Positions 1 to 64,000 of a stretch of 64,000 bases of DNA are shown piece after piece. The position numbers and the translations under genes are program-made. The stretch spans positions 81,880,397 to 81,944,396 of the forward strand of contig CM097887.1 of NCBI GenBank assembly GCA_044892525.1, in the 5' to 3' direction. Below the pieces are notes generated by a model. That model saw nothing but the letters and a program-made list of their open reading frames with translations. It searched no databases and was not told the origin of the DNA. Within the stretch, counting starts at the first letter, position 1. Each line of letters starts with the position of its first letter. The DNA comes from Schmidtea polychroa. Taxonomy: Eukaryota.

Positions 1-56
1 TTGAACGTTCTCAACAGATAAAAATCCAAAAACTTGTTATATTAATAAAATTTTAT
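1..56 (+). mobile_element. 3' terminus of an upstream copy of the tRNA-Thr-targeting non-LTR retrotransposon
   Basis: Identical to the last 56 nt of copy 1 (7580-7635) and joined to the tRNA 3' half at the same base. Confidence 0.93.
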
Positions 57-98
57 CTAGTAAACCAGGGGTCGTGAGTTCAATTCTCACCGAAGGCA
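57..98 (+). pseudogene. 3' half of an interrupted tRNA-Thr(AGT) gene
   Basis: CTAGTAAACCAGGGGTCGTGAGTTCAATTCTCACCGAAGGCA = nt 32-73 of the intact tRNAs at 7863, 8379 etc.; followed by T6. Confidence 0.95.
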
Positions 99-278
99 AT
101 TTTTTCCTAAATAAATTTTATCACATCAACATAAATCTTGTCTTGTCCGTTTTTGTTTCTAGTATTACAAAAATTCCAACAAAAAATCCTATTGATTGTC
201 CGACTTGTGTATGGGTTGGATTTTGATTTTTTCGGTACAGAATGCCACTTTATAGATTTAAATAGAAACCTCTCAAAT

Positions 279-304
279 ACTAAGCCCCTATAGCTCAGAG
301 GTTA
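279..304 (+). other. Variant tRNA 5' half plus 5-nt leader fused to ORF1 ATG
   Basis: ACTAA-GCCCCTATAGCTCAGAGGTTA aligns without gaps to the array's TGCAA-GCCTTCGTAGCTCAGTGGTTA (8 mismatches) and keeps an A-box-like TAGCTCAGAGG. Confidence 0.85.
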
Positions 305-2581
305 ATGGAAAAACACACAACGATGACGCAATCGCCTACGAATGAATTACTCATCAATCTCAATCAAAAATTACCGAATTTTGGATTACTCAATTGCAAA
401 ATTGCAAAATCTTCAATCATGTCTATGTTGAAATCTCAAATTCAACAATCTCAAGCTATTTTGGACCTGATTTCAAAAGATTCTGAAGAACCTTCAATTC
501 TGGAACCGGTTGAATCAATTAAAGAAATGCCAGAAGATTCTTTGGAATGCTCAAAGGAAAAGATGCCACTCCTTTTAAATTTGCCTTTTCCAATTGAGGA
601 AAGATTTCAGATACTGGAGAAGTCTATCGAATCTATATCTGGTAGGATTGATTTGATTTCTAATTTTCTTAATGTTAATAATGATGACAATAATAAAAAC
701 TTTTTTATTAAAAATTTAAAAGTAAATAATATTTCAAATAAGCATCTTCCTGTAATTTCTAACACTAAACCTGAAATTAATTCAAACTACTCTTCTAAAT
801 TAGTGGATAGTTCCGATAAATTGAAGGCGCCTTTTGTTGATGTTGAAATAGAGAAGTCGAAAACTCTGCATGTGGATTATAAGGGAAGTAATACTGCGTT
901 TAAAGAGGATAATGATATAGATAGATCAACTCGTATTTTGACAAAAAAAGAACGAGCTAATTTTTTGAAGAGCTTTCCAAAGTTTATTAATTTAATCAAA
1001 TTAGGTGAATCAAAATTTAAAGAGAATTTAATTAATTATGAACTTAATTTAATAACTAAATCAAAATTAAACTTTAATATTAATAATTTTGAAAAGTTAT
1101 ATTTTGAAAATGGAAAGTTTTTTATTTCTATTTATAACAAAAATGGAATGAGACCTGAGGTTAGGAATATGAAAGCTTTAATAAAACCTAAAATTATCTC
1201 TAGCAGTGGCCGAATTTTAAATAAAACTTTTATTTCAAGTTTAATTCGTACTGACAACAATTATAGTAAAATCTCTGCTTCTTTAGCAATTATGAAATTT
1301 TTATTTGCATTTTCTGACAAATTAGCTGCAACTGTTTCCATTAAAAATATTAATCAAAAGGGCTCTGTCATTAATAAAGAATTAGATTTACTAAAAAAAG
1401 AAAATAAACTTCCACAATTTTTAATAAATTCAGATATTAAATATCTAAATGGGGAATTTGTAATAAATGACATATTCAGTCCTTCAGAATCTCAAAATGA
1501 AGTTGTGAATCGCAGAGAGTTGTCTAGATCACAATTAAATCAATTATTTAAAAGTCATCCAGAGCTGAAAGAGATGTGTTTTGTTGAAAACTCATCTAAA
1601 TGTGCATCAAAATTGACTAATTTGTTACATAATTTAAAATTAAATAATAACTTTCTTGAGAATATTGAGTTTGATTCAGGAAGGTTTTTCAAATCTAAAG
1701 AAACTGTAAATAATGAATCAATTGGTGCGTCTGACATCATGTTTAACTTGGGACTGCTCAACTTCATTGACATTTCTAAGAAAAATGATGATTTTAAGGA
1801 ACTTCTACTTTCAACTTCTTCTCCTCAAAAGCTGGTTGATTTGATCTTTACGATAAATTATAAAATCTTGACGAAGGACATCAACTACTTGAACAACATT
1901 ACCTATGGAAATTATGTCATGAATTATTTTATAAATATTTTACTTTTACACTCTGTAGCTGATCTTGAAACTTGTGAATCTCTCACAATTGACGACTTTG
2001 ATTATTGGAGCGCTGACATGATAGAAAAAATTCCTTCTTCGTCATATTACTCTCAAAGTTGCAAGGAAAAGTTACTTAAATATAGGCAGTGGAAACTAGA
2101 GGGGGAAGTTGATAAACTAAGAAATATTATTTCGCCTGAGACAATTAATGTTGTTAATAAATTTTTGATTTCATCGGATGACTCTAATAAATCTATTAAG
2201 GAAGCAACTTTGAGTTTAGATGAACAAATGGACAAAATTAATACATTTAAACTAGGCGACAATGACCCAGACATTTTGAAATCTAAGCGGTTACTATACT
2301 TTATTTTGAGAGACAAGAAGTTGTTTCTAAGAAATAACAGCAAAATCTTCCAATTACCTATGACATGCAAAAAAATATGCACTCCAAAAATGTCATTATG
2401 TATTCATGAACTCTTGGACTTTCTTAAGGGGATAGAAAATCATTCATCTCCGATCTTTCCTACAATAGTTGACTCTCCATTGGTTATTGAATCACTTCCA
2501 ACTGATATAGACGCTGAGACGGATACAATAAAATCTCGTACTCGAAATGGTCGAAGAAGAGCGTTATCCGATTCTAAATGA
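305..2581 (+). CDS. Retrotransposon ORF1, 758 aa, unknown function
   Basis: Long ORF intact in three copies; N-terminal coiled-coil-like EERFQILEKSIESISGRIDLI; basic C-tail; no domain recognised. Confidence 0.85.
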   Translation: MEKHTTMTQSPTNELLINLNQKLPNFGLLNCKIAKSSIMSMLKSQIQQSQAILDLISKDSEEPSILEPVESIKEMPEDSLECSKEKMPLLLNLPFPIEERFQILEKSIESISGRIDLISNFLNVNNDDNNKNFFIKNLKVNNISNKHLPVISNTKPEINSNYSSKLVDSSDKLKAPFVDVEIEKSKTLHVDYKGSNTAFKEDNDIDRSTRILTKKERANFLKSFPKFINLIKLGESKFKENLINYELNLITKSKLNFNINNFEKLYFENGKFFISIYNKNGMRPEVRNMKALIKPKIISSSGRILNKTFISSLIRTDNNYSKISASLAIMKFLFAFSDKLAATVSIKNINQKGSVINKELDLLKKENKLPQFLINSDIKYLNGEFVINDIFSPSESQNEVVNRRELSRSQLNQLFKSHPELKEMCFVENSSKCASKLTNLLHNLKLNNNFLENIEFDSGRFFKSKETVNNESIGASDIMFNLGLLNFIDISKKNDDFKELLLSTSSPQKLVDLIFTINYKILTKDINYLNNITYGNYVMNYFINILLLHSVADLETCESLTIDDFDYWSADMIEKIPSSSYYSQSCKEKLLKYRQWKLEGEVDKLRNIISPETINVVNKFLISSDDSNKSIKEATLSLDEQMDKINTFKLGDNDPDILKSKRLLYFILRDKKLFLRNNSKIFQLPMTCKKICTPKMSLCIHELLDFLKGIENHSSPIFPTIVDSPLVIESLPTDIDAETDTIKSRTRNGRRRALSDSK

Positions 2582-5500
2582 AAATGTGTGCCTGCATCAG
2601 TGAAAATATCTGCTCCGTTCTCATATGAAACTGATGCAGAATGCACAAATAAACTTTCTGAAATTGACCGAACACGCTGGTTTACTGATGATGAAATTGA
2701 TTATTTCCTTCTACATCATATCAATAATCCAATGTTTACCTTTATAAGATGTTTCATTGTTAGTATCTTATGTTCTGATATTGCTGAAAATGTTGTTGAT
2801 CTTCCCAAAGCTATTTTTGAAGCTCAAGTAATTCTATGTCCACTCAACATTAACAACTCACATTGGGTCTTGTTTGTTTATTGTAAATCTTCATTAACTT
2901 CTTATTTTATCGATCCGATCTTGAAGAATAGAAATAGATTAGTAAATAAGGAGAGAGCTGTTAAAATAAACAATGTATTAAATTGTACTTTCAATCTTGA
3001 TTCATTAATAATTGAACACCCGTATAAAGATCTTGTTTATCAAGATAATAATTACGATTGTGGTCCTTTCATTTGCGGTTATGCGATGATTGTATCGCAA
3101 GAATGGAGCTCAATTCCTAATACGTTTGTCGAATACATTAGGAAACAATTGTTTCACTGTCAATCTATTTCTACTGTATCAGGAGGTGGCTTATCTAAAA
3201 ATCATTTTCTCAATAAAATCAACTTCAAAAAGGCAATAAAACCTAAAAGCAAACCCATTATGAATGTCAAAATTATAAACCCTAATAATGAGAAAGCTTG
3301 TGTCTCATCTCTGATAAGCAAATGGTACGAAAAATATCCAAGTATATTAGTTCTTTCTCCCGAAATAACAAATAGTTTAATCAGTCAAAATGATAATTTT
3401 ATAATTGAAAATATTACATTTTTGCAATTTAGAAACGTTGATCATATAATTTGTATAATTCCTAACGATAATTGCTGGTGTCTATTGTTTTGCTCAGTCA
3501 AATATGGACATAGTTATCTTTTTGATCTTAAACCTGGTTCGATTACTGAAAGATTGATAGGAATTTGTGAAAATATTACCGATTATTTGAATAAATTTAC
3601 TCTAAATAAAAAGGTTTATTTTGAAAAGAATCAAAATGCTTTTCGTTTAAAAATTTCATCTGAAGATCCGTTTGAATATGCAGTTGGGTACATTGCCTTC
3701 TTAGAAAAATATCTTTTTAATAGAATATTTGATAGAGATTATGTGATTAAAACTCTCAAACATATGAATGTGCAGCAGGCAATTGAAATTAACAAAAATT
3801 TAAATTTAATTAATTGCAAAATTACTGATAAAATTATAACTAATTTTTTTAATAACTTGAAACATTCCTCAGATTTTATTTTACTTAATAATACAATGTG
3901 CACTGCAATTTATGAAGACTGTACTCAATATCTGAAAGATTTTTTAAATATTGAGCATTTGATAAAAGCACAGGTTATTTTTTGTATTATGGCCCCTCCT
4001 AAAGCTCAAGAAATATTGTTTGTCATTGACTATAAAACTGATGAGCATTACTTTCTCAATCCCTCAACTTTAATTACTAATTTTAATTATTTATTTACTA
4101 GTCAAACTTTGTTGCATAAAATCAACGAAATTAGAGAATCGGCCGGTTGTTGTATAAAATCTGGTAATATTCCGCATGATGTTCGTGGTTCTGGCCTTGT
4201 GAGTCGTGTACTCATTTGTGCTTTTATAAAAAACTATATTTCTGATTTATCTTTAGAGAACCTCAATTTATTTGATATAGGCAGTGTAATTACTTCTTTG
4301 TTACCTCCAATAACGGAAACGATCAAGGTTTCGAAAAAAGACTTAAATGTAAAAAAAGAAATTGAAAAACCTTCTTTGGAGCGTCGAATTGAGAAAATTA
4401 ATCTCCTTTTATCAAATTTAGAAAACAGCAACGTTAATGAAATCTGTAAGATAATCATTGACAATTCATTGCGTCAAAGATCAGATGACAAAACTATGAT
4501 TCGTAGACCTTATCTGGGAAATAAACCTTCTTACGACAAACCTGACAAAAATATACTAATATCTGGCTTCCTATCTAATATGAAATTGACAGTGAATAAA
4601 ATACTGGCTGATGAGAAAATTGATGAAAGACCTTCAATAACTGACTACATTTCTAATTTCACTCATTCTGATCCTGTCATTAAATCTTACGATAAAGTGT
4701 TTAATTTCTGTCTGAGTTCTTTGTCAACTCTAGTTCTGAATCTAATTTCCACTGAAGATGTAAAGTTTGAAATTAAAAAAGCAGACAACACTTCTCCTGG
4801 ACTTGATGATATCAAGTATAAAGATTTATCTATTTTTGATCCTGAATACAAATTATTGACATTTTTCTTTAACAAAATAATAGTCGATAAAAATGTTCCA
4901 GAATGTTTAAAATCTTTCAAAACAATTATGATTCCGAAGCCTGATAAAGGTGACAAGTACACTTTAGTTTCTTCATGGCGACCAATAGCTCTATTGTCAG
5001 TCATTTACAAAGTGTTTGCGTCAGTGTTAGCTAGTCGTTTGACCAGTTGGGTGAAGGTCAATAATTTACTACACATTGGTCAGAAAGGAGGCTCAATCCA
5101 CGACGGATGTGTTGAACATAACTCTGTTCTTTCTTCCTGCTTGGAACACTCAAAATACAGTAAAAACACTCCAATTGCTATAGCCTGGCTTGATATTAAA
5201 GACGCCTTTGGCAGTGTCCCTCATGATTACATGTGGAAAATCCTGCGTCGCGTTGGAGTCAGTGAGGAATTCACCAACATCTTGAAGCTGTTATATACCG
5301 ATACAAGTTCTTTCTACACTTGTGGTCCAATTATTACACCAAACATTGCCATTAAACAGGGTGTCAAACAAGGATGCCCTATTTCAATGATTTTGTTTGC
5401 AATTGCGATAAATCCTGTTCTTGAATCTGTTAGTCAATCAAATGTGAAACCTTTCAAAATTGCTGGATCTTCGGTTCAAGTTCTTGCATATGCTGATGAC

Positions 5501-7126
5501 ATTGCACTTGTTGCAAATAATGTTTCCGATTTACAACGCATAATTGACATTGCAGTCGATACTGCTAATGAAATAGGTTTTGAATATCGACCTGAAAAGT
5601 GTGCTTTTCTTGAACTTCCAAATATTAACTCTGAAAGTAAAATCACAATCAATGGAATAAATATTAAGAAACTTTTACCAAACGAATTTTACCAATATCT
5701 GGGAGTTCCAGTCGGTGAGGAAACTGACCAAAGTCCTTACGAGATTTTGAATAAAGTTATTGTTGATGCAAATAAAATTGCAGAATCTGACTTGTTGGGA
5801 TGGCAAAAATTGAAAGCCTACAAAGTCTTTCTACACTCGCGCCTAATCTTTCCATTTAGAACGAGAGAAATAAAGATCAGTGCTCTTTCAACAACACAAG
5901 TTAATTGTACGAGTAAACTGAGAAGTATTCTAAGAAAGATCTTGAATTTGCCCAACCATTCTGAGACCAGTTATCTTTACAACTCCATTGAAAATGGAGG
6001 TGCGTCTTGTATTGATCTTCTTGATGAATATCATACACAGACGATTAGTCATTTTTTCCGACTCTTTACCTCTAATTGCATGTTCACTCGTAATATCAAT
6101 ATTGACTCTTTGAAATTCGTCACTGGTCCTCGACTGGGAATCAAGGAACCATCAATGCAAGAGAGTTTCAACTGGATAAATGGAGCTGAAAATATCAAAA
6201 CTCATTCTGGAAAGAAAACGAGATTCTATCGACCTCGGATAGCAATCAAGTACTTTCAAAGAACTCATGGTATTACCTTGTCTTTTGAAGTCGAGAAAAA
6301 TGAGCCTGTTCTTCGATTTACAACTATCGAACGTGGTACTTGTGTGTTGACAGCTTTGAATCGGAAAGCGATTTCTAAAATCATACATATTGCACTTTAT
6401 GATGCTTATTTTTCTAAATGGAAATTAAGTAGCACGAGTGGATCTTGTGCTTATAGTTTATCACCGAAAATCAATAAAGCGATTTACAATGGCAATCTTC
6501 GTGAAAGTCCTTGGAAATTCATACATCGTGCACGTACAAACACATTGTCTACCTTTGCTAAACCTTATCGAAAACCTGATGATAGACTTTGTAGGCGTTG
6601 TCATATTGAAGAGGAAACACTTTGCCATGTTCTGCAAACATGCAAAATTCACCAAATCCTTGCTCTTAAAAGACATAACGAATGCTTACGACTTATTACT
6701 GAGCAACTGAAAAATCCTTTTCTTATTGTTGTTATTGACCACACTTGTTCACTTGTTGTTGACTCTAAGGAGCGAGTTGATTTAATGATAACGGATAATG
6801 ATAAAAAGAAAATTTTCATGGTAGACGTCAAATGTCCTTTTGACACTCTACAAACCTTTGAAACGGTAGATAAAGGAAATTTGACAAAATACGATAATCT
6901 TCGACAGCAAATACAAGTTGCAAAGCCAAATTTTAAGGTGGAACTTTATACTTGTATCATTGGCTCATTAGGTTCTGTTCCACCAATGACATATGATGTG
7001 CTTGAGAAGATTGGAGTACCTAATCATAAAGTTGAATCTCTTGTAAGAGAATGTGCAATGAGCAATATAATGCACTCGGCTAAATCTTGGCATTACCATG
7101 CATATGGTATCTTACCAGGCTTCTAA
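2582..7126 (+). CDS. Retrotransposon ORF2: Ulp1/SENP-like cysteine protease, reverse transcriptase, CCHC finger, restriction-like endonuclease
   Basis: Numbering from GTG 2588: WFTDDEIDYF, H92 (NSHW), D109, Q152, C158 (QDNNYDCG); RT motifs SPGLDD, WRPIAL, LDIKDAFGSV, GVKQGCPIS, YADD (5489-5500), YLGV; CX2CX8HX4C at 6590-6643; RH, RVD, DVKCP, KY endonuclease motifs. Frame is open from 2582; first ATG is 2732. Confidence 0.95.
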   Translation, partial: KCVPASVKISAPFSYETDAECTNKLSEIDRTRWFTDDEIDYFLLHHINNPMFTFIRCFIVSILCSDIAENVVDLPKAIFEAQVILCPLNINNSHWVLFVYCKSSLTSYFIDPILKNRNRLVNKERAVKINNVLNCTFNLDSLIIEHPYKDLVYQDNNYDCGPFICGYAMIVSQEWSSIPNTFVEYIRKQLFHCQSISTVSGGGLSKNHFLNKINFKKAIKPKSKPIMNVKIINPNNEKACVSSLISKWYEKYPSILVLSPEITNSLISQNDNFIIENITFLQFRNVDHIICIIPNDNCWCLLFCSVKYGHSYLFDLKPGSITERLIGICENITDYLNKFTLNKKVYFEKNQNAFRLKISSEDPFEYAVGYIAFLEKYLFNRIFDRDYVIKTLKHMNVQQAIEINKNLNLINCKITDKIITNFFNNLKHSSDFILLNNTMCTAIYEDCTQYLKDFLNIEHLIKAQVIFCIMAPPKAQEILFVIDYKTDEHYFLNPSTLITNFNYLFTSQTLLHKINEIRESAGCCIKSGNIPHDVRGSGLVSRVLICAFIKNYISDLSLENLNLFDIGSVITSLLPPITETIKVSKKDLNVKKEIEKPSLERRIEKINLLLSNLENSNVNEICKIIIDNSLRQRSDDKTMIRRPYLGNKPSYDKPDKNILISGFLSNMKLTVNKILADEKIDERPSITDYISNFTHSDPVIKSYDKVFNFCLSSLSTLVLNLISTEDVKFEIKKADNTSPGLDDIKYKDLSIFDPEYKLLTFFFNKIIVDKNVPECLKSFKTIMIPKPDKGDKYTLVSSWRPIALLSVIYKVFASVLASRLTSWVKVNNLLHIGQKGGSIHDGCVEHNSVLSSCLEHSKYSKNTPIAIAWLDIKDAFGSVPHDYMWKILRRVGVSEEFTNILKLLYTDTSSFYTCGPIITPNIAIKQGVKQGCPISMILFAIAINPVLESVSQSNVKPFKIAGSSVQVLAYADDIALVANNVSDLQRIIDIAVDTANEIGFEYRPEKCAFLELPNINSESKITINGINIKKLLPNEFYQYLGVPVGEETDQSPYEILNKVIVDANKIAESDLLGWQKLKAYKVFLHSRLIFPFRTREIKISALSTTQVNCTSKLRSILRKILNLPNHSETSYLYNSIENGGASCIDLLDEYHTQTISHFFRLFTSNCMFTRNINIDSLKFVTGPRLGIKEPSMQESFNWINGAENIKTHSGKKTRFYRPRIAIKYFQRTHGITLSFEVEKNEPVLRFTTIERGTCVLTALNRKAISKIIHIALYDAYFSKWKLSSTSGSCAYSLSPKINKAIYNGNLRESPWKFIHRARTNTLSTFAKPYRKPDDRLCRRCHIEEETLCHVLQTCKIHQILALKRHNECLRLITEQLKNPFLIVVIDHTCSLVVDSKERVDLMITDNDKKKIFMVDVKCPFDTLQTFETVDKGNLTKYDNLRQQIQVAKPNFKVELYTCIIGSLGSVPPMTYDVLEKIGVPNHKVESLVRECAMSNIMHSAKSWHYHAYGILPGF
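2587..2647 (+). promoter_or_regulatory. Predicted RNA hairpin just 3' of the ORF1 UGA (candidate readthrough stimulator)
   Basis: CTGCATCAGT 2592-2601 pairs perfectly with ACTGATGCAG 2630-2639; extended by TGTGC 2587-2591/GCACA 2643-2647 across a 3-nt bulge. Same in copies 2 and 3. Confidence 0.65.
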
Positions 7127-7635
7127 TTATTAAAAATCGATTGAAAATAATTAATTTTGTTTCTCATATTAATTAAAAAAAAAAAAAAACTGTCATCATT
7201 ATTTATTTAAAGCATTATGAGGAATTGAATATCATTTTAATCTTGCCACTTATTAGTTTTGATAACCTAAACATAATAATAATCTTTTCAATTCATCATG
7301 AAGAGGTGGTCTGTTCTAATTTCAGATTCGATAATGATGAAAAAATTCAGCTGAAACAAGAAATCTTTGCAGAAACCTAGAATGGCGCTTAATTAATTTG
7401 GCTCTAAAACTTCTGCAAGTGTTAAGCTAAGCCGGAAACGAATCTCCGATGAAATCCAATATGCCTGAGAAATTTCAAGAAACAAAGTGCTTTCGAGACG
7501 AGTATTCTCCCAACCGATATAATTATCATAGAGATTTTGATCACCCAAGTGCCGACATTTCTTGAATGGCTGTTCCAAGTTGAACGTTCTCAACAGATAA
7601 AAATCCAAAAACTTGTTATATTAATAAAATTTTAT
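7127..7635 (+). other. Structured 3' UTR of the retrotransposon
   Basis: Internal A15 (7175-7189); inverted repeats 7292-7299/7334-7341, 7366-7374/7411-7419, 7474-7482/7558-7566; terminal stem-loop 7564-7589; AATAAA just before the junction. Confidence 0.75.
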
Positions 7636-7677
7636 CTAGTAAACCAGGGGTCGTGAGTTCAATTCTCACCGAAGGCA
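7636..7677 (+). pseudogene. 3' half of interrupted tRNA-Thr(AGT)
   Basis: nt 32-73 of the tRNA directly after the element end. Confidence 0.95.
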
Positions 7678-7862
7678 ATTTTTTCCTAAATAAATTTTAT
7701 CACATCAACATTAATCTTGTCTTGTCCGTTTTTGTTTCTCGTATTAGAAAAATTCCAACAAAAAATCCTATTGTTTGTCCGACTTGTGTATGGGTTGGAT
7801 TTTGATTTTTTCGGTACAGAATGCCACTTTATAGATTTAAATAGAAATCTCTCAAATTGCAA

Positions 7863-7935
7863 GCCTTCGTAGCTCAGTGGTTAGAGCACTGGTCTAGTAA
7901 ACCAGGGGTCGTGAGTTCAATTCTCACCGAAGGCA
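7863..7935 (+). tRNA. trnT: tRNA-Thr(AGT)
   Basis: Cloverleaf: GCCTTCG/CGAAGGC acceptor, GCTC/GAGC D-stem, CTGGT-CTAGTAA-ACCAG anticodon arm, GTGAG-TTCAATT-CTCAC T-arm, discriminator A. Confidence 0.95.
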
Positions 7936-7936
7936 A

Positions 7937-7942
7937 TTTTTT
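7937..7942 (+). terminator. Pol III terminator (T6), repeated after each tRNA of the 258-bp array
   Basis: TTTTTT begins 2 nt after the discriminator base. Confidence 0.8.
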
Positions 7943-8120
7943 CCTAAATAAATTTTATCACATCAACATTAATCTTGTCTTGTCCGTTTTTGTTTCTAGT
8001 ATTAGAAAAATTCCAACAAAAAATCCTATTGTTTGTCCGACTTGTGTATGGGTTGGATTTTGATTTTTTCGGTACAGAATGCCACTTTATAGATTTAAAT
8101 AGAAATCTCTCAAATTGCAA

Positions 8121-8193
8121 GCCTTAGTAGCTCAGTGGTTAGAGCACTGGTCTAGTAAACCAGGGGTCGTGAGTTCAATTCTCACCGAAGGCA
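8121..8193 (+). tRNA. trnT: tRNA-Thr(AGT), acceptor-stem variant (A6:G67 mismatch)
   Basis: As above but begins GCCTTAG. Confidence 0.85.
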
Positions 8194-8378
8194 ATTTTTT
8201 CCTAAATAAATTTTATCACATCAACATTAATCTTGTCTTGTCCGTTTTTGTTTCTAGTATTAGAAAAATTCCAACAAAAAATCCTATTGATTGTCCGACT
8301 TGTGTATGGGTTGGATTTTGAATTTTTCGGTACAGAATGCCACTTTATAGATTTAAATAGAAATCTCTCAAATTGCAA

Positions 8379-8451
8379 GCCTTCGTAGCTCAGTGGTTAG
8401 AGCACTGGTCTAGTAAACCAGGGGTCGTGAGTTCAATTCTCACCGAAGGCA
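8379..8451 (+). tRNA. trnT: tRNA-Thr(AGT)
   Basis: Perfect cloverleaf identical to 7863-7935. Confidence 0.95.
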
Positions 8452-8636
8452 ATTTTTTCCTAAATAAATTTTATCACATCAACATAAATCTTGTCTTGTC
8501 CGTTTTTGTTTCTAGTATTACAAAAATTCCAACAAAAAATCCTATTGATTGTCCGACTTGTGTATGGGTTGGATTTTGATTTTTTCGGTACAGAATGCCA
8601 CTTTATAGATTTAAATAGAAATCTCTCAAATTGCAA

Positions 8637-8657
8637 GCCTTCGTAGCTCAGTGGTTA
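8637..8657 (+). pseudogene. 5' part (nt 1-21) of interrupted tRNA-Thr(AGT), array-type sequence
   Basis: GCCTTCGTAGCTCAGTGGTTA followed directly by the ATG of ORF1. Confidence 0.93.
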
Positions 8658-10934
8658 ATGGAAAAACACACAACGATGATGCAATCGCCTACGAATGAAT
8701 TACTCATCAATCTCAATCAAAAATTACCGAATTTTGGATTACTCAATTGCAAAATTGCAAAATCTTCAATCATGTCTATGTTGAAATCTCAAATTCAACA
8801 ATCTCAAGCTATTTTGGACCTGATTTCAAAAGATTCTGAAGAACCTTCAATTCTGGAACCGGTTGAATCAATTAAAGAAATGCCAGAAGATTCTTTGGAA
8901 TGCTCAAAGGAAAAGATGCCACTCCTTTTAAATTTGCCTTTTCCAATTGAGGAAAGATTTCAGATACTGGAGAAGTCTATCGAATCTATATCTGGTAGGA
9001 TTGATTTGATTTCTAATTTTCTTAATGTTAATAATGATGACAATAATAAAAACTTTTTTATTAAAAATTTAAAAGTAAATAATATTTCAAATAAGCATCT
9101 TCCTGTAATTTCTAACACTAAACCTGAAATTAATTCAAACTACTCTTCTAAATTAGTGGATAGTTCCGATAAATTGAAGGCGCCTTTTGTTGATGTTGAA
9201 ATAGAGAAGTCGAAAACTCTGCATGTGGATTATAAGGGAAGTAATACTGCGTTTAAAGAGGATAATGATATAGATAGATCAACTCGTATTTTGACAAAAA
9301 AAGAACGAGCTAATTTTTTGAAGAGCTTTCCAAAGTTTATTAATTTAATCAAATTAGGTGAATCAAAATTTAAAGAGAATTTAATTAATTATGAACTTAA
9401 TTTAATAACTAAATCAAAATTAAACTTTAATATTAATAATTTTGAAAAGTTATATTTTGAAAATGGAAAGTTTTTTATTTCTATTTATAACAAAAATGGA
9501 ATGAGACCTGAGGTTAGGAATATGAAAGCTTTAATAAAACCTAAAATTATCTCTAGCAGTGGCCGAATTTTAAATAAAACTTTTATTTCAAGTTTAATTC
9601 GTACTGACAACAATTATAGTAAAATCTCTGCTTCTTTAGCAATTAAGAAATTTTTATTTGCATTTTCTGACAAATTAGCTGCAACTGTTTCCATTAAAAA
9701 TATTAATCAAAAGGGCTCTGTCATTAATAAAGAATTAGATTTACTAAAAAAAGAAAATAAACTTCCACAATTTTTAATAAATTCAGATATTAAATATCTA
9801 AATGGGGAATTTGTAATAAATGACATATTCAGTCCTTCAGAATCTCAAAATGAAGTTGTGAATCGCAGAGAGTTGTCTAGATCACAATTAAATCAATTAT
9901 TTAAAAGTCATCCAGAGCTGAAAGAGATGTGTTTTGTTGAAAACTCATCTAAATGTGCATCAAAATTGACTAATTTGTTACATAATTTAAAATTAAATAA
10001 TAACTTTCTTGAGAATATTGAGTTTGATTCAGGAAGGTTTTTCAAATCTAAAGAAACTGTAAATAATGAATCAATTGGTGCGTCTGACATCATGTTTAAC
10101 TTGGGACTGCTCAACTTCATTGACATTTCTAAGAAAAATGATGATTTTAAGGAACTTCTACTTTCAACTTCTTCTCCTCAAAAGCTGGTTGATTTGATCT
10201 TTACGATAAATTATAAAATCTTGACGAAGGACATCAACTACTTGAACAATATTACCTATGGAAATTATGTCATGAATTATTTTATAAATATTTTACTTTT
10301 ACACTCTGTAGCTGATCTTGAAACTTGTGAATCTCTCACAATTGACGACTTTGATTATTGGAGCGCTGACATGATAGAAAAAATTCCTTCTTCGTCATAT
10401 TACTCTCAAAGTTGCAAGGAAAAGTTACTTAAATATAGGCAGTGGAAACTAGAGGGGGAAGTTGATAAACTAAGAAATATTATTTCGCCTGAGACAATTA
10501 ATGTTGTTAATAAATTTTTGATTTCATCGGATGACTCTAATAAATCTATTAAGGAAGCAACTTTGAGTTTAGATGAACAAATGGACAAAATTAATACATT
10601 TAAACTAGGCGACAATGACCCAGACATTTTGAAATCTAAGCGGTTACTATACTTTATTTTGAGAGACAAGAAGTTGTTTCTAAGAAATAACAGCAAAATC
10701 TTCCAATTACCTATGACATGCAAAAAAATATGCACTCCAAAAATGTCATTATGTATTCATGAACTCTTGGACTTTCTTAAGGGGATAGAAAATCATTCAT
10801 CTCCGATCTTTCCTACAATAGTTGACTCTCCATTGGTTATTGAATCACTTCCAACTGATATAGACGCTGAGACGGATACAATAAAATCTCGTACTCGAAA
10901 TGGTCGAAGAAGAGCGTTATCCGATTCTAAATGA
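8658..10934 (+). CDS. ORF1, copy 2 (758 aa)
   Basis: ATG at 8658 matches copies 1 and 3; two amino-acid differences from copy 1. Confidence 0.85.
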   Translation: MEKHTTMMQSPTNELLINLNQKLPNFGLLNCKIAKSSIMSMLKSQIQQSQAILDLISKDSEEPSILEPVESIKEMPEDSLECSKEKMPLLLNLPFPIEERFQILEKSIESISGRIDLISNFLNVNNDDNNKNFFIKNLKVNNISNKHLPVISNTKPEINSNYSSKLVDSSDKLKAPFVDVEIEKSKTLHVDYKGSNTAFKEDNDIDRSTRILTKKERANFLKSFPKFINLIKLGESKFKENLINYELNLITKSKLNFNINNFEKLYFENGKFFISIYNKNGMRPEVRNMKALIKPKIISSSGRILNKTFISSLIRTDNNYSKISASLAIKKFLFAFSDKLAATVSIKNINQKGSVINKELDLLKKENKLPQFLINSDIKYLNGEFVINDIFSPSESQNEVVNRRELSRSQLNQLFKSHPELKEMCFVENSSKCASKLTNLLHNLKLNNNFLENIEFDSGRFFKSKETVNNESIGASDIMFNLGLLNFIDISKKNDDFKELLLSTSSPQKLVDLIFTINYKILTKDINYLNNITYGNYVMNYFINILLLHSVADLETCESLTIDDFDYWSADMIEKIPSSSYYSQSCKEKLLKYRQWKLEGEVDKLRNIISPETINVVNKFLISSDDSNKSIKEATLSLDEQMDKINTFKLGDNDPDILKSKRLLYFILRDKKLFLRNNSKIFQLPMTCKKICTPKMSLCIHELLDFLKGIENHSSPIFPTIVDSPLVIESLPTDIDAETDTIKSRTRNGRRRALSDSK

Positions 10935-13900
10935 AAATGTGTGCCTGCATCAGTGAAAATATCTGCTCCGTTCTCATATGAAACTGATGCAGAATGCACA
11001 AATAAACTTTCTGAAATTGACCGAACACGCTGGTTTACTGATGATGAAATTGATTATTTCCTTCTACATCATATCAATAATCCAATGTTTACCTTTATAA
11101 GATGTTTCATTGTTAGTATCTTATGTTCTGATATTGCTGAAAATGTTGTTGATCTTCCCAAAGCTATTTTTGAAGCTCAAGTAATTCTATGTCCACTCAA
11201 CATTAACAACTCACATTGGGTCTTGTTTGTTTATTGTAAATCTTCATTAACTTCTTATTTTATCGATCCGATCTTGAAGAATAGAAATAGATTAGTAAAT
11301 AAGGAGAGAGCTGTTAAAATAAACAATGTATTAAATTGTACTTTCAATCTTGATTCATTAATAATTGAACACCCGTATAAAGATCTTGTTTATCAAGATA
11401 ATAATTACGATTGTGGTCCTTTCATTTGCGGTTATGCGATGATTGTATCGCAAGAATGGAGCTCAATTCCTAATACGTTTGTCGAATACATTAGGAAACA
11501 ATTGTTTCACTGTCAATCTATTTCTACTGTATCAGGAGGTGGCTTATCTAAAAATCATTTTCTCAATAAAATCAACTTCAAAAAGGCAATAAAACCTAAA
11601 AGCAAACCCATTATGAATGTCAAAATTATAAACCCTAATAATGAGAAAGCTTGTGTCTCATCTCTGATAAGCAAATGGTACGAAAAATATCCAAGTATAT
11701 TAGTTCTTTCTCCCGAAATAACAAATAGTTTAATCAGTCAAAATGATAATTTTATAATTGAAAATATTACATTTTTGCAATTTAGAAACGTTGATCATAT
11801 AATTTGTATAATTCCTAACGATAATTGCTGGTGTCTATTGTTTTGCTCAGTCAAATATGGACATAGTTATCTTTTTGATCTTAAACCTGGTTCGATTACT
11901 GAAAGATTGATAGGAATTTGTGAAAATATTACCGATTATTTGAATAAATTTACTCTAAATAAAAAGGTTTATTTTGAAAAGAATCAAAATGCTTTTCGTT
12001 TAAAAATTTCATCTGAAGATCCGTTTGAATATGCAGTTGGGTACATTGCCTTCTTAGAAAAATATCTTTTTAATAGAATATTTGATAGAGATTATGTGAT
12101 TAAAACTCTCAAACATATGAATGTGCAGCAGGCAATTGAAATTAACAAAAATTTAAATTTAATTAATTGCAAAATTACTGATAAAATTATAACTAATTTT
12201 TTTAATAACTTGAAACATTCCTCAGATTTTATTTTACTTAATAATACAATGTGCACTGCAATTTATGAAGACTGTACTCAATATCTGAAAGATTTTTTAA
12301 ATATTGAGTATTTGATAAAAGCACAGGTTATTTTTTGTATTATGGCCCCTCCTAAAGCTCAAGAAATATTGTTTGTCATTGACTATAAAACTGATGAGCA
12401 TTACTTTCTCAATCCCTCAACTTTAATTACTAATTTTAATTATTTATTTACTAGTCAAACTTTGTTGCATAAAATCAACGAAATTAGAGAATCGGCCGGT
12501 TGTTGTATAAAATCTGGTAATATTCCGCATGATGTTCGTGGTTCTGGCCTTGTGAGTCGTGTACTCATTTGTGCTTTTATAAAAAACTATATTTCTGATT
12601 TATCTTTAGAGAACCTCAATTTATTTGATATAGGCAGTGTAATTACTTCTTTGTTACCTCCAATAACGGAAACGATCAAGGTTTCGAAAAAAGACTTAAA
12701 TGTAAAAAAAGAAATTGAAAAACCTTCTTTGGAGCGTCGAATTGAGAAAATTAATCTCCTTTTATCAAATTTAGAAAACAGCAACGTTAATGAAATCTGT
12801 AAGATAATCATTGACAATTCATTGCGTCAAAGATCAGATGACAAAACTATGATTCGTAGACCTTATCTGGGAAATAAACCTTCTTACGACAAACCTGACA
12901 AAAATATACTAATATCTGGCTTCCTATCTAATATGAAATTGACAGTGAATAAAATACTGGCTGATGAGAAAATTGATGAAAGACCTTCAATAACTGACTA
13001 CATTTCTAATTTCACTCATTCTGATCCTGTCATTAAATCTTACGATAAAGTGTTTAATTTCTGTCTGAGTTCTTTGTCAACTCTAGTTCTGAATCTAATT
13101 TCCACTGAAGATGTAAAGTTTGAAATTAAAAAAGCAGACAACACTTCTCCTGGACTTGATGATATCAAGTATAAAGATTTATCTATTTTTGATCCTGAAT
13201 ACAAATTATTGACATTTTTCTTTAACAAAATAATAGTCGATAAAAATGTTCCAGAATGTTTAAAATCTTTCAAAACAATTATGATTCCGAAGCCTGATAA
13301 AGGTGACAAGTACACTTTAGTTTCTTCATGGCGACCAATAGCTCTATTGTCAGTCATTTACAAAGTGTTTGCGTCAGTGTTAGCTAGTCGTTTGACCAGT
13401 TGGGTGAAGGTCAATAATTTACTACACATTGGTCAGAAAGGAGGCTCAATCCACGACGGATGTGTTGAACATAACTCTGTTCTTTCTTCCTGCTTGGAAC
13501 ACTCAAAATACAGTAAAAACACTCCAATTGCTATAGCCTGGCTTGATATTAAAGACGCCTTTGGCAGTGTCCCTCATGATTACATGTGGAAAATCCTGCG
13601 TCGCGTTGGAGTCAGTGAGGAATTCACCAACATCTTGAAGCTGTTATATACCGATACAAGTTCTTTCTACACTTGTGGTCCAATTATTACACCAAACATT
13701 GCCATTAAACAGGGTGTCAAACAAGGATGCCCTATTTCAATGATTTTGTTTGCAATTGCGATAAATCCTGTTCTTGAATCTGTTAGTCAATCAAATGTGA
13801 AACCTTTCAAAATTGCTGGATCTTCGGTTCAAGTTCTTGCATATGCTGATGACATTGCACTTGTTGCAAATAATGTTTCCGATTTACAACGCATAATTGA

Positions 13901-15479
13901 CATTGCAGTCGATACTGCTAATGAAATAGGTTTTGAATATCGACCTGAAAAGTGTGCTTTTCTTGAACTTCCAAATATTAACTCTGAAAGTAAAATCACA
14001 ATCAATGGAATAAATATTAAGAAACTTTTACCAAACGAATTTTACCAATATCTGGGAGTTCCAGTCGGTGAGGAAACTGACCAAAGTCCTTACGAGATTT
14101 TGAATAAAGTTATTGTTGATGCAAATAAAATTGCAGAATCTGACTTGTTGGGATGGCAAAAATTGAAAGCCTACAAAGTCTTTCTACACTCGCGCCTAAT
14201 CTTTCCATTTAGAACGAGAGAAATAAAGATCAGTGCTCTTTCAACAACACAAGTTAATTGTACGAGTAAACTGAGAAGTATTCTAAGAAAGATCTTGAAT
14301 TTGCCCAACCATTCTGAGACCAGTTATCTTTACAACTCCATTGAAAATGGAGGTGCGTCTTGTATTGATCTTCTTGATGAATATCATACACAGACGATTA
14401 GTCATTTTTTCCGACTCTTTACCTCTAATTGCATGTTCACTCGTAATATCAATATTGACTCTTTGAAATTCGTCACTGGTCCTCGACTGGGAATCAAGGA
14501 ACCATCAATGCAAGAGAGTTTCAACTGGATAAATGGAGCTGAAAATATCAAAACTCATTCTGGAAAGAAAACGAGATTCTATCGACCTCGGATAGCAATC
14601 AAGTACTTTCAAAGAACTCATGGTATTACCTTGTCTTTTGAAGTCGAGAAAAATGAGCCTGTTCTTCGATTTACAACTATCGAACGTGGTACTTGTGTGT
14701 TGACAGCTTTGAATCGGAAAGCGATTTCTAAAATCATACATATTGCACTTTATGATGCTTATTTTTCTAAATGGAAATTAAGTAGCACGAGTGGATCTTG
14801 TGCTTATAGTTTATCACCGAAAATCAATAAAGCGATTTACAATGGCAATCTTCGTGAAAGTCCTTGGAAATTCATACATCGTGCACGTACAAACACATTG
14901 TCTACCTTTGCTAAACCTTATCGAAAACCTGATGATAGACTTTGTAGGCGTTGTCATATTGAAGAGGAAACACTTTGCCATGTTCTGCAAACATGCAAAA
15001 TTCACCAAATCCTTGCTCTTAAAAGACATAACGAATGCTTACGACTTATTACTGAGCAACTGAAAAATCCTTTTCTTATTGTTGTTATTGACCACACTTG
15101 TTCACTTGTTGTTGACTCTAAGGAGCGAGTTGATTTAATGATAACGGATAATGATAAAAAGAAAATTTTCATGGTAGACGTCAAATGTCCTTTTGACACT
15201 CTACAGACCTTTGAAACGGTAGATAAAGGAAATTTGACAAAATACGATAATCTTCGACAGCAAATACAAGTTGCAAAGCCAAATTTTAAGGTGGAACTTT
15301 ATACTTGTATCATTGGCTCATTAGGTTCTGTTCCACCAATGACATATGATGTGCTTGAGAAGATTGGAGTACCTAATCATAAAGTTGAATCTCTTGTAAG
15401 AGAATGTGCAATGAGCAATATAATGCACTCGGCTAAATCTTGGCATTACCATGCATATGGTATCTTACCAGGCTTCTAA
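10935..15479 (+). CDS. ORF2, copy 2 (protease-RT-RLE), intact
   Basis: Same motifs as copy 1, one H>Y change; in frame with ORF1 after TGA 10932-10934. Confidence 0.95.
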   Translation, partial: KCVPASVKISAPFSYETDAECTNKLSEIDRTRWFTDDEIDYFLLHHINNPMFTFIRCFIVSILCSDIAENVVDLPKAIFEAQVILCPLNINNSHWVLFVYCKSSLTSYFIDPILKNRNRLVNKERAVKINNVLNCTFNLDSLIIEHPYKDLVYQDNNYDCGPFICGYAMIVSQEWSSIPNTFVEYIRKQLFHCQSISTVSGGGLSKNHFLNKINFKKAIKPKSKPIMNVKIINPNNEKACVSSLISKWYEKYPSILVLSPEITNSLISQNDNFIIENITFLQFRNVDHIICIIPNDNCWCLLFCSVKYGHSYLFDLKPGSITERLIGICENITDYLNKFTLNKKVYFEKNQNAFRLKISSEDPFEYAVGYIAFLEKYLFNRIFDRDYVIKTLKHMNVQQAIEINKNLNLINCKITDKIITNFFNNLKHSSDFILLNNTMCTAIYEDCTQYLKDFLNIEYLIKAQVIFCIMAPPKAQEILFVIDYKTDEHYFLNPSTLITNFNYLFTSQTLLHKINEIRESAGCCIKSGNIPHDVRGSGLVSRVLICAFIKNYISDLSLENLNLFDIGSVITSLLPPITETIKVSKKDLNVKKEIEKPSLERRIEKINLLLSNLENSNVNEICKIIIDNSLRQRSDDKTMIRRPYLGNKPSYDKPDKNILISGFLSNMKLTVNKILADEKIDERPSITDYISNFTHSDPVIKSYDKVFNFCLSSLSTLVLNLISTEDVKFEIKKADNTSPGLDDIKYKDLSIFDPEYKLLTFFFNKIIVDKNVPECLKSFKTIMIPKPDKGDKYTLVSSWRPIALLSVIYKVFASVLASRLTSWVKVNNLLHIGQKGGSIHDGCVEHNSVLSSCLEHSKYSKNTPIAIAWLDIKDAFGSVPHDYMWKILRRVGVSEEFTNILKLLYTDTSSFYTCGPIITPNIAIKQGVKQGCPISMILFAIAINPVLESVSQSNVKPFKIAGSSVQVLAYADDIALVANNVSDLQRIIDIAVDTANEIGFEYRPEKCAFLELPNINSESKITINGINIKKLLPNEFYQYLGVPVGEETDQSPYEILNKVIVDANKIAESDLLGWQKLKAYKVFLHSRLIFPFRTREIKISALSTTQVNCTSKLRSILRKILNLPNHSETSYLYNSIENGGASCIDLLDEYHTQTISHFFRLFTSNCMFTRNINIDSLKFVTGPRLGIKEPSMQESFNWINGAENIKTHSGKKTRFYRPRIAIKYFQRTHGITLSFEVEKNEPVLRFTTIERGTCVLTALNRKAISKIIHIALYDAYFSKWKLSSTSGSCAYSLSPKINKAIYNGNLRESPWKFIHRARTNTLSTFAKPYRKPDDRLCRRCHIEEETLCHVLQTCKIHQILALKRHNECLRLITEQLKNPFLIVVIDHTCSLVVDSKERVDLMITDNDKKKIFMVDVKCPFDTLQTFETVDKGNLTKYDNLRQQIQVAKPNFKVELYTCIIGSLGSVPPMTYDVLEKIGVPNHKVESLVRECAMSNIMHSAKSWHYHAYGILPGF

Positions 15480-15946
15480 TTATTAAAATTCGATTGAAAA
15501 TAATTAATTTTGTTTCTCATATTAATTAAAAAAAAAAAAAAAAAACTGTCATCATTATTTATTTAAAGCATTATGAGGAATTGAATATCATTTTAATCTT
15601 GCCACTTATTAGTTTTGATAACCTAAACATGATAATAATCTTTTCAATTCATCATGAAGAGCTGAAACAAGAAATCTTTGCAGAAACCTAGAATGGCGCT
15701 TAATTAATTTGGCTCTAAAACTTCTGCAAGTGTTAAGCTAAGCCGGAAACGAATCTCCGATGAAATCCAATATGCCTGAGAAATTTCAAGAAACAAAGTG
15801 CTTTCGAGACGAGTATTCTCCCAACCGATATAATTATCATAGAGATTTTGATCACCCAAGTGCCGACATTTCTTGAATGGCTGTTCCAAGTTGAACGTTC
15901 TCAACAGATAAAAATCCAAAAACTTGTTATATTAATAAAATTTTAT

Positions 15947-15988
15947 CTAGTAAACCAGGGGTCGTGAGTTCAATTCTCACCGAAGGCA
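15947..15988 (+). pseudogene. 3' half of interrupted tRNA-Thr(AGT)
   Basis: Same junction TTTTAT|CTAGTAAACC. Confidence 0.95.
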
Positions 15989-16168
15989 ATTTTTTCCTAA
16001 ATAAATTTTATCACATCAACATAAATCTTGTCTTGTCCGTTTTTGTTTCTAGTATTACAAAAATTCCAACAAAAAATCCTATTGATTGTCCGACTTGTGT
16101 ATGGGTTGGATTTTGATTTTTTCGGTACAGAATGCCACTTTATAGATTTAAATAGAAATCTCTCAAAT

Positions 16169-16194
16169 ACTAAGCCCCTATAGCTCAGAGGTTA
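16169..16194 (+). other. Variant tRNA 5' half plus leader fused to ORF1 ATG
   Basis: Identical to 279-304. Confidence 0.85.
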
Positions 16195-18471
16195 ATGGAA
16201 AAACACACAACGATGACGCAATCGCCTACGAATGAATTACTCATCAATCTCAATCAAAAATTACCGAATTTTGGATTACTCAATTGCAAAATTGCAAAAT
16301 CTTCAATCATGTCTATGTTGAAATCTCAAATTCAACAATCTCAAGCTATTTTGGACCTGATTTCAAAAGATTCTGAAGAACCTTCAATTCTGGAACCGGT
16401 TGAATCAATTAAAGAAATGCCAGAAGATTCTTTGGAATGCTCAAAGGAAAAGATGCCACTCCTTTTAAATTTGCCTTTTCCAATTGAGGAAAGATTTCAG
16501 ATACTGGAGAAGTCTATCGAATCTATATCTGGTAGGATTGATTTGATTTCTAATTTTCTTAATGTTAATAATGATGACAATAATAAAAACTTTTTTATTA
16601 AAAATTTAAAAGTAAATAATATTTCAAATAAGCATCTTCCTGTAATTTCTAACACTAAACCTGAAATTAATTCAAACTACTCTTCTAAATTAGTGGATAG
16701 TTCCGATAAATTGAAGGCGCCTTTTGTTGATGTTGAAATAGAGAAGTCGAAAACTCTGCATGTGGATTATAAGGGAAGTAATACTGCGTTTAAAGAGGAT
16801 AATGATATAGATAGATCAACTCGTATTTTGACAAAAAAAGAACGAGCTAATTTTTTGAAGAGCTTTCCAAAGTTTATTAATTTAATCAAATTAGGTGAAT
16901 CAAAATTTAAAGAGAATTTAATTAATTATGAACTTAATTTAATAACTAAATCAAAATTAAACTTTAATATTAATAATTTTGAAAAGTTATATTTTGAAAA
17001 TGGAAAGTTTTTTATTTCTATTTATAACAAAAATGGAATGAGACCTGAGGTTAGGAATATGAAAGCTTTAATAAAACCTAAAATTATCTCTAGCAGTGGC
17101 CGAATTTTAAATAAAACTTTTATTTCAAGTTTAATTCGTACTGACAACAATTATAGTAAAATCTCTGCTTCTTTAGCAATTAAGAAATTTTTATTTGCAT
17201 TTTCTGACAAATTAGCTGCAACTGTTTCCATTAAAAATATTAATCAAAAGGGCTCTGTCATTAATAAAGAATTAGATTTACTAAAAAAAGAAAATAAACT
17301 TCCACAATTTTTAATAAATTCAGATATTAAATATCTAAATGGGGAATTTGTAATAAATGACATATTCAGTCCTTCAGAATCTCAAAATGAAGTTGTGAAT
17401 CGCAGAGAGTTGTCTAGATCACAATTAAATCAATTATTTAAAAGTCATCCAGAGCTGAAAGAGATGTGTTTTGTTGAAAACTCATCTAAATGTGCATCAA
17501 AATTGACTAATTTGTTACATAATTTAAAATTAAATAATAACTTTCTTGAGAATATTGAGTTTGATTCAGGAAGGTTTTTCAAATCTAAAGAAACTGTAAA
17601 TAATGAATCAATTGGTGCGTCTGACATCATGTTTAACTTGGGACTGCTCAACTTCATTGACATTTCTAAGAAAAATGATGATTTTAAGGAACTTCTACTT
17701 TCAACTTCTTCTCCTCAAAAGCTGGTTGATTTGATCTTTACGATAAATTATAAAATCTTGACGAAGGACATCAACTACTTGAACAACATTACCTATGGAA
17801 ATTATGTCATGAATTATTTTATAAATATTTTACTTTTACACTCTGTAGCTGATCTTGAAACTTGTGAATCTCTCACAATTGACGACTTTGATTATTGGAG
17901 CGCTGACATGATAGAAAAAATTCCTTCTTCGTCATATTACTCTCAAAGTTGCAAGGAAAAGTTACTTAAATATAGGCAGTGGAAACTAGAGGGGGAAGTT
18001 GATAAACTAAGAAATATTATTTCGCCTGAGACAATTAATGTTGTTAATAAATTTTTGATTTCATCGGATGACTCTAATAAATCTATTAAGGAAGCAACTT
18101 TGAGTTTAGATGAACAAATGGACAAAATTAATACATTTAAACTAGGCGACAATGACCCAGACATTTTGAAATCTAAGCGGTTACTATACTTTATTTTGAG
18201 AGACAAGAAGTTGTTTCTAAGAAATAACAGCAAAATCTTCCAATTACCTATGACATGCAAAAAAATATGCACTCCAAAAATGTCATTATGTATTCATGAA
18301 CTCTTGGACTTTCTTAAGGGGATAGAAAATCATTCATCTCCGATCTTTCCTACAATAGTTGACTCTCCATTGGTTATTGAATCACTTCCAACTGATATAG
18401 ACGCTGAGACGGATACAATAAAATCTCGTACTCGAAATGGTCGAAGAAGAGCGTTATCCGATTCTAAATGA
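16195..18471 (+). CDS. ORF1, copy 3 (758 aa)
   Basis: Intact ORF matching copies 1 and 2. Confidence 0.85.
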   Translation: MEKHTTMTQSPTNELLINLNQKLPNFGLLNCKIAKSSIMSMLKSQIQQSQAILDLISKDSEEPSILEPVESIKEMPEDSLECSKEKMPLLLNLPFPIEERFQILEKSIESISGRIDLISNFLNVNNDDNNKNFFIKNLKVNNISNKHLPVISNTKPEINSNYSSKLVDSSDKLKAPFVDVEIEKSKTLHVDYKGSNTAFKEDNDIDRSTRILTKKERANFLKSFPKFINLIKLGESKFKENLINYELNLITKSKLNFNINNFEKLYFENGKFFISIYNKNGMRPEVRNMKALIKPKIISSSGRILNKTFISSLIRTDNNYSKISASLAIKKFLFAFSDKLAATVSIKNINQKGSVINKELDLLKKENKLPQFLINSDIKYLNGEFVINDIFSPSESQNEVVNRRELSRSQLNQLFKSHPELKEMCFVENSSKCASKLTNLLHNLKLNNNFLENIEFDSGRFFKSKETVNNESIGASDIMFNLGLLNFIDISKKNDDFKELLLSTSSPQKLVDLIFTINYKILTKDINYLNNITYGNYVMNYFINILLLHSVADLETCESLTIDDFDYWSADMIEKIPSSSYYSQSCKEKLLKYRQWKLEGEVDKLRNIISPETINVVNKFLISSDDSNKSIKEATLSLDEQMDKINTFKLGDNDPDILKSKRLLYFILRDKKLFLRNNSKIFQLPMTCKKICTPKMSLCIHELLDFLKGIENHSSPIFPTIVDSPLVIESLPTDIDAETDTIKSRTRNGRRRALSDSK

Positions 18472-21400
18472 AAATGTGTGCCTGCATCAGTGAAAATATC
18501 TGCTCCGTTCTCATATGAAACTGATGCAGAATGCACAAATAAACTTTCTGAAATTGACCGAACACGCTGGTTTACTGATGATGAAATTGATTATTTCCTT
18601 CTACATCATATCAATAATCCAATGTTTACCTTTATAAGATGTTTCATTGTTAGTATCTTATGTTCTGATATTGCTGAAAATGTTGTTGATCTTCCCAAAG
18701 CTATTTTTGAAGCTCAAGTAATTCTATGTCCACTCAACATTAACAACTCACATTGGGTCTTGTTTGTTTATTGTAAATCTTCATTAACTTCTTATTTTAT
18801 CGATCCGATCTTGAAGAATAGAAATAGATTAGTAAATAAGGAGAGAGCTGTTAAAATAAACAATGTATTAAATTGTACTTTCAATCTTGATTCATTAATA
18901 ATTGAACACCCGTATAAAGATCTTGTTTATCAAGATAATAATTACGATTGTGGTCCTTTCATTTGCGGTTATGCGATGATTGTATCGCAAGAATGGAGCT
19001 CAATTCCTAATACGTTTGTCGAATACATTAGGAAACAATTGTTTCACTGTCAATCTATTTCTACTGTATCAGGAGGTGGCTTATCTAAAAATCATTTTCT
19101 CAATAAAATCAACTTCAAAAAGGCAATAAAACCTAAAAGCAAACCCATTATGAATGTCAAAATTATAAACCCTAATAATGAGAAAGCTTGTGTCTCATCT
19201 CTGATAAGCAAATGGTACGAAAAATATCCAAGTATATTAGTTCTTTCTCCCGAAATAACAAATAGTTTAATCAGTCAAAATGATAATTTTATAATTGAAA
19301 ATATTACATTTTTGCAATTTAGAAACGTTGATCATATAATTTGTATAATTCCTAACGATAATTGCTGGTGTCTATTGTTTTGCTCAGTCAAATATGGACA
19401 TAGTTATCTTTTTGATCTTAAACCTGGTTCGATTACTGAAAGATTGATAGGAATTTGTGAAAATATTACCGATTATTTGAATAAATTTACTCTAAATAAA
19501 AAGGTTTATTTTGAAAAGAATCAAAATGCTTTTCGTTTAAAAATTTCATCTGAAGATCCGTTTGAATATGCAGTTGGGTACATTGCCTTCTTAGAAAAAT
19601 ATCTTTTTAATAGAATATTTGATAGAGATTATGTGATTAAAACTCTCAAACATATGAATGTGCAGCAGGCAATTGAAATTAACAAAAATTTAAATTTAAT
19701 TAATTGCAAAATTACTGATAAAATTATAACTAATTTTTTTAATAACTTGAAACATTCCTCAGATTTTATTTTACTTAATAATACAATGTGCACTGCAATT
19801 TATGAAGACTGTACTCAATATCTGAAAGATTTTTTAAATATTGAGCATTTGATAAAAGCACAGGTTATTTTTTGTATTATGGCCCCTCCTAAAGCTCAAG
19901 AAATATTGTTTGTCATTGACTATAAAACTGATGAGCATTACTTTCTCAATCCCTCAACTTTAATTACTAATTTTAATTATTTATTTACTAGTCAAACTTT
20001 GTTGCATAAAATCAACGAAATTAGAGAATCGGCCGGTTGTTGTATAAAATCTGGTAATATTCCGCATGATGTTCGTGGTTCTGGCCTTGTGAGTCGTGTA
20101 CTCATTTGTGCTTTTATAAAAAACTATATTTCTGATTTATCTTTAGAGAACCTCAATTTATTTGATATAGGCAGTGTAATTACTTCTTTGTTACCTCCAA
20201 TAACGGAAACGATCAAGGTTTCGAAAAAAGACTTAAATGTAAAAAAAGAAATTGAAAAACCTTCTTTGGAGCGTCGAATTGAGAAAATTAATCTCCTTTT
20301 ATCAAATTTAGAAAACAGCAACGTTAATGAAATCTGTAAGATAATCATTGACAATTCATTGCGTCAAAGATCAGATGACAAAACTATGATTCGTAGACCT
20401 TATCTGGGAAATAAACCTTCTTACGACAAACCTGACAAAAATATACTAATATCTGGCTTCCTATCTAATATGAAATTGACAGTGAATAAAATACTGGCTG
20501 ATGAGAAAATTGATGAAAGACCTTCAATAACTGACTACATTTCTAATTTCACTCATTCTGATCCTGTCATTAAATCTTACGATAAAGTGTTTAATTTCTG
20601 TCTGAGTTCTTTGTCAACTCTAGTTCTGAATCTAATTTCCACTGAAGATGTAAAGTTTGAAATTAAAAAAGCAGACAACACTTCTCCTGGACTTGATGAT
20701 ATCAAGTATAAAGATTTATCTATTTTTGATCCTGAATACAAATTATTGACATTTTTCTTTAACAAAATAATAGTCGATAAAAATGTTCCAGAATGTTTAA
20801 AATCTTTCAAAACAATTATGATTCCGAAGCCTGATAAAGGTGACAAGTACACTTTAGTTTCTTCATGGCGACCAATAGCTCTATTGTCAGTCATTTACAA
20901 AGTGTTTGCGTCAGTGTTAGCTAGTCGTTTGACCAGTTGGGTGAAGGTCAATAATTTACTACACATTGGTCAGAAAGGAGGCTCAATCCACGACGGATGT
21001 GTTGAACATAACTCTGTTCTTTCTTCCTGCTTGGAACACTCAAAATACAGTAAAAACACTCCAATTGCTATAGCCTGGCTTGATATTAAAGACGCCTTTG
21101 GCAGTGTCCCTCATGATTACATGTGGAAAATCCTGCGTCGCGTTGGAGTCAGTGAGGAATTCACCAACATCTTGAAGCTGTTATATACCGATACAAGTTC
21201 TTTCTACACTTGTGGTCCAATTATTACACCAAACATTGCCATTAAACAGGGTGTCAAACAAGGATGCCCTATTTCAATGATTTTGTTTGCAATTGCGATA
21301 AATCCTGTTCTTGAATCTGTTAGTCAATCAAATGTGAAACCTTTCAAAATTGCTGGATCTTCGGTTCAAGTTCTTGCATATGCTGATGACATTGCACTTG

Positions 21401-22980
21401 TTGCAAATAATGTTTCCGATTTACAACGCATAATTGACATTGCAGTCGATACTGCTAATGAAATAGGTTTTGAATATCGACCTGAAAAGTGTGCTTTTCT
21501 TGAACTTCCAAATATTAACTCTGAAAGTAAAATCACAATCAATGGAATAAATATTAAGAAACTTTTACCAAACGAATTTTACCAATATCTGGGAGTTCCA
21601 GTCGGTGAGGAAACTGACCAAAGTCCTTACGAGATTTTGAATAAAGTTATTGTTGATGCAAATAAAATTGCAGAATCTGACTTGTTGGGATGGCAAAAAT
21701 TGAAAGCCTACAAAGTCTTTCTACACTCGCGCCTAATCTTTCCATTTAGAACGAGAGAAATAAAGATCAGTGCTCTTTCAACAACACAAGTTAATTGTAC
21801 GAGTAAACTGAGAAGTATTCTAAGAAAGATCTTGAATTTGCCCAACCATTCTGAGACCAGTTATCTTTACAACTCCATTGAAAATGGAGGTGCGTCTTGT
21901 ATTGATCTTCTTGATGAATATCATACACAGACGATTAGTCATTTTTTCCGACTCTTTACCTCTAATTGCATGTTCACTCGTAATATCAATATTGACTCTT
22001 TGAAATTCGTCACTGGTCCTCGACTGGGAATCAAGGAACCATCAATGCAAGAGAGTTTCAACTGGATAAATGGAGCTGAAAATATCAAAACTCATTCTGG
22101 AAAGAAAACGAGATTCTATCGACCTCGGATAGCAATCAAGTACTTTCAAAGAACTCATGGTATTACCTTGTCTTTTGAAGTCGAGAAAAATGAGCCTGTT
22201 CTTCGATTTACAACTATCGAACGTGGTACTTGTGTGTTGACAGCTTTGAATCGGAAAGCGATTTCTAAAATCATACATATTGCACTTTATGATGCTTATT
22301 TTTCTAAATGGAAATTAAGTAGCACGAGTGGATCTTGTGCTTATAGTTTATCACCGAAAATCAATAAAGCGATTTACAATGGCAATCTTCGTGAAAGTCC
22401 TTGGAAATTCATACATCGTGCACGTACAAACACATTGTCTACCTTTGCTAAACCTTATCGGAAACCTGATGATAGACTTTGTAGACGTTGTCATATTGAA
22501 GAGGAAACACTGCCATGTTCTGCAAACATGCAAAATTCACCAAATCCTTGCTCTTAAAAGACATAATGAATGCTTACGACTTATTACTGAGCAACTGAAA
22601 AATCCTTTTCTTATTGTTGTTATTGATCACACTTGTTCACTTGTTGTTGACTCTAAGGAGCGAGTTGATCTAATGATAACGGATAATGATAAAAAGAAAA
22701 TTTTCATGGTAGACATCAAATGTCCTTTTGACACTCTACAGACTTTTGAAACGGTAGATAAAGGAAATTTGACAAAATACGAAAATCTTCGAAAGCAAAT
22801 ACAAGTTGCGAAGCCAAATTTTATGGTTCTGTTCCACCAATGACATATGATGTGCTTGAGAAGATTGGAGTACCGAATAATAAAATTGAATCTCTTGTAA
22901 GAGAATGTGCAATGAGCAATATAACGCACTCGGCTAAATCTTGGCATTACCATGCATATGGTATCTTACCAGGATTCTAA
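18472..22980 (+). pseudogene. ORF2, copy 3, frameshifted within the CCHC finger
   Basis: Frame ends at 22557 after ACACTTTGCC>ACACTGCC; endonuclease motifs continue out of frame to the homologous stop at 22978-22980. Confidence 0.9.
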
Positions 22981-23479
22981 TTATTAAAGTTCGATTAAAA
23001 ATAATTAATTTTGTTTCTCATATTAATTAAAAATTGTCATCATTATTTATTTAAAGCATTATGAGGAATTGAATATCATTTTGATCTTGCCACTTATTAG
23101 TTTTGATAGTCTAAACATGATAATAATCTTTTCAATTCATCATGGAGAGGTGGTCCATTCTAATTTCAGATTCAACAATGATGAACAAATTCAGCTGAAA
23201 CGAGAAAAGTTTGCAGAAACCTAGAATAGAGCTTAATTAATTTGGCTCTAAAATTTCTGCAAGTGTTAAGCTAAGCCGGAAACGAATCTCCGATGAAATC
23301 CAATATGCCTGAGAAATTTCAAGAAACAAAGTGCTTTCGAGATGAGTATTCTCCCAACCGATATATTTATCACAGAGATTTTGATCACCCAAGTGCCGAC
23401 ATTTCCTGAATGGCTGTTCCAAGTTGAACGTTCTCAACAGATAAAAATCCAAAAACTTGTTATATTAATAAAATTTTAT

Positions 23480-23521
23480 CTAGTAAACCAGGGGTCGTGA
23501 GTTCAATTCTCACCGAAGGCA
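23480..23521 (+). pseudogene. 3' half of interrupted tRNA-Thr(AGT)
   Basis: Same junction as other copies. Confidence 0.95.
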
Positions 23522-23706
23522 ATTTTTTCCTAAATAAATTTTATCACATCAACATTAATCTTGTCTTGTCCGTTTTTGTTTCTAGTATTAGAAAAATTCC
23601 AACAAAAAATCCTATTGATTGTCCGACTTGTGTATGGGTTGGATTTTGATTTTTTCGGTACAGAATGCCACTTTATAGATTTAAATAGAAATCTCTCAAA
23701 TTGCAA

Positions 23707-23779
23707 GCCTTCGTAGCTCAGTGGTTAGAGCACTGGTCTAGTAAACCAGGGGTCGTGAGTTCAATTCTCACCGAAGGCA
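23707..23779 (+). tRNA. trnT: tRNA-Thr(AGT)
   Basis: Perfect cloverleaf with T6 terminator. Confidence 0.95.
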
Positions 23780-23964
23780 ATTTTTTCCTAAATAAATTTT
23801 ATCACATCAACATTAATCTTGTCTTGTCCGTTTTTGTTTCTAGTATTAGAAAAATTCCAACAAAAAATCCTATTGATTGTCCGACTTGTGTATGGGTTGG
23901 ATTTTGCTTTTTTCGGTACAGAATGCCACTTTATAGATTTAAATAGAAATCTCTCAAATTGCAA

Positions 23965-24037
23965 GCCTTCGTAGCTCAGTGGTTAGAGCACTGGTCTAGT
24001 AAACCAGGGGTCGTGAGTTCAATTCTCACCGAAGGCA
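23965..24037 (+). tRNA. trnT: tRNA-Thr(AGT)
   Basis: Perfect cloverleaf with T6 terminator. Confidence 0.95.
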
Positions 24038-24217
24038 ATTTTTTCCTAAATAAATTTTATCACATCAACATTAATCTTGTCTTGTCCGTTTTTGTTTCTA
24101 GTATTAGAAAAATTCCAACAAAAAATCCTATTGATTGTCCGACTTGTGTATGGGTTGGATTTTGATTTTTTCGGTACAGAATGCCACTTTATAGATTTAA
24201 ATAGAAATCTCTCAAAT

Positions 24218-24243
24218 ACTAAGCCCCTATAGCTCAGAGGTTA
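24218..24243 (+). other. Variant tRNA 5' half plus leader fused to an ORF1 fragment
   Basis: Identical to 279-304. Confidence 0.85.
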
Positions 24244-24651
24244 ATGGAAAAACACACAACGATGACGCAATCGCCTTCGAATGAATTACTCATCAATCTC
24301 AATCAAAAATTACCGCATTTTGCATTACTCAATTGCAAAATTGCAAAATCTTTAATCATGTCTTTGTTGAAATCTCAAATTCAACAATCTCAAGCTATTT
24401 TGGACCTGATTTCAAAAGATTCTGAAGAACCTTCAATTCTGGAACCTGTTGAATCAATTGAGGACATGCCTGAAGATTCAATGAAATTCTCTGAAGAAAA
24501 GATTCCACAACTTTCTACTATGCCTTTTTCATTTGAAGAAAGATTTCAGATTCTTGAGAAGACTATTGAATATGTATGTGGTAGGATTGATTTGATTTTT
24601 AATTCCTTAAATGACAAAAATAAAAATATTATTAAAGAGATATTGATATGA
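24244..24651 (+). pseudogene. Diverged 5' fragment of ORF1 (135 aa) leading into the 1915-bp array
   Basis: MEKHTTMTQSPSNELL... homologous to ORF1, stops early and continues as 1915-bp-unit sequence. Confidence 0.88.
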
Positions 24652-26593
24652 TATTGATTCTCCTTTGGATTCTTATTCTAAAAATGATGATTTTAAAATA
24701 ACAAAATTTACTAAATTATCTAATTTTAATAATATTGTTGATACTAAAAATACTTTAGTTGTAGGTTCAAAAACAAATATTAAAATTAATCCTGTTAATT
24801 TGTCAAACAAATTAACTAGATATTTATCAAAAAAGAACGTGTGGAATTAAGCAACTTTTATTGATATATCAACAAGAATTGATAATTTGCAAAAGAGTTT
24901 CAATGAAATTAGTGGTAAGTTGGATTTTATTGTTACTCTGCAAACAATGGTTTTATGAAATTTAATAATAATATTTCTTTAATATAATAATTCTTTATAT
25001 TGTTGCTGAGAATTGGAATTCAAATCATAATCTTATTAATCCTGTTAATTGATGATTTCAATTCTCACCAAAGGCAATTCGAGAATGACCGTTCAATTTT
25101 AAACATTCTCTTGAAAAAGAATGAAACCAATAACTTGACATATTAATAAAATTTTAATCTAGTAAACCAGTGGTCGTGAGTTCAATTCTCACCAAAGGCA
25201 ATTCGAGAATGACAGTTCCATTTTCAACATTCAATGTGAAAAACGATCTCTCAAGTGCAGAAATTTCAAGAATGGCTGTTCCAAGTTGAGCATTCTCAGA
25301 AAAGAAAAGAAAAAAATTTGTTATCTTAATAAAATTTTGATCTAGTAAACTCGGGTCGTGAGTTCAATTCTCACCGAAGGCAATTTTTCTTAAATAAATT
25401 TTATCACATCAACATTAATTTTGTCTTGCCCGTTTTTGTTTCAAGTATTAAAAGAATTCCAACAAAAAATCCTATTGATTTTGTCGGTACAGAATGCCAC
25501 TTTATACATTTAAATAGAAATTTCTCAAATTGCAAGCAAGAATTATCAAGATGAGGCAATCGCCTCCAAGTGAATTACCGAATAATTCCAATCTTAAATT
25601 ACCGATTTCTGGATTACGCATTAACAAAATTGCAAAATCGTCAATATTGTATTTGTTGAAATGTCAGATTCAACAATCGCAAGCCATTTTGGACCTTATT
25701 TCAAAAAGACTCTGAAGAACCTTCCATTCTGGAACCGATTGAACCAATTGAAGACATACCAGAAGATTCGATAAAATTCTCAAAAGAAAAGATACCACTA
25801 TGCCTTTCTACTGTGCCTTTTTCAATTGAAGAAAGATTTCAGATTCTTGAGAAGACTATTGAATCTGTATGTGGTAGGATTGATTTGATTTTTAATTCCT
25901 TAAATGACAGTAATAAAAATATTATTAAAAAGAAATTGATATGATATTGATTCTCCTTTGGATTCTTATTCTAAAAATGATGATTTTAAAATAACAAAAT
26001 TTACTAAATTATCTAATTTTAATAATATTGTTGATACTATAAATACTTTAGTTGTAGGTTCAAAAACAAATATTAAAATTAATCCTGTTAATTTGTCAAA
26101 CAAATTAACTAGATATTTATCAAAAAAGAACGTGTGGAATTAAGCAACTTTTATTGATATATCAACAAGAATTGATAATTTGCAAAAGAGTTTCAATGAA
26201 ATTAGTGGTAAGTTGGATTTTATTGTTACTCTGCAAACAATGGTTTTATGAAATTTAATAATAATATTTCTTTAATATAATAATTCTTTATATTGTTGCT
26301 GAGAATTGGAATTCAAATCATAATCTTACTAATAATCTTATAAAGATTCGTTAAAAATAATAAAATTATTACTTCTAATGAAACTTCATTAGCTACTAAG
26401 CATATCTAAAAATGAATCCACTTTTTTGTCTAACAAATTTACTCGGTATTTATAAAAGGAAGAACGTATGGAATAATCAATTTATTCAATCTGCAACTTC
26501 AATGGAAATGGTATGTTTATTTTAATTTTATTTATCATATTAATTAATAATTTTCAAATAGAATTGCGAATCGTAAACGCTTCGGCCTTTCAA

Positions 26594-26899
26594 ATGAATG
26601 TGAGCTCAGTTAATGGAAATGCCCCAAATGGTAAATTTATTATTATTACTATCACAAGTTATTAATATTCTTTATCAAATTAATTTATTGGAGACAGGGC
26701 TGCTATCATAGAAAATGAATATGGTAAATTATTTATATTTTAATTAATAAAAATAAAAAATACATTCTATAAAAACATTATTGTAGATGATGCACCGGTT
26801 TCCAATGGGGATGATATTATGAATTATGCCCTCATTTCTAATGGTGAAGATACGATTATAGTAGATGTACCAATCTCAAGAATGACTATTCCATATTGA
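26594..26899 (+). CDS. Putative spliced 59-aa mini-ORF in each 1915-bp unit: join(26594-26630,26694-26723,26787-26899)
   Basis: Three GT..AG AT-rich introns (26511-26561, 26631-26693, 26724-26786), all phase 1; spliced frame open: MNVSSVNGNAPNDRAAIIENEYDDAPVSNGDDIMNYALISNGEDTIIVDVPISRMTIPY. Intron 2 acceptor is a weak GAG. Confidence 0.4.
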
Positions 26900-27078
26900 A
26901 GAATCTCTTGAAAAAAATGAAACCAATAACTTGCTAAATTAATAGAATTTTAATCGAAAAAATCAAGAGTGATGATTTCAATTCTCACCAAAGGCAATTC
27001 GAGAATGACCGTTCAATTTTAAACATTCTCTTGAAAAAGAATGAAACCAATAACTTGACATATTAATAAAATTTTAAT

Positions 27079-27120
27079 CTAGTAAACCAGGGGTCGTGAG
27101 TTCAATTCTCACCAAAGGCA
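27079..27120 (+). pseudogene. tRNA-Thr 3' half inside the 1915-bp unit (representative; others at ~26955-26996 and 27257-27297; repeats every 1915 bp)
   Basis: CTAGTAAACCAGGGGTCGTGAGTTCAATTCTCACCAAAGGCA preceded by element-3'-end sequence TTAATAAAATTTTAAT. Confidence 0.88.
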
Positions 27121-30100
27121 ATTCGAGAATGACAGTTCCATTTTCAACATTCAATGTGAAAAACGATCTCTCAAGTGCAGAAATTTCAAGAATGGCTGTT
27201 CCAAGTTGAGCATTCTCAGAAAAGAAAAGAATTTGTTATCTTAATAAAATTTTGATCTAGTAAACTCGGGTCGTGAGTTCAATTCTCACCGAAGGCAATT
27301 TTTCTTAAATAAATTTTATCACATCAACATTAATTTTGTCTTGCCCGTTTTTGTTTCAAGTATTAAAAGAATTCCAACAAAAAATCCTATTGATTTTGTC
27401 GGTACAGAATGCCACTTTATACATTTAAATAGAAATTTCTCAAATTGCAAGCAAGAATTATCAAGATGAGGCAATCGCCTCCAAGTAAATTACCGAATAA
27501 TTCCAATCTTAAATTACCGATTTCTGGATTACGCATTAACAAAATTGCAAAATCGTCAATATTGTATTTGTTGAAATGTCAGATTCAACAATCGCAAGCC
27601 ATTTTGGACCTTATTTCAAAAAGACTCTGAAGAACCTTCCATTCTGGAACCGATTGAACCAATTGAAGACATACCAGAAGATTCGATAAAATTCTCAAAA
27701 GAAAAGATACCACTATGCCTTTCTACTGTGCCTTTTTCAATTGAAGAAAGATTTCAGATTCTTGAGAAGACTATTGAATCTGTATGTGGTAGGATTGATT
27801 TGATTTTTAATTCCTTAAATGACAGTAATAAAAATATTATTAAAGAGATATTGATATGATATTGATTCTCCTTTGGATTCTTATTCTAAAAATGATGATT
27901 TTAAAATAACAAAATTTACTAAATTATCTAATTTTAATAATATTGTTGATACTAAAAATACTTTAGTTGTAGGTTCAAAAACAAATATTAAAATTAATCC
28001 TGTTAATTTGTCAAACAAATTAACTAGATATTTATCAAAAAAGAACGTGTGGAATTAAGCAACTTTTATTGATATATCAACAAGAATTGATAATTTGCAA
28101 AAGAGTTTCAATGAAATTAGTGGTAAGTTGGATTTTATTGTTACTCTGCAAACAATGGTTTTATGAAATTTAATAATAATATTTCTTTAATATAATAATT
28201 CTTTATATTGTTGCTGAGAATTGGAATTCAAATCATAATCTTACTAATAATCTTATAAAGATTCGTTAAAAATAATAAAATTATTACTTCTAATGAAACT
28301 TCATTAGCTACTAAGCATATCTAAAAATGAATCCACTTTTTTGTCTAACAAATTTACTCGGTATTTATAAAAGGAAGAACGTATGGAATAATCAATTTAT
28401 TCAATCTGCAACTTCAATGGAAATGGTATGTTTATTTTAATTTTATTTATCATATTAATTAATAATTTTCAAATAGAATTGCGAATCGTAAACGCTTCGG
28501 CCTTTCAAATGAATGTGAGCTCAGTTAATGGAAATGCCCCAAATGGTAAATTTATTATTATTACTATCACAAGTTATTAATATTCTTTATCAAATTAATT
28601 TATTGGAGACAGGGCTGCTATCATAGAAAATGAATATGGTAAATTATTTATATTTTAATTAATAAAAATAAAAAATACATTCTATAAAAACATTATTGTA
28701 GATGATGCACCGGTTTCCAATGGGGATGATATTATGAATTATGCCCTCATTTCTAATGGTGAAGATACGATTATAGTAGATGTACCAATCTCAAGAATGA
28801 CTATTCCATATTGAAGAATCTCTTGAAAAAAATGAAACCAATAACTTGCTAAATTAATAGAATTTTAATCGAAAAAATCAAGAGTGATGATTTCAATTCT
28901 CACCAAAGGCAATTCGAGAATGACCGTTCAATTTTAAACATTCTCTTGAAAAAGAATGAAACCAATAACTTGACATATTAATAAAATTTTAATCTAGTAA
29001 ACCAGGGGTCGTGAGTTCAATTCTCACCAAAGGCAATTCGAGAATGACAGTTCCATTTTCAACATTCAATGTGAAAAACGATCTCTCAAGTGCAGAAATT
29101 TCAAGAATGGCTGTTCCAAGTTGAGCATTCTCAGAAAAGAAAAGAATTTGTTATCTTAATAAAATTTTGATCTAGTAAACTCGGGTCGTGAGTTCAATTC
29201 TCACCGAAGGCAATTTTTCTTAAATAAATTTTATCACATCAACATTAATTTTGTCTTGCCCGTTTTTGTTTCAAGTATTAAAAGAATTCCAACAAAAAAT
29301 CCTATTGATTTTGTCGGTACAGAATGCCACTTTATACATTTAAATAGAAATTTCTCAAATTGCAAGCAAGAATTATCAAGATGAGGCAATCGCCTCCAAG
29401 TAAATTACCGAATAATTCCAATCTTAAATTACCGATTTCTGGATTACGCATTAACAAAATTGCAAAATCGTCAATATTGTATTTGTTGAAATGTCAGATT
29501 CAACAATCGCAAGCCATTTTGGACCTTATTTCAAAAAGACTCTGAAGAACCTTCCATTCTGGAACCGATTGAACCAATTGAAGACATACCAGAAGATTCG
29601 ATAAAATTCTCAAAAGAAAAGATACCACTATGCCTTTCTACTGTGCCTTTTTCAATTGAAGAAAGATTTCAGATTCTTGAGAAGACTATTGAATCTGTAT
29701 GTGGTAGGATTGATTTGATTTTTAATTCCTTAAATGACAGTAATAAAAATATTATTAAAAAGAAATTGATATGATATTGATTCTCCTTTGGATTCTTATT
29801 CTAAAAATGATGATTTTAAAATAACAAAATTTACTAAATTATCTAATTTTAATAATATTGTTGATACTATAAATACTTTAGTTGTAGGTTCAAAAACAAA
29901 TATTAAAATTAATCCTGTTAATTTGTCAAACAAATTAACTAGATATTTATCAAAAAAGAACGTGTGGAATTAAGCAACTTTTATTGATATATCAACAAGA
30001 ATTGATAATTTGCAAAAGAGTTTCAATGAAATTAGTGGTAAGTTGGATTTTATTGTTACTCTGCAAACAATGGTTTTATGAAATTTAATAATAATATTTC

Positions 30101-33100
30101 TTTAATATAATAATTCTTTATATTGTTGCTGAGAATTGGAATTCAAATCATAATCTTACTAATAATCTTATAAAGATTCGTTAAAAATAATAAAATTATT
30201 ACTTCTAATGAAACTTCATTAGCTACTAAGCATATCTAAAAATGAATCCACTTTTTTGTCTAACAAATTTACTCGGTATTTATAAAAGGAAGAACGTATG
30301 GAATAATCAATTTATTCAATCTGCAACTTCAATGGAAATGGTATGTTTATTTTAATTTTATTTATCATATTAATTAATAATTTTCAAATAGAATTGCGAA
30401 TCGTAAACGCTTCGGCCTTTCAAATGAATGTGAGCTCAGTTAATGGAAATGCCCCAAATGGTAAATTTATTATTATTACTATCACAAGTTATTAATATTC
30501 TTTATCAAATTAATTTATTGGAGACAGGGCTGCTATCATAGAAAATGAATATGGTAAATTATTTATATTTTAATTAATAAAAATAAAAAATACATTCTAT
30601 AAAAACATTATTGTAGATGATGCACCGGTTTCCAATGGGGATGATATTATGAATTATGCCCTCATTTCTAATGGTGAAGATACGATTATAGTAGATGTAC
30701 CAATCTCAAGAATGACTATTCCATATTGAAGAATCTCTTGAAAAAAATGAAACCAATAACTTGCTAAATTAATAGAATTTTAATCGAAAAAATCAAGAGT
30801 GATGATTTCAATTCTCACCAAAGGCAATTCGAGAATGACCGTTCAATTTTAAACATTCTCTTGAAAAAGAATGAAACCAATAACTTGACATATTAATAAA
30901 ATTTTAATCTAGTAAACCAGGGGTCGTGAGTTCAATTCTCACCAAAGGCAATTCGAGAATGACAGTTCCATTTTCAACATTCAATGTGAAAAACGATCTC
31001 TCAAGTGCAGAAATTTCAAGAATGGCTGTTCCAAGTTGAGCATTCTCAGAAAAGAAAAGAATTTGTTATCTTAATAAAATTTTGATCTAGTAAACTCGGG
31101 TCGTGAGTTCAATTCTCACCGAAGGCAATTTTTCTTAAATAAATTTTATCACATCAACATTAATTTTGTCTTGCCCGTTTTTGTTTCAAGTATTAAAAGA
31201 ATTCCAACAAAAAATCCTATTGATTTTGTCGGTACAGAATGCCACTTTATACATTTAAATAGAAATTTCTCAAATTGCAAGCAAGAATTATCAAGATGAG
31301 GCAATCGCCTCCAAGTAAATTACCGAATAATTCCAATCTTAAATTACCGATTTCTGGATTACGCATTAACAAAATTGCAAAATCGTCAATATTGTATTTG
31401 TTGAAATGTCAGATTCAACAATCGCAAGCCATTTTGGACCTTATTTCAAAAAGACTCTGAAGAACCTTCCATTCTGGAACCGATTGAACCAATTGAAGAC
31501 ATACCAGAAGATTCGATAAAATTCTCAAAAGAAAAGATACCACTATGCCTTTCTACTGTGCCTTTTTCAATTGAAGAAAGATTTCAGATTCTTGAGAAGA
31601 CTATTGAATCTGTATGTGGTAGGATTGATTTGATTTTTAATTCCTTAAATGACAGTAATAAAAATATTATTAAAGAGATATTGATATGATATTGATTCTC
31701 CTTTGGATTCTTATTCTAAAAATGATGATTTTAAAATAACAAAATTTACTAAATTATCTAATTTTAATAATATTGTTGATACTAAAAATACTTTAGTTGT
31801 AGGTTCAAAAACAAATATTAAAATTAATCCTGTTAATTTGTCAAACAAATTAACTAGATATTTATCAAAAAAGAACGTGTGGAATTAAGCAACTTTTATT
31901 GATATATCAACAAGAATTGATAATTTGCAAAAGAGTTTCAATGAAATTAGTGGTAAGTTGGATTTTATTGTTACTCTGCAAACAATGGTTTTATGAAATT
32001 TAATAATAATATTTCTTTAATATAATAATTCTTTATATTGTTGCTGAGAATTGGAATTCAAATCATAATCTTACTAATAATCTTATAAAGATTCGTTAAA
32101 AATAATAAAATTATTACTTCTAATGAAACTTCATTAGCTACTAAGCATATCTAAAAATGAATCCACTTTTTTGTCTAACAAATTTACTCGGTATTTATAA
32201 AAGGAAGAACGTATGGAATAATCAATTTATTCAATCTGCAACTTCAATGGAAATGGTATGTTTATTTTAATTTTATTTATCATATTAATTAATAATTTTC
32301 AAATAGAATTGCGAATCGTAAACGCTTCGGCCTTTCAAATGAATGTGAGCTCAGTTAATGGAAATGCCCCAAATGGTAAATTTATTATTATTACTATCAC
32401 AAGTTATTAATATTCTTTATCAAATTAATTTATTGGAGACAGGGCTGCTATCATAGAAAATGAATATGGTAAATTATTTATATTTTAATTAATAAAAATA
32501 AAAAATACATTCTATAAAAACATTATTGTAGATGATGCACCGGTTTCCAATGGGGATGATATTATGAATTATGCCCTCATTTCTAATGGTGAAGATACGA
32601 TTATAGTAGATGTACCAATCTCAAGAATGACTATTCCATATTGAAGAATCTCTTGAAAAAAATGAAACCAATAACTTGCTAAATTAATAGAATTTTAATC
32701 GAAAAAATCAAGAGTGATGATTTCAATTCTCACCAAAGGCAATTCGAGAATGACCGTTCAATTTTAAACATTCTCTTGAAAAAGAATGAAACCAATAACT
32801 TGACATATTAATAAAATTTTAATCTAGTAAACCAGGGGTCGTGAGTTCAATTCTCACCAAAGGCAATTCGAGAATGACAGTTCCATTTTCAACATTCAAT
32901 GTGAAAAACGATCTCTCAAGTGCAGAAATTTCAAGAATGGCTGTTCCAAGTTGAGCATTCTCAGAAAAGAAAAGAATTTGTTATCTTAATAAAATTTTGA
33001 TCTAGTAAACTCGGGTCGTGAGTTCAATTCTCACCGAAGGCAATTTTTCTTAAATAAATTTTATCACATCAACATTAATTTTGTCTTGCCCGTTTTTGTT

Positions 33101-36100
33101 TCAAGTATTAAAAGAATTCCAACAAAAAATCCTATTGATTTTGTCGGTACAGAATGCCACTTTATACATTTAAATAGAAATTTCTCAAATTGCAAGCAAG
33201 AATTATCAAGATGAGGCAATCGCCTCCAAGTAAATTACCGAATAATTCCAATCTTAAATTACCGATTTCTGGATTACGCATTAACAAAATTGCAAAATCG
33301 TCAATATTGTATTTGTTGAAATGTCAGATTCAACAATCGCAAGCCATTTTGGACCTTATTTCAAAAAGACTCTGAAGAACCTTCCATTCTGGAACCGATT
33401 GAACCAATTGAAGACATACCAGAAGATTCGATAAAATTCTCAAAAGAAAAGATACCACTATGCCTTTCTACTGTGCCTTTTTCAATTGAAGAAAGATTTC
33501 AGATTCTTGAGAAGACTATTGAATCTGTATGTGGTAGGATTGATTTGATTTTTAATTCCTTAAATGACAGTAATAAAAATATTATTAAAAAGAAATTGAT
33601 ATGATATTGATTCTCCTTTGGATTCTTATTCTAAAAATGATGATTTTAAAATAACAAAATTTACTAAATTATCTAATTTTAATAATATTGTTGATACTAT
33701 AAATACTTTAGTTGTAGGTTCAAAAACAAATATTAAAATTAATCCTGTTAATTTGTCAAACAAATTAACTAGATATTTATCAAAAAAGAACGTGTGGAAT
33801 TAAGCAACTTTTATTGATATATCAACAAGAATTGATAATTTGCAAAAGAGTTTCAATGAAATTAGTGGTAAGTTGGATTTTATTGTTACTCTGCAAACAA
33901 TGGTTTTATGAAATTTAATAATAATATTTCTTTAATATAATAATTCTTTATATTGTTGCTGAGAATTGGAATTCAAATCATAATCTTACTAATAATCTTA
34001 TAAAGATTCGTTAAAAATAATAAAATTATTACTTCTAATGAAACTTCATTAGCTACTAAGCATATCTAAAAATGAATCCACTTTTTTGTCTAACAAATTT
34101 ACTCGGTATTTATAAAAGGAAGAACGTATGGAATAATCAATTTATTCAATCTGCAACTTCAATGGAAATGGTATGTTTATTTTAATTTTATTTATCATAT
34201 TAATTAATAATTTTCAAATAGAATTGCGAATCGTAAACGCTTCGGCCTTTCAAATGAATGTGAGCTCAGTTAATGGAAATGCCCCAAATGGTAAATTTAT
34301 TATTATTACTATCACAAGTTATTAATATTCTTTATCAAATTAATTTATTGGAGACAGGGCTGCTATCATAGAAAATGAATATGGTAAATTATTTATATTT
34401 TAATTAATAAAAATAAAAAATACATTCTATAAAAACATTATTGTAGATGATGCACCGGTTTCCAATGGGGATGATATTATGAATTATGCCCTCATTTCTA
34501 ATGGTGAAGATACGATTATAGTAGATGTACCAATCTCAAGAATGACTATTCCATATTGAAGAATCTCTTGAAAAAAATGAAACCAATAACTTGCTAAATT
34601 AATAGAATTTTAATCGAAAAAATCAAGAGTGATGATTTCAATTCTCACCAAAGGCAATTCGAGAATGACCGTTCAATTTTAAACATTCTCTTGAAAAAGA
34701 ATGAAACCAATAACTTGACATATTAATAAAATTTTAATCTAGTAAACCAGGGGTCGTGAGTTCAATTCTCACCAAAGGCAATTCGAGAATGACAGTTCCA
34801 TTTTCAACATTCAATGTGAAAAACGATCTCTCAAGTGCAGAAATTTCAAGAATGGCTGTTCCAAGTTGAGCATTCTCAGAAAAGAAAAGAATTTGTTATC
34901 TTAATAAAATTTTGATCTAGTAAACTCGGGTCGTGAGTTCAATTCTCACCGAAGGCAATTTTTCTTAAATAAATTTTATCACATCAACATTAATTTTGTC
35001 TTGCCCGTTTTTGTTTCAAGTATTAAAAGAATTCCAACAAAAAATCCTATTGATTTTGTCGGTACAGAATGCCACTTTATACATTTAAATAGAAATTTCT
35101 CAAATTGCAAGCAAGAATTATCAAGATGAGGCAATCGCCTCCAAGTAAATTACCGAATAATTCCAATCTTAAATTACCGATTTCTGGATTACGCATTAAC
35201 AAAATTGCAAAATCGTCAATATTGTATTTGTTGAAATGTCAGATTCAACAATCGCAAGCCATTTTGGACCTTATTTCAAAAAGACTCTGAAGAACCTTCC
35301 ATTCTGGAACCGATTGAACCAATTGAAGACATACCAGAAGATTCGATAAAATTCTCAAAAGAAAAGATACCACTATGCCTTTCTACTGTGCCTTTTTCAA
35401 TTGAAGAAAGATTTCAGATTCTTGAGAAGACTATTGAATCTGTATGTGGTAGGATTGATTTGATTTTTAATTCCTTAAATGACAGTAATAAAAATATTAT
35501 TAAAAAGAAATTGATATGATATTGATTCTCCTTTGGATTCTTATTCTAAAAATGATGATTTTAAAATAACAAAATTTACTAAATTATCTAATTTTAATAA
35601 TATTGTTGATACTATAAATACTTTAGTTGTAGGTTCAAAAACAAATATTAAAATTAATCCTGTTAATTTGTCAAACAAATTAACTAGATATTTATCAAAA
35701 AAGAACGTGTGGAATTAAGCAACTTTTATTGATATATCAACAAGAATTGATAATTTGCAAAAGAGTTTCAATGAAATTAGTGGTAAGTTGGATTTTATTG
35801 TTACTCTGCAAACAATGGTTTTATGAAATTTAATAATAATATTTCTTTAATATAATAATTCTTTATATTGTTGCTGAGAATTGGAATTCAAATCATAATC
35901 TTACTAATAATCTTATAAAGATTCGTTAAAAATAATAAAATTATTACTTCTAATGAAACTTCATTAGCTACTAAGCATATCTAAAAATGAATCCACTTTT
36001 TTGTCTAACAAATTTACTCGGTATTTATAAAAGGAAGAACGTATGGAATAATCAATTTATTCAATCTGCAACTTCAATGGAAATGGTATGTTTATTTTAA

Positions 36101-39100
36101 TTTTATTTATCATATTAATTAATAATTTTCAAATAGAATTGCGAATCGTAAACGCTTCGGCCTTTCAAATGAATGTGAGCTCAGTTAATGGAAATGCCCC
36201 AAATGGTAAATTTATTATTATTACTATCACAAGTTATTAATATTCTTTATCAAATTAATTTATTGGAGACAGGGCTGCTATCATAGAAAATGAATATGGT
36301 AAATTATTTATATTTTAATTAATAAAAATAAAAAATACATTCTATAAAAACATTATTGTAGATGATGCACCGGTTTCCAATGGGGATGATATTATGAATT
36401 ATGCCCTCATTTCTAATGGTGAAGATACGATTATAGTAGATGTACCAATCTCAAGAATGACTATTCCATATTGAAGAATCTCTTGAAAAAAATGAAACCA
36501 ATAACTTGCTAAATTAATAGAATTTTAATCGAAAAAATCAAGAGTGATGATTTCAATTCTCACCAAAGGCAATTCGAGAATGACCGTTCAATTTTAAACA
36601 TTCTCTTGAAAAAGAATGAAACCAATAACTTGACATATTAATAAAATTTTAATCTAGTAAACCAGGGGTCGTGAGTTCAATTCTCACCAAAGGCAATTCG
36701 AGAATGACAGTTCCATTTTCAACATTCAATGTGAAAAACGATCTCTCAAGTGCAGAAATTTCAAGAATGGCTGTTCCAAGTTGAGCATTCTCAGAAAAGA
36801 AAAGAATTTGTTATCTTAATAAAATTTTGATCTAGTAAACTCGGGTCGTGAGTTCAATTCTCACCGAAGGCAATTTTTCTTAAATAAATTTTATCACATC
36901 AACATTAATTTTGTCTTGCCCGTTTTTGTTTCAAGTATTAAAAGAATTCCAACAAAAAATCCTATTGATTTTGTCGGTACAGAATGCCACTTTATACATT
37001 TAAATAGAAATTTCTCAAATTGCAAGCAAGAATTATCAAGATGAGGCAATCGCCTCCAAGTAAATTACCGAATAATTCCAATCTTAAATTACCGATTTCT
37101 GGATTACGCATTAACAAAATTGCAAAATCGTCAATATTGTATTTGTTGAAATGTCAGATTCAACAATCGCAAGCCATTTTGGACCTTATTTCAAAAAGAC
37201 TCTGAAGAACCTTCCATTCTGGAACCGATTGAACCAATTGAAGACATACCAGAAGATTCGATAAAATTCTCAAAAGAAAAGATACCACTATGCCTTTCTA
37301 CTGTGCCTTTTTCAATTGAAGAAAGATTTCAGATTCTTGAGAAGACTATTGAATCTGTATGTGGTAGGATTGATTTGATTTTTAATTCCTTAAATGACAG
37401 TAATAAAAATATTATTAAAAAGAAATTGATATGATATTGATTCTCCTTTGGATTCTTATTCTAAAAATGATGATTTTAAAATAACAAAATTTACTAAATT
37501 ATCTAATTTTAATAATATTGTTGATACTATAAATACTTTAGTTGTAGGTTCAAAAACAAATATTAAAATTAATCCTGTTAATTTGTCAAACAAATTAACT
37601 AGATATTTATCAAAAAAGAACGTGTGGAATTAAGCAACTTTTATTGATATATCAACAAGAATTGATAATTTGCAAAAGAGTTTCAATGAAATTAGTGGTA
37701 AGTTGGATTTTATTGTTACTCTGCAAACAATGGTTTTATGAAATTTAATAATAATATTTCTTTAATATAATAATTCTTTATATTGTTGCTGAGAATTGGA
37801 ATTCAAATCATAATCTTACTAATAATCTTATAAAGATTCGTTAAAAATAATAAAATTATTACTTCTAATGAAACTTCATTAGCTACTAAGCATATCTAAA
37901 AATGAATCCACTTTTTTGTCTAACAAATTTACTCGGTATTTATAAAAGGAAGAACGTATGGAATAATCAATTTATTCAATCTGCAACTTCAATGGAAATG
38001 GTATGTTTATTTTAATTTTATTTATCATATTAATTAATAATTTTCAAATAGAATTGCGAATCGTAAACGCTTCGGCCTTTCAAATGAATGTGAGCTCAGT
38101 TAATGGAAATGCCCCAAATGGTAAATTTATTATTATTACTATCACAAGTTATTAATATTCTTTATCAAATTAATTTATTGGAGACAGGGCTGCTATCATA
38201 GAAAATGAATATGGTAAATTATTTATATTTTAATTAATAAAAATAAAAAATACATTCTATAAAAACATTATTGTAGATGATGCACCGGTTTCCAATGGGG
38301 ATGATATTATGAATTATGCCCTCATTTCTAATGGTGAAGATACGATTATAGTAGATGTACCAATCTCAAGAATGACTATTCCATATTGAAGAATCTCTTG
38401 AAAAAAATGAAACCAATAACTTGCTAAATTAATAGAATTTTAATCGAAAAAATCAAGAGTGATGATTTCAATTCTCACCAAAGGCAATTCGAGAATGACC
38501 GTTCAATTTTAAACATTCTCTTGAAAAAGAATGAAACCAATAACTTGACATATTAATAAAATTTTAATCTAGTAAACCAGGGGTCGTGAGTTCAATTCTC
38601 ACCAAAGGCAATTCGAGAATGACAGTTCCATTTTCAACATTCAATGTGAAAAACGATCTCTCAAGTGCAGAAATTTCAAGAATGGCTGTTCCAAGTTGAG
38701 CATTCTCAGAAAAGAAAAGAATTTGTTATCTTAATAAAATTTTGATCTAGTAAACTCGGGTCGTGAGTTCAATTCTCACCGAAGGCAATTTTTCTTAAAT
38801 AAATTTTATCACATCAACATTAATTTTGTCTTGCCCGTTTTTGTTTCAAGTATTAAAAGAATTCCAACAAAAAATCCTATTGATTTTGTCGGTACAGAAT
38901 GCCACTTTATACATTTAAATAGAAATTTCTCAAATTGCAAGCAAGAATTATCAAGATGAGGCAATCGCCTCCAAGTAAATTACCGAATAATTCCAATCTT
39001 AAATTACCGATTTCTGGATTACGCATTAACAAAATTGCAAAATCGTCAATATTGTATTTGTTGAAATGTCAGATTCAACAATCGCAAGCCATTTTGGACC

Positions 39101-42100
39101 TTATTTCAAAAAGACTCTGAAGAACCTTCCATTCTGGAACCGATTGAACCAATTGAAGACATACCAGAAGATTCGATAAAATTCTCAAAAGAAAAGATAC
39201 CACTATGCCTTTCTACTGTGCCTTTTTCAATTGAAGAAAGATTTCAGATTCTTGAGAAGACTATTGAATCTGTATGTGGTAGGATTGATTTGATTTTTAA
39301 TTCCTTAAATGACAGTAATAAAAATATTATTAAAGAGATATTGATATGATATTGATTCTCCTTTGGATTCTTATTCTAAAAATGATGATTTTAAAATAAC
39401 AAAATTTACTAAATTATCTAATTTTAATAATATTGTTGATACTAAAAATACTTTAGTTGTAGGTTCAAAAACAAATATTAAAATTAATCCTGTTAATTTG
39501 TCAAACAAATTAACTAGATATTTATCAAAAAAGAACGTGTGGAATTAAGCAACTTTTATTGATATATCAACAAGAATTGATAATTTGCAAAAGAGTTTCA
39601 ATGAAATTAGTGGTAAGTTGGATTTTATTGTTACTCTGCAAACAATGGTTTTATGAAATTTAATAATAATATTTCTTTAATATAATAATTCTTTATATTG
39701 TTGCTGAGAATTGGAATTCAAATCATAATCTTACTAATAATCTTATAAAGATTCGTTAAAAATAATAAAATTATTACTTCTAATGAAACTTCATTAGCTA
39801 CTAAGCATATCTAAAAATGAATCCACTTTTTTGTCTAACAAATTTACTCGGTATTTATAAAAGGAAGAACGTATGGAATAATCAATTTATTCAATCTGCA
39901 ACTTCAATGGAAATGGTATGTTTATTTTAATTTTATTTATCATATTAATTAATAATTTTCAAATAGAATTGCGAATCGTAAACGCTTCGGCCTTTCAAAT
40001 GAATGTGAGCTCAGTTAATGGAAATGCCCCAAATGGTAAATTTATTATTATTACTATCACAAGTTATTAATATTCTTTATCAAATTAATTTATTGGAGAC
40101 AGGGCTGCTATCATAGAAAATGAATATGGTAAATTATTTATATTTTAATTAATAAAAATAAAAAATACATTCTATAAAAACATTATTGTAGATGATGCAC
40201 CGGTTTCCAATGGGGATGATATTATGAATTATGCCCTCATTTCTAATGGTGAAGATACGATTATAGTAGATGTACCAATCTCAAGAATGACTATTCCATA
40301 TTGAAGAATCTCTTGAAAAAAATGAAACCAATAACTTGCTAAATTAATAGAATTTTAATCGAAAAAATCAAGAGTGATGATTTCAATTCTCACCAAAGGC
40401 AATTCGAGAATGACCGTTCAATTTTAAACATTCTCTTGAAAAAGAATGAAACCAATAACTTGACATATTAATAAAATTTTAATCTAGTAAACCAGGGGTC
40501 GTGAGTTCAATTCTCACCAAAGGCAATTCGAGAATGACAGTTCCATTTTCAACATTCAATGTGAAAAACGATCTCTCAAGTGCAGAAATTTCAAGAATGG
40601 CTGTTCCAAGTTGAGCATTCTCAGAAAAGAAAAGAATTTGTTATCTTAATAAAATTTTGATCTAGTAAACTCGGGTCGTGAGTTCAATTCTCACCGAAGG
40701 CAATTTTTCTTAAATAAATTTTATCACATCAACATTAATTTTGTCTTGCCCGTTTTTGTTTCAAGTATTAAAAGAATTCCAACAAAAAATCCTATTGATT
40801 TTGTCGGTACAGAATGCCACTTTATACATTTAAATAGAAATTTCTCAAATTGCAAGCAAGAATTATCAAGATGAGGCAATCGCCTCCAAGTAAATTACCG
40901 AATAATTCCAATCTTAAATTACCGATTTCTGGATTACGCATTAACAAAATTGCAAAATCGTCAATATTGTATTTGTTGAAATGTCAGATTCAACAATCGC
41001 AAGCCATTTTGGACCTTATTTCAAAAAGACTCTGAAGAACCTTCCATTCTGGAACCGATTGAACCAATTGAAGACATACCAGAAGATTCGATAAAATTCT
41101 CAAAAGAAAAGATACCACTATGCCTTTCTACTGTGCCTTTTTCAATTGAAGAAAGATTTCAGATTCTTGAGAAGACTATTGAATCTGTATGTGGTAGGAT
41201 TGATTTGATTTTTAATTCCTTAAATGACAGTAATAAAAATATTATTAAAAAGAAATTGATATGATATTGATTCTCCTTTGGATTCTTATTCTAAAAATGA
41301 TGATTTTAAAATAACAAAATTTACTAAATTATCTAATTTTAATAATATTGTTGATACTAAAAATACTTTAGTTGTAGGTTCAAAAACAAATATTAAAATT
41401 AATCCTGTTAATTTGTCAAACAAATTAACTAGATATTTATCAAAAAAGAACGTGTGGAATTAAGCAACTTTTATTGATATATCAACAAGAATTGATAATT
41501 TGCAAAAGAGTTTCAATGAAATTAGTGGTAAGTTGGATTTTATTGTTACTCTGCAAACAATGGTTTTATGAAATTTAATAATAATATTTCTTTAATATAA
41601 TAATTCTTTATATTGTTGCTGAGAATTGGAATTCAAATCATAATCTTACTAATAATCTTATAAAGATTCGTTAAAAATAATAAAATTATTACTTCTAATG
41701 AAACTTCATTAGCTACTAAGCATATCTAAAAATGAATCCACTTTTTTGTCTAACAAATTTACTCGGTATTTATAAAAGGAAGAACGTATGGAATAATCAA
41801 TTTATTCAATCTGCAACTTCAATGGAAATGGTATGTTTATTTTAATTTTATTTATCATATTAATTAATAATTTTCAAATAGAATTGCGAATCGTAAACGC
41901 TTCGGCCTTTCAAATGAATGTGAGCTCAGTTAATGGAAATGCCCCAAATGGTAAATTTATTATTATTACTATCACAAGTTATTAATATTCTTTATCAAAT
42001 TAATTTATTGGAGACAGGGCTGCTATCATAGAAAATGAATATGGTAAATTATTTATATTTTAATTAATAAAAATAAAAAATACATTCTATAAAAACATTA

Positions 42101-45100
42101 TTGTAGATGATGCACCGGTTTCCAATGGGGATGATATTATGAATTATGCCCTCATTTCTAATGGTGAAGATACGATTATAGTAGATGTACCAATCTCAAG
42201 AATGACTATTCCATATTGAAGAATCTCTTGAAAAAAATGAAACCAATAACTTGCTAAATTAATAGAATTTTAATCGAAAAAATCAAGAGTGATGATTTCA
42301 ATTCTCACCAAAGGCAATTCGAGAATGACCGTTCAATTTTAAACATTCTCTTGAAAAAGAATGAAACCAATAACTTGACATATTAATAAAATTTTAATCT
42401 AGTAAACCAGGGGTCGTGAGTTCAATTCTCACCAAAGGCAATTCGAGAATGACAGTTCCATTTTCAACATTCAATGTGAAAAACGATCTCTCAAGTGCAG
42501 AAATTTCAAGAATGGCTGTTCCAAGTTGAGCATTCTCAGAAAAGAAAAGAATTTGTTATCTTAATAAAATTTTGATCTAGTAAACTCAGGTCGTGAGTTC
42601 AATTCTCACCGAAGGCAATTTTTCTTAAATAAATTTTATCACATCAACATTAATTTTGTCTTGCCCGTTTTTGTTTCAAGTATTAAAAGAATTCCAACAA
42701 AAAATCCTATTGATTTTGTCGGTACAGAATGCCACTTTATACATTTAAATAGAAATTTCTCAAATTGCAAGCAAGAATTATCAAGATGAGGCAATCGCCT
42801 CCAAGTAAATTACCGAATAATTCCAATCTTAAATTACCGATTTCTGGATTACGCATTAACAAAATTGCAAAATCGTCAATATTGTATTTGTTGAAATGTC
42901 AGATTCAACAATCGCAAGCCATTTTGGACCTTATTTCAAAAAGACTCTGAAGAACCTTCCATTCTGGAACCGATTGAACCAATTGAAGACATACCAGAAG
43001 ATTCGATAAAATTCTCAAAAGAAAAGATACCACTATGCCTTTCTACTGTGCCTTTTTCAATTGAAGAAAGATTTCAGATTCTTGAGAAGACTATTGAATC
43101 TGTATGTGGTAGGATTGATTTGATTTTTAATTCCTTAAATGACAGTAATAAAAATATTATTAAAAAGAAATTGATATGATATTGATTCTCCTTTGGATTC
43201 TTATTCTAAAAATGATGATTTTAAAATAACAAAATTTACTAAATTATCTAATTTTAATAATATTGTTGATACTAAAAATACTTTAGTTGTAGGTTCAAAA
43301 ACAAATATTAAAATTAATCCTGTTAATTTGTCAAACAAATTAACTAGATATTTATCAAAAAAGAACGTGTGGAATTAAGCAACTTTTATTGATATATCAA
43401 CAAGAATTGATAATTTGCAAAAGAGTTTCAATGAAATTAGTGGTAAGTTGGATTTTATTGTTACTCTGCAAACAATGGTTTTATGAAATTTAATAATAAT
43501 ATTTCTTTAATATAATAATTCTTTATATTGTTGCTGAGAATTGGAATTCAAATCATAATCTTACTAATAATCTTATAAAGATTCGTTAAAAATAATAAAA
43601 TTATTACTTCTAATGAAACTTCATTAGCTACTAAGCATATCTAAAAATGAATCCACTTTTTTGTCTAACAAATTTACTCGGTATTTATAAAAGGAAGAAC
43701 GTATGGAATAATCAATTTATTCAATCTGCAACTTCAATGGAAATGGTATGTTTATTTTAATTTTATTTATCATATTAATTAATAATTTTCAAATAGAATT
43801 GCGAATCGTAAACGCTTCGGCCTTTCAAATGAATGTGAGCTCAGTTAATGGAAATGCCCCAAATGGTAAATTTATTATTATTACTATCACAAGTTATTAA
43901 TATTCTTTATCAAATTAATTTATTGGAGACAGGGCTGCTATCATAGAAAATGAATATGGTAAATTATTTATATTTTAATTAATAAAAATAAAAAATACAT
44001 TCTATAAAAACATTATTGTAGATGATGCACCGGTTTCCAATGGGGATGATATTATGAATTATGCCCTCATTTCTAATGGTGAAGATACGATTATAGTAGA
44101 TGTACCAATCTCAAGAATGACTATTCCATATTGAAGAATCTCTTGAAAAAAATGAAACCAATAACTTGCTAAATTAATAGAATTTTAATCGAAAAAATCA
44201 AGAGTGATGATTTCAATTCTCACCAAAGGCAATTCGAGAATGACCGTTCAATTTTAAACATTCTCTTGAAAAAGAATGAAACCAATAACTTGACATATTA
44301 ATAAAATTTTAATCTAGTAAACCAGGGGTCGTGAGTTCAATTCTCACCAAAGGCAATTCGAGAATGACAGTTCCATTTTCAACATTCAATGTGAAAAACG
44401 ATCTCTCAAGTGCAGAAATTTCAAGAATGGCTGTTCCAAGTTGAGCATTCTCAGAAAAGAAAAGAAAAAAATTTGTTATCTTAATAAAATTTTGATCTAG
44501 TAAACTCGGGTCGTGAGTTCAATTCTCACCGAAGGCAATTTTTCTTAAATAAATTTTATCACATCAACATTAATTTTGTCTTGCCCGTTTTTGTTTCAAG
44601 TATTAAAAGAATTCCAACAAAAAATCCTATTGATTTTGTCGGTACAGAATGCCACTTTATACATTTAAATAGAAATTTCTCAAATTGCAAGCAAGAATTA
44701 TCAAGATGAGGCAATCGCCTCCAAGTGAATTACCGAATAATTCCAATCTTAAATTACCGATTTCTGGATTACGCATTAACAAAATTGCAAAATCGTCAAT
44801 ATTGTATTAGTTGAAATGTCAGATTCAACAATCGCAAGCCATTTTGGACCTTATTTCAAAAAGACTCTGAAGAACCTTCCATTCTGGAACCGATTGAACC
44901 AATTGAAGACATACCAGAAGATTCGATAAAATTCTCAAAAGAAAAGATACCACTATGCCTTTCTACTGTGCCTTTTTCAATTGAAGAAAGATTTCAGATT
45001 CTTGAGAAGACTATTGAATCTGTATGTGGTAGGATTGATTTGATTTTTAATTCCTTAAATGACAGTAATAAAAATATTATTAAAGAGATATTGATATGAT

Positions 45101-45476
45101 ATTGATTCTCCTTTGGATTCTTATTTTAAAAATGATGATTTTAAAATAACAAAATTTACTAAATTATCTAATTTTAATAATATTGTTGATACTAAAAATA
45201 TTTTAGTTGTAGGTTCAAAAACAAATATTAAAATTAATCCTGTTAATTTGTCAAACAAATTAACTAGATATTTATCAAAAAAGAACGTGTGGAATTAAGC
45301 AACTTTTATTGATATATCAACAAGAATTGATAATTTGCAAAAGAGTTTCAATGAAATTAGTGGTAAGTTGGATTTTATTGTTACTCTGTAAACAATGGTT
45401 TTATGAAATTTAATAATAATATTTCTTTAATATAATAATTCTTTATATTGTTGCTGAGAATTGGAATTCAAATCAT

Positions 45477-45590
45477 AAAAATACTGGCACCCTGTCAAAA
45501 TAGCCCAAGAATGAAGCTGCCAAGTCGGTGGCGGAGATGCGGAGACGTGCTGCTGAAGGCCTGGAGAAACCTCGCCAGATAATTCAACAT
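45477..45590 (+). other. Templated filler: duplicated MULE left end fused to an internal transposase segment
   Basis: 45486-45509 copies the element left end; 45508-45589 is identical to 46291-46372. Confidence 0.88.
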
Positions 45591-45599
45591 AATCTTACT

Positions 45600-45725
45600 G
45601 GCACCCCGTCAAAATAGCCCAAGACAAAATAGCCCGTCAAAATAGCCCCGTCAAAATAGCCCCGTCAAAATAGCCTGCCCACAAAACAGCCCAAGTTAAA
45701 ATTGCCCCGTCAAAATAGCCCCATC
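45600..45725 (+). repeat. Subterminal ~14-bp repeats (GTCAAAATAGCCC) at the MULE left end
   Basis: About 8-9 imperfect direct copies on the left versus about 2 inverted copies on the right. Confidence 0.85.
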
Positions 45726-46097
45726 AAAATGGCAAAATAAAAAAAATCCAAAAGTGGCTGGGCTGATGACGATTGTGATGCCACAATCAAGTCACGTAGG
45801 TACCTTTAAAAGTGCGATACCTTCATAAATGTGCGTTCAAAATTTTTTTTAATGTGTATTTATTTATTTTTTTATACAAAAAAACGGTTACTTTTAAGAT
45901 TTTTTTTTAGTTTTAACACAAAAGACGGTTACAACTTGTGTAAGTATAATAATTATAAATGCTGGCACGCATAATTAGCATTATTATTTAATTAATTAAT
46001 TCGCCATTTAAATCGAGTGTTTAAATAATACCAGATTTAGGCAATAATTTGTATTTGTATTTTAATTTAATAAATATTTAAAAAATAATCATTAATT

Positions 46098-47441
46098 ATG
46101 GAGAAAATAGAATCTCAGAAAGGAAAACCTTTGTTGTTAAATGATGGATTTCGTTATCGAAAAGCGAGAGTTAATTCTAATGGTAGTACATCGTGGAGGT
46201 GTGTCGAGGTCAACTGTAAAGGAAGACTGAAGGTACATGGAAACGATTCAACAATTATCACCGAACACAGTCATCCAGCTGACCTTGCTCAGAATGAAGC
46301 TGCCAAGTCGGTGGCGGAGATGCGGAGACGTGCTGCTGAAGGCCTGGAGAAACCTCGCCAGATAATTCAACAATGTACTGGTGGTATTTCACTGGAAGCA
46401 GCAAGACAACTACCAACATACACAGCATCTCAACGGACAATCGAACGAAAACGGAAGAGAACCCAACAGCCATATCTGAATCCGACATCAATTGCAGAAA
46501 TTGTCATACCTGATGCGCTCAGAAATACTTTGAGAAACGCGGCTTTCATTCTGTGGGATTCGGGAGAAGAAGATGTCAATAGAATCCTGATGTTTGGAAC
46601 AGAAGAAAATCTGGATATTTTGGAGCAGCATCGTCACTGGTTCATGGATGGAACTTTTAAAGTGGCTCCAGGGATGTTTTTCCAAGTTTTCTCCATTCAT
46701 GCATTGATCGATAAATCAGCCGCTCCTTTGATCTACGTTCTTCTGCAAGATAAGAGAGAGACGTCCTACGCTAGAGTGTTCCAGAAACTTTTGCATTTGA
46801 AACCTACACTGAACCCGCTCAGTATGAGGCATGTTTTTCCAGCCGTTCAGCTGGTTGGATGCCTTTTCCATCTTGGTCAATGTTTATGGAGAAAAGTACA
46901 GGACCTTCATCTGGCCGACCGTTACCGTGATGACGAAAACTTCCGCTCACATATCAAGATGATATTGGCTTTGAGTTTCGTTCCTAGTGCTGACGTTGCA
47001 AATGCATTCGAAATGTTGATGGAAAGCTGTCCGAGGGAAGTCGATCCAATTCTCGACTACTGGGAAGACAATTATATTGGACGAAACAGGCGGAACCGCA
47101 GAGCAGCACCTCTCTTTGCGATACAACTTTGGAATGTCCACGATCGCGTCGCGGATGGTCTACCTCGAACCAATAATTCAGTAGAAGCGTGGCATCGCAG
47201 TTTCCAACAAACGATCGATTGTCATCACCCATCACTATTCAAACTCATTGGACAATTTAGAAAAGAACAGGATAAAGTGGAGATCGACATTGCCCGTTTC
47301 CAGGCTGGCAACAGACAAGCGGAAGCATCAAAGGCGAAGTACGTGCAACTGAGTCGACGGCTTCGTGCTCTCGTTCCAACTTACGACAACACCGAATGTC
47401 TCGACTATCTTCGTAGAATTGCTTACAATCTAGTTATTTAA
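46098..47441 (+). CDS. MULE transposase with N-terminal FLYWCH zinc finger (447 aa), probably catalytically defective
   Basis: GFRYRK..WRC..C..H-x-H; WFMDGTFK; GCLFH; RTNNSVEAWH. The usual D-F-E motif between LNP and FP is absent. Confidence 0.88.
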   Translation: MEKIESQKGKPLLLNDGFRYRKARVNSNGSTSWRCVEVNCKGRLKVHGNDSTIITEHSHPADLAQNEAAKSVAEMRRRAAEGLEKPRQIIQQCTGGISLEAARQLPTYTASQRTIERKRKRTQQPYLNPTSIAEIVIPDALRNTLRNAAFILWDSGEEDVNRILMFGTEENLDILEQHRHWFMDGTFKVAPGMFFQVFSIHALIDKSAAPLIYVLLQDKRETSYARVFQKLLHLKPTLNPLSMRHVFPAVQLVGCLFHLGQCLWRKVQDLHLADRYRDDENFRSHIKMILALSFVPSADVANAFEMLMESCPREVDPILDYWEDNYIGRNRRNRRAAPLFAIQLWNVHDRVADGLPRTNNSVEAWHRSFQQTIDCHHPSLFKLIGQFRKEQDKVEIDIARFQAGNRQAEASKAKYVQLSRRLRALVPTYDNTECLDYLRRIAYNLVI

Positions 47442-49689
47442 TATTTTCATTACATTTTTCATTACAGCCACTTTTTTGGATTTTTTTATTTTTATTTTGC
47501 CATTTTGATGGGGCTATTTTGACGGGTCACCAATCTTACTAATAATCTTAGAAATATTCGTTAAAAATAATAAAATTATTACTTCTAATGAAACTTCATT
47601 AGCTACTAAGCATATCTAAAAATGAATCCACTTTTTTGTCTAACAAATTTACTCGGTATTTATAAAAGGAAGAACGTATTGAATAATCAATTTATTCAAT
47701 CTGCAACTTCAATGGAAATGGTATGTTTATTTTAATTTTATTTATCATATTAATTAATAATTTTCAAATAGAATTGCGAATCGTAAACGCTTCGGCCTTT
47801 CAAATGAATGTGAGCTCAGTTAATGGAAATGCCGCAAATGGTAAATTTATTATTATTACTATCACAAGTTATTAATATTCTTTATCAAATTAATTTATTG
47901 GAGACAGGGCTGCTATCATAGAAAATGAATATGGTAAATTATTTATATTTTAATTAATAAAAATAAAAAATACATTCTATAAAAACATTATTGTAGATGA
48001 TGCACCGGTTTCCAATGGGGATGATATTATGAATTATGCCCTCATTTCTAATGGTGAAGATACGATTATAGTAGATGTACCAATCTCAAGAATGACTATT
48101 CCATATTGAAGAATCTCTTGAAAAAAATGAAACCAATAACTTGCTAAATTAATAGAATTTTAATCGAAAAAATCAAGAGTGATGATTTCAATTCTCACCA
48201 AAGGCAATTCGAGAATGACCGTTCAATTTTAAACATTCTCTTGAAAAAGAATGAAACCAATAACTTGACATATTAATAAAATTTTAATCTAGTAAACAAG
48301 GGGTCGTGAGTTCAATTCTCACCAAAGGCAATTCGAGAATGACAGTTCCATTTTCAACATTCAATGTGAAAAACGATCTCTCAAGTGCAGAAATTTCAAA
48401 AATGGCTGTTCCAAGTTGAGCATTCTCAGAAAAGAAAAAAAAATTGTTATCTTAATAAAATTTTGATCTAGTAAACCAGAGGTCGTGAGTTCAATTCTCA
48501 CCGAAGGCAATTCGAGAATGACAGTTCCATTTTCAACATTCAATGTGAAAACTTTATACATTTAAATAGAAATCTTTGAAATAGCAAACTAAGATGGAGC
48601 AATAGCTAACAATATTCCAATTAGTGGATTATGTAATAATGTTACTCAGATTCCACCTTTTTTCAATCAAGATTAAGCAATTTTTATTGATCTTTCAACA
48701 AGAATTGATAATCTGTTTATTTGCATTTCCTACTAAGTGACCAAGTGAAAAGGATATTAAAAAATAAAATAATTTAATTTCATAGAACTTTTAGTAGAAA
48801 AACCAAGTGATAGAAATTTTCTAAGATTCTAAATTCTGGCTTTTGCATTGACAATTGAACTTTGTTGTTATTTTTGAAAATATGCATTCGTTATTCATTA
48901 TAAATTATAACAATCTGATTACTTACTATTTCTTTCTTCCGTAAAATGTCAATAAGCTACAATCAGCTCAGAATTATTGTTTTTGACAATAAGGTTGAAT
49001 TTTGATATTGAATTAGAATGAGATTTTCGATAAATAATGTTTCTTATTTTGAATTGTTTAAAATTATCTTCCACGTTTCTATTTAATTTTAAATAAATGT
49101 TAAATAAAAATTTACACATAAAAATAATTTCATTCGATAAAGTAAATGAATGAATAAAATCCGAAATTCCTCTTCATCAAAGAAAAATTACTTACTAAAA
49201 TTTCAAAGCTTGTTATGCCAAGTGAATGAAAATAAATTCTTTTGAAACCGAATAAGATTTATAGAAATGAAATTTCCAAATTTTTATCACTGAAATACTC
49301 AATTTGGTGAAATAATAATATCCCTAACATCATAATTCGTCCGATAGCAGTGATAAGATTTCTAAATAAGAAGAACTGTTAATAAAAATCAGGTGGAAAA
49401 TATAACTTTTAAAATTAATTTGTATTTTGAACCAGAGAAACAAATTTATTTCATATATATTAATAAATCGATATATTTAATAATAATTATTTTTTTTTAA
49501 ATCACAAATTTTTTATTCTATTATAAATAAGATTTAAATTTTTATGATATAAAAGACTTTCTTAAAAATTAATATATTTATTGAAAATTATTATATCGAA
49601 TTAAAGTATGCAATTTTTCTATTTTTACTCTTAGTAAATATTTCTTATGTATGAAGGATTATATTATCTTGAGAATAAGAAAGAGAAAG

Positions 49690-50237
49690 ATCACTTCAGA
49701 AAATGGGCTATCAAATAAATCAATGCTGGTTTAAAAATAATATTCGAAGGAGCCCTAGCTTTGTTCACTGTGATTATTTTCAAAGAAAAGGACATAGTAA
49801 TAGCCAATGTTGGTTCAAAAATAATGAGCAGCGTAGCCCAAAAGAGATGCAGCCAGAATGGTTGAAAAGTAATGGTGAGAAAAGTTTGAACAGAAAAAAT
49901 ATCAGTAACCAAAGAACTAATGATCATATAAAATGTGTATAATTGTGGAAGGAAAGGTCATGTCTCTCAAAATTGTTTGGAAAGATCCAGATCTCCATCA
50001 ACATCACCATCACCACAAAGAGACAGAGTTAATTTACAAGGCCAAATTCAATGTCACTCTTATAGAGGCTATGGACATATGGCTAGATTTTGCCCAAAGA
50101 GTAGTCATGTGTTTCAAAGGCCTATTTTAAAGAAAACAAGATTCCAGAAGGACAAATCACAATCTGACAATATTACCTTTGCGCAAACAGATGATTTTAA
50201 TGAGAGAATCGATAATCAACGTGATCAGCGTGATTGA
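49690..50237 (+). pseudogene. Ty3/gypsy gag nucleocapsid remnant (CCHC knuckles), block A
   Basis: HCDYFQRKGHSNSQC, NCGRKGHVSQNC, QCHSYRGYGHMARFC with an RSRSPS linker; frameshifted. Confidence 0.75.
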
Positions 50238-50487
50238 AAGTCGGCTGATAATTATTGAAAGTTAGTGGAAAAATTATTGGAAAATAGTATCCACGTGATT
50301 GAAAGTCGGTGGAGAATAATTGAAAGTAGTTTAAAAAGTATTGGAGAATAGTACTGACGAAATATATATTAAAGTTTATTATTGGAAGATTTAGAGAATT
50401 TGAAAAGTAAATTTAAATTATTGTTTAACGTTTGAAGTTTAGCTCAAAGTGAATCGATAGAACCTCAGAAGTCAGAACCAAACCCAA

Positions 50488-51520
50488 ATGACAAATGGTA
50501 ATGCTGTTATGCCTCTCAATAGAGAGATGATTGATTTCGCAAGTTGCCAAAAATTACCAGTCAATCAATATGGAGGAGACCCTGTATAGTTCGCTGATTT
50601 TATGGGAGATTACTATATGTATGCCTCAGCATATGGATGGACACAAGCCATTATGATTCAGAGATTCCCACTCTATTTGAAGGGTGTTGCAAGGGAAGCC
50701 TGACAGCAAGTCGATAAACGGATTATTGGCAGTGATTTGACCAAATTGAAGGATCCAATGGCACTGAAACTGGTTGGTGGAGATATCAAAAGAATCATGA
50801 GACAGAAATTCTGTAATTGAGTTCAAGGTCCTGATGGATCGCTCAGTGAGTTTGCTTATCATCTGACCAATTTAGCAGATAAAGCCTTTGAAGTCAAACC
50901 AAATCAAGTAGATATGGCTAAGCAGGTTAAAGAGTTGTTACAAGATCCGTTTATAACCGGAGCCCACTCCGAAATTAAATAAGGCTCTATGTTATGTGGA
51001 TTTTTCTTATTTCGATGAGCTTTTAAAAAAAGCAATGAAGATCGAGCTGAACTTGAAAAGTGTGAAAAGATCAGATGCTTTTAGAGTTAATGTGGAGAGA
51101 CGTGAGAGGTCAATTACTCCGGTGAGAGCCCCATGGATGAAAAGAAAATAAACCAAATCAGCAGCCCAATATTGAGACCGAACAATATATTTCAAGCAAG
51201 TAGATCAGCCATAAACGTGCAATCAAATGGACAGTTAAATAACTCTCAGTGCGAACATTGCAAAAAGTCCGGTTCAAATATGAGAAAAATCCCAGCCCTA
51301 AAAAGAGATTCGCGGATAATAAAAGGACGAACAGTGATGTCGAATGCTGTCGACGCGGAAAGAAAGGGCATATTAACAGAAACTGCTTCACTAGATCAAG
51401 ATCATCTTCAATGTCACCGTCACCACAAAGGGACAAAGTTAATACCAATGAAGAAATACAATACCATTCGTGCAAGGGATACGTCATATGGCGCGATCAT
51501 GCCCAAGGAACTCAGAGAGC
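50488..51520 (+). pseudogene. Degenerate Ty3/gypsy gag (capsid plus knuckle block B)
   Basis: YASAYGW..FPLYLKGVARE and SLSEFAYHLTNLADKAF capsid-like motifs with in-frame stops, then CEHCKKSG, CCRRGKKGHINRNC and RSRSSSMSPSPQRD paralogous to block A. Confidence 0.7.
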
Positions 51521-52039
51521 AGACCTATTTAAAGAAATTGATCAGGTTCCAAAAGGATATGCCAACCACCAGTAATATGACGTATCTGCAAGGAGATGAA
51601 TTTCAAGACAAGATGGAAAAGGAATTTCGAGAAATGCGACAGAAGTTGAACAAACTAGTGGCTAAATTCGAATCCGACGAGGAAACCGTGTCAGAAGGTG
51701 AGGAAAAACCAGCCACGAAAGTAAGAAAAATCGTATCAGATGAGAATCCGACGGCATTGTTAGCCCGAATTGAAAGATGGCTTGCTAGAATAGAAACTGA
51801 TAACTTCCAGTTGAAACGATGGATCGCAGAACTCAGTCATATGTCACTAACCCAGAGTAAGCTAAAAAGAGAAATAAATTTATGTGTAAAATTATTTACA
51901 GTAAACCGAGACGATAAGATACTTAAACAAATGCAAAGGTTTGGCAAGGTTTTACGGTCAACAAAGGATCTAGCTGATTGATGAATTAGGAGATTAATTC
52001 ACATCTGTGTGCGCGTTGTATTATGAGATGGGTTTGTAT

Positions 52040-52147
52040 GCGCACACAGACGCGAGCAGTGTCATTTTTTGTCATATTAGTTTATCTCGCGTCTGTGTGC
52101 GCTTTTTACTTTGTTGGATAGATTTGTGTGCGCACACAGGCGCGAGC
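52040..52147. repeat. Cluster of GC-rich inverted repeats and a palindrome
   Basis: 17-bp perfect IR 52040-52056/52086-52102; 14-bp palindrome TGTGTGCGCACACA 52125-52138. Confidence 0.85.
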
Positions 52148-52389
52148 AAGAGGTATGTCACAATTTTTATTAGTTAGTTGTTTTTTGTAATTTTTTGATT
52201 TAGAATTCGAGGAAGCTTTGTTTGAATTGGTGATTTATGTGGGTTTTTGAATTGACGGATTTGGCTTAAAAGAACTGAGTTGTTACTGGTGTCGGTTGGA
52301 ATTTGGTTTTTGCTGGAGTCGAATTATTGAGTGTTTGTGTTTTAATAAGCGATTTAAATTTTTGAATAATGATTTTCTTCTGATAAAAT

Positions 52390-52854
52390 ATGGCTGCTTT
52401 TAATGAAGAAATTTATGAATCAAGCAATATAATCGAGGATAAATGTTCTTTAGTCGATGAAGGATATTGGTGCGTTCACATATCTCAGAATGGTAAATGT
52501 GTGACGTGCAAGGATGGATTTATTGAAAGACTTGAATCTGATAACTCAATGGAAATTGGAAATACTACAAACGAAACTGATGGTTCCTTTTTTATGACCC
52601 CAAGAGATCCTGATAACTTTAATGGTGTTTTTGGCCAACTAGTATCAAATTTATTTGGTGGATTGCTGCCGCAGGATTTTAGATCCGATTCGTCAGATTA
52701 CATGTTTCAACAGATTTCGACAAGTGATTGCACAATAACTCAAAACGTTTCGCCAACATCCTCACGAAAATACAGCACCAAAATCGACATCTCTACCAAA
52801 ATCCTCATCCCCGAAAGCTATTCGTTCGAGAAGTTCCTCCATTATGTTCATTGA
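52390..52854 (+). CDS. Hypothetical protein, 154 aa (possible start of a decayed retroelement polyprotein)
   Basis: ATG-initiated ORF with a Cys/His cluster; no recognisable family. Confidence 0.3.
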   Translation: MAAFNEEIYESSNIIEDKCSLVDEGYWCVHISQNGKCVTCKDGFIERLESDNSMEIGNTTNETDGSFFMTPRDPDNFNGVFGQLVSNLFGGLLPQDFRSDSSDYMFQQISTSDCTITQNVSPTSSRKYSTKIDISTKILIPESYSFEKFLHYVH

Positions 52855-53979
52855 ACTGAACTCTTTGCCATTTGCATATGAAAATTTCGGGACAATTAAA
52901 CACTGATATCATAGTGGAACTTGATAATGTGAAACGCCAATTCCGTGTAAACACATATGGACAAATTGAGAGCTAAAGGAACATATACTTCGACAGTACA
53001 GTGGATGGCGAGTGGAAATAAATTTTGAGAATCGATGTCTGGAAGACGAGGAGTACTTGGTAGATTGTGGTTTAATACCAGGCTGGAAAAATAAAGTAAA
53101 TGTCGTTAATGCAGTTAATACTTTGAATTCAAGTAGACAGAATTGGTGCAAAATTCTAGCAGATTTACAAGACATTCTATATGCAGGGAATAAGGATGAA
53201 ATTAATGCAAGTATCGACTTTATCATGAGCATTAAAATGGAACGAGATATGAACGAAAGATCTGTTGAATGCATTTTACCGTATACTAATAAACCGACAA
53301 GTTATCAAGCGAAGTTAAAGGAGATTATCCGGAAACTAGGACAAGATTATGGGGTAGCAGACCATATCGCGAAGTCTTTGATAATAGCGTTGAATATTGC
53401 AGATCAAAGAATTGAATATTATCAGGAACAATGAAATGTAACGTCAAAGAAAATATGACAAAAAGCACCGGAGATATTAGGTAAGGAAGGAATTAGCGTG
53501 TTTACGTTCAAAGGATGAGAATTAGATGATGACGAATATTTGCTGAATTACGGATGTAATTCAAATTGTATTAATAATGTATACGCAACAAAACAAAGTG
53601 ATGAAATGGAAAGAGATGCCGTTTTTGCCTCCGTATGAGAAAACGGATAACGATAATGTAGACAGTGGAGATTAAAACTGAAGTCGTAGATGACCCAAAG
53701 GAAATTGATCGGGAAATTATTGAATCGCAGAGATTAGAAACAATGAAAAAGGAGGAAATACTGGGACCGGCAAATGAAGCTAAAATGGACAACGAGAAAC
53801 TAGCACCGATAACAGGGTATTACCAAGCATAAAGGAAACGAAAGGTGAAGGGAACTTCGTTGAAACAGAGAATGGCATTGCGATGTATCGGAAACAACAA
53901 AATGATGCGGAAACTAAGTCTTTGAGTTTAGATAAATCGAGCGAAACTGAGCGAATAATAAAAAAGTCTAGTTACGGAA

Positions 53980-55270
53980 TTGTACTTTTTAGATGAAACT
54001 GAATCAAAAGGAGATGATACTCTAGATGAGGAGGAAAGAGTTGTAAAGAAATTAGCAACGGAATTAAAAATGAGATTACCGTCGATAATTAAAAGAAATT
54101 ATGAAGAAAGGGAATTTTGTGAGGAAACAGTAATTGAGGAGCTAACACGAACCGCGTTGAATCGAGATATAATATTGACAGTGTTAGCGTATATAATCTT
54201 AGAGATCGGTATATATGGTTGTTTAGAAGTTGACAATTCAAAATCATTAATAAAAAAGCCACTGAAATGAAGAATGCGATTTCTGAGAAAAGACACTAAA
54301 AGAAAGTGTGGACAAAGTGTCTGACACAAATTATAAAGGTATATATGTATCCCAGAAGGTGATCACAGAGGTTCAAACAAATATACATTCGGGATATCTA
54401 AAATTGACAAATTACTTTAATAACAAGATACATTATCTGCTTCACTTTGGTCAAAATACCGTTGAAAATGTGTACCGAGAAGTTATTATAAACGATTGCA
54501 ATCTCGATAAAGAAATACTCCGAAACTGGATGGACATGGCTATAACCAATCCTAATTTGGTAGCACCAATGTGAATTACAGAGAATGGTATGTTTGCTAG
54601 AATCTTCGGGGAAGCACTATATAGCTACAAATGTAAAGCTGTACCAGTCAAACTGACAAAGTACGACCAATGCACCAAGGAGTTACCAGTAAATTTAAAT
54701 GGGAAGTTGCGATTTATGGACCCTGTGACACGAATCTTACTAGAATACTATGTGAAATCTAAGGTCTTACAATGCAATAGATTGTTGGGACCACTATACA
54801 GATTAACACCAGAATCGTGGATTACATTGCCAGATCATCGAGAAATAAAGACACCGAAAAATCTAGAATTGATAGAAATACAAAATGGGGTGAATTTTAC
54901 AGAAAGATTGTCGCAAAGTGGAATTTACTTGAGCTAAGATATTGAGGAAGCTTGCAGAAATTTGTTATTTCCGTCAAAGAAAGAAAGAGTGATAATGGAA
55001 ATGGTAGATACAATCCTCCCAAGCGGATATAGGAAGGTAAATTACGAGTATCTGTTAACTCCAGATCATTACAAGAAAGCGACTTATAATACGATGAAAA
55101 AGATCTGGGGAAAATTTATGTTCATTGGACAAGCGTGTGCTTGATTGATTGAAATTTATGTAATTGGTGTGGTAATCAAAGTAATAATATCGCAGGTCCT
55201 TTCAACACACAGGCTATACGTGATCACAGGTTGGTCGTGGAAGCTAGTAATTTGTTGAATACCATTATTG
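53980..55270 (+). pseudogene. Chuvirus/Monjiviricetes-type glycoprotein (env-like) remnant, internally deleted
   Basis: Hydrophobic stretch then IYGC..EEC; YFNNK..VY..IINDCNLDKEIL; GEALYSYKCKAVPV..CTKELPV..FMDPVTRIL; C-terminal TM followed by ITGWSWKL. These match my recollection of chuvirus-like glycoprotein motifs. Confidence 0.7.
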
Positions 55271-55726
55271 GCAAGATTCTTCATCACTCATCATCAATAC
55301 AAGGAGTTTGAGATACTGAAGACGCGAATATTAAAGAAGAAAAAGGTGAGCTATTGTTGTACAACTCCTTCAAGGGACGAGAACAATGGCAATGACAACG
55401 AGGGTGATAGTGCACCGTTATATGTAGATAACCAAGAACTAAGTGAAGTAAATAAGGAGGCATTGAGAACTTATCAAATCTTAAAAGAATCACTGTTGAA
55501 TGCGAGTAGCGTAGATACGTTTACAAAATTGTGTATACCAAAATCATTTATGCAATCAGGAAATGAAACCAGTCTAAAATATTGCATTACAATGTGACAG
55601 AATGGTAGGAGAGAGAGTCGAGCCTTCTAGTGCGGAGATCGAAAGAAAGAATATGTTAGGTTTACCATGCAATTACTTACTGGTGACATTAACAAAAAGA
55701 GGAAAAAACCCTGAATATTTATACAA

Positions 55727-55936
55727 ATGAACAAACATAAAGTGGAAGCTTTGGTTAATTCAGGATCTAGTCGCACGATAATATCGGAAAATGTATTAAA
55801 CGTGAAGGAAAGAATGCGAATAAAGCCTATCGACGAAATAGTTAGATCGTTATCGAAAAATGAATTAAACATAATTGGACAGCTTCTGTCGTATTCTATA
55901 TTGGAGATCGAATTATATCGTACGATGCGCTCATAA
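55727..55936 (+). pseudogene. Retroelement aspartic protease remnant
   Basis: VEALVNSGSSRTII (D-S-G with D>N); later NIIG and LIGMDIL in a shifted frame. Confidence 0.75.
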
Positions 55937-56374
55937 TAAAGGGAAATCCAGTACGATGTCTGATCGGCATGGATATATTAGAGCAGCTGTACGGAATCTC
56001 AATTGATTTAAAGACAGGTAATTTGATAGCAGGAGAAACAAGAGAAGTGTTTCTGAATCAGACACTGACAATACCACCACAATCGGAGATGGTCAACAGT
56101 GCAAATAACATAAACGTGGGTAATGGCGATTTCATGTTTAAATACGTTTTTTACGTAATTTTATGATTTATTATATTAACAGGTTTTAACACTATTTGAA
56201 TCGGTAAGCCTGTCCGTGCCGGATGCCGATTATTCGGCAAAAATAGGAATCCGGTCAATTCCGATTTCCTAATCAAAAGTCGGCCCACCACTAATTTAAA
56301 TGAAATACAGAAAAAAGAATTCACAAAACTGTTGAGAAAATAATCGAGACATATTCGCAAAACACGACTATGAT

Positions 56375-56754
56375 TTGGGTTTAACCAATGTAATTGAGCA
56401 TGAAATACCACTATTAGATGAAACTCCAATTAAAATAAAGCCACATAGAATCCCATACGTTCATCAAGAGGAAAGTGATCGACAGATTACAGTAATGAAG
56501 GAATTTGGAATAATACGAGATAGTGCATCACCATTCTCCTCATCTATTCTCCTCATCTATTGATAGTCAAGATAAAAGATGGAGACTTACGATTTTGCAT
56601 AGATTATCGAAAGCCAAATCAAGTTACGAGGTTAGACACTTATCCAATTCCGGTACCTCAAGAAATATTCGATCAAATGGGAGAAGCACGATATTTCACA
56701 ATTATTGATTTAAACAAAGGGTACAATCAATTTAAAGTAAGAGGAAAGAGGTAG
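56375..56754 (+). pseudogene. Ty3/gypsy reverse transcriptase N-terminal remnant
   Basis: IEHEIPL..PIKIKPHRIP, SASPFSS, KDGDLRFCIDYRK, ARYFTIIDLNKGYNQ across three frames; truncated by a satellite. Confidence 0.85.
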
Positions 56755-56799
56755 CTAGGAGATCTGCTGCAACGTTTGATTACGCAATTATTGTGACTT

Positions 56800-57400
56800 A
56801 CTTTTTGCTTTCTGGGATTTTCAGTACAAAAATCTTTTTTTCAGACTATAGTGAGGTTGTCTCCTTGGTCCTGAGAATTTCAATACAAATTTCAATTACC
56901 GTTAAAAAGCCAAGGAATTTTCAGTCTATAGTGAGGGGGTGCTAGAATTTTCAATACAAAAAGGTAGTTTTCAATTGAAAAAGGTATTCTTCACTAAAAA
57001 GCCAAGAATTTTTCAGACTATAGTGAGGGGGTCTCCTTGGTCCTGGGATTTTCAATACAAATATCAATCTACACTAAAAAGCATGGATTTTTCCAAGTAA
57101 ATTAATGTGGGTCACCTTGGTCCTGGGATTTTTTAATAGAAAAAGGTGGTCTTCACTAAAAAAGCCATGGCAATTTAAGGTCTCAGGATATTTTCAATAC
57201 AAAAAGGCGGTCTTCACTAAAAAAGCCAAGGATTTTCCAAGTATTATTAAGTTGGGTCTCCTTAGTCCTGGGATATTCAATACAAAATCCGACTATCGCT
57301 AAAAAAGCATTGATATTTCTAATTAAAATAAGGTGGGTCTCCTTGGTCCTGGGATTTTCAATACAAAAAGGCGGTCTACACTAAAAAAGCGTGGTAAATA
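56800..57400. repeat. Minisatellite, roughly 60-85-bp imperfect units
   Basis: Recurring GTCTCCTTGGTCCTGGGATTTTCAATACAAAAAGG..CACTAAAAAAGCC. Confidence 0.8.
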
Positions 57401-57950
57401 AAGGATAAATAGGTAAATAATGGTCCAAATTTTTGAATTACAGTAAATTATGGGCTCAGATTTTTGAATTACATTAAATAATGGGTCTAATAATTGAATT
57501 TAAGTAATCAATGGGTTCAAATGAGTTAAATATGGTCTAAATTTTTAAATTAAAGTAATCAATGGTCTAAAATTTTGAATTATAGTAAATTAAGGTTCTA
57601 AAAAAATTAAATTAAAGTTAATTAAGGTTCAAATTTTTGAATTAAAGTAAATTATGGTCCAAATAATTAAATTAAAGTAAACTAAGGGTTAAATTTTCGA
57701 ATTAAAGTAAATTAAGGTTCAAATTAGTAAATTATGGTCTAAAATTTTAAATTAAAGTAAATTATGGGTCTAATAATTAAATTAAGGTTCTGAAAAAATT
57801 AAATTAAAGTTAATTAAGGTTCAAAATTTAAAATTAAGTAATCAATGGTCAAATTTTTAAATTAAAGTTAAATAAGTAAATTAAAGTAATAATTTTTATA
57901 TAAGTAAAGTGATGTAATAAGTAAATTAAAGTAAGATTTTTAAATTTATT
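57400..57950. repeat. AT-rich ~30-bp tandem repeat
   Basis: Recurring AAATTAAAGTAAATTATGGTC(T/C)AAA. Confidence 0.75.
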
Positions 57951-58149
57951 AACAAAAAGTTTGAATAATAGTCGGTGATTGAGAATTGAAAATTTTAAAT
58001 GAAAATTTTTAACGAATATTTTTTTAAGATAATTTTTAATGAAAATTTTAATGAAATATTTTTCAAAGTCAATTTTAGATCGAATTGTTTATGAAATATT
58101 TTTCAAAGACAAATTTTAATAATTATATTTAATAATAATAATTCAACAA

Positions 58150-58432
58150 CAAACCAACAATCAGATACCAACTACAAGATACTAACAACTTAGTTTCATC
58201 AACAATTAACTTACAAACAGGTATTTACAACCAGATACCTACAACTAGATACTAACAACCAGTTACCTGCTACCAAGTACTTACAACAAGATACCAAGTA
58301 CCAACAACCAGCTAACTACCATCTACCAAGTACCATGTACTAACAACAACCAAGTACTAAGTATTTACACCCTGCTACCTGATACTAACAACCAAGTGCA
58401 AGATACCAAGTACAAAGTACTTACAACCAGAT
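58150..58432. repeat. C/A-rich short tandem repeat
   Basis: Recurring ACAACCAG, ACAAGATAC and CCAAGTAC motifs. Confidence 0.7.
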
Positions 58433-58601
58433 GACCACATTAAATTATTGGTTAAATACGTAAATTAATGTTTAATTTTTAAATTAAGTAATCAATGATC
58501 TAAAATATTAAAGTTAAAGATGAAAGTTTTTCTGGGATTTTCAATGTTAATTATAGATGCAAATCTCTGTGAATAAATCAATGACCACATGAAATTATTG
58601 G

Positions 58602-59655
58602 TTAAATATGAAAATAAGGGTTATATTTAGTTGTTAAGTAAATTATGGTGTTAAATAAATTAATATTTAAAGTAATTGTTTTTAATATTTCTTTATTTAA
58701 TGAGAAGTCGTTTTGTATTAAATCGTAATAAACTTTCTGTAATGTCGTTTGTCCTCGGTGAAATAGAAAATCCATTTTATTATTCGCATATAGATACAAT
58801 TTTATATCCTCTGTGGCTATCTTCCCCAGTGCTTTATCTATTGTTTGCCTTGACATAAAAATGCCTGCGTAGTTTGTTTTGTATACAATGCTATCGCACT
58901 TGATGACCTCCTACGTTTTCCGCTGCCCTACATATTGGGTTCGTTTTCATCTAGTAATTGTTGGCATCAAATTGGGCTTCATATTCTTTTAACTCCACTG
59001 CGTATGACTCGATTACTACCGCTCTGGTTACTAACTCTCCTCTGATTTTGTAAGATCCACCATTACATGACCCATCGGTTGCTTTAACCCGTCCGGCTAT
59101 AAAAATACTTTCCGTTTTAATCATTCCGCTTTGTCTGTGTATTGTTACTCCGTCTCTGATATTCATTGCTCCCGCTCTGAAGAGTTCCTTGCAATCCTCC
59201 CCTTGAACCTTCACTATTTCTCTATCCAAACCTGGTAATATGATTGTTGAGTAGGAATGTTGGCTGCAGTAATATGCCAGTATTCGTTTCGTTACTACGC
59301 ATTCTCTTGCTTTTGCTCGGATAAAATCGGATTCCTGGTATACGTAGTATGTGACTTTGCTTTTCACTGTCTCTAACTTGTTTGGTGACGCTTTTCTGCA
59401 TTCCTCTATATCCATCAATGAATATTTCTCTCCCATCATCGAATTGTCACAATCATATATCATAAATCCTGTTGCACCATTTGTACACAACATCCATATC
59501 ATTATGGTCATCATTAATGAATTAATTGATGCTTTTCTGCTAGATGGATCTCTCATTGGTAGTTCCCGTTCTAATTCGTTTAACAACTTTTTAAATCTAA
59601 TTTGCATTGATCTTTCTTGTTCTGTTTTTCGTGGTGCTTGATAAGCCTTTTCCAC
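58602..59655 (-). pseudogene. Second chuvirus-type glycoprotein remnant (N-terminal half), opposite strand
   Basis: Hydrophobic IMIWMLC then GFMIYDC..YSLMDIEEC..ECVVTKRILAYYCSQHS; later YANNKMDFL..VYYDLIQNDFSLNKEIL, homologous to 54308-54574. Confidence 0.72.
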
Positions 59656-59843
59656 CCTCCGGCGTGGATAATATGTGGTTCAATTGTATTCTCAATGATT
59701 GTCACTGTCATTTCTACGTGATTTATGAATTGTTTATTGGGCAGTTTTCTTGCTGCTAATCCCATCAGGTTGTACATCAAATATGTTATTACAATCAAAT
59801 GATGTTCATCATCGTTTGCGTACAGCGTGATCTGTTTTATCAC
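59580..59843 (-). pseudogene. Bcl-2-like (BH2-like) segment upstream of env in the retroelement fragment
   Basis: TIEPHIIHAGGWKRL resembles BH2 (L-x-x-W-I-x-x-x-G-G-W) and is preceded by amphipathic helices; BH1 is not clearly conserved. Confidence 0.4.
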
Positions 59844-60799
59844 TTTTCGCGTCTCTTCCCAATCTGTTTTGTTGGTTTTTGTTTTCTCTTATCAATTTTG
59901 CGATTATCCCTGATACGATGTTCCATAATTGTCTTGCTTCTACGCTTGCTACTTTACGTTGCCATAATCGTCTTAATTGTGAGTTTGTTATTATTAGTTT
60001 TTCTAATCTTACGGTTCCTTGCTCCTGTTTCAATTGTTCTTTGGTTTTGAATTTCGGTTTTTCTCCTTGCTTCTTGGGTCTTCCTTTTGCCCGTTTTTCC
60101 ATTGTTGTTCCCATTTCTCTTGTGGTTTCATAACTTGGATTTTTCTCATTGTCTGTTCTTCGCAGTGAACTATCGTCATTTCTCAACCACTCATTCCATT
60201 CATTTATTATTTTTCATATTTTCCTTCTGTTGGTAATTTTGTGAGTTTTTTGGTCTCTGGGATTGTTTATCTCTTTCCGTTTCTGTCGTGTTGTCAATTA
60301 TTTCCTCAATACTTACTTGATTTGGTTGTCGAAGGTCTGCTTGTTGTCCATATTTCCGCTCCTGTTGGCCATCTTACTAGTATTGGTGATCTTTCCCTCG
60401 CTTCTTCAACACTATCTTTCAATATAATTTCATCAATCTACTCAGTCTCATTTGATTTGCTTGGTTCTTTGTTAGGACTTGGCGTACTCAAGCTTCCTTT
60501 TGTTGGCTTGCTGTTTTTACTTTTTCTTTTCATTGATTTTCCCAAGGTTTCTGCCATCGTTAATACATTTATTTTCCCTAAATTCATGGCTGTTATACCC
60601 ACGTCCATATTATCGTCTAATGATCGTCCTTTTCGTTGTAAATGGAATGGGGTTTCAATAGATGGATTGGGCACCGCTGGCACAGGGCACCGCTGGCACA
60701 GGGCATCGCTAGCACAGTACCCCCCCCCCTCCCCCCGGTCGTCATATTTTTCAAAAATATGCTAAGTCTAAAAGTACATTTTTTTTAAACAAAGACATA

Positions 60800-61393
60800 T
60801 GACTAATCAAGGTCATTGAAACAAAGACCATGACTCATAGTATGACTCATCAAGGTCATTTTCAAGGTCTTATGACTCATAATATGACTCATCGAGGTCA
60901 AAAAATTTTCAAGGTCATTTAAACAAAGACCATGACTCATCAAGGTCATTTTCAAGGTCATATGACTCATACTATGACTCATATGGCCTTGAAAATTTTC
61001 CCCCAAGGCCATATGACTCATAGTATGACTCATCAAAATTTTCAAGGTCATTTAAACAAAGACCATGACTCATAATATGACTCATCAAGGTCATTTTCAA
61101 GGCCATGTGATTCATACAATGACTCACCGAGGTCATTTTCAAGGTCATGTGAGTCATAGTATGAGTCATATGAACTTGAAAAATTTTCTCAAGGTCATAT
61201 GACTCATACTATGACTCATCGGAATTTTTCAAGGTCATATGACTCATACCGTGACTCATCAAAAATTTTCAAGGTCATTTTCAAGGTCATCTGAGTCATG
61301 CTATGACTCATCAAGGTCATTTTCAAGGTCGCATGACTCATCCAAGGTCATTCCCAAGGTCATATGAGTCATCGCGATGAGTCATCAAGGTCA
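60800..61393. repeat. Tandem repeat of TGA(C/G)TCA and TCAAGGTCA motifs
   Basis: Manual count about 23 TGA(C/G)TCA and about 14 TCAAGGTCA in ~600 bp. Confidence 0.9.
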
Positions 61394-61527
61394 TATTATT
61401 ATTTTTAAAAAATATTATTATTTTTATTATTATTTTTAAAAATATTATTATTTTATTTTTAATTTTTTCAAAGTTCCCACCAACGAAAATTTATAATCGA
61501 TAGCTCATTTTAAAGCTCAATCCAAGA

Positions 61528-61684
61528 NNNNNNNNNNNNNNNNNNNNNNNNNNNNNNNNNNNNNNNNNNNNNNNNNNNNNNNNNNNNNNNNNNNNNNNNN
61601 NNNNNNNNNNNNNNNNNNNNNNNNNNNNNNNNNNNNNNNNNNNNNNNNNNNNNNNNNNNNNNNNNNNNNNNNNNNNNNNNNNNN
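61528..61684. other. Assembly gap (157 N)
   Basis: Run of n. Confidence 1.
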
Positions 61685-61786
61685 CTATATACTCCTAGTC
61701 TATCCGACAAAATATTTTGTCCCCCTATGGGTAATGCTCACAAGGGTACTGGTCACGCTCAACAAATCAACAAAACATACATTTAT

Positions 61787-62284
61787 TTAAACAATAAAAT
61801 AATGTAAAATTAACAAAGGTAAACTAAATATTGATGTACTATTCGCAGCAATATTGTTTGAAATTGGTAACGTAGAATTGATTTTCAGAGATTCTATTGA
61901 TCCTTTGATTGTTTGAATTTCTCTTAATAATAATTCAATGTTTTTTAACAAATAATCATGCTTCTTATCAATTATTTTCATATTCATTTTATTTTCAACA
62001 ATAGAGTTATTGAAAACCTTAATATGATCAATCAATTCAAATTTTATATTTTGTATATATTCAAATGATAGTTCATAACTGTTTTCTAAATTCTCCAATC
62101 TTTGAGATATTCTTTTTCCTGGATGCTTTGACCATTTTGGTTTGTCGAGAATATATAAAATATCCATCAACTTGGCTGTATTCGGACAAACACATATTGA
62201 TTTATTAAAAGACTCCACTGTTATTGTTGTATTGTGTGAGCACACACTCGTTATAATAATTAGCAATATGAATATAGTTTTCAT
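61787..62284 (-). CDS. Small putative membrane or GPI-anchored glycoprotein, 165 aa
   Basis: Signal-peptide-like MKTIFILLIIITSVCS, N-x-S/T sequons, heptad coiled-coil pattern, hydrophobic C-terminus. Confidence 0.6.
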   Translation of the reverse strand: MKTIFILLIIITSVCSHNTTITVESFNKSICVCPNTAKLMDILYILDKPKWSKHPGKRISQRLENLENSYELSFEYIQNIKFELIDHIKVFNNSIVENKMNMKIIDKKHDYLLKNIELLLREIQTIKGSIESLKINSTLPISNNIAANSTSIFSLPLLILHYFIV

Positions 62285-62389
62285 GGTGTATCAAATCAAA
62301 ACCTTTCTTTTACATTTATAGTCTATCAACCAATCAAAATCATCCGGTATTAGTATAAATAAAACATCATATTTTAAATTATTGTAAAA

Positions 62390-62910
62390 ATGTCTCAATT
62401 TATGGAAAATCTTTTAAGAGAACTCGTCAACAGGAATATTATGGAAAGCCTATGTTTCCTGGTCGATCGGACCGAAAAGATTATAGAAGGTAATCACATT
62501 GATTATGAAGATGTGATCAATTCTGATTGTCTCGAAACCAAAAAATTCTATTTTAATAGAATTTTTAACTGTCTATGCGACGATCAGATGAAGTGGACCC
62601 GAATACTAGTAGGGTTCGCTTATATGAAAATAATAATCCAAAGAAGTCTATAGGACTCAGAGCACTATTATCAGTGGTCTCAAGAAGTAATACTTTTATA
62701 ATTTATATTTTATTAATATTTATTTTCTAGATAATCAAGTCAAAGTTTCAACCATGGATTGAAGCCAATGGCGGATGGGGAGTACTCAATCAACTCGCCA
62801 GAAATGCGAAGGAAATTGATGATCAGAAAAGAAAATTTAAAAACTATGTAAAACTTGCAACAGGTGTTGCTATTTTGTATATTTTAACCAGATTTTTAAA
62901 TAAAAATTAA
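62390..62910 (+). pseudogene. Bcl-2 family gene, join(62390-62686,62731-62910), with an in-frame TAG at 62651-62653
   Basis: BH1-like LCDDQMKWTRILVGFAY; a 44-nt GT..AG intron puts BH2 FQPWIEANGGW and the tail anchor VKLATGVAILYILTRF in frame (158 codons). Confidence 0.75.
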
Positions 62911-62993
62911 TATAGTTATTTTTGTTTGATTTTTAAATAAATTTTTAAATAACATTTTAAATAAATTTACAAACACTAATTAACTAAGATTTA

Positions 62994-63403
62994 TTAATTA
63001 ACACATTCGCAGTCGTCATCTCCACATTTCATTATATTTTCAACGACATGATCAATACAATCATTCGTAATATTATCTTTAGATTCATCTTTAGGTTCCT
63101 CTATAGGTTCCTCTATAGGTTCCTCTATAGGTTCCTCTATAGGTTCATCTATAGGTTCATAGATTTCCTCATCAATTTCTTGAGTATCGGTTTCTTGAGT
63201 TTCTTCCTCATCATCAAATCCTGTATCTTGACTCTCAACTAACCAGCCGATATTTAAGGCATTTGTAATAGATAATATGTCCTCAATTTTCACACCAGAT
63301 ATTTCTGCTAACTTTTCCAACAAAAAGTTGATTAAAAATTCTAAATAATAAATAATTCGGTAATTAATTAATCATGTTAACCTTTTTCTGCAGTCATTTT
63401 CAT
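62994..63403 (-). CDS. Small acidic protein with EEPI repeats, complement(join(62994-63340,63382-63403))
   Basis: A 41-nt GT..AG intron (63341-63381) links MKMTAEK to EFLINFLLEKLAE in frame; 12-bp repeats encode (EEPI)n; C-terminal CGDDDCEC. Confidence 0.55.
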
Positions 63404-63529
63404 TACTTTAAAACTATATTATAAGTTTGTTTATAGATTTTCTTTGTTAAATTTGCATGTCATTTGCATTTATGTTGCAATTAATAAAGAGAAAAACAAA
63501 TCTGACTAATACATTTATTAAATATAACA

Positions 63530-63940
63530 TTAAAATATTTGTGAAAGTCTAGCAGACATAATTTTCCAAATAGGAGAATATACATCATTATTATCAACTT
63601 TATATCCCTGGATTGCAATTGTTATATACCAATTTTCATTTTCTTTGAAACTGATTTCATCAAAAGCATCATAAAATCTTGCATATTTATTGTTGAACCA
63701 TGCATGTTGATTACACGATAGATTCGAATCTATCCGTTTAAAAACATCATCAATAGTTTTGACATCAATCATTGAAAGCGTGCCGGATAAGAATTCAAAT
63801 TTAGTTGGAATTAGCTTGACTGGTGCAACCAATTTCATATTGATTTCTTCTTTCAAAAAATACATTTTGTAGTTGTGGAACATTTGAACTGGTTGTACCA
63901 TTTCTTTAGGTTTTTCGGTGCTTGAAATTTTCTTGGTCAT
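63530..63940 (-). CDS. Hypothetical 136-aa protein, possibly OB-fold or viral ssDNA-binding-like
   Basis: ATG-initiated ORF; beta-rich C-terminus ITIAIQGYKV..SPIWKI loosely recalls DUF2738-type proteins (weak). Confidence 0.45.
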   Translation of the reverse strand: MTKKISSTEKPKEMVQPVQMFHNYKMYFLKEEINMKLVAPVKLIPTKFEFLSGTLSMIDVKTIDDVFKRIDSNLSCNQHAWFNNKYARFYDAFDEISFKENENWYITIAIQGYKVDNNDVYSPIWKIMSARLSQIF

Positions 63941-64000
63941 CGTGAATAATGAATAAATTTAAATGTTACAGGGTTTTTATACCTTTGACTCATGCTTATC

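Follow-up and report, generated by a model that had tools for sequence, protein, structure and literature searches.

A two-ORF non-LTR retrotransposon of the planarian R5/LIN group that probably targets tRNA-Thr genes

Among planarian RLE-type (restriction-like endonuclease) non-LTR retrotransposons, members of the R5/LIN group target tRNA-Arg and tRNA-Glu (PMC4640811), in agreement with the tRNA-targeted LIN families mentioned in the first-pass annotation of the DNA analysed here. R5-2_SM from Schmidtea mediterranea has been placed in the NeSL clade (PMC7650587), and R2 RNAs are known to retain 9-36 nt of upstream target and to propagate junction variants (PMC3774820). We found no literature report of a tRNA-Thr target, and there is none in S6 Fig of PMC4640811.

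Here we consider a 7.3-kb non-LTR retrotransposon with two ORFs that lies within a 258-bp tRNA-Thr(AGT) array in the window, i.e. the whole 64,000-nt stretch that was analysed. Its class is known; what appears to be new is tRNA-Thr as a target within a known group. The copies (E0 to E4) and the array blocks are arranged as follows.

1..56, + strand: E0, element 3' end, truncated by the window edge
57..98, + strand: tRNA-Thr(AGT) 3' half (nt 32-73) after E0
305..7635, + strand: E1, full-length, 7331 bp, both ORFs open
7127..7635, + strand: 3' UTR of E1
7636..8657, + strand: array block with a tRNA 3' half, three intact genes (starting at 7863, 8121 and 8379) and a host-type 5' half (8637-8657)
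8658..15946, + strand: E2, full-length, both ORFs open, without the Thr(CGT) tag described below and with a 45-bp deletion in the 3' UTR
16195..23479, + strand: E3, recombinant, with a last kilobase derived from a sister subfamily and two deletions (2-bp and 37-bp) that break ORF2
23480..24217, + strand: array block with two intact tRNA-Thr(AGT) genes (starting at 23707 and 23965)
24244..25049, + strand: E4, 5' fragment running into a satellite

The coordinates agree with the five intact tRNA-Thr(AGT) genes and the 258-bp register (unit spacing is exactly 258 bp) described in the first-pass annotation. Its statement that intact and interrupted genes alternate has to be dropped, the order being E0, E1, three intact genes, E2, E3, two intact genes, E4. 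Both ORFs are intact in E1 and E2 only. Self-comparison found no terminal repeats within a copy, the 3' ends are identical, and the AT-rich terminal motif of the 3' UTR resembles, by eye, the tails of LIN15_SM, LIN24_SM and LIN25_SM. Both the Thr(AGT) gene and the tag agree with tRNA entries of S. mediterranea, which suggests a planarian without fixing the species, since tRNAs are conserved.

The fixed 3' junction before the anticodon loop and the lack of a target-site duplication, both claimed earlier, are confirmed: E0-E3 end at 56, 7635, 15946 and 23479, in each case with tRNA nt 32, where the anticodon loop begins, directly downstream, and none of the element junctions shows a target-site duplication. 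The last T at the 3' junction can be assigned to either element or tRNA. When both strands of the window were scanned with four tail types, 39 out of 39 distinct tails joined nt 32, all on the + strand, and at least three tail types end at this nucleotide within this window. These 39 sites derive from 66 rows; in 23 rows, labelled 'other flank', the position is 1 nt short of a site of satellite tail type A or B (see below), and 4 further B rows appear to be 1-nt duplicates of E sites.

Regarding classification, the evidence supports an RLE-type element of the R5/LIN group, NeSL clade sensu Kojima and Jurka 2015, in line with the initial assignment to an RLE element of the NeSL clade with a fixed junction. 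By eye, 265 of 369 RT positions (~72%) are identical to those of R5-2_SM (RT from the supplement of PMC7650587), and the RTs of R5, R5-1_SM and LIN9_SM are visibly far more distant. The element is not R5-2_SM itself, the Repbase family compared, because 28% RT divergence indicates a different family consensus. For R5-2_SM, whose Repbase entry lay outside the search, the literature found describes neither a target nor the ORF organisation nor any N-terminal domains. In an RT tree built from 104 of 106 selected proteins, a set that includes no named R5, LIN or NeSL reference, the relevant clade has 12 rows (SH-aLRT 99); a scan of prokaryotic genomes returned three distant RT matches only (27-28%).

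The coding part of E1 contains the following features.

305..2581, + strand: ORF1, 758 aa from the first ATG, ending in TGA
2582..7126, + strand: ORF2, 1514 aa stop to stop, in frame with ORF1
2587..2647, + strand: 15-bp stem-loop starting 5 nt 3' of the ORF1 stop and spanning a GTG at 2588
2633..3172, + strand: Ulp1-like domain 1, with His94, Asp111, Gln154 and Cys160 present in 12/12 clade members
3182..3190, + strand: Gly-Gly-Gly (aa 201-203) in a low-confidence linker, candidate self-cleavage site
3287..3736, + strand: domain 2, the same secondary-structure pattern repeated without catalytic residues
3797..4300, + strand: domain 3, Ulp1/SENP fold (Z 15.9, rmsd 2.6, 160 aligned)
4931..5707, + strand: reverse transcriptase core (YADD; RVT_1 E 1e-29)
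6590..6643, + strand: CCHC zinc knuckle
6671..7100, + strand: restriction-like endonuclease (RH..D..DxK), aligned to R2 proteins

ORF1 has no relatives in Pfam, in a 90% protein set (8000 candidates) or among 291 retrieved proteins, no usable match in the ESM Atlas and none to P0165, a relative in which ~1100 N-terminal residues, Ulp1, Gly-Gly and RT all lie in one ORF. A second ATG at 323 is retained in the older satellite copy. ORF2 lacks a start AUG: it continues directly in frame past the UGA of ORF1, and its first Met is residue 51, within the protease domain. An in-frame stop with an RNA structure 3' of it is thus present, and the structure appears to be conserved, judging by sequence comparison. 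It is identical in E1-E3 and has a predicted energy of -21.2 kcal/mol (z -4.2), ranking 3rd of 209 windows, with the caveat that the window was picked after the stem had been seen. All 8/8 amino-acid-determined pairs can form in 9 of the 12 N-termini compared while the other three fall short, and full pairing requires GTG as the first codon. Note that this conservation was deduced from the proteins of relatives, not from their DNA, and that the switch between Ser/Asp and Pro/Gly tracks the tree and therefore amounts to roughly one independent event.

Readthrough of the UGA has a credible competitor, to which we give somewhat less than even odds: ORF2 might be made alone from the GUG at 2588, by re-initiation or R2-like internal entry, without fusion to ORF1. 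The UGA is followed by A, which is not a classic leaky context, gene callers begin 11 relatives at the aligned position, and translation of R2 proteins requires no Met start (PMC13580325). However, the GUG is paired inside the stem, and pairing with an invariant Thr codon accounts for its conservation; moreover, ORF2 continues the frame of ORF1, and P0165 provides a one-ORF relative.

The N-terminus of ORF2 is predicted to consist of an intact Ulp1 protease, a Gly-Gly and two catalytically dead Ulp1-like folds. Domain 1 is recognised by Peptidase_C48 (E 2e-9), and its fold is closest to SENP, Ulp1 and NEDP1 (Z 16.3, rmsd 3.2, 168 aligned). Domain 3 carries Ser at the position of the catalytic Cys and Asn at that of the Asp in 12/12 members, and domain 2 was assigned as Ulp1-like via its similarity to domain 3 rather than via a solved structure (profile comparison probability of 88% for domains 2 and 3, and a weak 10% and 8% for domain 1 against domains 2 and 3, respectively). 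The Cys-to-Ser change in domain 3 resembles a laboratory substrate trap. Further downstream, the RT-CCHC-RLE core aligns to R2 proteins in two segments, with its motifs present in 12/12 clade members; no N-terminal zinc finger is found in ORF2.

What might the protease cut? In 12 of 14 proteins a Gly-Gly occurs 41-53 residues past the catalytic Cys, and elsewhere in these proteins it occurs mainly in two RT motifs, a distribution suggestive of self-cleavage. It is conceivable, if not the reading we favour, that the Ulp1 domain acts solely on host SUMO or NEDD8 conjugates (in anti-silencing or repair, for example) and that Gly-Gly is a flexible hinge: the closest folds are SENP, Ulp1 and NEDP1, transposon Ulp1 domains have been suggested to act in ubiquitin/SUMO pathways (PMC2836005), and Gly-Gly is absent from two of the 14 proteins. 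Against a mere hinge, Gly-Gly is nearly invariant in a variable, low-confidence linker, and both exceptions have Gly-x-Gly. Host-substrate and self-cleavage roles can coexist.

At their 5' ends, E1-E4 uniformly read GGTTA/ATGG (4/4, slash marking the junction), and three of these four junctions carry a 24-nt tag composed of 5 nt of foreign flank and tRNA nt 1-19.

279..302, + strand: 5' tag of E1 (Thr(CGT) type)
16169..16192, + strand: 5' tag of E3 (Thr(CGT) type)
24218..24241, + strand: 5' tag of E4 (Thr(CGT) type)

From position -5 to nt 16, E1, E3 and E4 differ from the array's own tRNA 5' half by eight substitutions, and only E2 is preceded by an array-type 5' half. Nt 1-19 of the tag are identical to the beginning of THR-CGT_tRNA_1, an annotated planarian gene, an identity that rules out random decay; as the comparison table lists mature tRNAs only, the match covers nt 1-19 and not the five flank bases. 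Relative to the AGT unit, the tagged copies therefore replace -5..+31 rather than nt 22-31: the common 5' end proposed in the first-pass annotation stands, and the loss restricted to nt 22-31 holds for E2 only. The 10-bp loss is probably an inherited junction, by analogy with some R2s, and not a record of each cut. Specificity for Thr(AGT), also proposed there, is not supported by the sequences: the tag points to a source copy in another isoacceptor, and the annotated AGT, CGT and TGT genes share the same sequence around the cut apart from the wobble base. That the endonuclease reads the anticodon arm, as put forward in the first-pass annotation, is a conjecture. Because the tRNA part of the tag is that of tRNA-Thr(CGT), the element seems to move between Thr isoacceptors.

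A tRNA gene transcript would start at -5, where the tag stops. Counting against a 7.3-kb RNA that starts there, Pol III transcription of the whole element is opposed by 65 runs of T4+ (the first at 379) and the lack of a box B-like match, and no ribozyme was found at the 5' end, where Rfam yielded tRNA-type matches and two weak chance matches and two crude descriptors detected no HDV-like core (a divergent ribozyme could escape these). Hammerhead-core heptamers occur eight times within 57-7900. One might suppose that the element is site-specific but acquired its tag a single time, through conversion at the DNA level or a template jump of the RT; the tag would then be no regular RNA 5' end, in keeping with the lack of a ribozyme match, the untagged E2 and the satellite copy that joins at about nt 2. 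We regard this as rather unlikely, given that the tag ends at the tRNA transcript start, includes flank bases that mature tRNA fragments would not supply, and recurs in E4, which is ~2% diverged from E1; moreover, R2 offers a precedent (PMC3774820). LIN9_SM, too, has diverged target-like 5' flanks common to its copies.

Although insertion thus appears site-specific, the copies in the window may not all be independent. E1-E3 differ at four sites across their first 6.2 kb, and two spacer SNPs are common to them, being present in 3/4 units before an element and 0/5 before an intact gene (p = 0.048). For these reasons E1-E3 may be partly co-amplified, and may even stem from a single event. One insertion amplified with the array is what the first-pass annotation had named as evidence against it, and for E1-E3 this is in part what the SNPs indicate. 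At the same time, E3 and E4 are mosaics. In the last kilobase of E3, 10 of 17 substitutions are silent against an expectation of 0.21 (p = 0.0008), i.e. divergence was mainly at silent sites and sister subfamilies therefore existed; its final 70 nt are identical to E1's. E4 differs from E1 at six positions in the first 242 nt (about 2%), beyond which it consists of older-subfamily sequence and leads into the satellite.

25050..45478, + strand: 1915-bp satellite, 11 units
47532..48590, + strand: rest of the final satellite unit, following a MULE insertion; contains three further junctions

Including this remainder, the satellite, which the first-pass annotation does not mention, has 35 further junctions between a tail and a tRNA 3' half, of three types. 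In each unit, tails A, B and C all abut tRNA nt 32; the unit further contains a spacer of reduced length and the decayed 5' portion of an older subfamily, whose junction lies at about tRNA nt 2. Against E1, tail B shows 20/76 differing positions and tail C 14/74, compared with 1/42 (B) and 2/41 (C) for the adjoining tRNA halves against the intact gene (Fisher p = 0.0008 and 0.048, respectively). This fits different masters using one site, so that the older tail types would lend independent support to use of the tRNA-Thr site. Keeping in mind that gene conversion from intact genes could hold the tRNA halves young, that local duplication seems to account for tails A and B, and that units 2-9 differ mutually at only 0-3 of 1915 positions, we treat the satellite as one count. 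It is improbable that a single old insertion in a tRNA-Thr gene, made by an endonuclease without tRNA-Thr preference, was followed only by tandem amplification, recombination and conversion, since the near-identity and common spacer SNPs of E1-E3, the homogeneous satellite units and the mosaic E3 and E4 that favour it are outweighed by tails diverged far beyond their tRNA halves, a sister sequence diverged under selection, relatives that are target-specific, and a tag whose origin in a different isoacceptor requires a second tRNA-Thr locus.

We therefore prefer a scheme of six steps. (1) The element would insert into tRNA-Thr genes of a planarian-like host by target-primed reverse transcription, with a bottom-strand nick made by the RLE (nt 30/31 or 31/32) and copying of the RNA by the RT from the AT-rich tail, both by analogy with R2. 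(2) The template RNA would begin some 5 nt 5' of the host tRNA gene, which would give the cDNA a terminal stretch of about 24 nt of tRNA sequence able to anneal to the next target, with the join retaining either the tag (E1, E3, E4) or the host allele (E2). (3) The target would be the sequence common to Thr isoacceptors. (4) Readthrough of the UGA, on which we are evenly divided, would produce an ORF1-ORF2 polyprotein. (5) The Ulp1 protease, as we are modestly inclined to believe, would cut at Gly-Gly and release the two dead Ulp1-like folds together with RT and RLE. (6) Unequal exchange would afterwards have multiplied and recombined copies and built the satellite. We assign a probability of about 0.8 to the main reading, i.e. 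steps 1-3 and 6: insertion into tRNA-Thr genes, tag carry-over between isoacceptors and later unequal exchange. That stem-stimulated readthrough and self-cleavage operate together, giving a gammaretrovirus-like mode of LINE expression, is doubtful as a sequence-based proposal. It is a long shot that, on top of this, the dead SUMO-protease folds, standing where R2 has its zinc fingers, tether the enzyme to SUMO-rich tRNA chromatin, such chromatin being described for human cells (PMC3787255).

If correct, the Thr(CGT) tag marks the start of the template RNA and reveals movement between isoacceptor genes, making transcription and 5' joining of tRNA-embedded elements directly testable. The in-frame stop, the stem and Gly-Gly constitute a concrete, mutable hypothesis for the role of Ulp1 in the NeSL clade, and stop and stem also bear on how an AUG-less RT ORF is translated. 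A site-specific RLE protein without an N-terminal zinc finger must recognise its target by other means, which is relevant to the retargeting of R2-like proteins. As a ready insertion tool the element is less attractive than R2; with 7.3 kb, two ORFs and no plain ORF2 start codon, the compact candidate envisaged in the first-pass annotation is a weak one.

How does the element compare with known systems? Functionally, its layout recalls Moloney MuLV gag-pol, where an in-frame stop and a 3' RNA structure separate the first ORF from a protease-RT ORF (PMC5009743); this is an unrelated class that uses UAG and a pseudoknot, with readthrough proven there and proposed here. NeSL-1_TV from Trichomonas, the phylogenetic position of which was left unsettled in PMC4640811, is likewise a tRNA-specific RLE element (tRNA-Pro) with uniform 5' junctions and a few target bases lost, but it inserts in the T arm. 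NeSL-1 and Utopia-1_TSP of nematodes also encode an N-terminal Ulp1-like protease before the RT, and NeSL-1 has been described as co-transcribed with its host gene; their targets, however, are SL1 and U2, and they are depicted with one protease domain, whereas our element has two extra dead folds. Utopia families generally possess 1-3 N-terminal zinc fingers, unlike the present ORF2.

With R2 the element shares the RT-CCHC-RLE core (E 4e-85 to a solved R2 protein), an RT protein that needs no AUG (PMC13580325), as ORF2 is AUG-less, and a likeness between the tag and the target-derived 5' RNA that gives R2 uniform, heritable junctions (PMC3774820). R2 combines a single ORF with N-terminal zinc fingers and an HDV-like ribozyme, compared to two in-frame ORFs, Ulp1 folds and no detected ribozyme here. 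The element is not an R2, lacking the 28S target, the single ORF and the N-terminal zinc fingers. LIN15_SM (tRNA-Arg) and LIN25_SM (tRNA-Glu) are likewise RLE elements, inserted in sense in tRNA genes with a fixed 3' junction (PMC4640811) and a similar AT-rich tail, and LIN15_SM inserts in four Arg isoacceptors (PMC4640811). They differ in where they join the tRNA (near nt 24 in LIN15_SM and near nt 5 in LIN25_SM, but at nt 32 here) and, in the single 5' boundary depicted for LIN15_SM, by overlapping the target where the present element deletes it.

The first-pass annotation described five intact tRNA-Thr(AGT) genes alternating with about five interrupted ones on a strict 258-bp register. Five intact genes are present, in units of 258 bp; alternation is not what the layout of the window shows, where copies E0 to E4 of a 7.3-kb two-ORF retrotransposon and a derived satellite are arranged as follows.

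1-56: E0, 3' end
305-7635: E1, a full-length copy
8658-15946: E2
16195-23479: E3
from 24244: E4, a 5' fragment
25050-45478: 1915-bp satellite, 11 units, with a final part at 47532-48590

The satellite is one amplified unit, namely a dead retrotransposon/tRNA junction region (25050-45478). Between its eight inner units there are 0-3 differences, and each unit carries tRNA 3' halves with box B and without box A. In the array itself, the intact gene at 8121-8193 has its acceptor stem altered by a C6-to-A change, with a lower score. Within the 258-bp spacer lies a 10-bp hairpin with a T run after it (8551-8574, with an equivalent in every unit). Shortly past it, a pyrimidine tract that ends in CAG has the look of a splice acceptor and could be relevant to trans-splicing of the element RNA.

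The four element 3' ends (56, 7635, 15946 and 23479) had been assigned to a single tRNA site, and after all four the sequence does resume at tRNA nt 32, where the anticodon loop begins. Every one of the 44 tRNA 3' halves in the window is plus-strand; 5 belong to intact genes, 4 follow young tails and the remaining 35 lie in the satellite region. Scanning both strands with four tail types, including the older satellite types A, B and C, yielded 66 rows and 39 distinct tail sites, with tRNA nt 32 next at 39/39. Note that 23 of the 66 rows are labelled 'other flank', each of these preceding an A or B site by a single base, and that four further rows are probably one-base duplicates as well. A T at the join is present in all tail types and could be target nt 31, so that the nick may fall at 30/31 or 31/32.

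Several observations suggest that there were fewer independent events than the raw junction count implies. E1-E3 differ at just 4 sites across the first 6.2 kb and have two spacer SNPs in common, found in 3/4 units preceding an element versus 0/5 preceding an intact gene (p = 0.048); they may therefore have been copied along with their flank. A local duplication of 124 bp appears to have produced tails A and B. That the site was used repeatedly is supported by tails B and C: relative to E1 they differ at 20/76 and 14/74 positions and relative to one another at 19/71, against 1/42 and 2/41 differences between their tRNA halves and the intact gene (tail versus half, p = 0.0008 for B and p = 0.048 for C), although gene conversion may keep the halves near the intact-gene sequence. 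Type A has decayed on both sides (tail 22/77, tRNA half 10/42). In the last kilobase of E3, 10 of 17 substitutions relative to E1 are silent (0.21 expected, p = 0.0008), which indicates that a sister subfamily was active; the last 70 nt are identical to E1, so the E3 junction is not proven independent. ORF1 fragments show a weak silent excess (satellite p = 0.03, E4 p = 0.05). Overall, our estimate is that roughly three lineages used this one base independently.

At the 5' end, four equal junctions had been reported. All do read GGTTA|ATGG, but the array's own tRNA 5' half is found only in E2. E1, E3 and E4 instead begin with a 24-nt tag whose tRNA part corresponds to tRNA-Thr(CGT) nt 1-19 (THR-CGT_tRNA_1), with 8 substitutions in common between -5 and nt 16 and normal spacer upstream. 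Seven rows of the tRNA table contain the 15-nt motif: two annotated Thr genes, four undetermined Thr-like genes and one Ala(CGC). Annotated CGT, TGT and AGT Thr genes are identical across the cut region except for the wobble base. Since E4 and E1 differ at 6 of their first 242 nt, the tag is more than a recent duplicate. Excerpts of PMC3774820 describe R2 RNA as retaining 9-36 nt of target sequence from upstream; this stretch anneals and passes on junction variants, fixed deletions among them. By our analysis, the element RNA would likewise begin close to position -5 of a tRNA-Thr gene; a source copy probably lay in Thr(CGT). The 65 T4+ runs counted argue against Pol III transcription, and no ribozyme was found by Rfam search or with two crude HDV-like descriptors, which may miss a divergent one. 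The satellite's older copy joins the tRNA at ~nt 2. Near the ORF1 start, 385-454 is the top 70-nt window of a folding scan (z -4.5, -9.4 kcal/mol), which makes it a candidate 5' RNA signal.

For ORF1 (758 aa), no relative was detected. It shares its frame with ORF2 (1514 aa) across a single TGA, and the first Met of ORF2 is residue 51, within the protease. A 15-bp stem begins 5 nt past the stop (-21.2 kcal/mol, z -4.2, 0/200 shuffles), in a window picked after inspection, which a blind scan of 209 windows placed 3rd. Eight of its pairs sit on first or second codon positions in both arms, allowing conservation to be judged from relatives' proteins rather than their DNA: among 12 N-termini, query included, 8/8 pairs are possible in nine, 7/8 in one and 6/8 in two, while elsewhere in those nine proteins 8/8 occurs at no more than 0.0014 per window. 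A switch from Ser/Asp to Pro/Gly is compensatory in the stem; it follows the tree and hence counts about once. We consider ORF2 expression by stop-codon readthrough to have a probability of roughly 0.5. GUG initiation is a tentative alternative, at somewhat below even odds. Reading the first codon as ATG in place of GTG loses one pair in each of the nine proteins, which suggests that the 'Met' in database entries is GTG as translated by a gene caller. In the related protein P0165, a single ORF runs from an N-terminal stretch of some 1100 residues through Ulp1 and Gly-Gly to RT; this stretch has no similarity to ORF1.

ORF2 encodes a Ulp1 domain, RT, a CCHC knuckle and RLE, with no zinc-finger motif N-terminal to the RT. 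Its 44 matches include seven full-length relatives at 33-49%, and more came from a further search. In a quick RT tree built from 104 of 106 selected proteins, ORF2 falls in a 12-row clade (SH-aLRT 99). AlphaFold models (pLDDT 73 and 86) show three repeats N-terminal to the RT. Domain 1 has structural matches to NEDP1/Ulp1/SENP (Z 16.3, rmsd 3.2, 168 aligned) and keeps its catalytic His, Asp, Gln and Cys in 12/12 clade members. Domain 3 shares this fold (Z 15.9, rmsd 2.6, 160 aligned), with Ser for Cys and Asn for Asp in 12/12, as read by eye from the alignments. Domain 2 is linked to domain 3 by a profile match (88%), through which it receives its structural assignment. Pfam recognises Ulp1 twice in each of the more distant relatives P0160 and P0056, DSG replacing DCG in the second stretch of P0160. 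At ORF2 aa ~776 (near 4907), just before the first RT motif, the query has Leu and seven aligned relatives have Trp.

Ulp1-family proteases cleave on the C-terminal side of Gly-Gly, and adenovirus protease recognises Gly-x-Gly as well as Gly-Gly. A Gly-Gly lies 41-53 residues past the catalytic Cys in 12/14 proteins, the remaining two having Gly-x-Gly, and falls within a low-confidence linker of the AlphaFold model. From this placement and the protease preference we infer that the ORF2 Ulp1 domain may cleave itself there. Some single-Ulp1 relatives outside the 12-row clade are without the motif.

Elsewhere in the window, a MULE-type DNA transposon (45479-47531; FLYWCH plus MULE ORF at 46089-47441) interrupts the final satellite unit, its left end rearranged and a 2-bp overlap alone at the insertion site. 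Decayed pieces at ~49900-56750 (+) resemble, by eye, an LTR retrotransposon gag zinc knuckle, aspartic protease and RT start. A 242-aa ORF at 58951-59679 (-) matches Monjiviricetes_fusion (E 2e-25), a viral glycoprotein-like fragment, perhaps an endogenous viral remnant or else an LTR-element envelope gene. Several short degenerate tandem repeats (periods 14-225) occupy 56950-58360 and 60800-61470, and an N gap lies at 61528-61684.

The original observation is real, with its 5' junction corrected. Among the literature matches listed, titles and abstracts report no tRNA-Thr-targeted RLE element, no readthrough for a NeSL-clade element and no Gly-Gly self-cleavage by a NeSL-clade Ulp1 domain; nor is a tRNA-Thr target reported for the elements of PMC4640811, as represented by its complete S5 and S6 Figs. 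The expression and domain layout would be notable if confirmed. Insertion into tRNA genes is itself a known strategy: sections of PMC4640811 place LIN15_SM in tRNA-Arg, LIN25_SM in tRNA-Glu and NeSL-1_TV in tRNA-Pro. The RT matches R5-2_SM at 265/369 positions (eye count, from part of the PMC7650587 supplement), which points to an R5/LIN-lineage element that, judged by sequence, is near R5-2_SM and not equal to it.

Follow-up and report, generated by a model that had tools for sequence, protein, structure and literature searches.

The foreign tRNA sequence at the head of three of the four retrotransposon copies in the window (the whole stretch of 64,000 nucleotides that was analysed) was likely carried there on an element RNA. 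This RNA would have started in the host flank of a parent copy, from a predicted internal promoter and about 44–50 bases upstream of a conserved ORF1 methionine. We give this reading a probability of roughly 0.6. The foreign head (ACTAA-GCCCCTA) is found at 279, 16169 and 24218, and an array-type head at 8637; in all four copies an ATG follows directly on the head. The spacer 5′ of the three foreign heads is of the array type. The sequence-only reading had recorded these features correctly. It was also right that the variant is absent from intact local genes (0 of the five intact tRNA-Thr(AGT) genes of the window, which have a 258-bp period) and that GCCCCTA mispairs with the local 3′ acceptor strand, where three mismatches and one G-U pair can be read. 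Two further points stood in part. A foreign flank precedes the tRNA letters as proposed, but its length is 5–11 nt rather than 5 nt, its left edge floating in the TCAAAT block. The ATG at 305 does follow the head at the D-loop, but the ATG conserved in the family is the second in frame, at 323: its equivalent is kept in families C, D, F81 and G, whereas that at 305 is not always kept.

Window positions 273–302 are identical over 30 nt to positions −11 to +19 of a tRNA-Thr(CGT) gene of contig C2, and the AGT gene differs from them at 8 of 30 positions, so that the head cannot be a product of chance. Judged by this identity, the donor of the foreign head is a different tRNA-Thr(CGT) gene on another contig. 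The genome search proposed earlier for a second tRNA with this head thus led to the tRNA-Thr(CGT) array on C2, which holds six element copies. The genome contains 839 matches to a 15-mer of the head. The 100 listed first are all on C2, and 99 of them lie within or at the edge of an array of TGT-TGT-CGT units. Because the AGT and CGT genes have TCAAAT in common at −11 to −6, the crossover can be placed only inside that block. The combination of AGT spacer and CGT head occurs three times genome-wide, always fused to the element. No intact unit carries it, and a pre-existing array variant is thereby ruled out. Coordinates are collected in the table.

Table. Features of the window, with positions counted from its first letter.
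Feature	Position	Strand	Basis or remark
TCAAAT block shared by AGT and CGT upstream flanks; crossover interval	273..278	+	sequence comparison
Foreign head (copy 1), corresponding in the C2 tRNA-Thr(CGT) gene to tRNA positions 1–19 and the 5 bases of flank before them	279..302	+	identity to the C2 gene
Element-specific 5′ stretch (20 nt); its ATG at 305 is the first in frame	303..322	+	
ORF1, 758 aa	305..2581	+	no Pfam match
Conserved Met of ORF1 and, overlapping it, a C/EBP-ATF-like site, TGA(C/T)GCAA; base 327 tracks with head type	323..332	+	
In-frame TGA that separates ORF1 from ORF2, with a predicted hairpin after it	2579..2680	+	
ORF2 open frame, first ATG at 2732: Ulp1-like protease, reverse transcriptase, CCHC knuckle, restriction-like endonuclease	2582..7126	+	
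3′ UTR, AT-rich terminus joined to tRNA position 31	7127..7634	+	
Three intact tRNA-Thr(AGT) units, 258-bp period	7863..8451	+	
Copy 2, native AGT-type head, majority form of the array	8637..15945	+	
Copy 3, foreign CGT head, within a block duplicated with copy 1	16169..23478	+	
Two intact tRNA-Thr(AGT) units	23707..24037	+	
Copy 4, foreign CGT head and about 400 nt of ORF1, then a 1.9-kb satellite	24218..24636	+	

Copies 1–3 are full length and copy 4 is a 5′ fragment only. From its domains and targets, the element is classified as a Ulp1-RT-RLE non-LTR retrotransposon of the planarian LIN/NeSL type. ORF1 gave no Pfam family and no usable Atlas match, which is uninformative either way. The Ulp1-like protease of ORF2 (Peptidase_C48, E 2e-09) lies upstream of the reverse transcriptase (RVT_1 at 734–992), and the best PDB matches are R2 proteins. 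The reverse transcriptase is followed by C-x2-C-x8-H-x4-C at 1287, RHN at 1314, RVD at 1348 and DVK at 1365, which we take to be the CCHC knuckle and the restriction-like endonuclease motif. Among the best 120 of 163 related proteins in other species none is a named LIN or R5 sequence, and 79 candidate metagenome contigs yielded no confirmed relative. ORF1 and ORF2 are in one frame with a single TGA between them (2579–2731), and the protease domain starts ahead of the first ATG of ORF2. The VPASV that follows the TGA resembles the MPAS/TV starts of related proteins. The TGA is kept in 19 of 19 full copies and in families C and D, and the hairpin predicted after it has a z of −2.1. ORF2 is likely made by read-through or from a non-AUG start. 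The 3′ UTR contains a poly(A) run (7176–7190); the element itself ends about 440 nt further on, without a poly(A) tail.

Genome-wide, 20 intact 5′ ends were found, six in the C2 array and 14 in AGT arrays. One 5′ junction is common to all 20, and the copies are not independent. The six ends on C2 all have CGT spacer and head. In the AGT arrays ten ends are AGT-type, three CGT-type and one mixed, so that copy 2, earlier taken for a special crossover nearer the ATG, simply has the majority head (10/14). Exact matching gave 24 3′ ends, of which 16 are in AGT, five in TGT and two in CGT genes (23 of 24 in tRNA-Thr genes) and one is in unrelated DNA; this count leaves out eight matches with one mismatch (the six that were read belong to another family with short repeats after it); eight matches with two mismatches were dropped as well. 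The element thus has three targets, the Thr AGT, TGT and CGT genes, and it enters all of them at the same 3′ junction, which lies in the anticodon arm. Loci L124–L129 hold another repeat, whose AT-rich 3′ terminus is nearly identical; GTA/GTC short repeats come after it, and it is possibly a microsatellite-targeting relative. In five C2 copies a TGT 3′ half is combined with the complete CGT spacer upstream. This arrangement would fit either recombination between copies or a join to the CGT gene next door, accompanied by a deletion or duplication.

The three foreign heads had been counted as three events, and shared markers reduce them to one. ORF1 occurs in two types, A and B, with 552 differing sites between them, and many copies are recombinants of the two. 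Each of copies 1, 3 and 4 combines the C2-type base at ORF1 +23 with the A-type base at +57, which indicates a single origin and a foreign tract of 49–88 nt. The spacer haplotype of copies 1 and 3 is present in 10 of 14 element flanks versus 2 of 183 intact units, and copy 4 has the common haplotype. Together with the duplicated block, these markers show that one CGT-headed junction arose in an AGT array and that DNA recombination within the array then gave copies 1, 3 and 4. A long 5′ transduction behind the common spacer haplotype of element flanks was considered and set aside, as it is not separable from array duplication.

We measured where the carried host flank ends by counting back from the conserved Met. 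In the window head the boundary lies 44–50 nt before it (tRNA position −5/−11), in L001 44 nt (CGT flank to −16), in L162 43–44 nt (AGT flank to −28/−29), in L160 42–45 nt (tRNA position −27), in L170/L171, which represent one event, 47–48 nt (no tRNA letters), and in L161 33 nt (tRNA position −18). Five of the six events therefore end 42–50 nt before the conserved Met, with tRNA positions that vary from −5 to −29 or are absent altogether. The boundary follows the ORF1 start and not tRNA +1, contrary to the earlier suggestion of an RNA that starts like a pre-tRNA leader, and the 5-nt spacing to the tRNA start is likely a coincidence. L160, at an array edge, and L001 and L162, which lack an intact 3′ end, are weaker witnesses. 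L161 together with L100 represents one element with an exact 3′ terminus, inserted in an unrelated repeat with a duplication of about 2.2 kb. It brings 18 nt of AGT spacer with it, and the exactness of its 3′ end speaks for a route through RNA. The off-array copies L170 and L171 retain, ahead of the ATG, just the first two bases of the element-specific 5′ sequence. The same two bases are held by the C2 junctions, and they are present in the AGT gene and absent from the CGT gene. An off-target insertion at G000:C2:119386000-119416000 (L136, L175, L176, L310) shows a flanking duplication of about 2.2 kb, split by a later 15-kb insertion.

Sister families were recovered by a search for related reverse transcriptases, which gave 147 matches among 2522 candidates; 40 were fetched. 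Family F81 is located in two arrays of one gene, called Lys by ARAGORN, which we take for an intron-bearing Leu gene. Among the 30 of its 49 starts that were read, all 14 copies in array 2 carry array-1 letters out to 61–68 nt, and 18 of 18 intact array-2 units differ from them. One F81 copy, located in a Trp array, brings along about 17 nt of F81 array flank, and carried ends in this family fall at 61–68, 37–42 and 21 nt. For family G, 107 pattern matches were obtained and 35 loci read, with 33 true starts (four of 37 rows, L302, L303, L304 and L317, were dropped as chance matches). Ten of the 33 5′ ends carry the spacer of another, non-homologous tRNA array: Asn spacer is found in Met, Cys and Ile arrays (37–68 nt from the Met) and Met spacer in a His array, and one further copy brings 29–33 nt of Met spacer into a Thr array. 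Five starts are short (about 6–27 nt) and 18 are native to the Asn or Met array, so that ends in this family range from about 6 to 68 nt. Intact units of the Asn and Met arrays contain the donor string; for the shorter pieces the matching was done by eye. The Asn, Met, Cys, Ile and His arrays have no long shared homology.

Families F81, F74 and G join within spacer DNA and carry no tRNA 5′ half, a finding that speaks against the idea of transcription initiation borrowed from a tRNA gene. Such spacer-only joins between unrelated arrays indicate that leader capture is general to the lineage and needs no tRNA start. In every cross-array or off-array junction read, the carried flank extends at most 68 nt from the motif, and its reach varies by family. 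A single 44-nt offset for the whole lineage was rejected, G and F81 reaching 61–68 nt and many ends being shorter. The proposal that the element RNA carries a tRNA 5′ half and anneals it to the target is thus upheld in so far as host flank does travel and is joined by homology or microhomology, whereas the RNA route for the window head is what we infer. In family F76 (75–76% RT identity) the 3′ end lies at a 5S rRNA-like gene, identified as 5S by eye, in 8 of 10 fetched loci (L240–L247; for example G000:C1:86566500-86576000), and at L248 11 nt of upstream flank is carried off-array. Family D (58% ORF2 identity; L130, L131/L132, G000:C2:175.39-175.42 Mb) targets TGT genes of the C2 array, with its 3′ junction at tRNA +19, its 5′ junction at −5 and no tRNA head; the 5′ end of D2 is broken by another insertion.

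A candidate for the internal promoter is a C/EBP-ATF-like word clustered at the 5′ ends. Twelve sites fall in the first 200 nt of five families, versus 22 in the other 37 kb; 0.6 are expected and none of 2000 shuffles reaches 12, although the pattern was set after inspection, which inflates the significance. In family G, which was not used for the pattern, three sites lie within the first 100 nt and the following 630–1000 nt are free of them; this brings the families with clustered sites to six. The sites precede the ATG in F74 and F76 and are on the reverse strand in F76 and F81; their position outside the ORF and on both strands places the constraint on DNA. The window's family has one clean site in types A and B and two in C. 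The word TGATGCAA is the published CARE (C/EBP-ATF response element) of mammalian stress genes (PMC8491098, of which part was available). It is matched exactly by sites of A, C and G and with one base off by those of B, D and F81. CARE has been described in mammalian stress genes (PMC8491098); in the present organism the sites are putative. Pol III alone cannot make the full RNA, as stated earlier: ORF1 has 26 runs of T4 or longer, seven of them T5 or longer, and the whole element has 65 runs of T4 or longer. No HDV-like or other described ribozyme was found in window 1–9200 with Rfam, which holds described families, at E <= 1.

In the mechanism that we favour, the C/EBP-ATF-like cluster at the ORF1 start would direct Pol II to start upstream, and the host flank would act as the 5′ UTR. 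After target-primed reverse transcription, the cDNA of this leader may anneal to the upstream strand at the new target, which is similar to it in part, and the pairing could be resolved to target letters, donor letters or a patchwork. The heads in the AGT arrays, in the numbers given above for target-type, donor-type and mixed ends, are as the heteroduplex model of R2 allows (PMC3774820, consulted in part). Some observations stand against a leader of fixed offset, namely the 33 nt of L161 and the spread of ends in G and F81. In copies 1 and 3 the foreign tract lies between a rare haplotype and an A-type body and has the look of a conversion patch. No C2 copy of the assembly combines a CGT head with C at +23 and an A-type body, as the predicted parent would, and a short leader alone leaves the five C2 copies with CGT spacer and TGT 3′ half unaccounted for.

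The conversion-like look of copies 1 and 3 raises an alternative that we consider unlikely, in which gene conversion at the DNA level would have copied the head from a C2 element onto a resident copy of the AGT array and stopped at TCAAAT, where homology ends; RNA leaders might then exist, but not behind this junction. The short tract with local-type sequence on both sides, the ordinary-copy haplotype shared by copies 1 and 3 and the mosaic of two ORF1 types in element bodies all agree with it, as does a copy that looks reciprocal (AGT head, T at +23, B-type ORF1). It accounts less well for copy 4, which has the common haplotype and could be the original insertion, and for a boundary that agrees with off-array copies where there is no homology to convert from. 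Flank exchange between non-homologous arrays, as in family G, is hard for conversion to explain. Long Pol II read-through from the array or an upstream element, with short flanks left by reverse transcription stops or microhomology joins, appears improbable. The 5′ flanks are indeed more uniform than the 3′ flanks in both arrays, the rare haplotype extends to −151 in 10 of 14 AGT copies, the whole CGT spacer is present in all six C2 copies, and carried lengths are heterogeneous. The 68-nt limit on carried foreign flank speaks against long transcripts, however, array duplication explains the common flanks, and the motif cluster would be left unexplained.

We regard as very improbable that the RNA begins at the pre-tRNA start of a tRNA gene, about 5 nt upstream, through host initiation signals. 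The crossover interval, −11 to −6, is a place where a pre-tRNA could start; the AGT and CGT genes share TCAAAT there, and the TGT genes, which lack it, gave no 5′ flank to A or B copies. Yet other copies have boundaries at −16, −18 and −27 to −29, the spacer joins of F81, F74 and G contain no tRNA 5′ half, and a Pol III layout of the pre-tRNA type is absent, the B-box half of the gene being 7.3 kb away from the other and T4 runs starting at 379, inside the element. Array polymorphism or an assembly or polishing error is hardly credible. Short reads of C2 copies could be mis-assigned to near-identical starts, but the chimeric junction is present three times and always with the element, copy 4 has private changes, and the pattern recurs in three sister families. 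Our preferred reading remains that of an RNA-borne leader from the parent flank.

Both tRNA-targeting LIN elements and RNA-borne upstream target sequence are already known. In the portion of PMC4640811 available to us, the planarian LIN15_SM and LIN25_SM enter tRNA genes and are placed in the R5/LIN lineage of the NeSL clade, in which a Ulp1-type domain is found in nematode NeSL and one Utopia family and is not a universal trait. Compared by description and junctions, these two appear to be the closest described elements. Like the present element they are planarian, RLE-type and inserted in tRNA genes, with similar AT-rich 3′ ends, but the present one differs in its tRNA-Thr target and its anticodon-arm cut (PMC4640811). 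LIN15_SM uses four Arg isoacceptors with one 3′ junction, its single shown 5′ boundary keeps a long piece of tRNA-Arg(TCG), and the 5′ boundaries of LIN9_SM show variant 28S letters (PMC4640811). Discussion of 5′ leader capture, cross-array chimeras or promoters was not found in that portion, and no tRNA-Thr-targeting element was found in the literature covered, which is incomplete.

For R2, which retains upstream 28S sequence on its RNA, a cDNA-target heteroduplex has been proposed to prime the second strand (PMC3774820, in the part available, as for the statements on R2 that follow). The present element resembles R2 in its uniform 5′ junctions and in the propagation of junction variants. In R2 an HDV-like ribozyme cuts the rRNA co-transcript and there is one conserved target (PMC3774820), whereas no ribozyme was found here. 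In contrast to R2, the present element's own sequence ahead of the first ATG amounts to 2 nt, its leader length appears to be set internally, and its targets differ in sequence, so that the donor can be read.

LINEs of the jockey, I and L1 type have internal Pol II promoters and show 5′ transduction, and they normally start at their own first base. The present element would resemble them in having promoter signals, here candidate ones, downstream of the start and copied along with it. It would differ in a predicted start within host flank and in candidate C/EBP-ATF-like signals that overlap the ORF1 start. A ribozyme-free, internally set leader that can be read as cross-array chimeras was not found in the incompletely covered literature, which included the accessible part of PMC5035012.

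Attachment of the 5′ end is described as the least settled step of non-LTR integration (PMC3774820, in part). Because targets differ between arrays, each junction records the donor, the carried length and the crossover, and the cross-array junctions amount to a genome-written test of the heteroduplex model, with a predicted start site. They suggest that, next to the ribozyme and the host promoter, there is a third means of obtaining upstream target sequence, and they show how sequence passes between tRNA arrays of different chromosomes. A broader proposal is tentative, and we think it rather unlikely: the whole tRNA- and 5S-targeting lineage would lack a 5′ UTR of its own, a cluster of C/EBP-ATF (amino-acid-stress) sites within the ORF1 start would fire Pol II 45–70 nt upstream, and the borrowed leader would guide 5′ joining and move tRNA pieces between arrays, the elements being switched on by the uncharged-tRNA/ATF4 pathway. 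If true, it would tie a parasite of tRNA genes to tRNA stress.

Other features of the arrays were noted. A 1915-bp satellite occupies window 25000–45400 and 47500–48600 in about 11 units, composed of a decayed C-type ORF1 start, AGT spacer and tRNA 3′ halves, and a transposase-like ORF (46098–47441) interrupts its end. Intact AGT units at L096 and L086–L087 (G000:C3:81.81-81.83 Mb) form a higher-order repeat of spacer variants, and a few of them read TGT or AGA at the anticodon. At L139 and L130, internally deleted CGT and TGT genes are repeated in the C2 array.

Follow-up and report, generated by a model that had tools for sequence, protein, structure and literature searches.

We propose that a non-LTR retrotransposon of Schmidtea polychroa reaches its reverse transcriptase (RT) by programmed readthrough of a UGA codon, stimulated here by an RNA stem, which would yield a 2273-aa ORF1-protease-RT fusion. 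Judging from sequence comparison, we put the probability of this reading at about 0.78. ORF1 and ORF2 lie in one frame with a single stop between them; the identity of the stop, the frame and both stem arms are under constraint; and in a sister clade a single protease domain spans the stop. The whole stretch of DNA analysed (the window, 64,000 nucleotides) holds three copies of the element.

Results

Layout of the element

The first-pass annotation had described ORF1 and ORF2 as one frame interrupted by a single TGA in all three copies, and its coordinates were correct. The features, all on the + strand, are:

285..304, +, 5' half of a tRNA-Thr-like gene, directly before the ORF1 ATG
305..2578, +, ORF1, 758 aa, ATG at 305, with a C-terminal acidic linker and basic patch
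2579..2581, +, single in-frame TGA between ORF1 and ORF2, the likely readthrough codon
2582..2586, +, 5-nt spacer from stop to stem
2587..2601, +, 5' arm of the predicted stem, codons +2 to +7, with the invariant GTG at 2588-2590
2602..2629, +, stem loop, of family-variable sequence and constant length
2630..2647, +, 3' arm of the predicted stem, with a 3-nt bulge at 2640-2642
2582..7126, +, ORF2, 1514 aa, same frame as ORF1, no ATG before codon 51
2678..3148, +, Ulp1-like (peptidase C48) domain, starting at the Trp of WFTDDEI
3185..3193, +, Gly-Gly-Gly just 3' of the protease domain, candidate self-cleavage site
4931..5707, +, reverse transcriptase domain (PF00078)
6590..7126, +, presumed CCHC zinc knuckle and restriction-like endonuclease region (motifs from the translation)
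7127..7635, +, 3' untranslated region, joining the tRNA-Thr 3' half at the anticodon loop
10932..10934, +, copy 2, same TGA (ORF1 ATG 8658, ORF2 10935-15479)
18469..18471, +, copy 3, same TGA (ORF1 ATG 16195, ORF2 frameshifted near its end)

The late frameshift leaves copy 3 with an ORF2 of 1361 aa. The three copies agree at all 200 bases around the junction; they are near-identical and do not count as independent evidence, as the divergent families do. In front of the ORF1 ATG (305) no 5' UTR belonging to the element can be seen, and intact tRNA-Thr(AGT) genes lie at 7863, 8121 and 8379. ORF1 matched no family in a Pfam scan and is 32-44% identical to the ORF1s of related families. ORF2 has no ATG until 2732 (codon 51), as the annotation had stated, and this lies 3' of the Trp codon of WFTDDEIDYF (2678) that aligns with yeast Ulp1. 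The two nearby ATGs are out of frame, also as described; a 16-aa peptide had been given for both, which is right for ATG 2578, but ATG 2584 gives 14 aa.

Domains and kinship

The Pfam scan found a non-LTR RT domain (PF00078, E 1.1e-29) and, upstream of it, a protease (PF02902, E 1.9e-09; match to yeast Ulp1, E 0.00019) whose His, Asp, Gln and Cys columns align with those of the yeast enzyme. A Gly-Gly 3' of the protease is kept in all eight near relatives examined, and the Gly-Gly-Gly of the window could be a self-cleavage site. Two decayed protease-like repeats seem, faintly, to follow the protease. The AlphaFold model of ORF2 residues 1-198 has a pLDDT of 42 and was set aside. No APE family and no restriction-like endonuclease was matched by Pfam in ORF2; we take the C-terminal motifs, read by eye in the translation, to be a CCHC knuckle and a restriction-like endonuclease. 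All four 3' ends in the window join tRNA-Thr at one identical base, and relatives sit in other tRNA arrays and in 28S rDNA. The RT, the protease, the C-terminal endonuclease motifs and the fixed site in a multicopy RNA gene suggest kinship with NeSL, R5 (which has two ORFs) and LIN elements. Database searches returned no named LIN, R5 or NeSL sequence, and the RT trees were built from other relatives.

LIN15_SM and LIN25_SM, planarian NeSL-related LINEs that target tRNA genes, likewise combine an RT with a C-terminal restriction-like endonuclease, are likewise inserted within arrayed tRNA genes and have a similar AT-rich 3' end; the passages describing them do not mention two ORFs or an in-frame stop (PMC4640811). 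The relatives L061, L068 and L069 join tRNA genes at the D-arm like LIN15_SM, whereas the window family and L066, L067 and L073 join at the anticodon loop (PMC4640811; compared by description). As here, an Ulp1-like cysteine protease is described upstream of the RT in NeSL-1 and Utopia-1_TSP. A single protein is described as the general rule in Utopia families; here a UGA interrupts the frame, either immediately ahead of the protease or within it.

Conservation of the stop and the frame

The stem pattern has 547 exact matches in the genome against 0 for a reversed control, and TGA stands six bases before the stem GTG in 545 of them. Families 52-62% identical to the window ORF2 retain the stop, the frame and both arms. 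When related families were aligned, as the first-pass annotation had proposed, frame and TGA proved to be kept in 19 of 20 loci of one set (the exception is an internal deletion) and in 11 of 12 near-lineage loci (the exception, L098, has CGA and a broken ORF2). All 17 representative elements end ORF1 with TGA; their ORF2s end with TAA (12), TGA (4) or TAG (1), and their first ORF2 Met ranges from codon 26 to codon 359.

Sixteen junctions of the window clade were aligned, six of which had been found through the stem pattern itself. The context is UGA-A in every one, with a spacer of 5-6 nt; the lack of a +4 C had been pointed out for the window stop. The first codon past the stop is always AAA, AGA or AGG, and GTG follows at codon +3, at a fixed distance, in 16/16. 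AUGA overlaps occur at 12 junctions, every time out of the ORF2 frame; none of the 16 has an in-frame ATG near the stop, and no nearby ATG is common to all. These counts exclude the broken or partial loci L091, L099, L202, L203, L204, L207, L208 and L209, as well as L217 and L218, which are too short. Since the families are related and swap modules, their counts are not independent.

The predicted stem

The stem pairs TGTGC (2587-2591) and CTGCATCAGT (2592-2601) with ACTGATGCAG (2630-2639) and GCACA (2643-2647), giving the 15 bp that had been proposed. It had been placed 6 nt after the stop; it does begin at the sixth base, so that the spacer is 5 nt. Folding of the 141-nt junction region by itself shows no more than modest stability (z -1.93; 6 of 200 shuffles do as well), whereas the segment from +4 to +78 is equalled by just one synonymous recoding in 200 and by one of the 144 other ORF2 windows. 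The stem was also stabler than synonymous recodings in all eight near families (0-4 of 200 as stable).

Across eight families, the five highest of 1298 six-codon windows for synonymous identity all fall on the two arms (0.90-0.96, against a background mean of 0.48 and maximum of 0.89), and these twin peaks are the strongest in ORF2. Among degenerate columns with an invariant amino acid, the codon too is invariant in 6 of 8 in the arms versus 26 of 461 elsewhere. The conservation of the stem that the annotation had looked for is thus found, with the synonymous sites of both arms frozen. Loop length is constant, with 0 gaps in 16/16 aligned junctions, and all 100 matches listed measure 52 nt. 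Because the loop and the flanking sequences have diverged, the conserved arms are not accounted for by a recent conversion of the entire block. Covariation, the one comparative test suggested there that did not favour readthrough, did not appear: 0 pairs changed on both sides, and the shuffle control was not exceeded. The 12-bp core, with 0 double changes and two one-sided G-U changes, is nearly invariant, which leaves covariation little room to show, and a sequence-specific role or a peptide constraint may therefore add to pairing. No local stem was found within 78 nt in L205, L191, L193, L094b or L211.

The sister clade and other lineages

With X at the stop, L205 aligns to yeast Ulp1 (1euv_A) across the stop (E 1.1e-10), and X takes the place of the motif Trp. 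At this Trp column, TGA is found in 48 of 60 sister-clade loci and TCA in 3, and 9 are unspanned. G-to-A damage was rejected as the source of these TGAs, because multi-copy, otherwise open elements all carry them. The block of zinc finger, linker and protease is one frame in L206 and is split by TGA in L191, L094b and L205. Support for grouping the sister clade with the window clade is moderate (86/91; SH-aLRT 96 in a quick tree). Single extra Trp-to-TGA changes were seen in L092 and L096.

Stop contexts in other lineages are UGA-CUA, UGA-CGG with a stem (L095) and UGA-CAA-CCA with a stem (L206), all of which match readthrough signals described in PMC3159437. The +4 C of the Trp-site lineages says little by itself because 54-76% of their Leu codons start with C. 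Among relatives from soil metagenomes, five of six examined have an in-frame TGA before ORF2, followed by CAA, TGG, TGG, CGA and CGG; the UGA-C context occurs in the sister clade and in some soil relatives. A sense codon at the junction, which the annotation had listed as counter-evidence, does occur in the distant relatives P0063 and P0067. P0063 is naturally fused (2421 aa), with linker, basic patch and WFTD and without the stop. We read these cases as showing that the fused protein is a natural form, which argues for readthrough.

Other apparent fusions were discarded. L062 is one copy in which a deletion took the stop, the stem and the WFTDD motif, and L063 and L064 are chimeras with two protease domains that retain the TGA. 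A weak search for relatives with a longer ORF1 gave none among 7997 candidates, and a search with the ORF2 N-terminus gave two relatives, neither fused.

Discussion

The retention of UGA plus predicted hairpin across many divergent families makes occasional readthrough to the RT likely. According to our model, most ribosomes would terminate at the UGA, giving abundant ORF1 protein, and a minority would pause at the predicted stem and insert Trp, Arg or Cys, the usual residues at UGA readthrough. Trimming of the polyprotein would then probably fall to the Ulp1-like protease, just as in MuLV it falls to the protease encoded behind the readthrough codon. Within the group, the position of the stop seems to have shifted: in some lineages it would have taken the protease Trp codon, in a UGA-C context and mostly stemless, and in others, the window's included, it lies further upstream with a stem, in the window lineage without the +4 C. 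It must be said that the strongest argument, a protease domain that runs across the stop, was obtained in the sister clade and not in the window clade.

The best-placed alternative, which we nevertheless consider unlikely, is termination followed by reinitiation: ribosomes would stop at the UGA and, held by the stem, begin again two codons later at the invariant GUG, or close by without an AUG, making ORF2 a separate protein with an intact protease fold. The GTG at its fixed distance in 16/16 junctions fits this well, as it lies upstream of the protease Trp and would give a complete fold. SART1 depends on a structure 3' of its stop-start, and LINE-1 reinitiates unconventionally (PMC5972666), although in both the restart is at an ORF2 AUG on a bicistronic RNA, whereas here the ORFs share a frame and there is no conserved in-frame AUG. 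Four database relatives (P0001, P0002, P0054, P0060) have M as their first residue at or close to the GUG position, but gene callers accept non-ATG starts (P0048 is called from TTG), so that this M may be a called GTG. Moreover, the GUG is paired within the stem, with a pyrimidine at -3 and C at +4 in 16/16, a poor start context. Reinitiation also leaves unexplained the constant identity of the UGA and the sister-clade protease that spans it.

Removal of the stop in RNA, either by A-to-I editing of UGA to a Trp codon or by a splice joining ORF1 to ORF2, appears very improbable. Editing would supply exactly the Trp that the sister clade needs, next to a stem; however, the stop lies outside the stem and TGG is found in 0 of 51 spanned sister loci. 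Four short CT..AC joints in contigs of run X1, which we guess to be RNA, indicate that element RNA may be spliced, but in antisense. In the 40 matches listed, bases 2579-2581 were unchanged and no GT..AG joint on the sense strand crossed the stop; the contigs drop rare variants. The fused copy L062 has AA..GT ends and an 18-nt filler, unlike an intron. Edited or spliced RNA should be copied back to the genome, yet TGA persists in 545 of 547 copies.

We give equally little credence to a separate ORF2 start (internal promoter, IRES-like entry or downstream AUG), with the stem serving RNA packaging or inter-family recombination. A minor promoter in the gag-pol junction of Tca2 (PMC2194720), chimeric elements that switch partners near the junction, and arms as invariant as a protein-binding site would be are consistent with it. 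However, a start at the first Met (codon 26-359) would cut the protease in most families, and the kept frame, the UGA and the readthrough contexts of other lineages would be left unexplained. Finally, selenocysteine insertion or a host that reads UGA as sense is scarcely credible: SEPN1 does have a stem 6 nt behind its UGA (PMC3159437), but window 250-8700 and six other loci gave no Rfam SECIS match, the residue in question falls in a linker or a Trp column, and the same ORF2s carry 13-21 TGG codons and end in TGA in 4 of 17. Nor did Rfam match a hammerhead or HDV-like ribozyme in window 250-8700 or the other loci scanned.

Programmed readthrough, the reading we prefer, has close parallels. 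As described for MuLV gag-pol (PMC13517186, PMC5009743), one in-frame stop separates a structural ORF from protease and RT and is followed by an RNA structure; the MoMLV stop falls at the fifth residue of its protease, that of our sister clade at the motif Trp. The MuLV case, shown experimentally in a retrovirus, involves UAG, an 8-nt spacer, a pseudoknot and an aspartic protease (PMC13517186, PMC5009743), whereas ours is a proposed case in a non-LTR element with UGA, a 5-6 nt spacer, a simple predicted stem and a cysteine protease. Spacers of viral stimulators are typically at least 8 nt (PMC3159437, PMC13517186), longer than here. Alphaviruses, Virgaviridae and coltiviruses also show a UGA and then a stem with twin peaks of synonymous conservation; their stems and that of Drosophila kelch begin 7-9 nt past the stop, several with compensatory changes, whereas the window stem is closer and has none (PMC3159437). 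The viral contexts UGA-CUA and UGA-CGG recur in our related lineages. UGA-C and a spacer of about 7-9 nt are common but not universal, kelch being a proposed case of stem-aided readthrough without +4 C, like the window clade (PMC3159437). Tca2 of Candida albicans, an LTR element, also has ORFs split by one UGA with a predicted 3' structure, but its flanks gave no readthrough in a yeast reporter (PMC2194720), a warning that such a layout need not give readthrough.

A literature search, whose reach ended short of the original R5 and NeSL-1 accounts, returned no report of readthrough in a non-LTR element. It is tempting to go further, and we lean towards the view that an entire branch of the site-specific LINEs, spread over flatworm-like hosts and soil eukaryotes, independently reached the gammaretroviral strategy of a UGA-readthrough Gag-Pol-like polyprotein cut by its own Ulp1-like protease. 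The leaky stop would have moved several times and switched between a UGA-C context and an RNA stem; in one clade the conserved Trp of the protease would itself be the residue inserted at readthrough, so that only the fusion could be an active protease.

The route by which LINEs produce their second protein has long been a puzzle, to which the answers to date are reinitiation, frameshifting or 2A skipping. Readthrough, if true, adds the retroviral solution to LINEs, with a fused and probably self-processed protein. The signals of these lineages would form a natural series for comparison: some have a stem but lack the +4 C, some have UGA-CUA and no stem, others combine UGA-CGG or UGA-CAA-CCA with a stem, and some are fully fused. 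It also matters for annotation, as gene callers return an ORF2 truncated within the protease. In genome-writing tools derived from site-specific retrotransposons, the working protein may be the fusion.

Results

Three tandem copies of a 7.3-kb non-LTR retrotransposon, lying within a tRNA-Thr(AGT) array, occupy the start of the window. A Pfam scan placed a peptidase C48 (Ulp1) domain and a reverse transcriptase (RT) in ORF2, and motifs seen in the translation mark what we take to be a knuckle and an endonuclease in its C-terminal region.

Features of the window
305 (ATG) to TGA 2579-2581, + strand: ORF1
up to 7126, + strand: ORF2, in the same frame as ORF1
46089-47441, + strand: FLYWCH zinc finger and, weakly, a match to MULE transposase (Pfam scan)
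58951-59679, - strand: 242-aa frame with a match (E 1.9e-25) to PF24664, a family of viral fusion glycoproteins; probably an endogenous fragment

After the intact protease domain, ORF2 carries two apparent decayed Ulp1-like repeats (~3450-4150; weak profile matches, best E ~2e-4). A satellite at ~24000-45500 comprises about 11 near-identical copies of a 1915-bp unit, itself made of a decayed element 3' end, a tRNA fragment and the 5' part of ORF1.

All four element 3' ends in the window are fused to a tRNA at the identical anticodon-loop base, and a tRNA 5' half immediately precedes the ORF1 ATG (285-304, 8638-8657, 16175-16194 and 24224-24243). The element agrees with planarian LIN families targeting tRNA and 28S genes, compared by description with the accessible part of that account (PMC4640811). 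In three of the four copies the tRNA 5' half is unlike the local tRNA-Thr(AGT) and closer to the tRNA-Thr(TGT/CGT) genes of locus L077, which suggests that the 5' flank was brought from an earlier site and that the element is transcribed from the array. Two tRNA target sites were observed. In the branch of the window element (7635), L066, L067 and L073 the junction falls where the anticodon loop begins; L061, L068, L069, L070, L074 and L075 join at the D-arm, as does LIN15_SM.

The first-pass annotation had described a 15-bp stem behind the ORF1 stop, nearby out-of-frame ATGs and a predicted fusion of 2273 aa, and we reproduced all of these with their coordinates (arms 2587-2601 and 2630-2647). 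The hairpin does lie close behind the stop, but the spacer is 5 nt rather than 6, and the product of the ATG at 2584, although out of frame as described, has 14 aa rather than 16. The first ORF2 ATG is codon 51, downstream of the Trp aligned to the motif of yeast Ulp1. Stability of the fold was modest against dinucleotide shuffles (6/200 equally good) and strong against synonymous recodings (1/200).

Many families of the clade to which this element belongs (the window clade) occupy arrays of many tRNA types in the host genome, with ORF2 52-80% identical (where not recombinant) and ORF1 30-53%. Conservation of frame and stop, which the same annotation had named as a check, holds in nearly all loci: TGA is retained in 30/30 of one set, 19/20 of a second and 11/12 near-lineage loci, the exceptions being a deletion copy (L062) and a broken copy with CGA (L098). 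Genome-wide, exact matches to the stem pattern have TGA six bases 5' of GTG in 545 of 547 cases. In a codon alignment of eight families, one of them found via the stem pattern, the top five of 1298 windows for synonymous identity all fall on the two arms. At four- and six-fold degenerate positions where all families share the amino acid, the codon is invariant in 5/6 on the arms versus 3/225 elsewhere. Loop sequence varies while its length is constant, and indels occur in the flank 3' of the stem. Covariation, a further check, was not seen: the 12-bp core has two single changes of G-U type and no double change among 16 aligned junctions, six of them found via the stem pattern itself. The peptide of one database relative, P0001, gives a hint of a compensatory change. 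The case for the predicted pairing is its perfect complementarity together with third codon positions that do not change, rather than covariation. As the families are related and recombine, these counts do not represent independent events. Module swapping near the junction was seen in L063, L064, L061, L084 and L089, giving either chimeras with two protease domains or elements with ORF1 end, protease and RT from different sources.

A Pfam search for more protease domains led to a sister clade whose RT is only 32-38% identical to the window RT. Its intact elements have ORF1, TGA and ORF2 all in one frame.

Sister-clade elements (ORF1/ORF2 lengths)
L205, tRNA-Lys array: 498/1137 aa
L191, 28S rDNA: 1260/1078 aa
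L206, 28S rDNA: 1279/1252 aa
L193-L195: 1143-1231/1100 aa

In L205, L191, L193, L198 and L094b the TGA occupies the protease Trp column; over 60 loci this column holds TGA in 48 and TCA in 3 (2 places), and is not spanned in 9. Reading the L205 stop as X gives an alignment to yeast Ulp1 that continues through the stop (E 1.1e-10). The zinc finger and linker upstream of the protease are in frame with it in L206, whereas in L191, L094b and L205 the stop severs them from it. Since one protein domain is coded on both sides of the stop, fusion is required, and reinitiation could not build the domain. In L206 and L095 the Trp column holds Arg and Leu, respectively, and the stop lies farther upstream, as UGA-CAA-CCA and UGA-CGG, both published readthrough contexts (PMC3159437). 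Their stems are each more stable than 200/200 recodings. Taken alone, a +4 C ahead of Leu is weak evidence of readthrough. Trees, rooted at the midpoint only, give moderate support to a link between the two clades.

A LIGG motif precedes the zinc finger and protease in L205 (ORF1, 110 codons 5' of the stop) and L095 (ORF2 codon 31), and is absent from L191, L193, L198 and L211. LIGG resembles the C-terminus of SUMO or ubiquitin, and here it is a possible cleavage site. L201, an L191-type element, adjoins a long TTAGGG telomere array.

Eight metagenome loci were found and six examined. In five (L211, L212, L213, L215 and L216) a TGA stands in frame ahead of ORF2, the last two having additional breaks; L214 is a single open frame outside the group in the tree. 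Across 17 representative elements the stop is TGA in 17/17 for ORF1 and in 4/17 for ORF2. Of the close relatives that a profile retrieved from 1.84 billion proteins, most start at or within the protease, as would be expected, judging from protein sequences, for a position behind a stop. Three long single frames fall within the same 41-row FastTree group, with the Trp present in two (P0063, P0067); therefore not every member of the group has the stop, and a fused form exists naturally.

Discussion

We think that the ORF1/ORF2 stop is probably a site of programmed UGA readthrough, with a probability of about 0.78 on sequence evidence. In the window lineage, reinitiation at the invariant GUG (2588-2590) is a live rival. 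SART1 likewise relies on downstream structure (PMC5972666), and four database relatives (P0001, P0002, P0054 and P0060) begin with M near the GUG position. However, this M may be a called GTG, and the GUG sits inside the predicted stem, in poor context, in 16/16 junctions. Removal of the stop by RNA editing or splicing is unlikely, as such RNA should yield genomic copies, of which almost none exist; a weak further point is that contigs of X1, a run guessed to be RNA, have only antisense-type joints. These contigs skip 48-69 nt with CT..AC ends at 2684-2740, 2919-2989, 3194-3243 and 5628-5679, which would correspond to GT-AG introns of antisense transcripts.

Both the mechanism, readthrough with a 3' stem, and the kind of element are already known. 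Literature searches and three recoding reviews gave no case of the two together, as far as the accessible text of these sources goes, and a passing earlier mention is possible. MoMLV has its readthrough codon at residue five of the protease (PMC13517186), a layout paralleled by this element at the level of sequence. Tca2 is an example of a comparable layout failing in a reporter (PMC2194720).

Under programmed readthrough, most ribosomes would release the ORF1 protein at the UGA, and a minority would pause at the stem while a near-cognate tRNA decodes the UGA, giving the fusion; at a junction of the L205 type the inserted residue is predicted to be Trp. A GG motif follows the protease domain in 8/8 near relatives. 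Processing of the fusion is probably the work of the protease encoded immediately after the stop, and the rarity of the fusion would set a low RT:ORF1 ratio.
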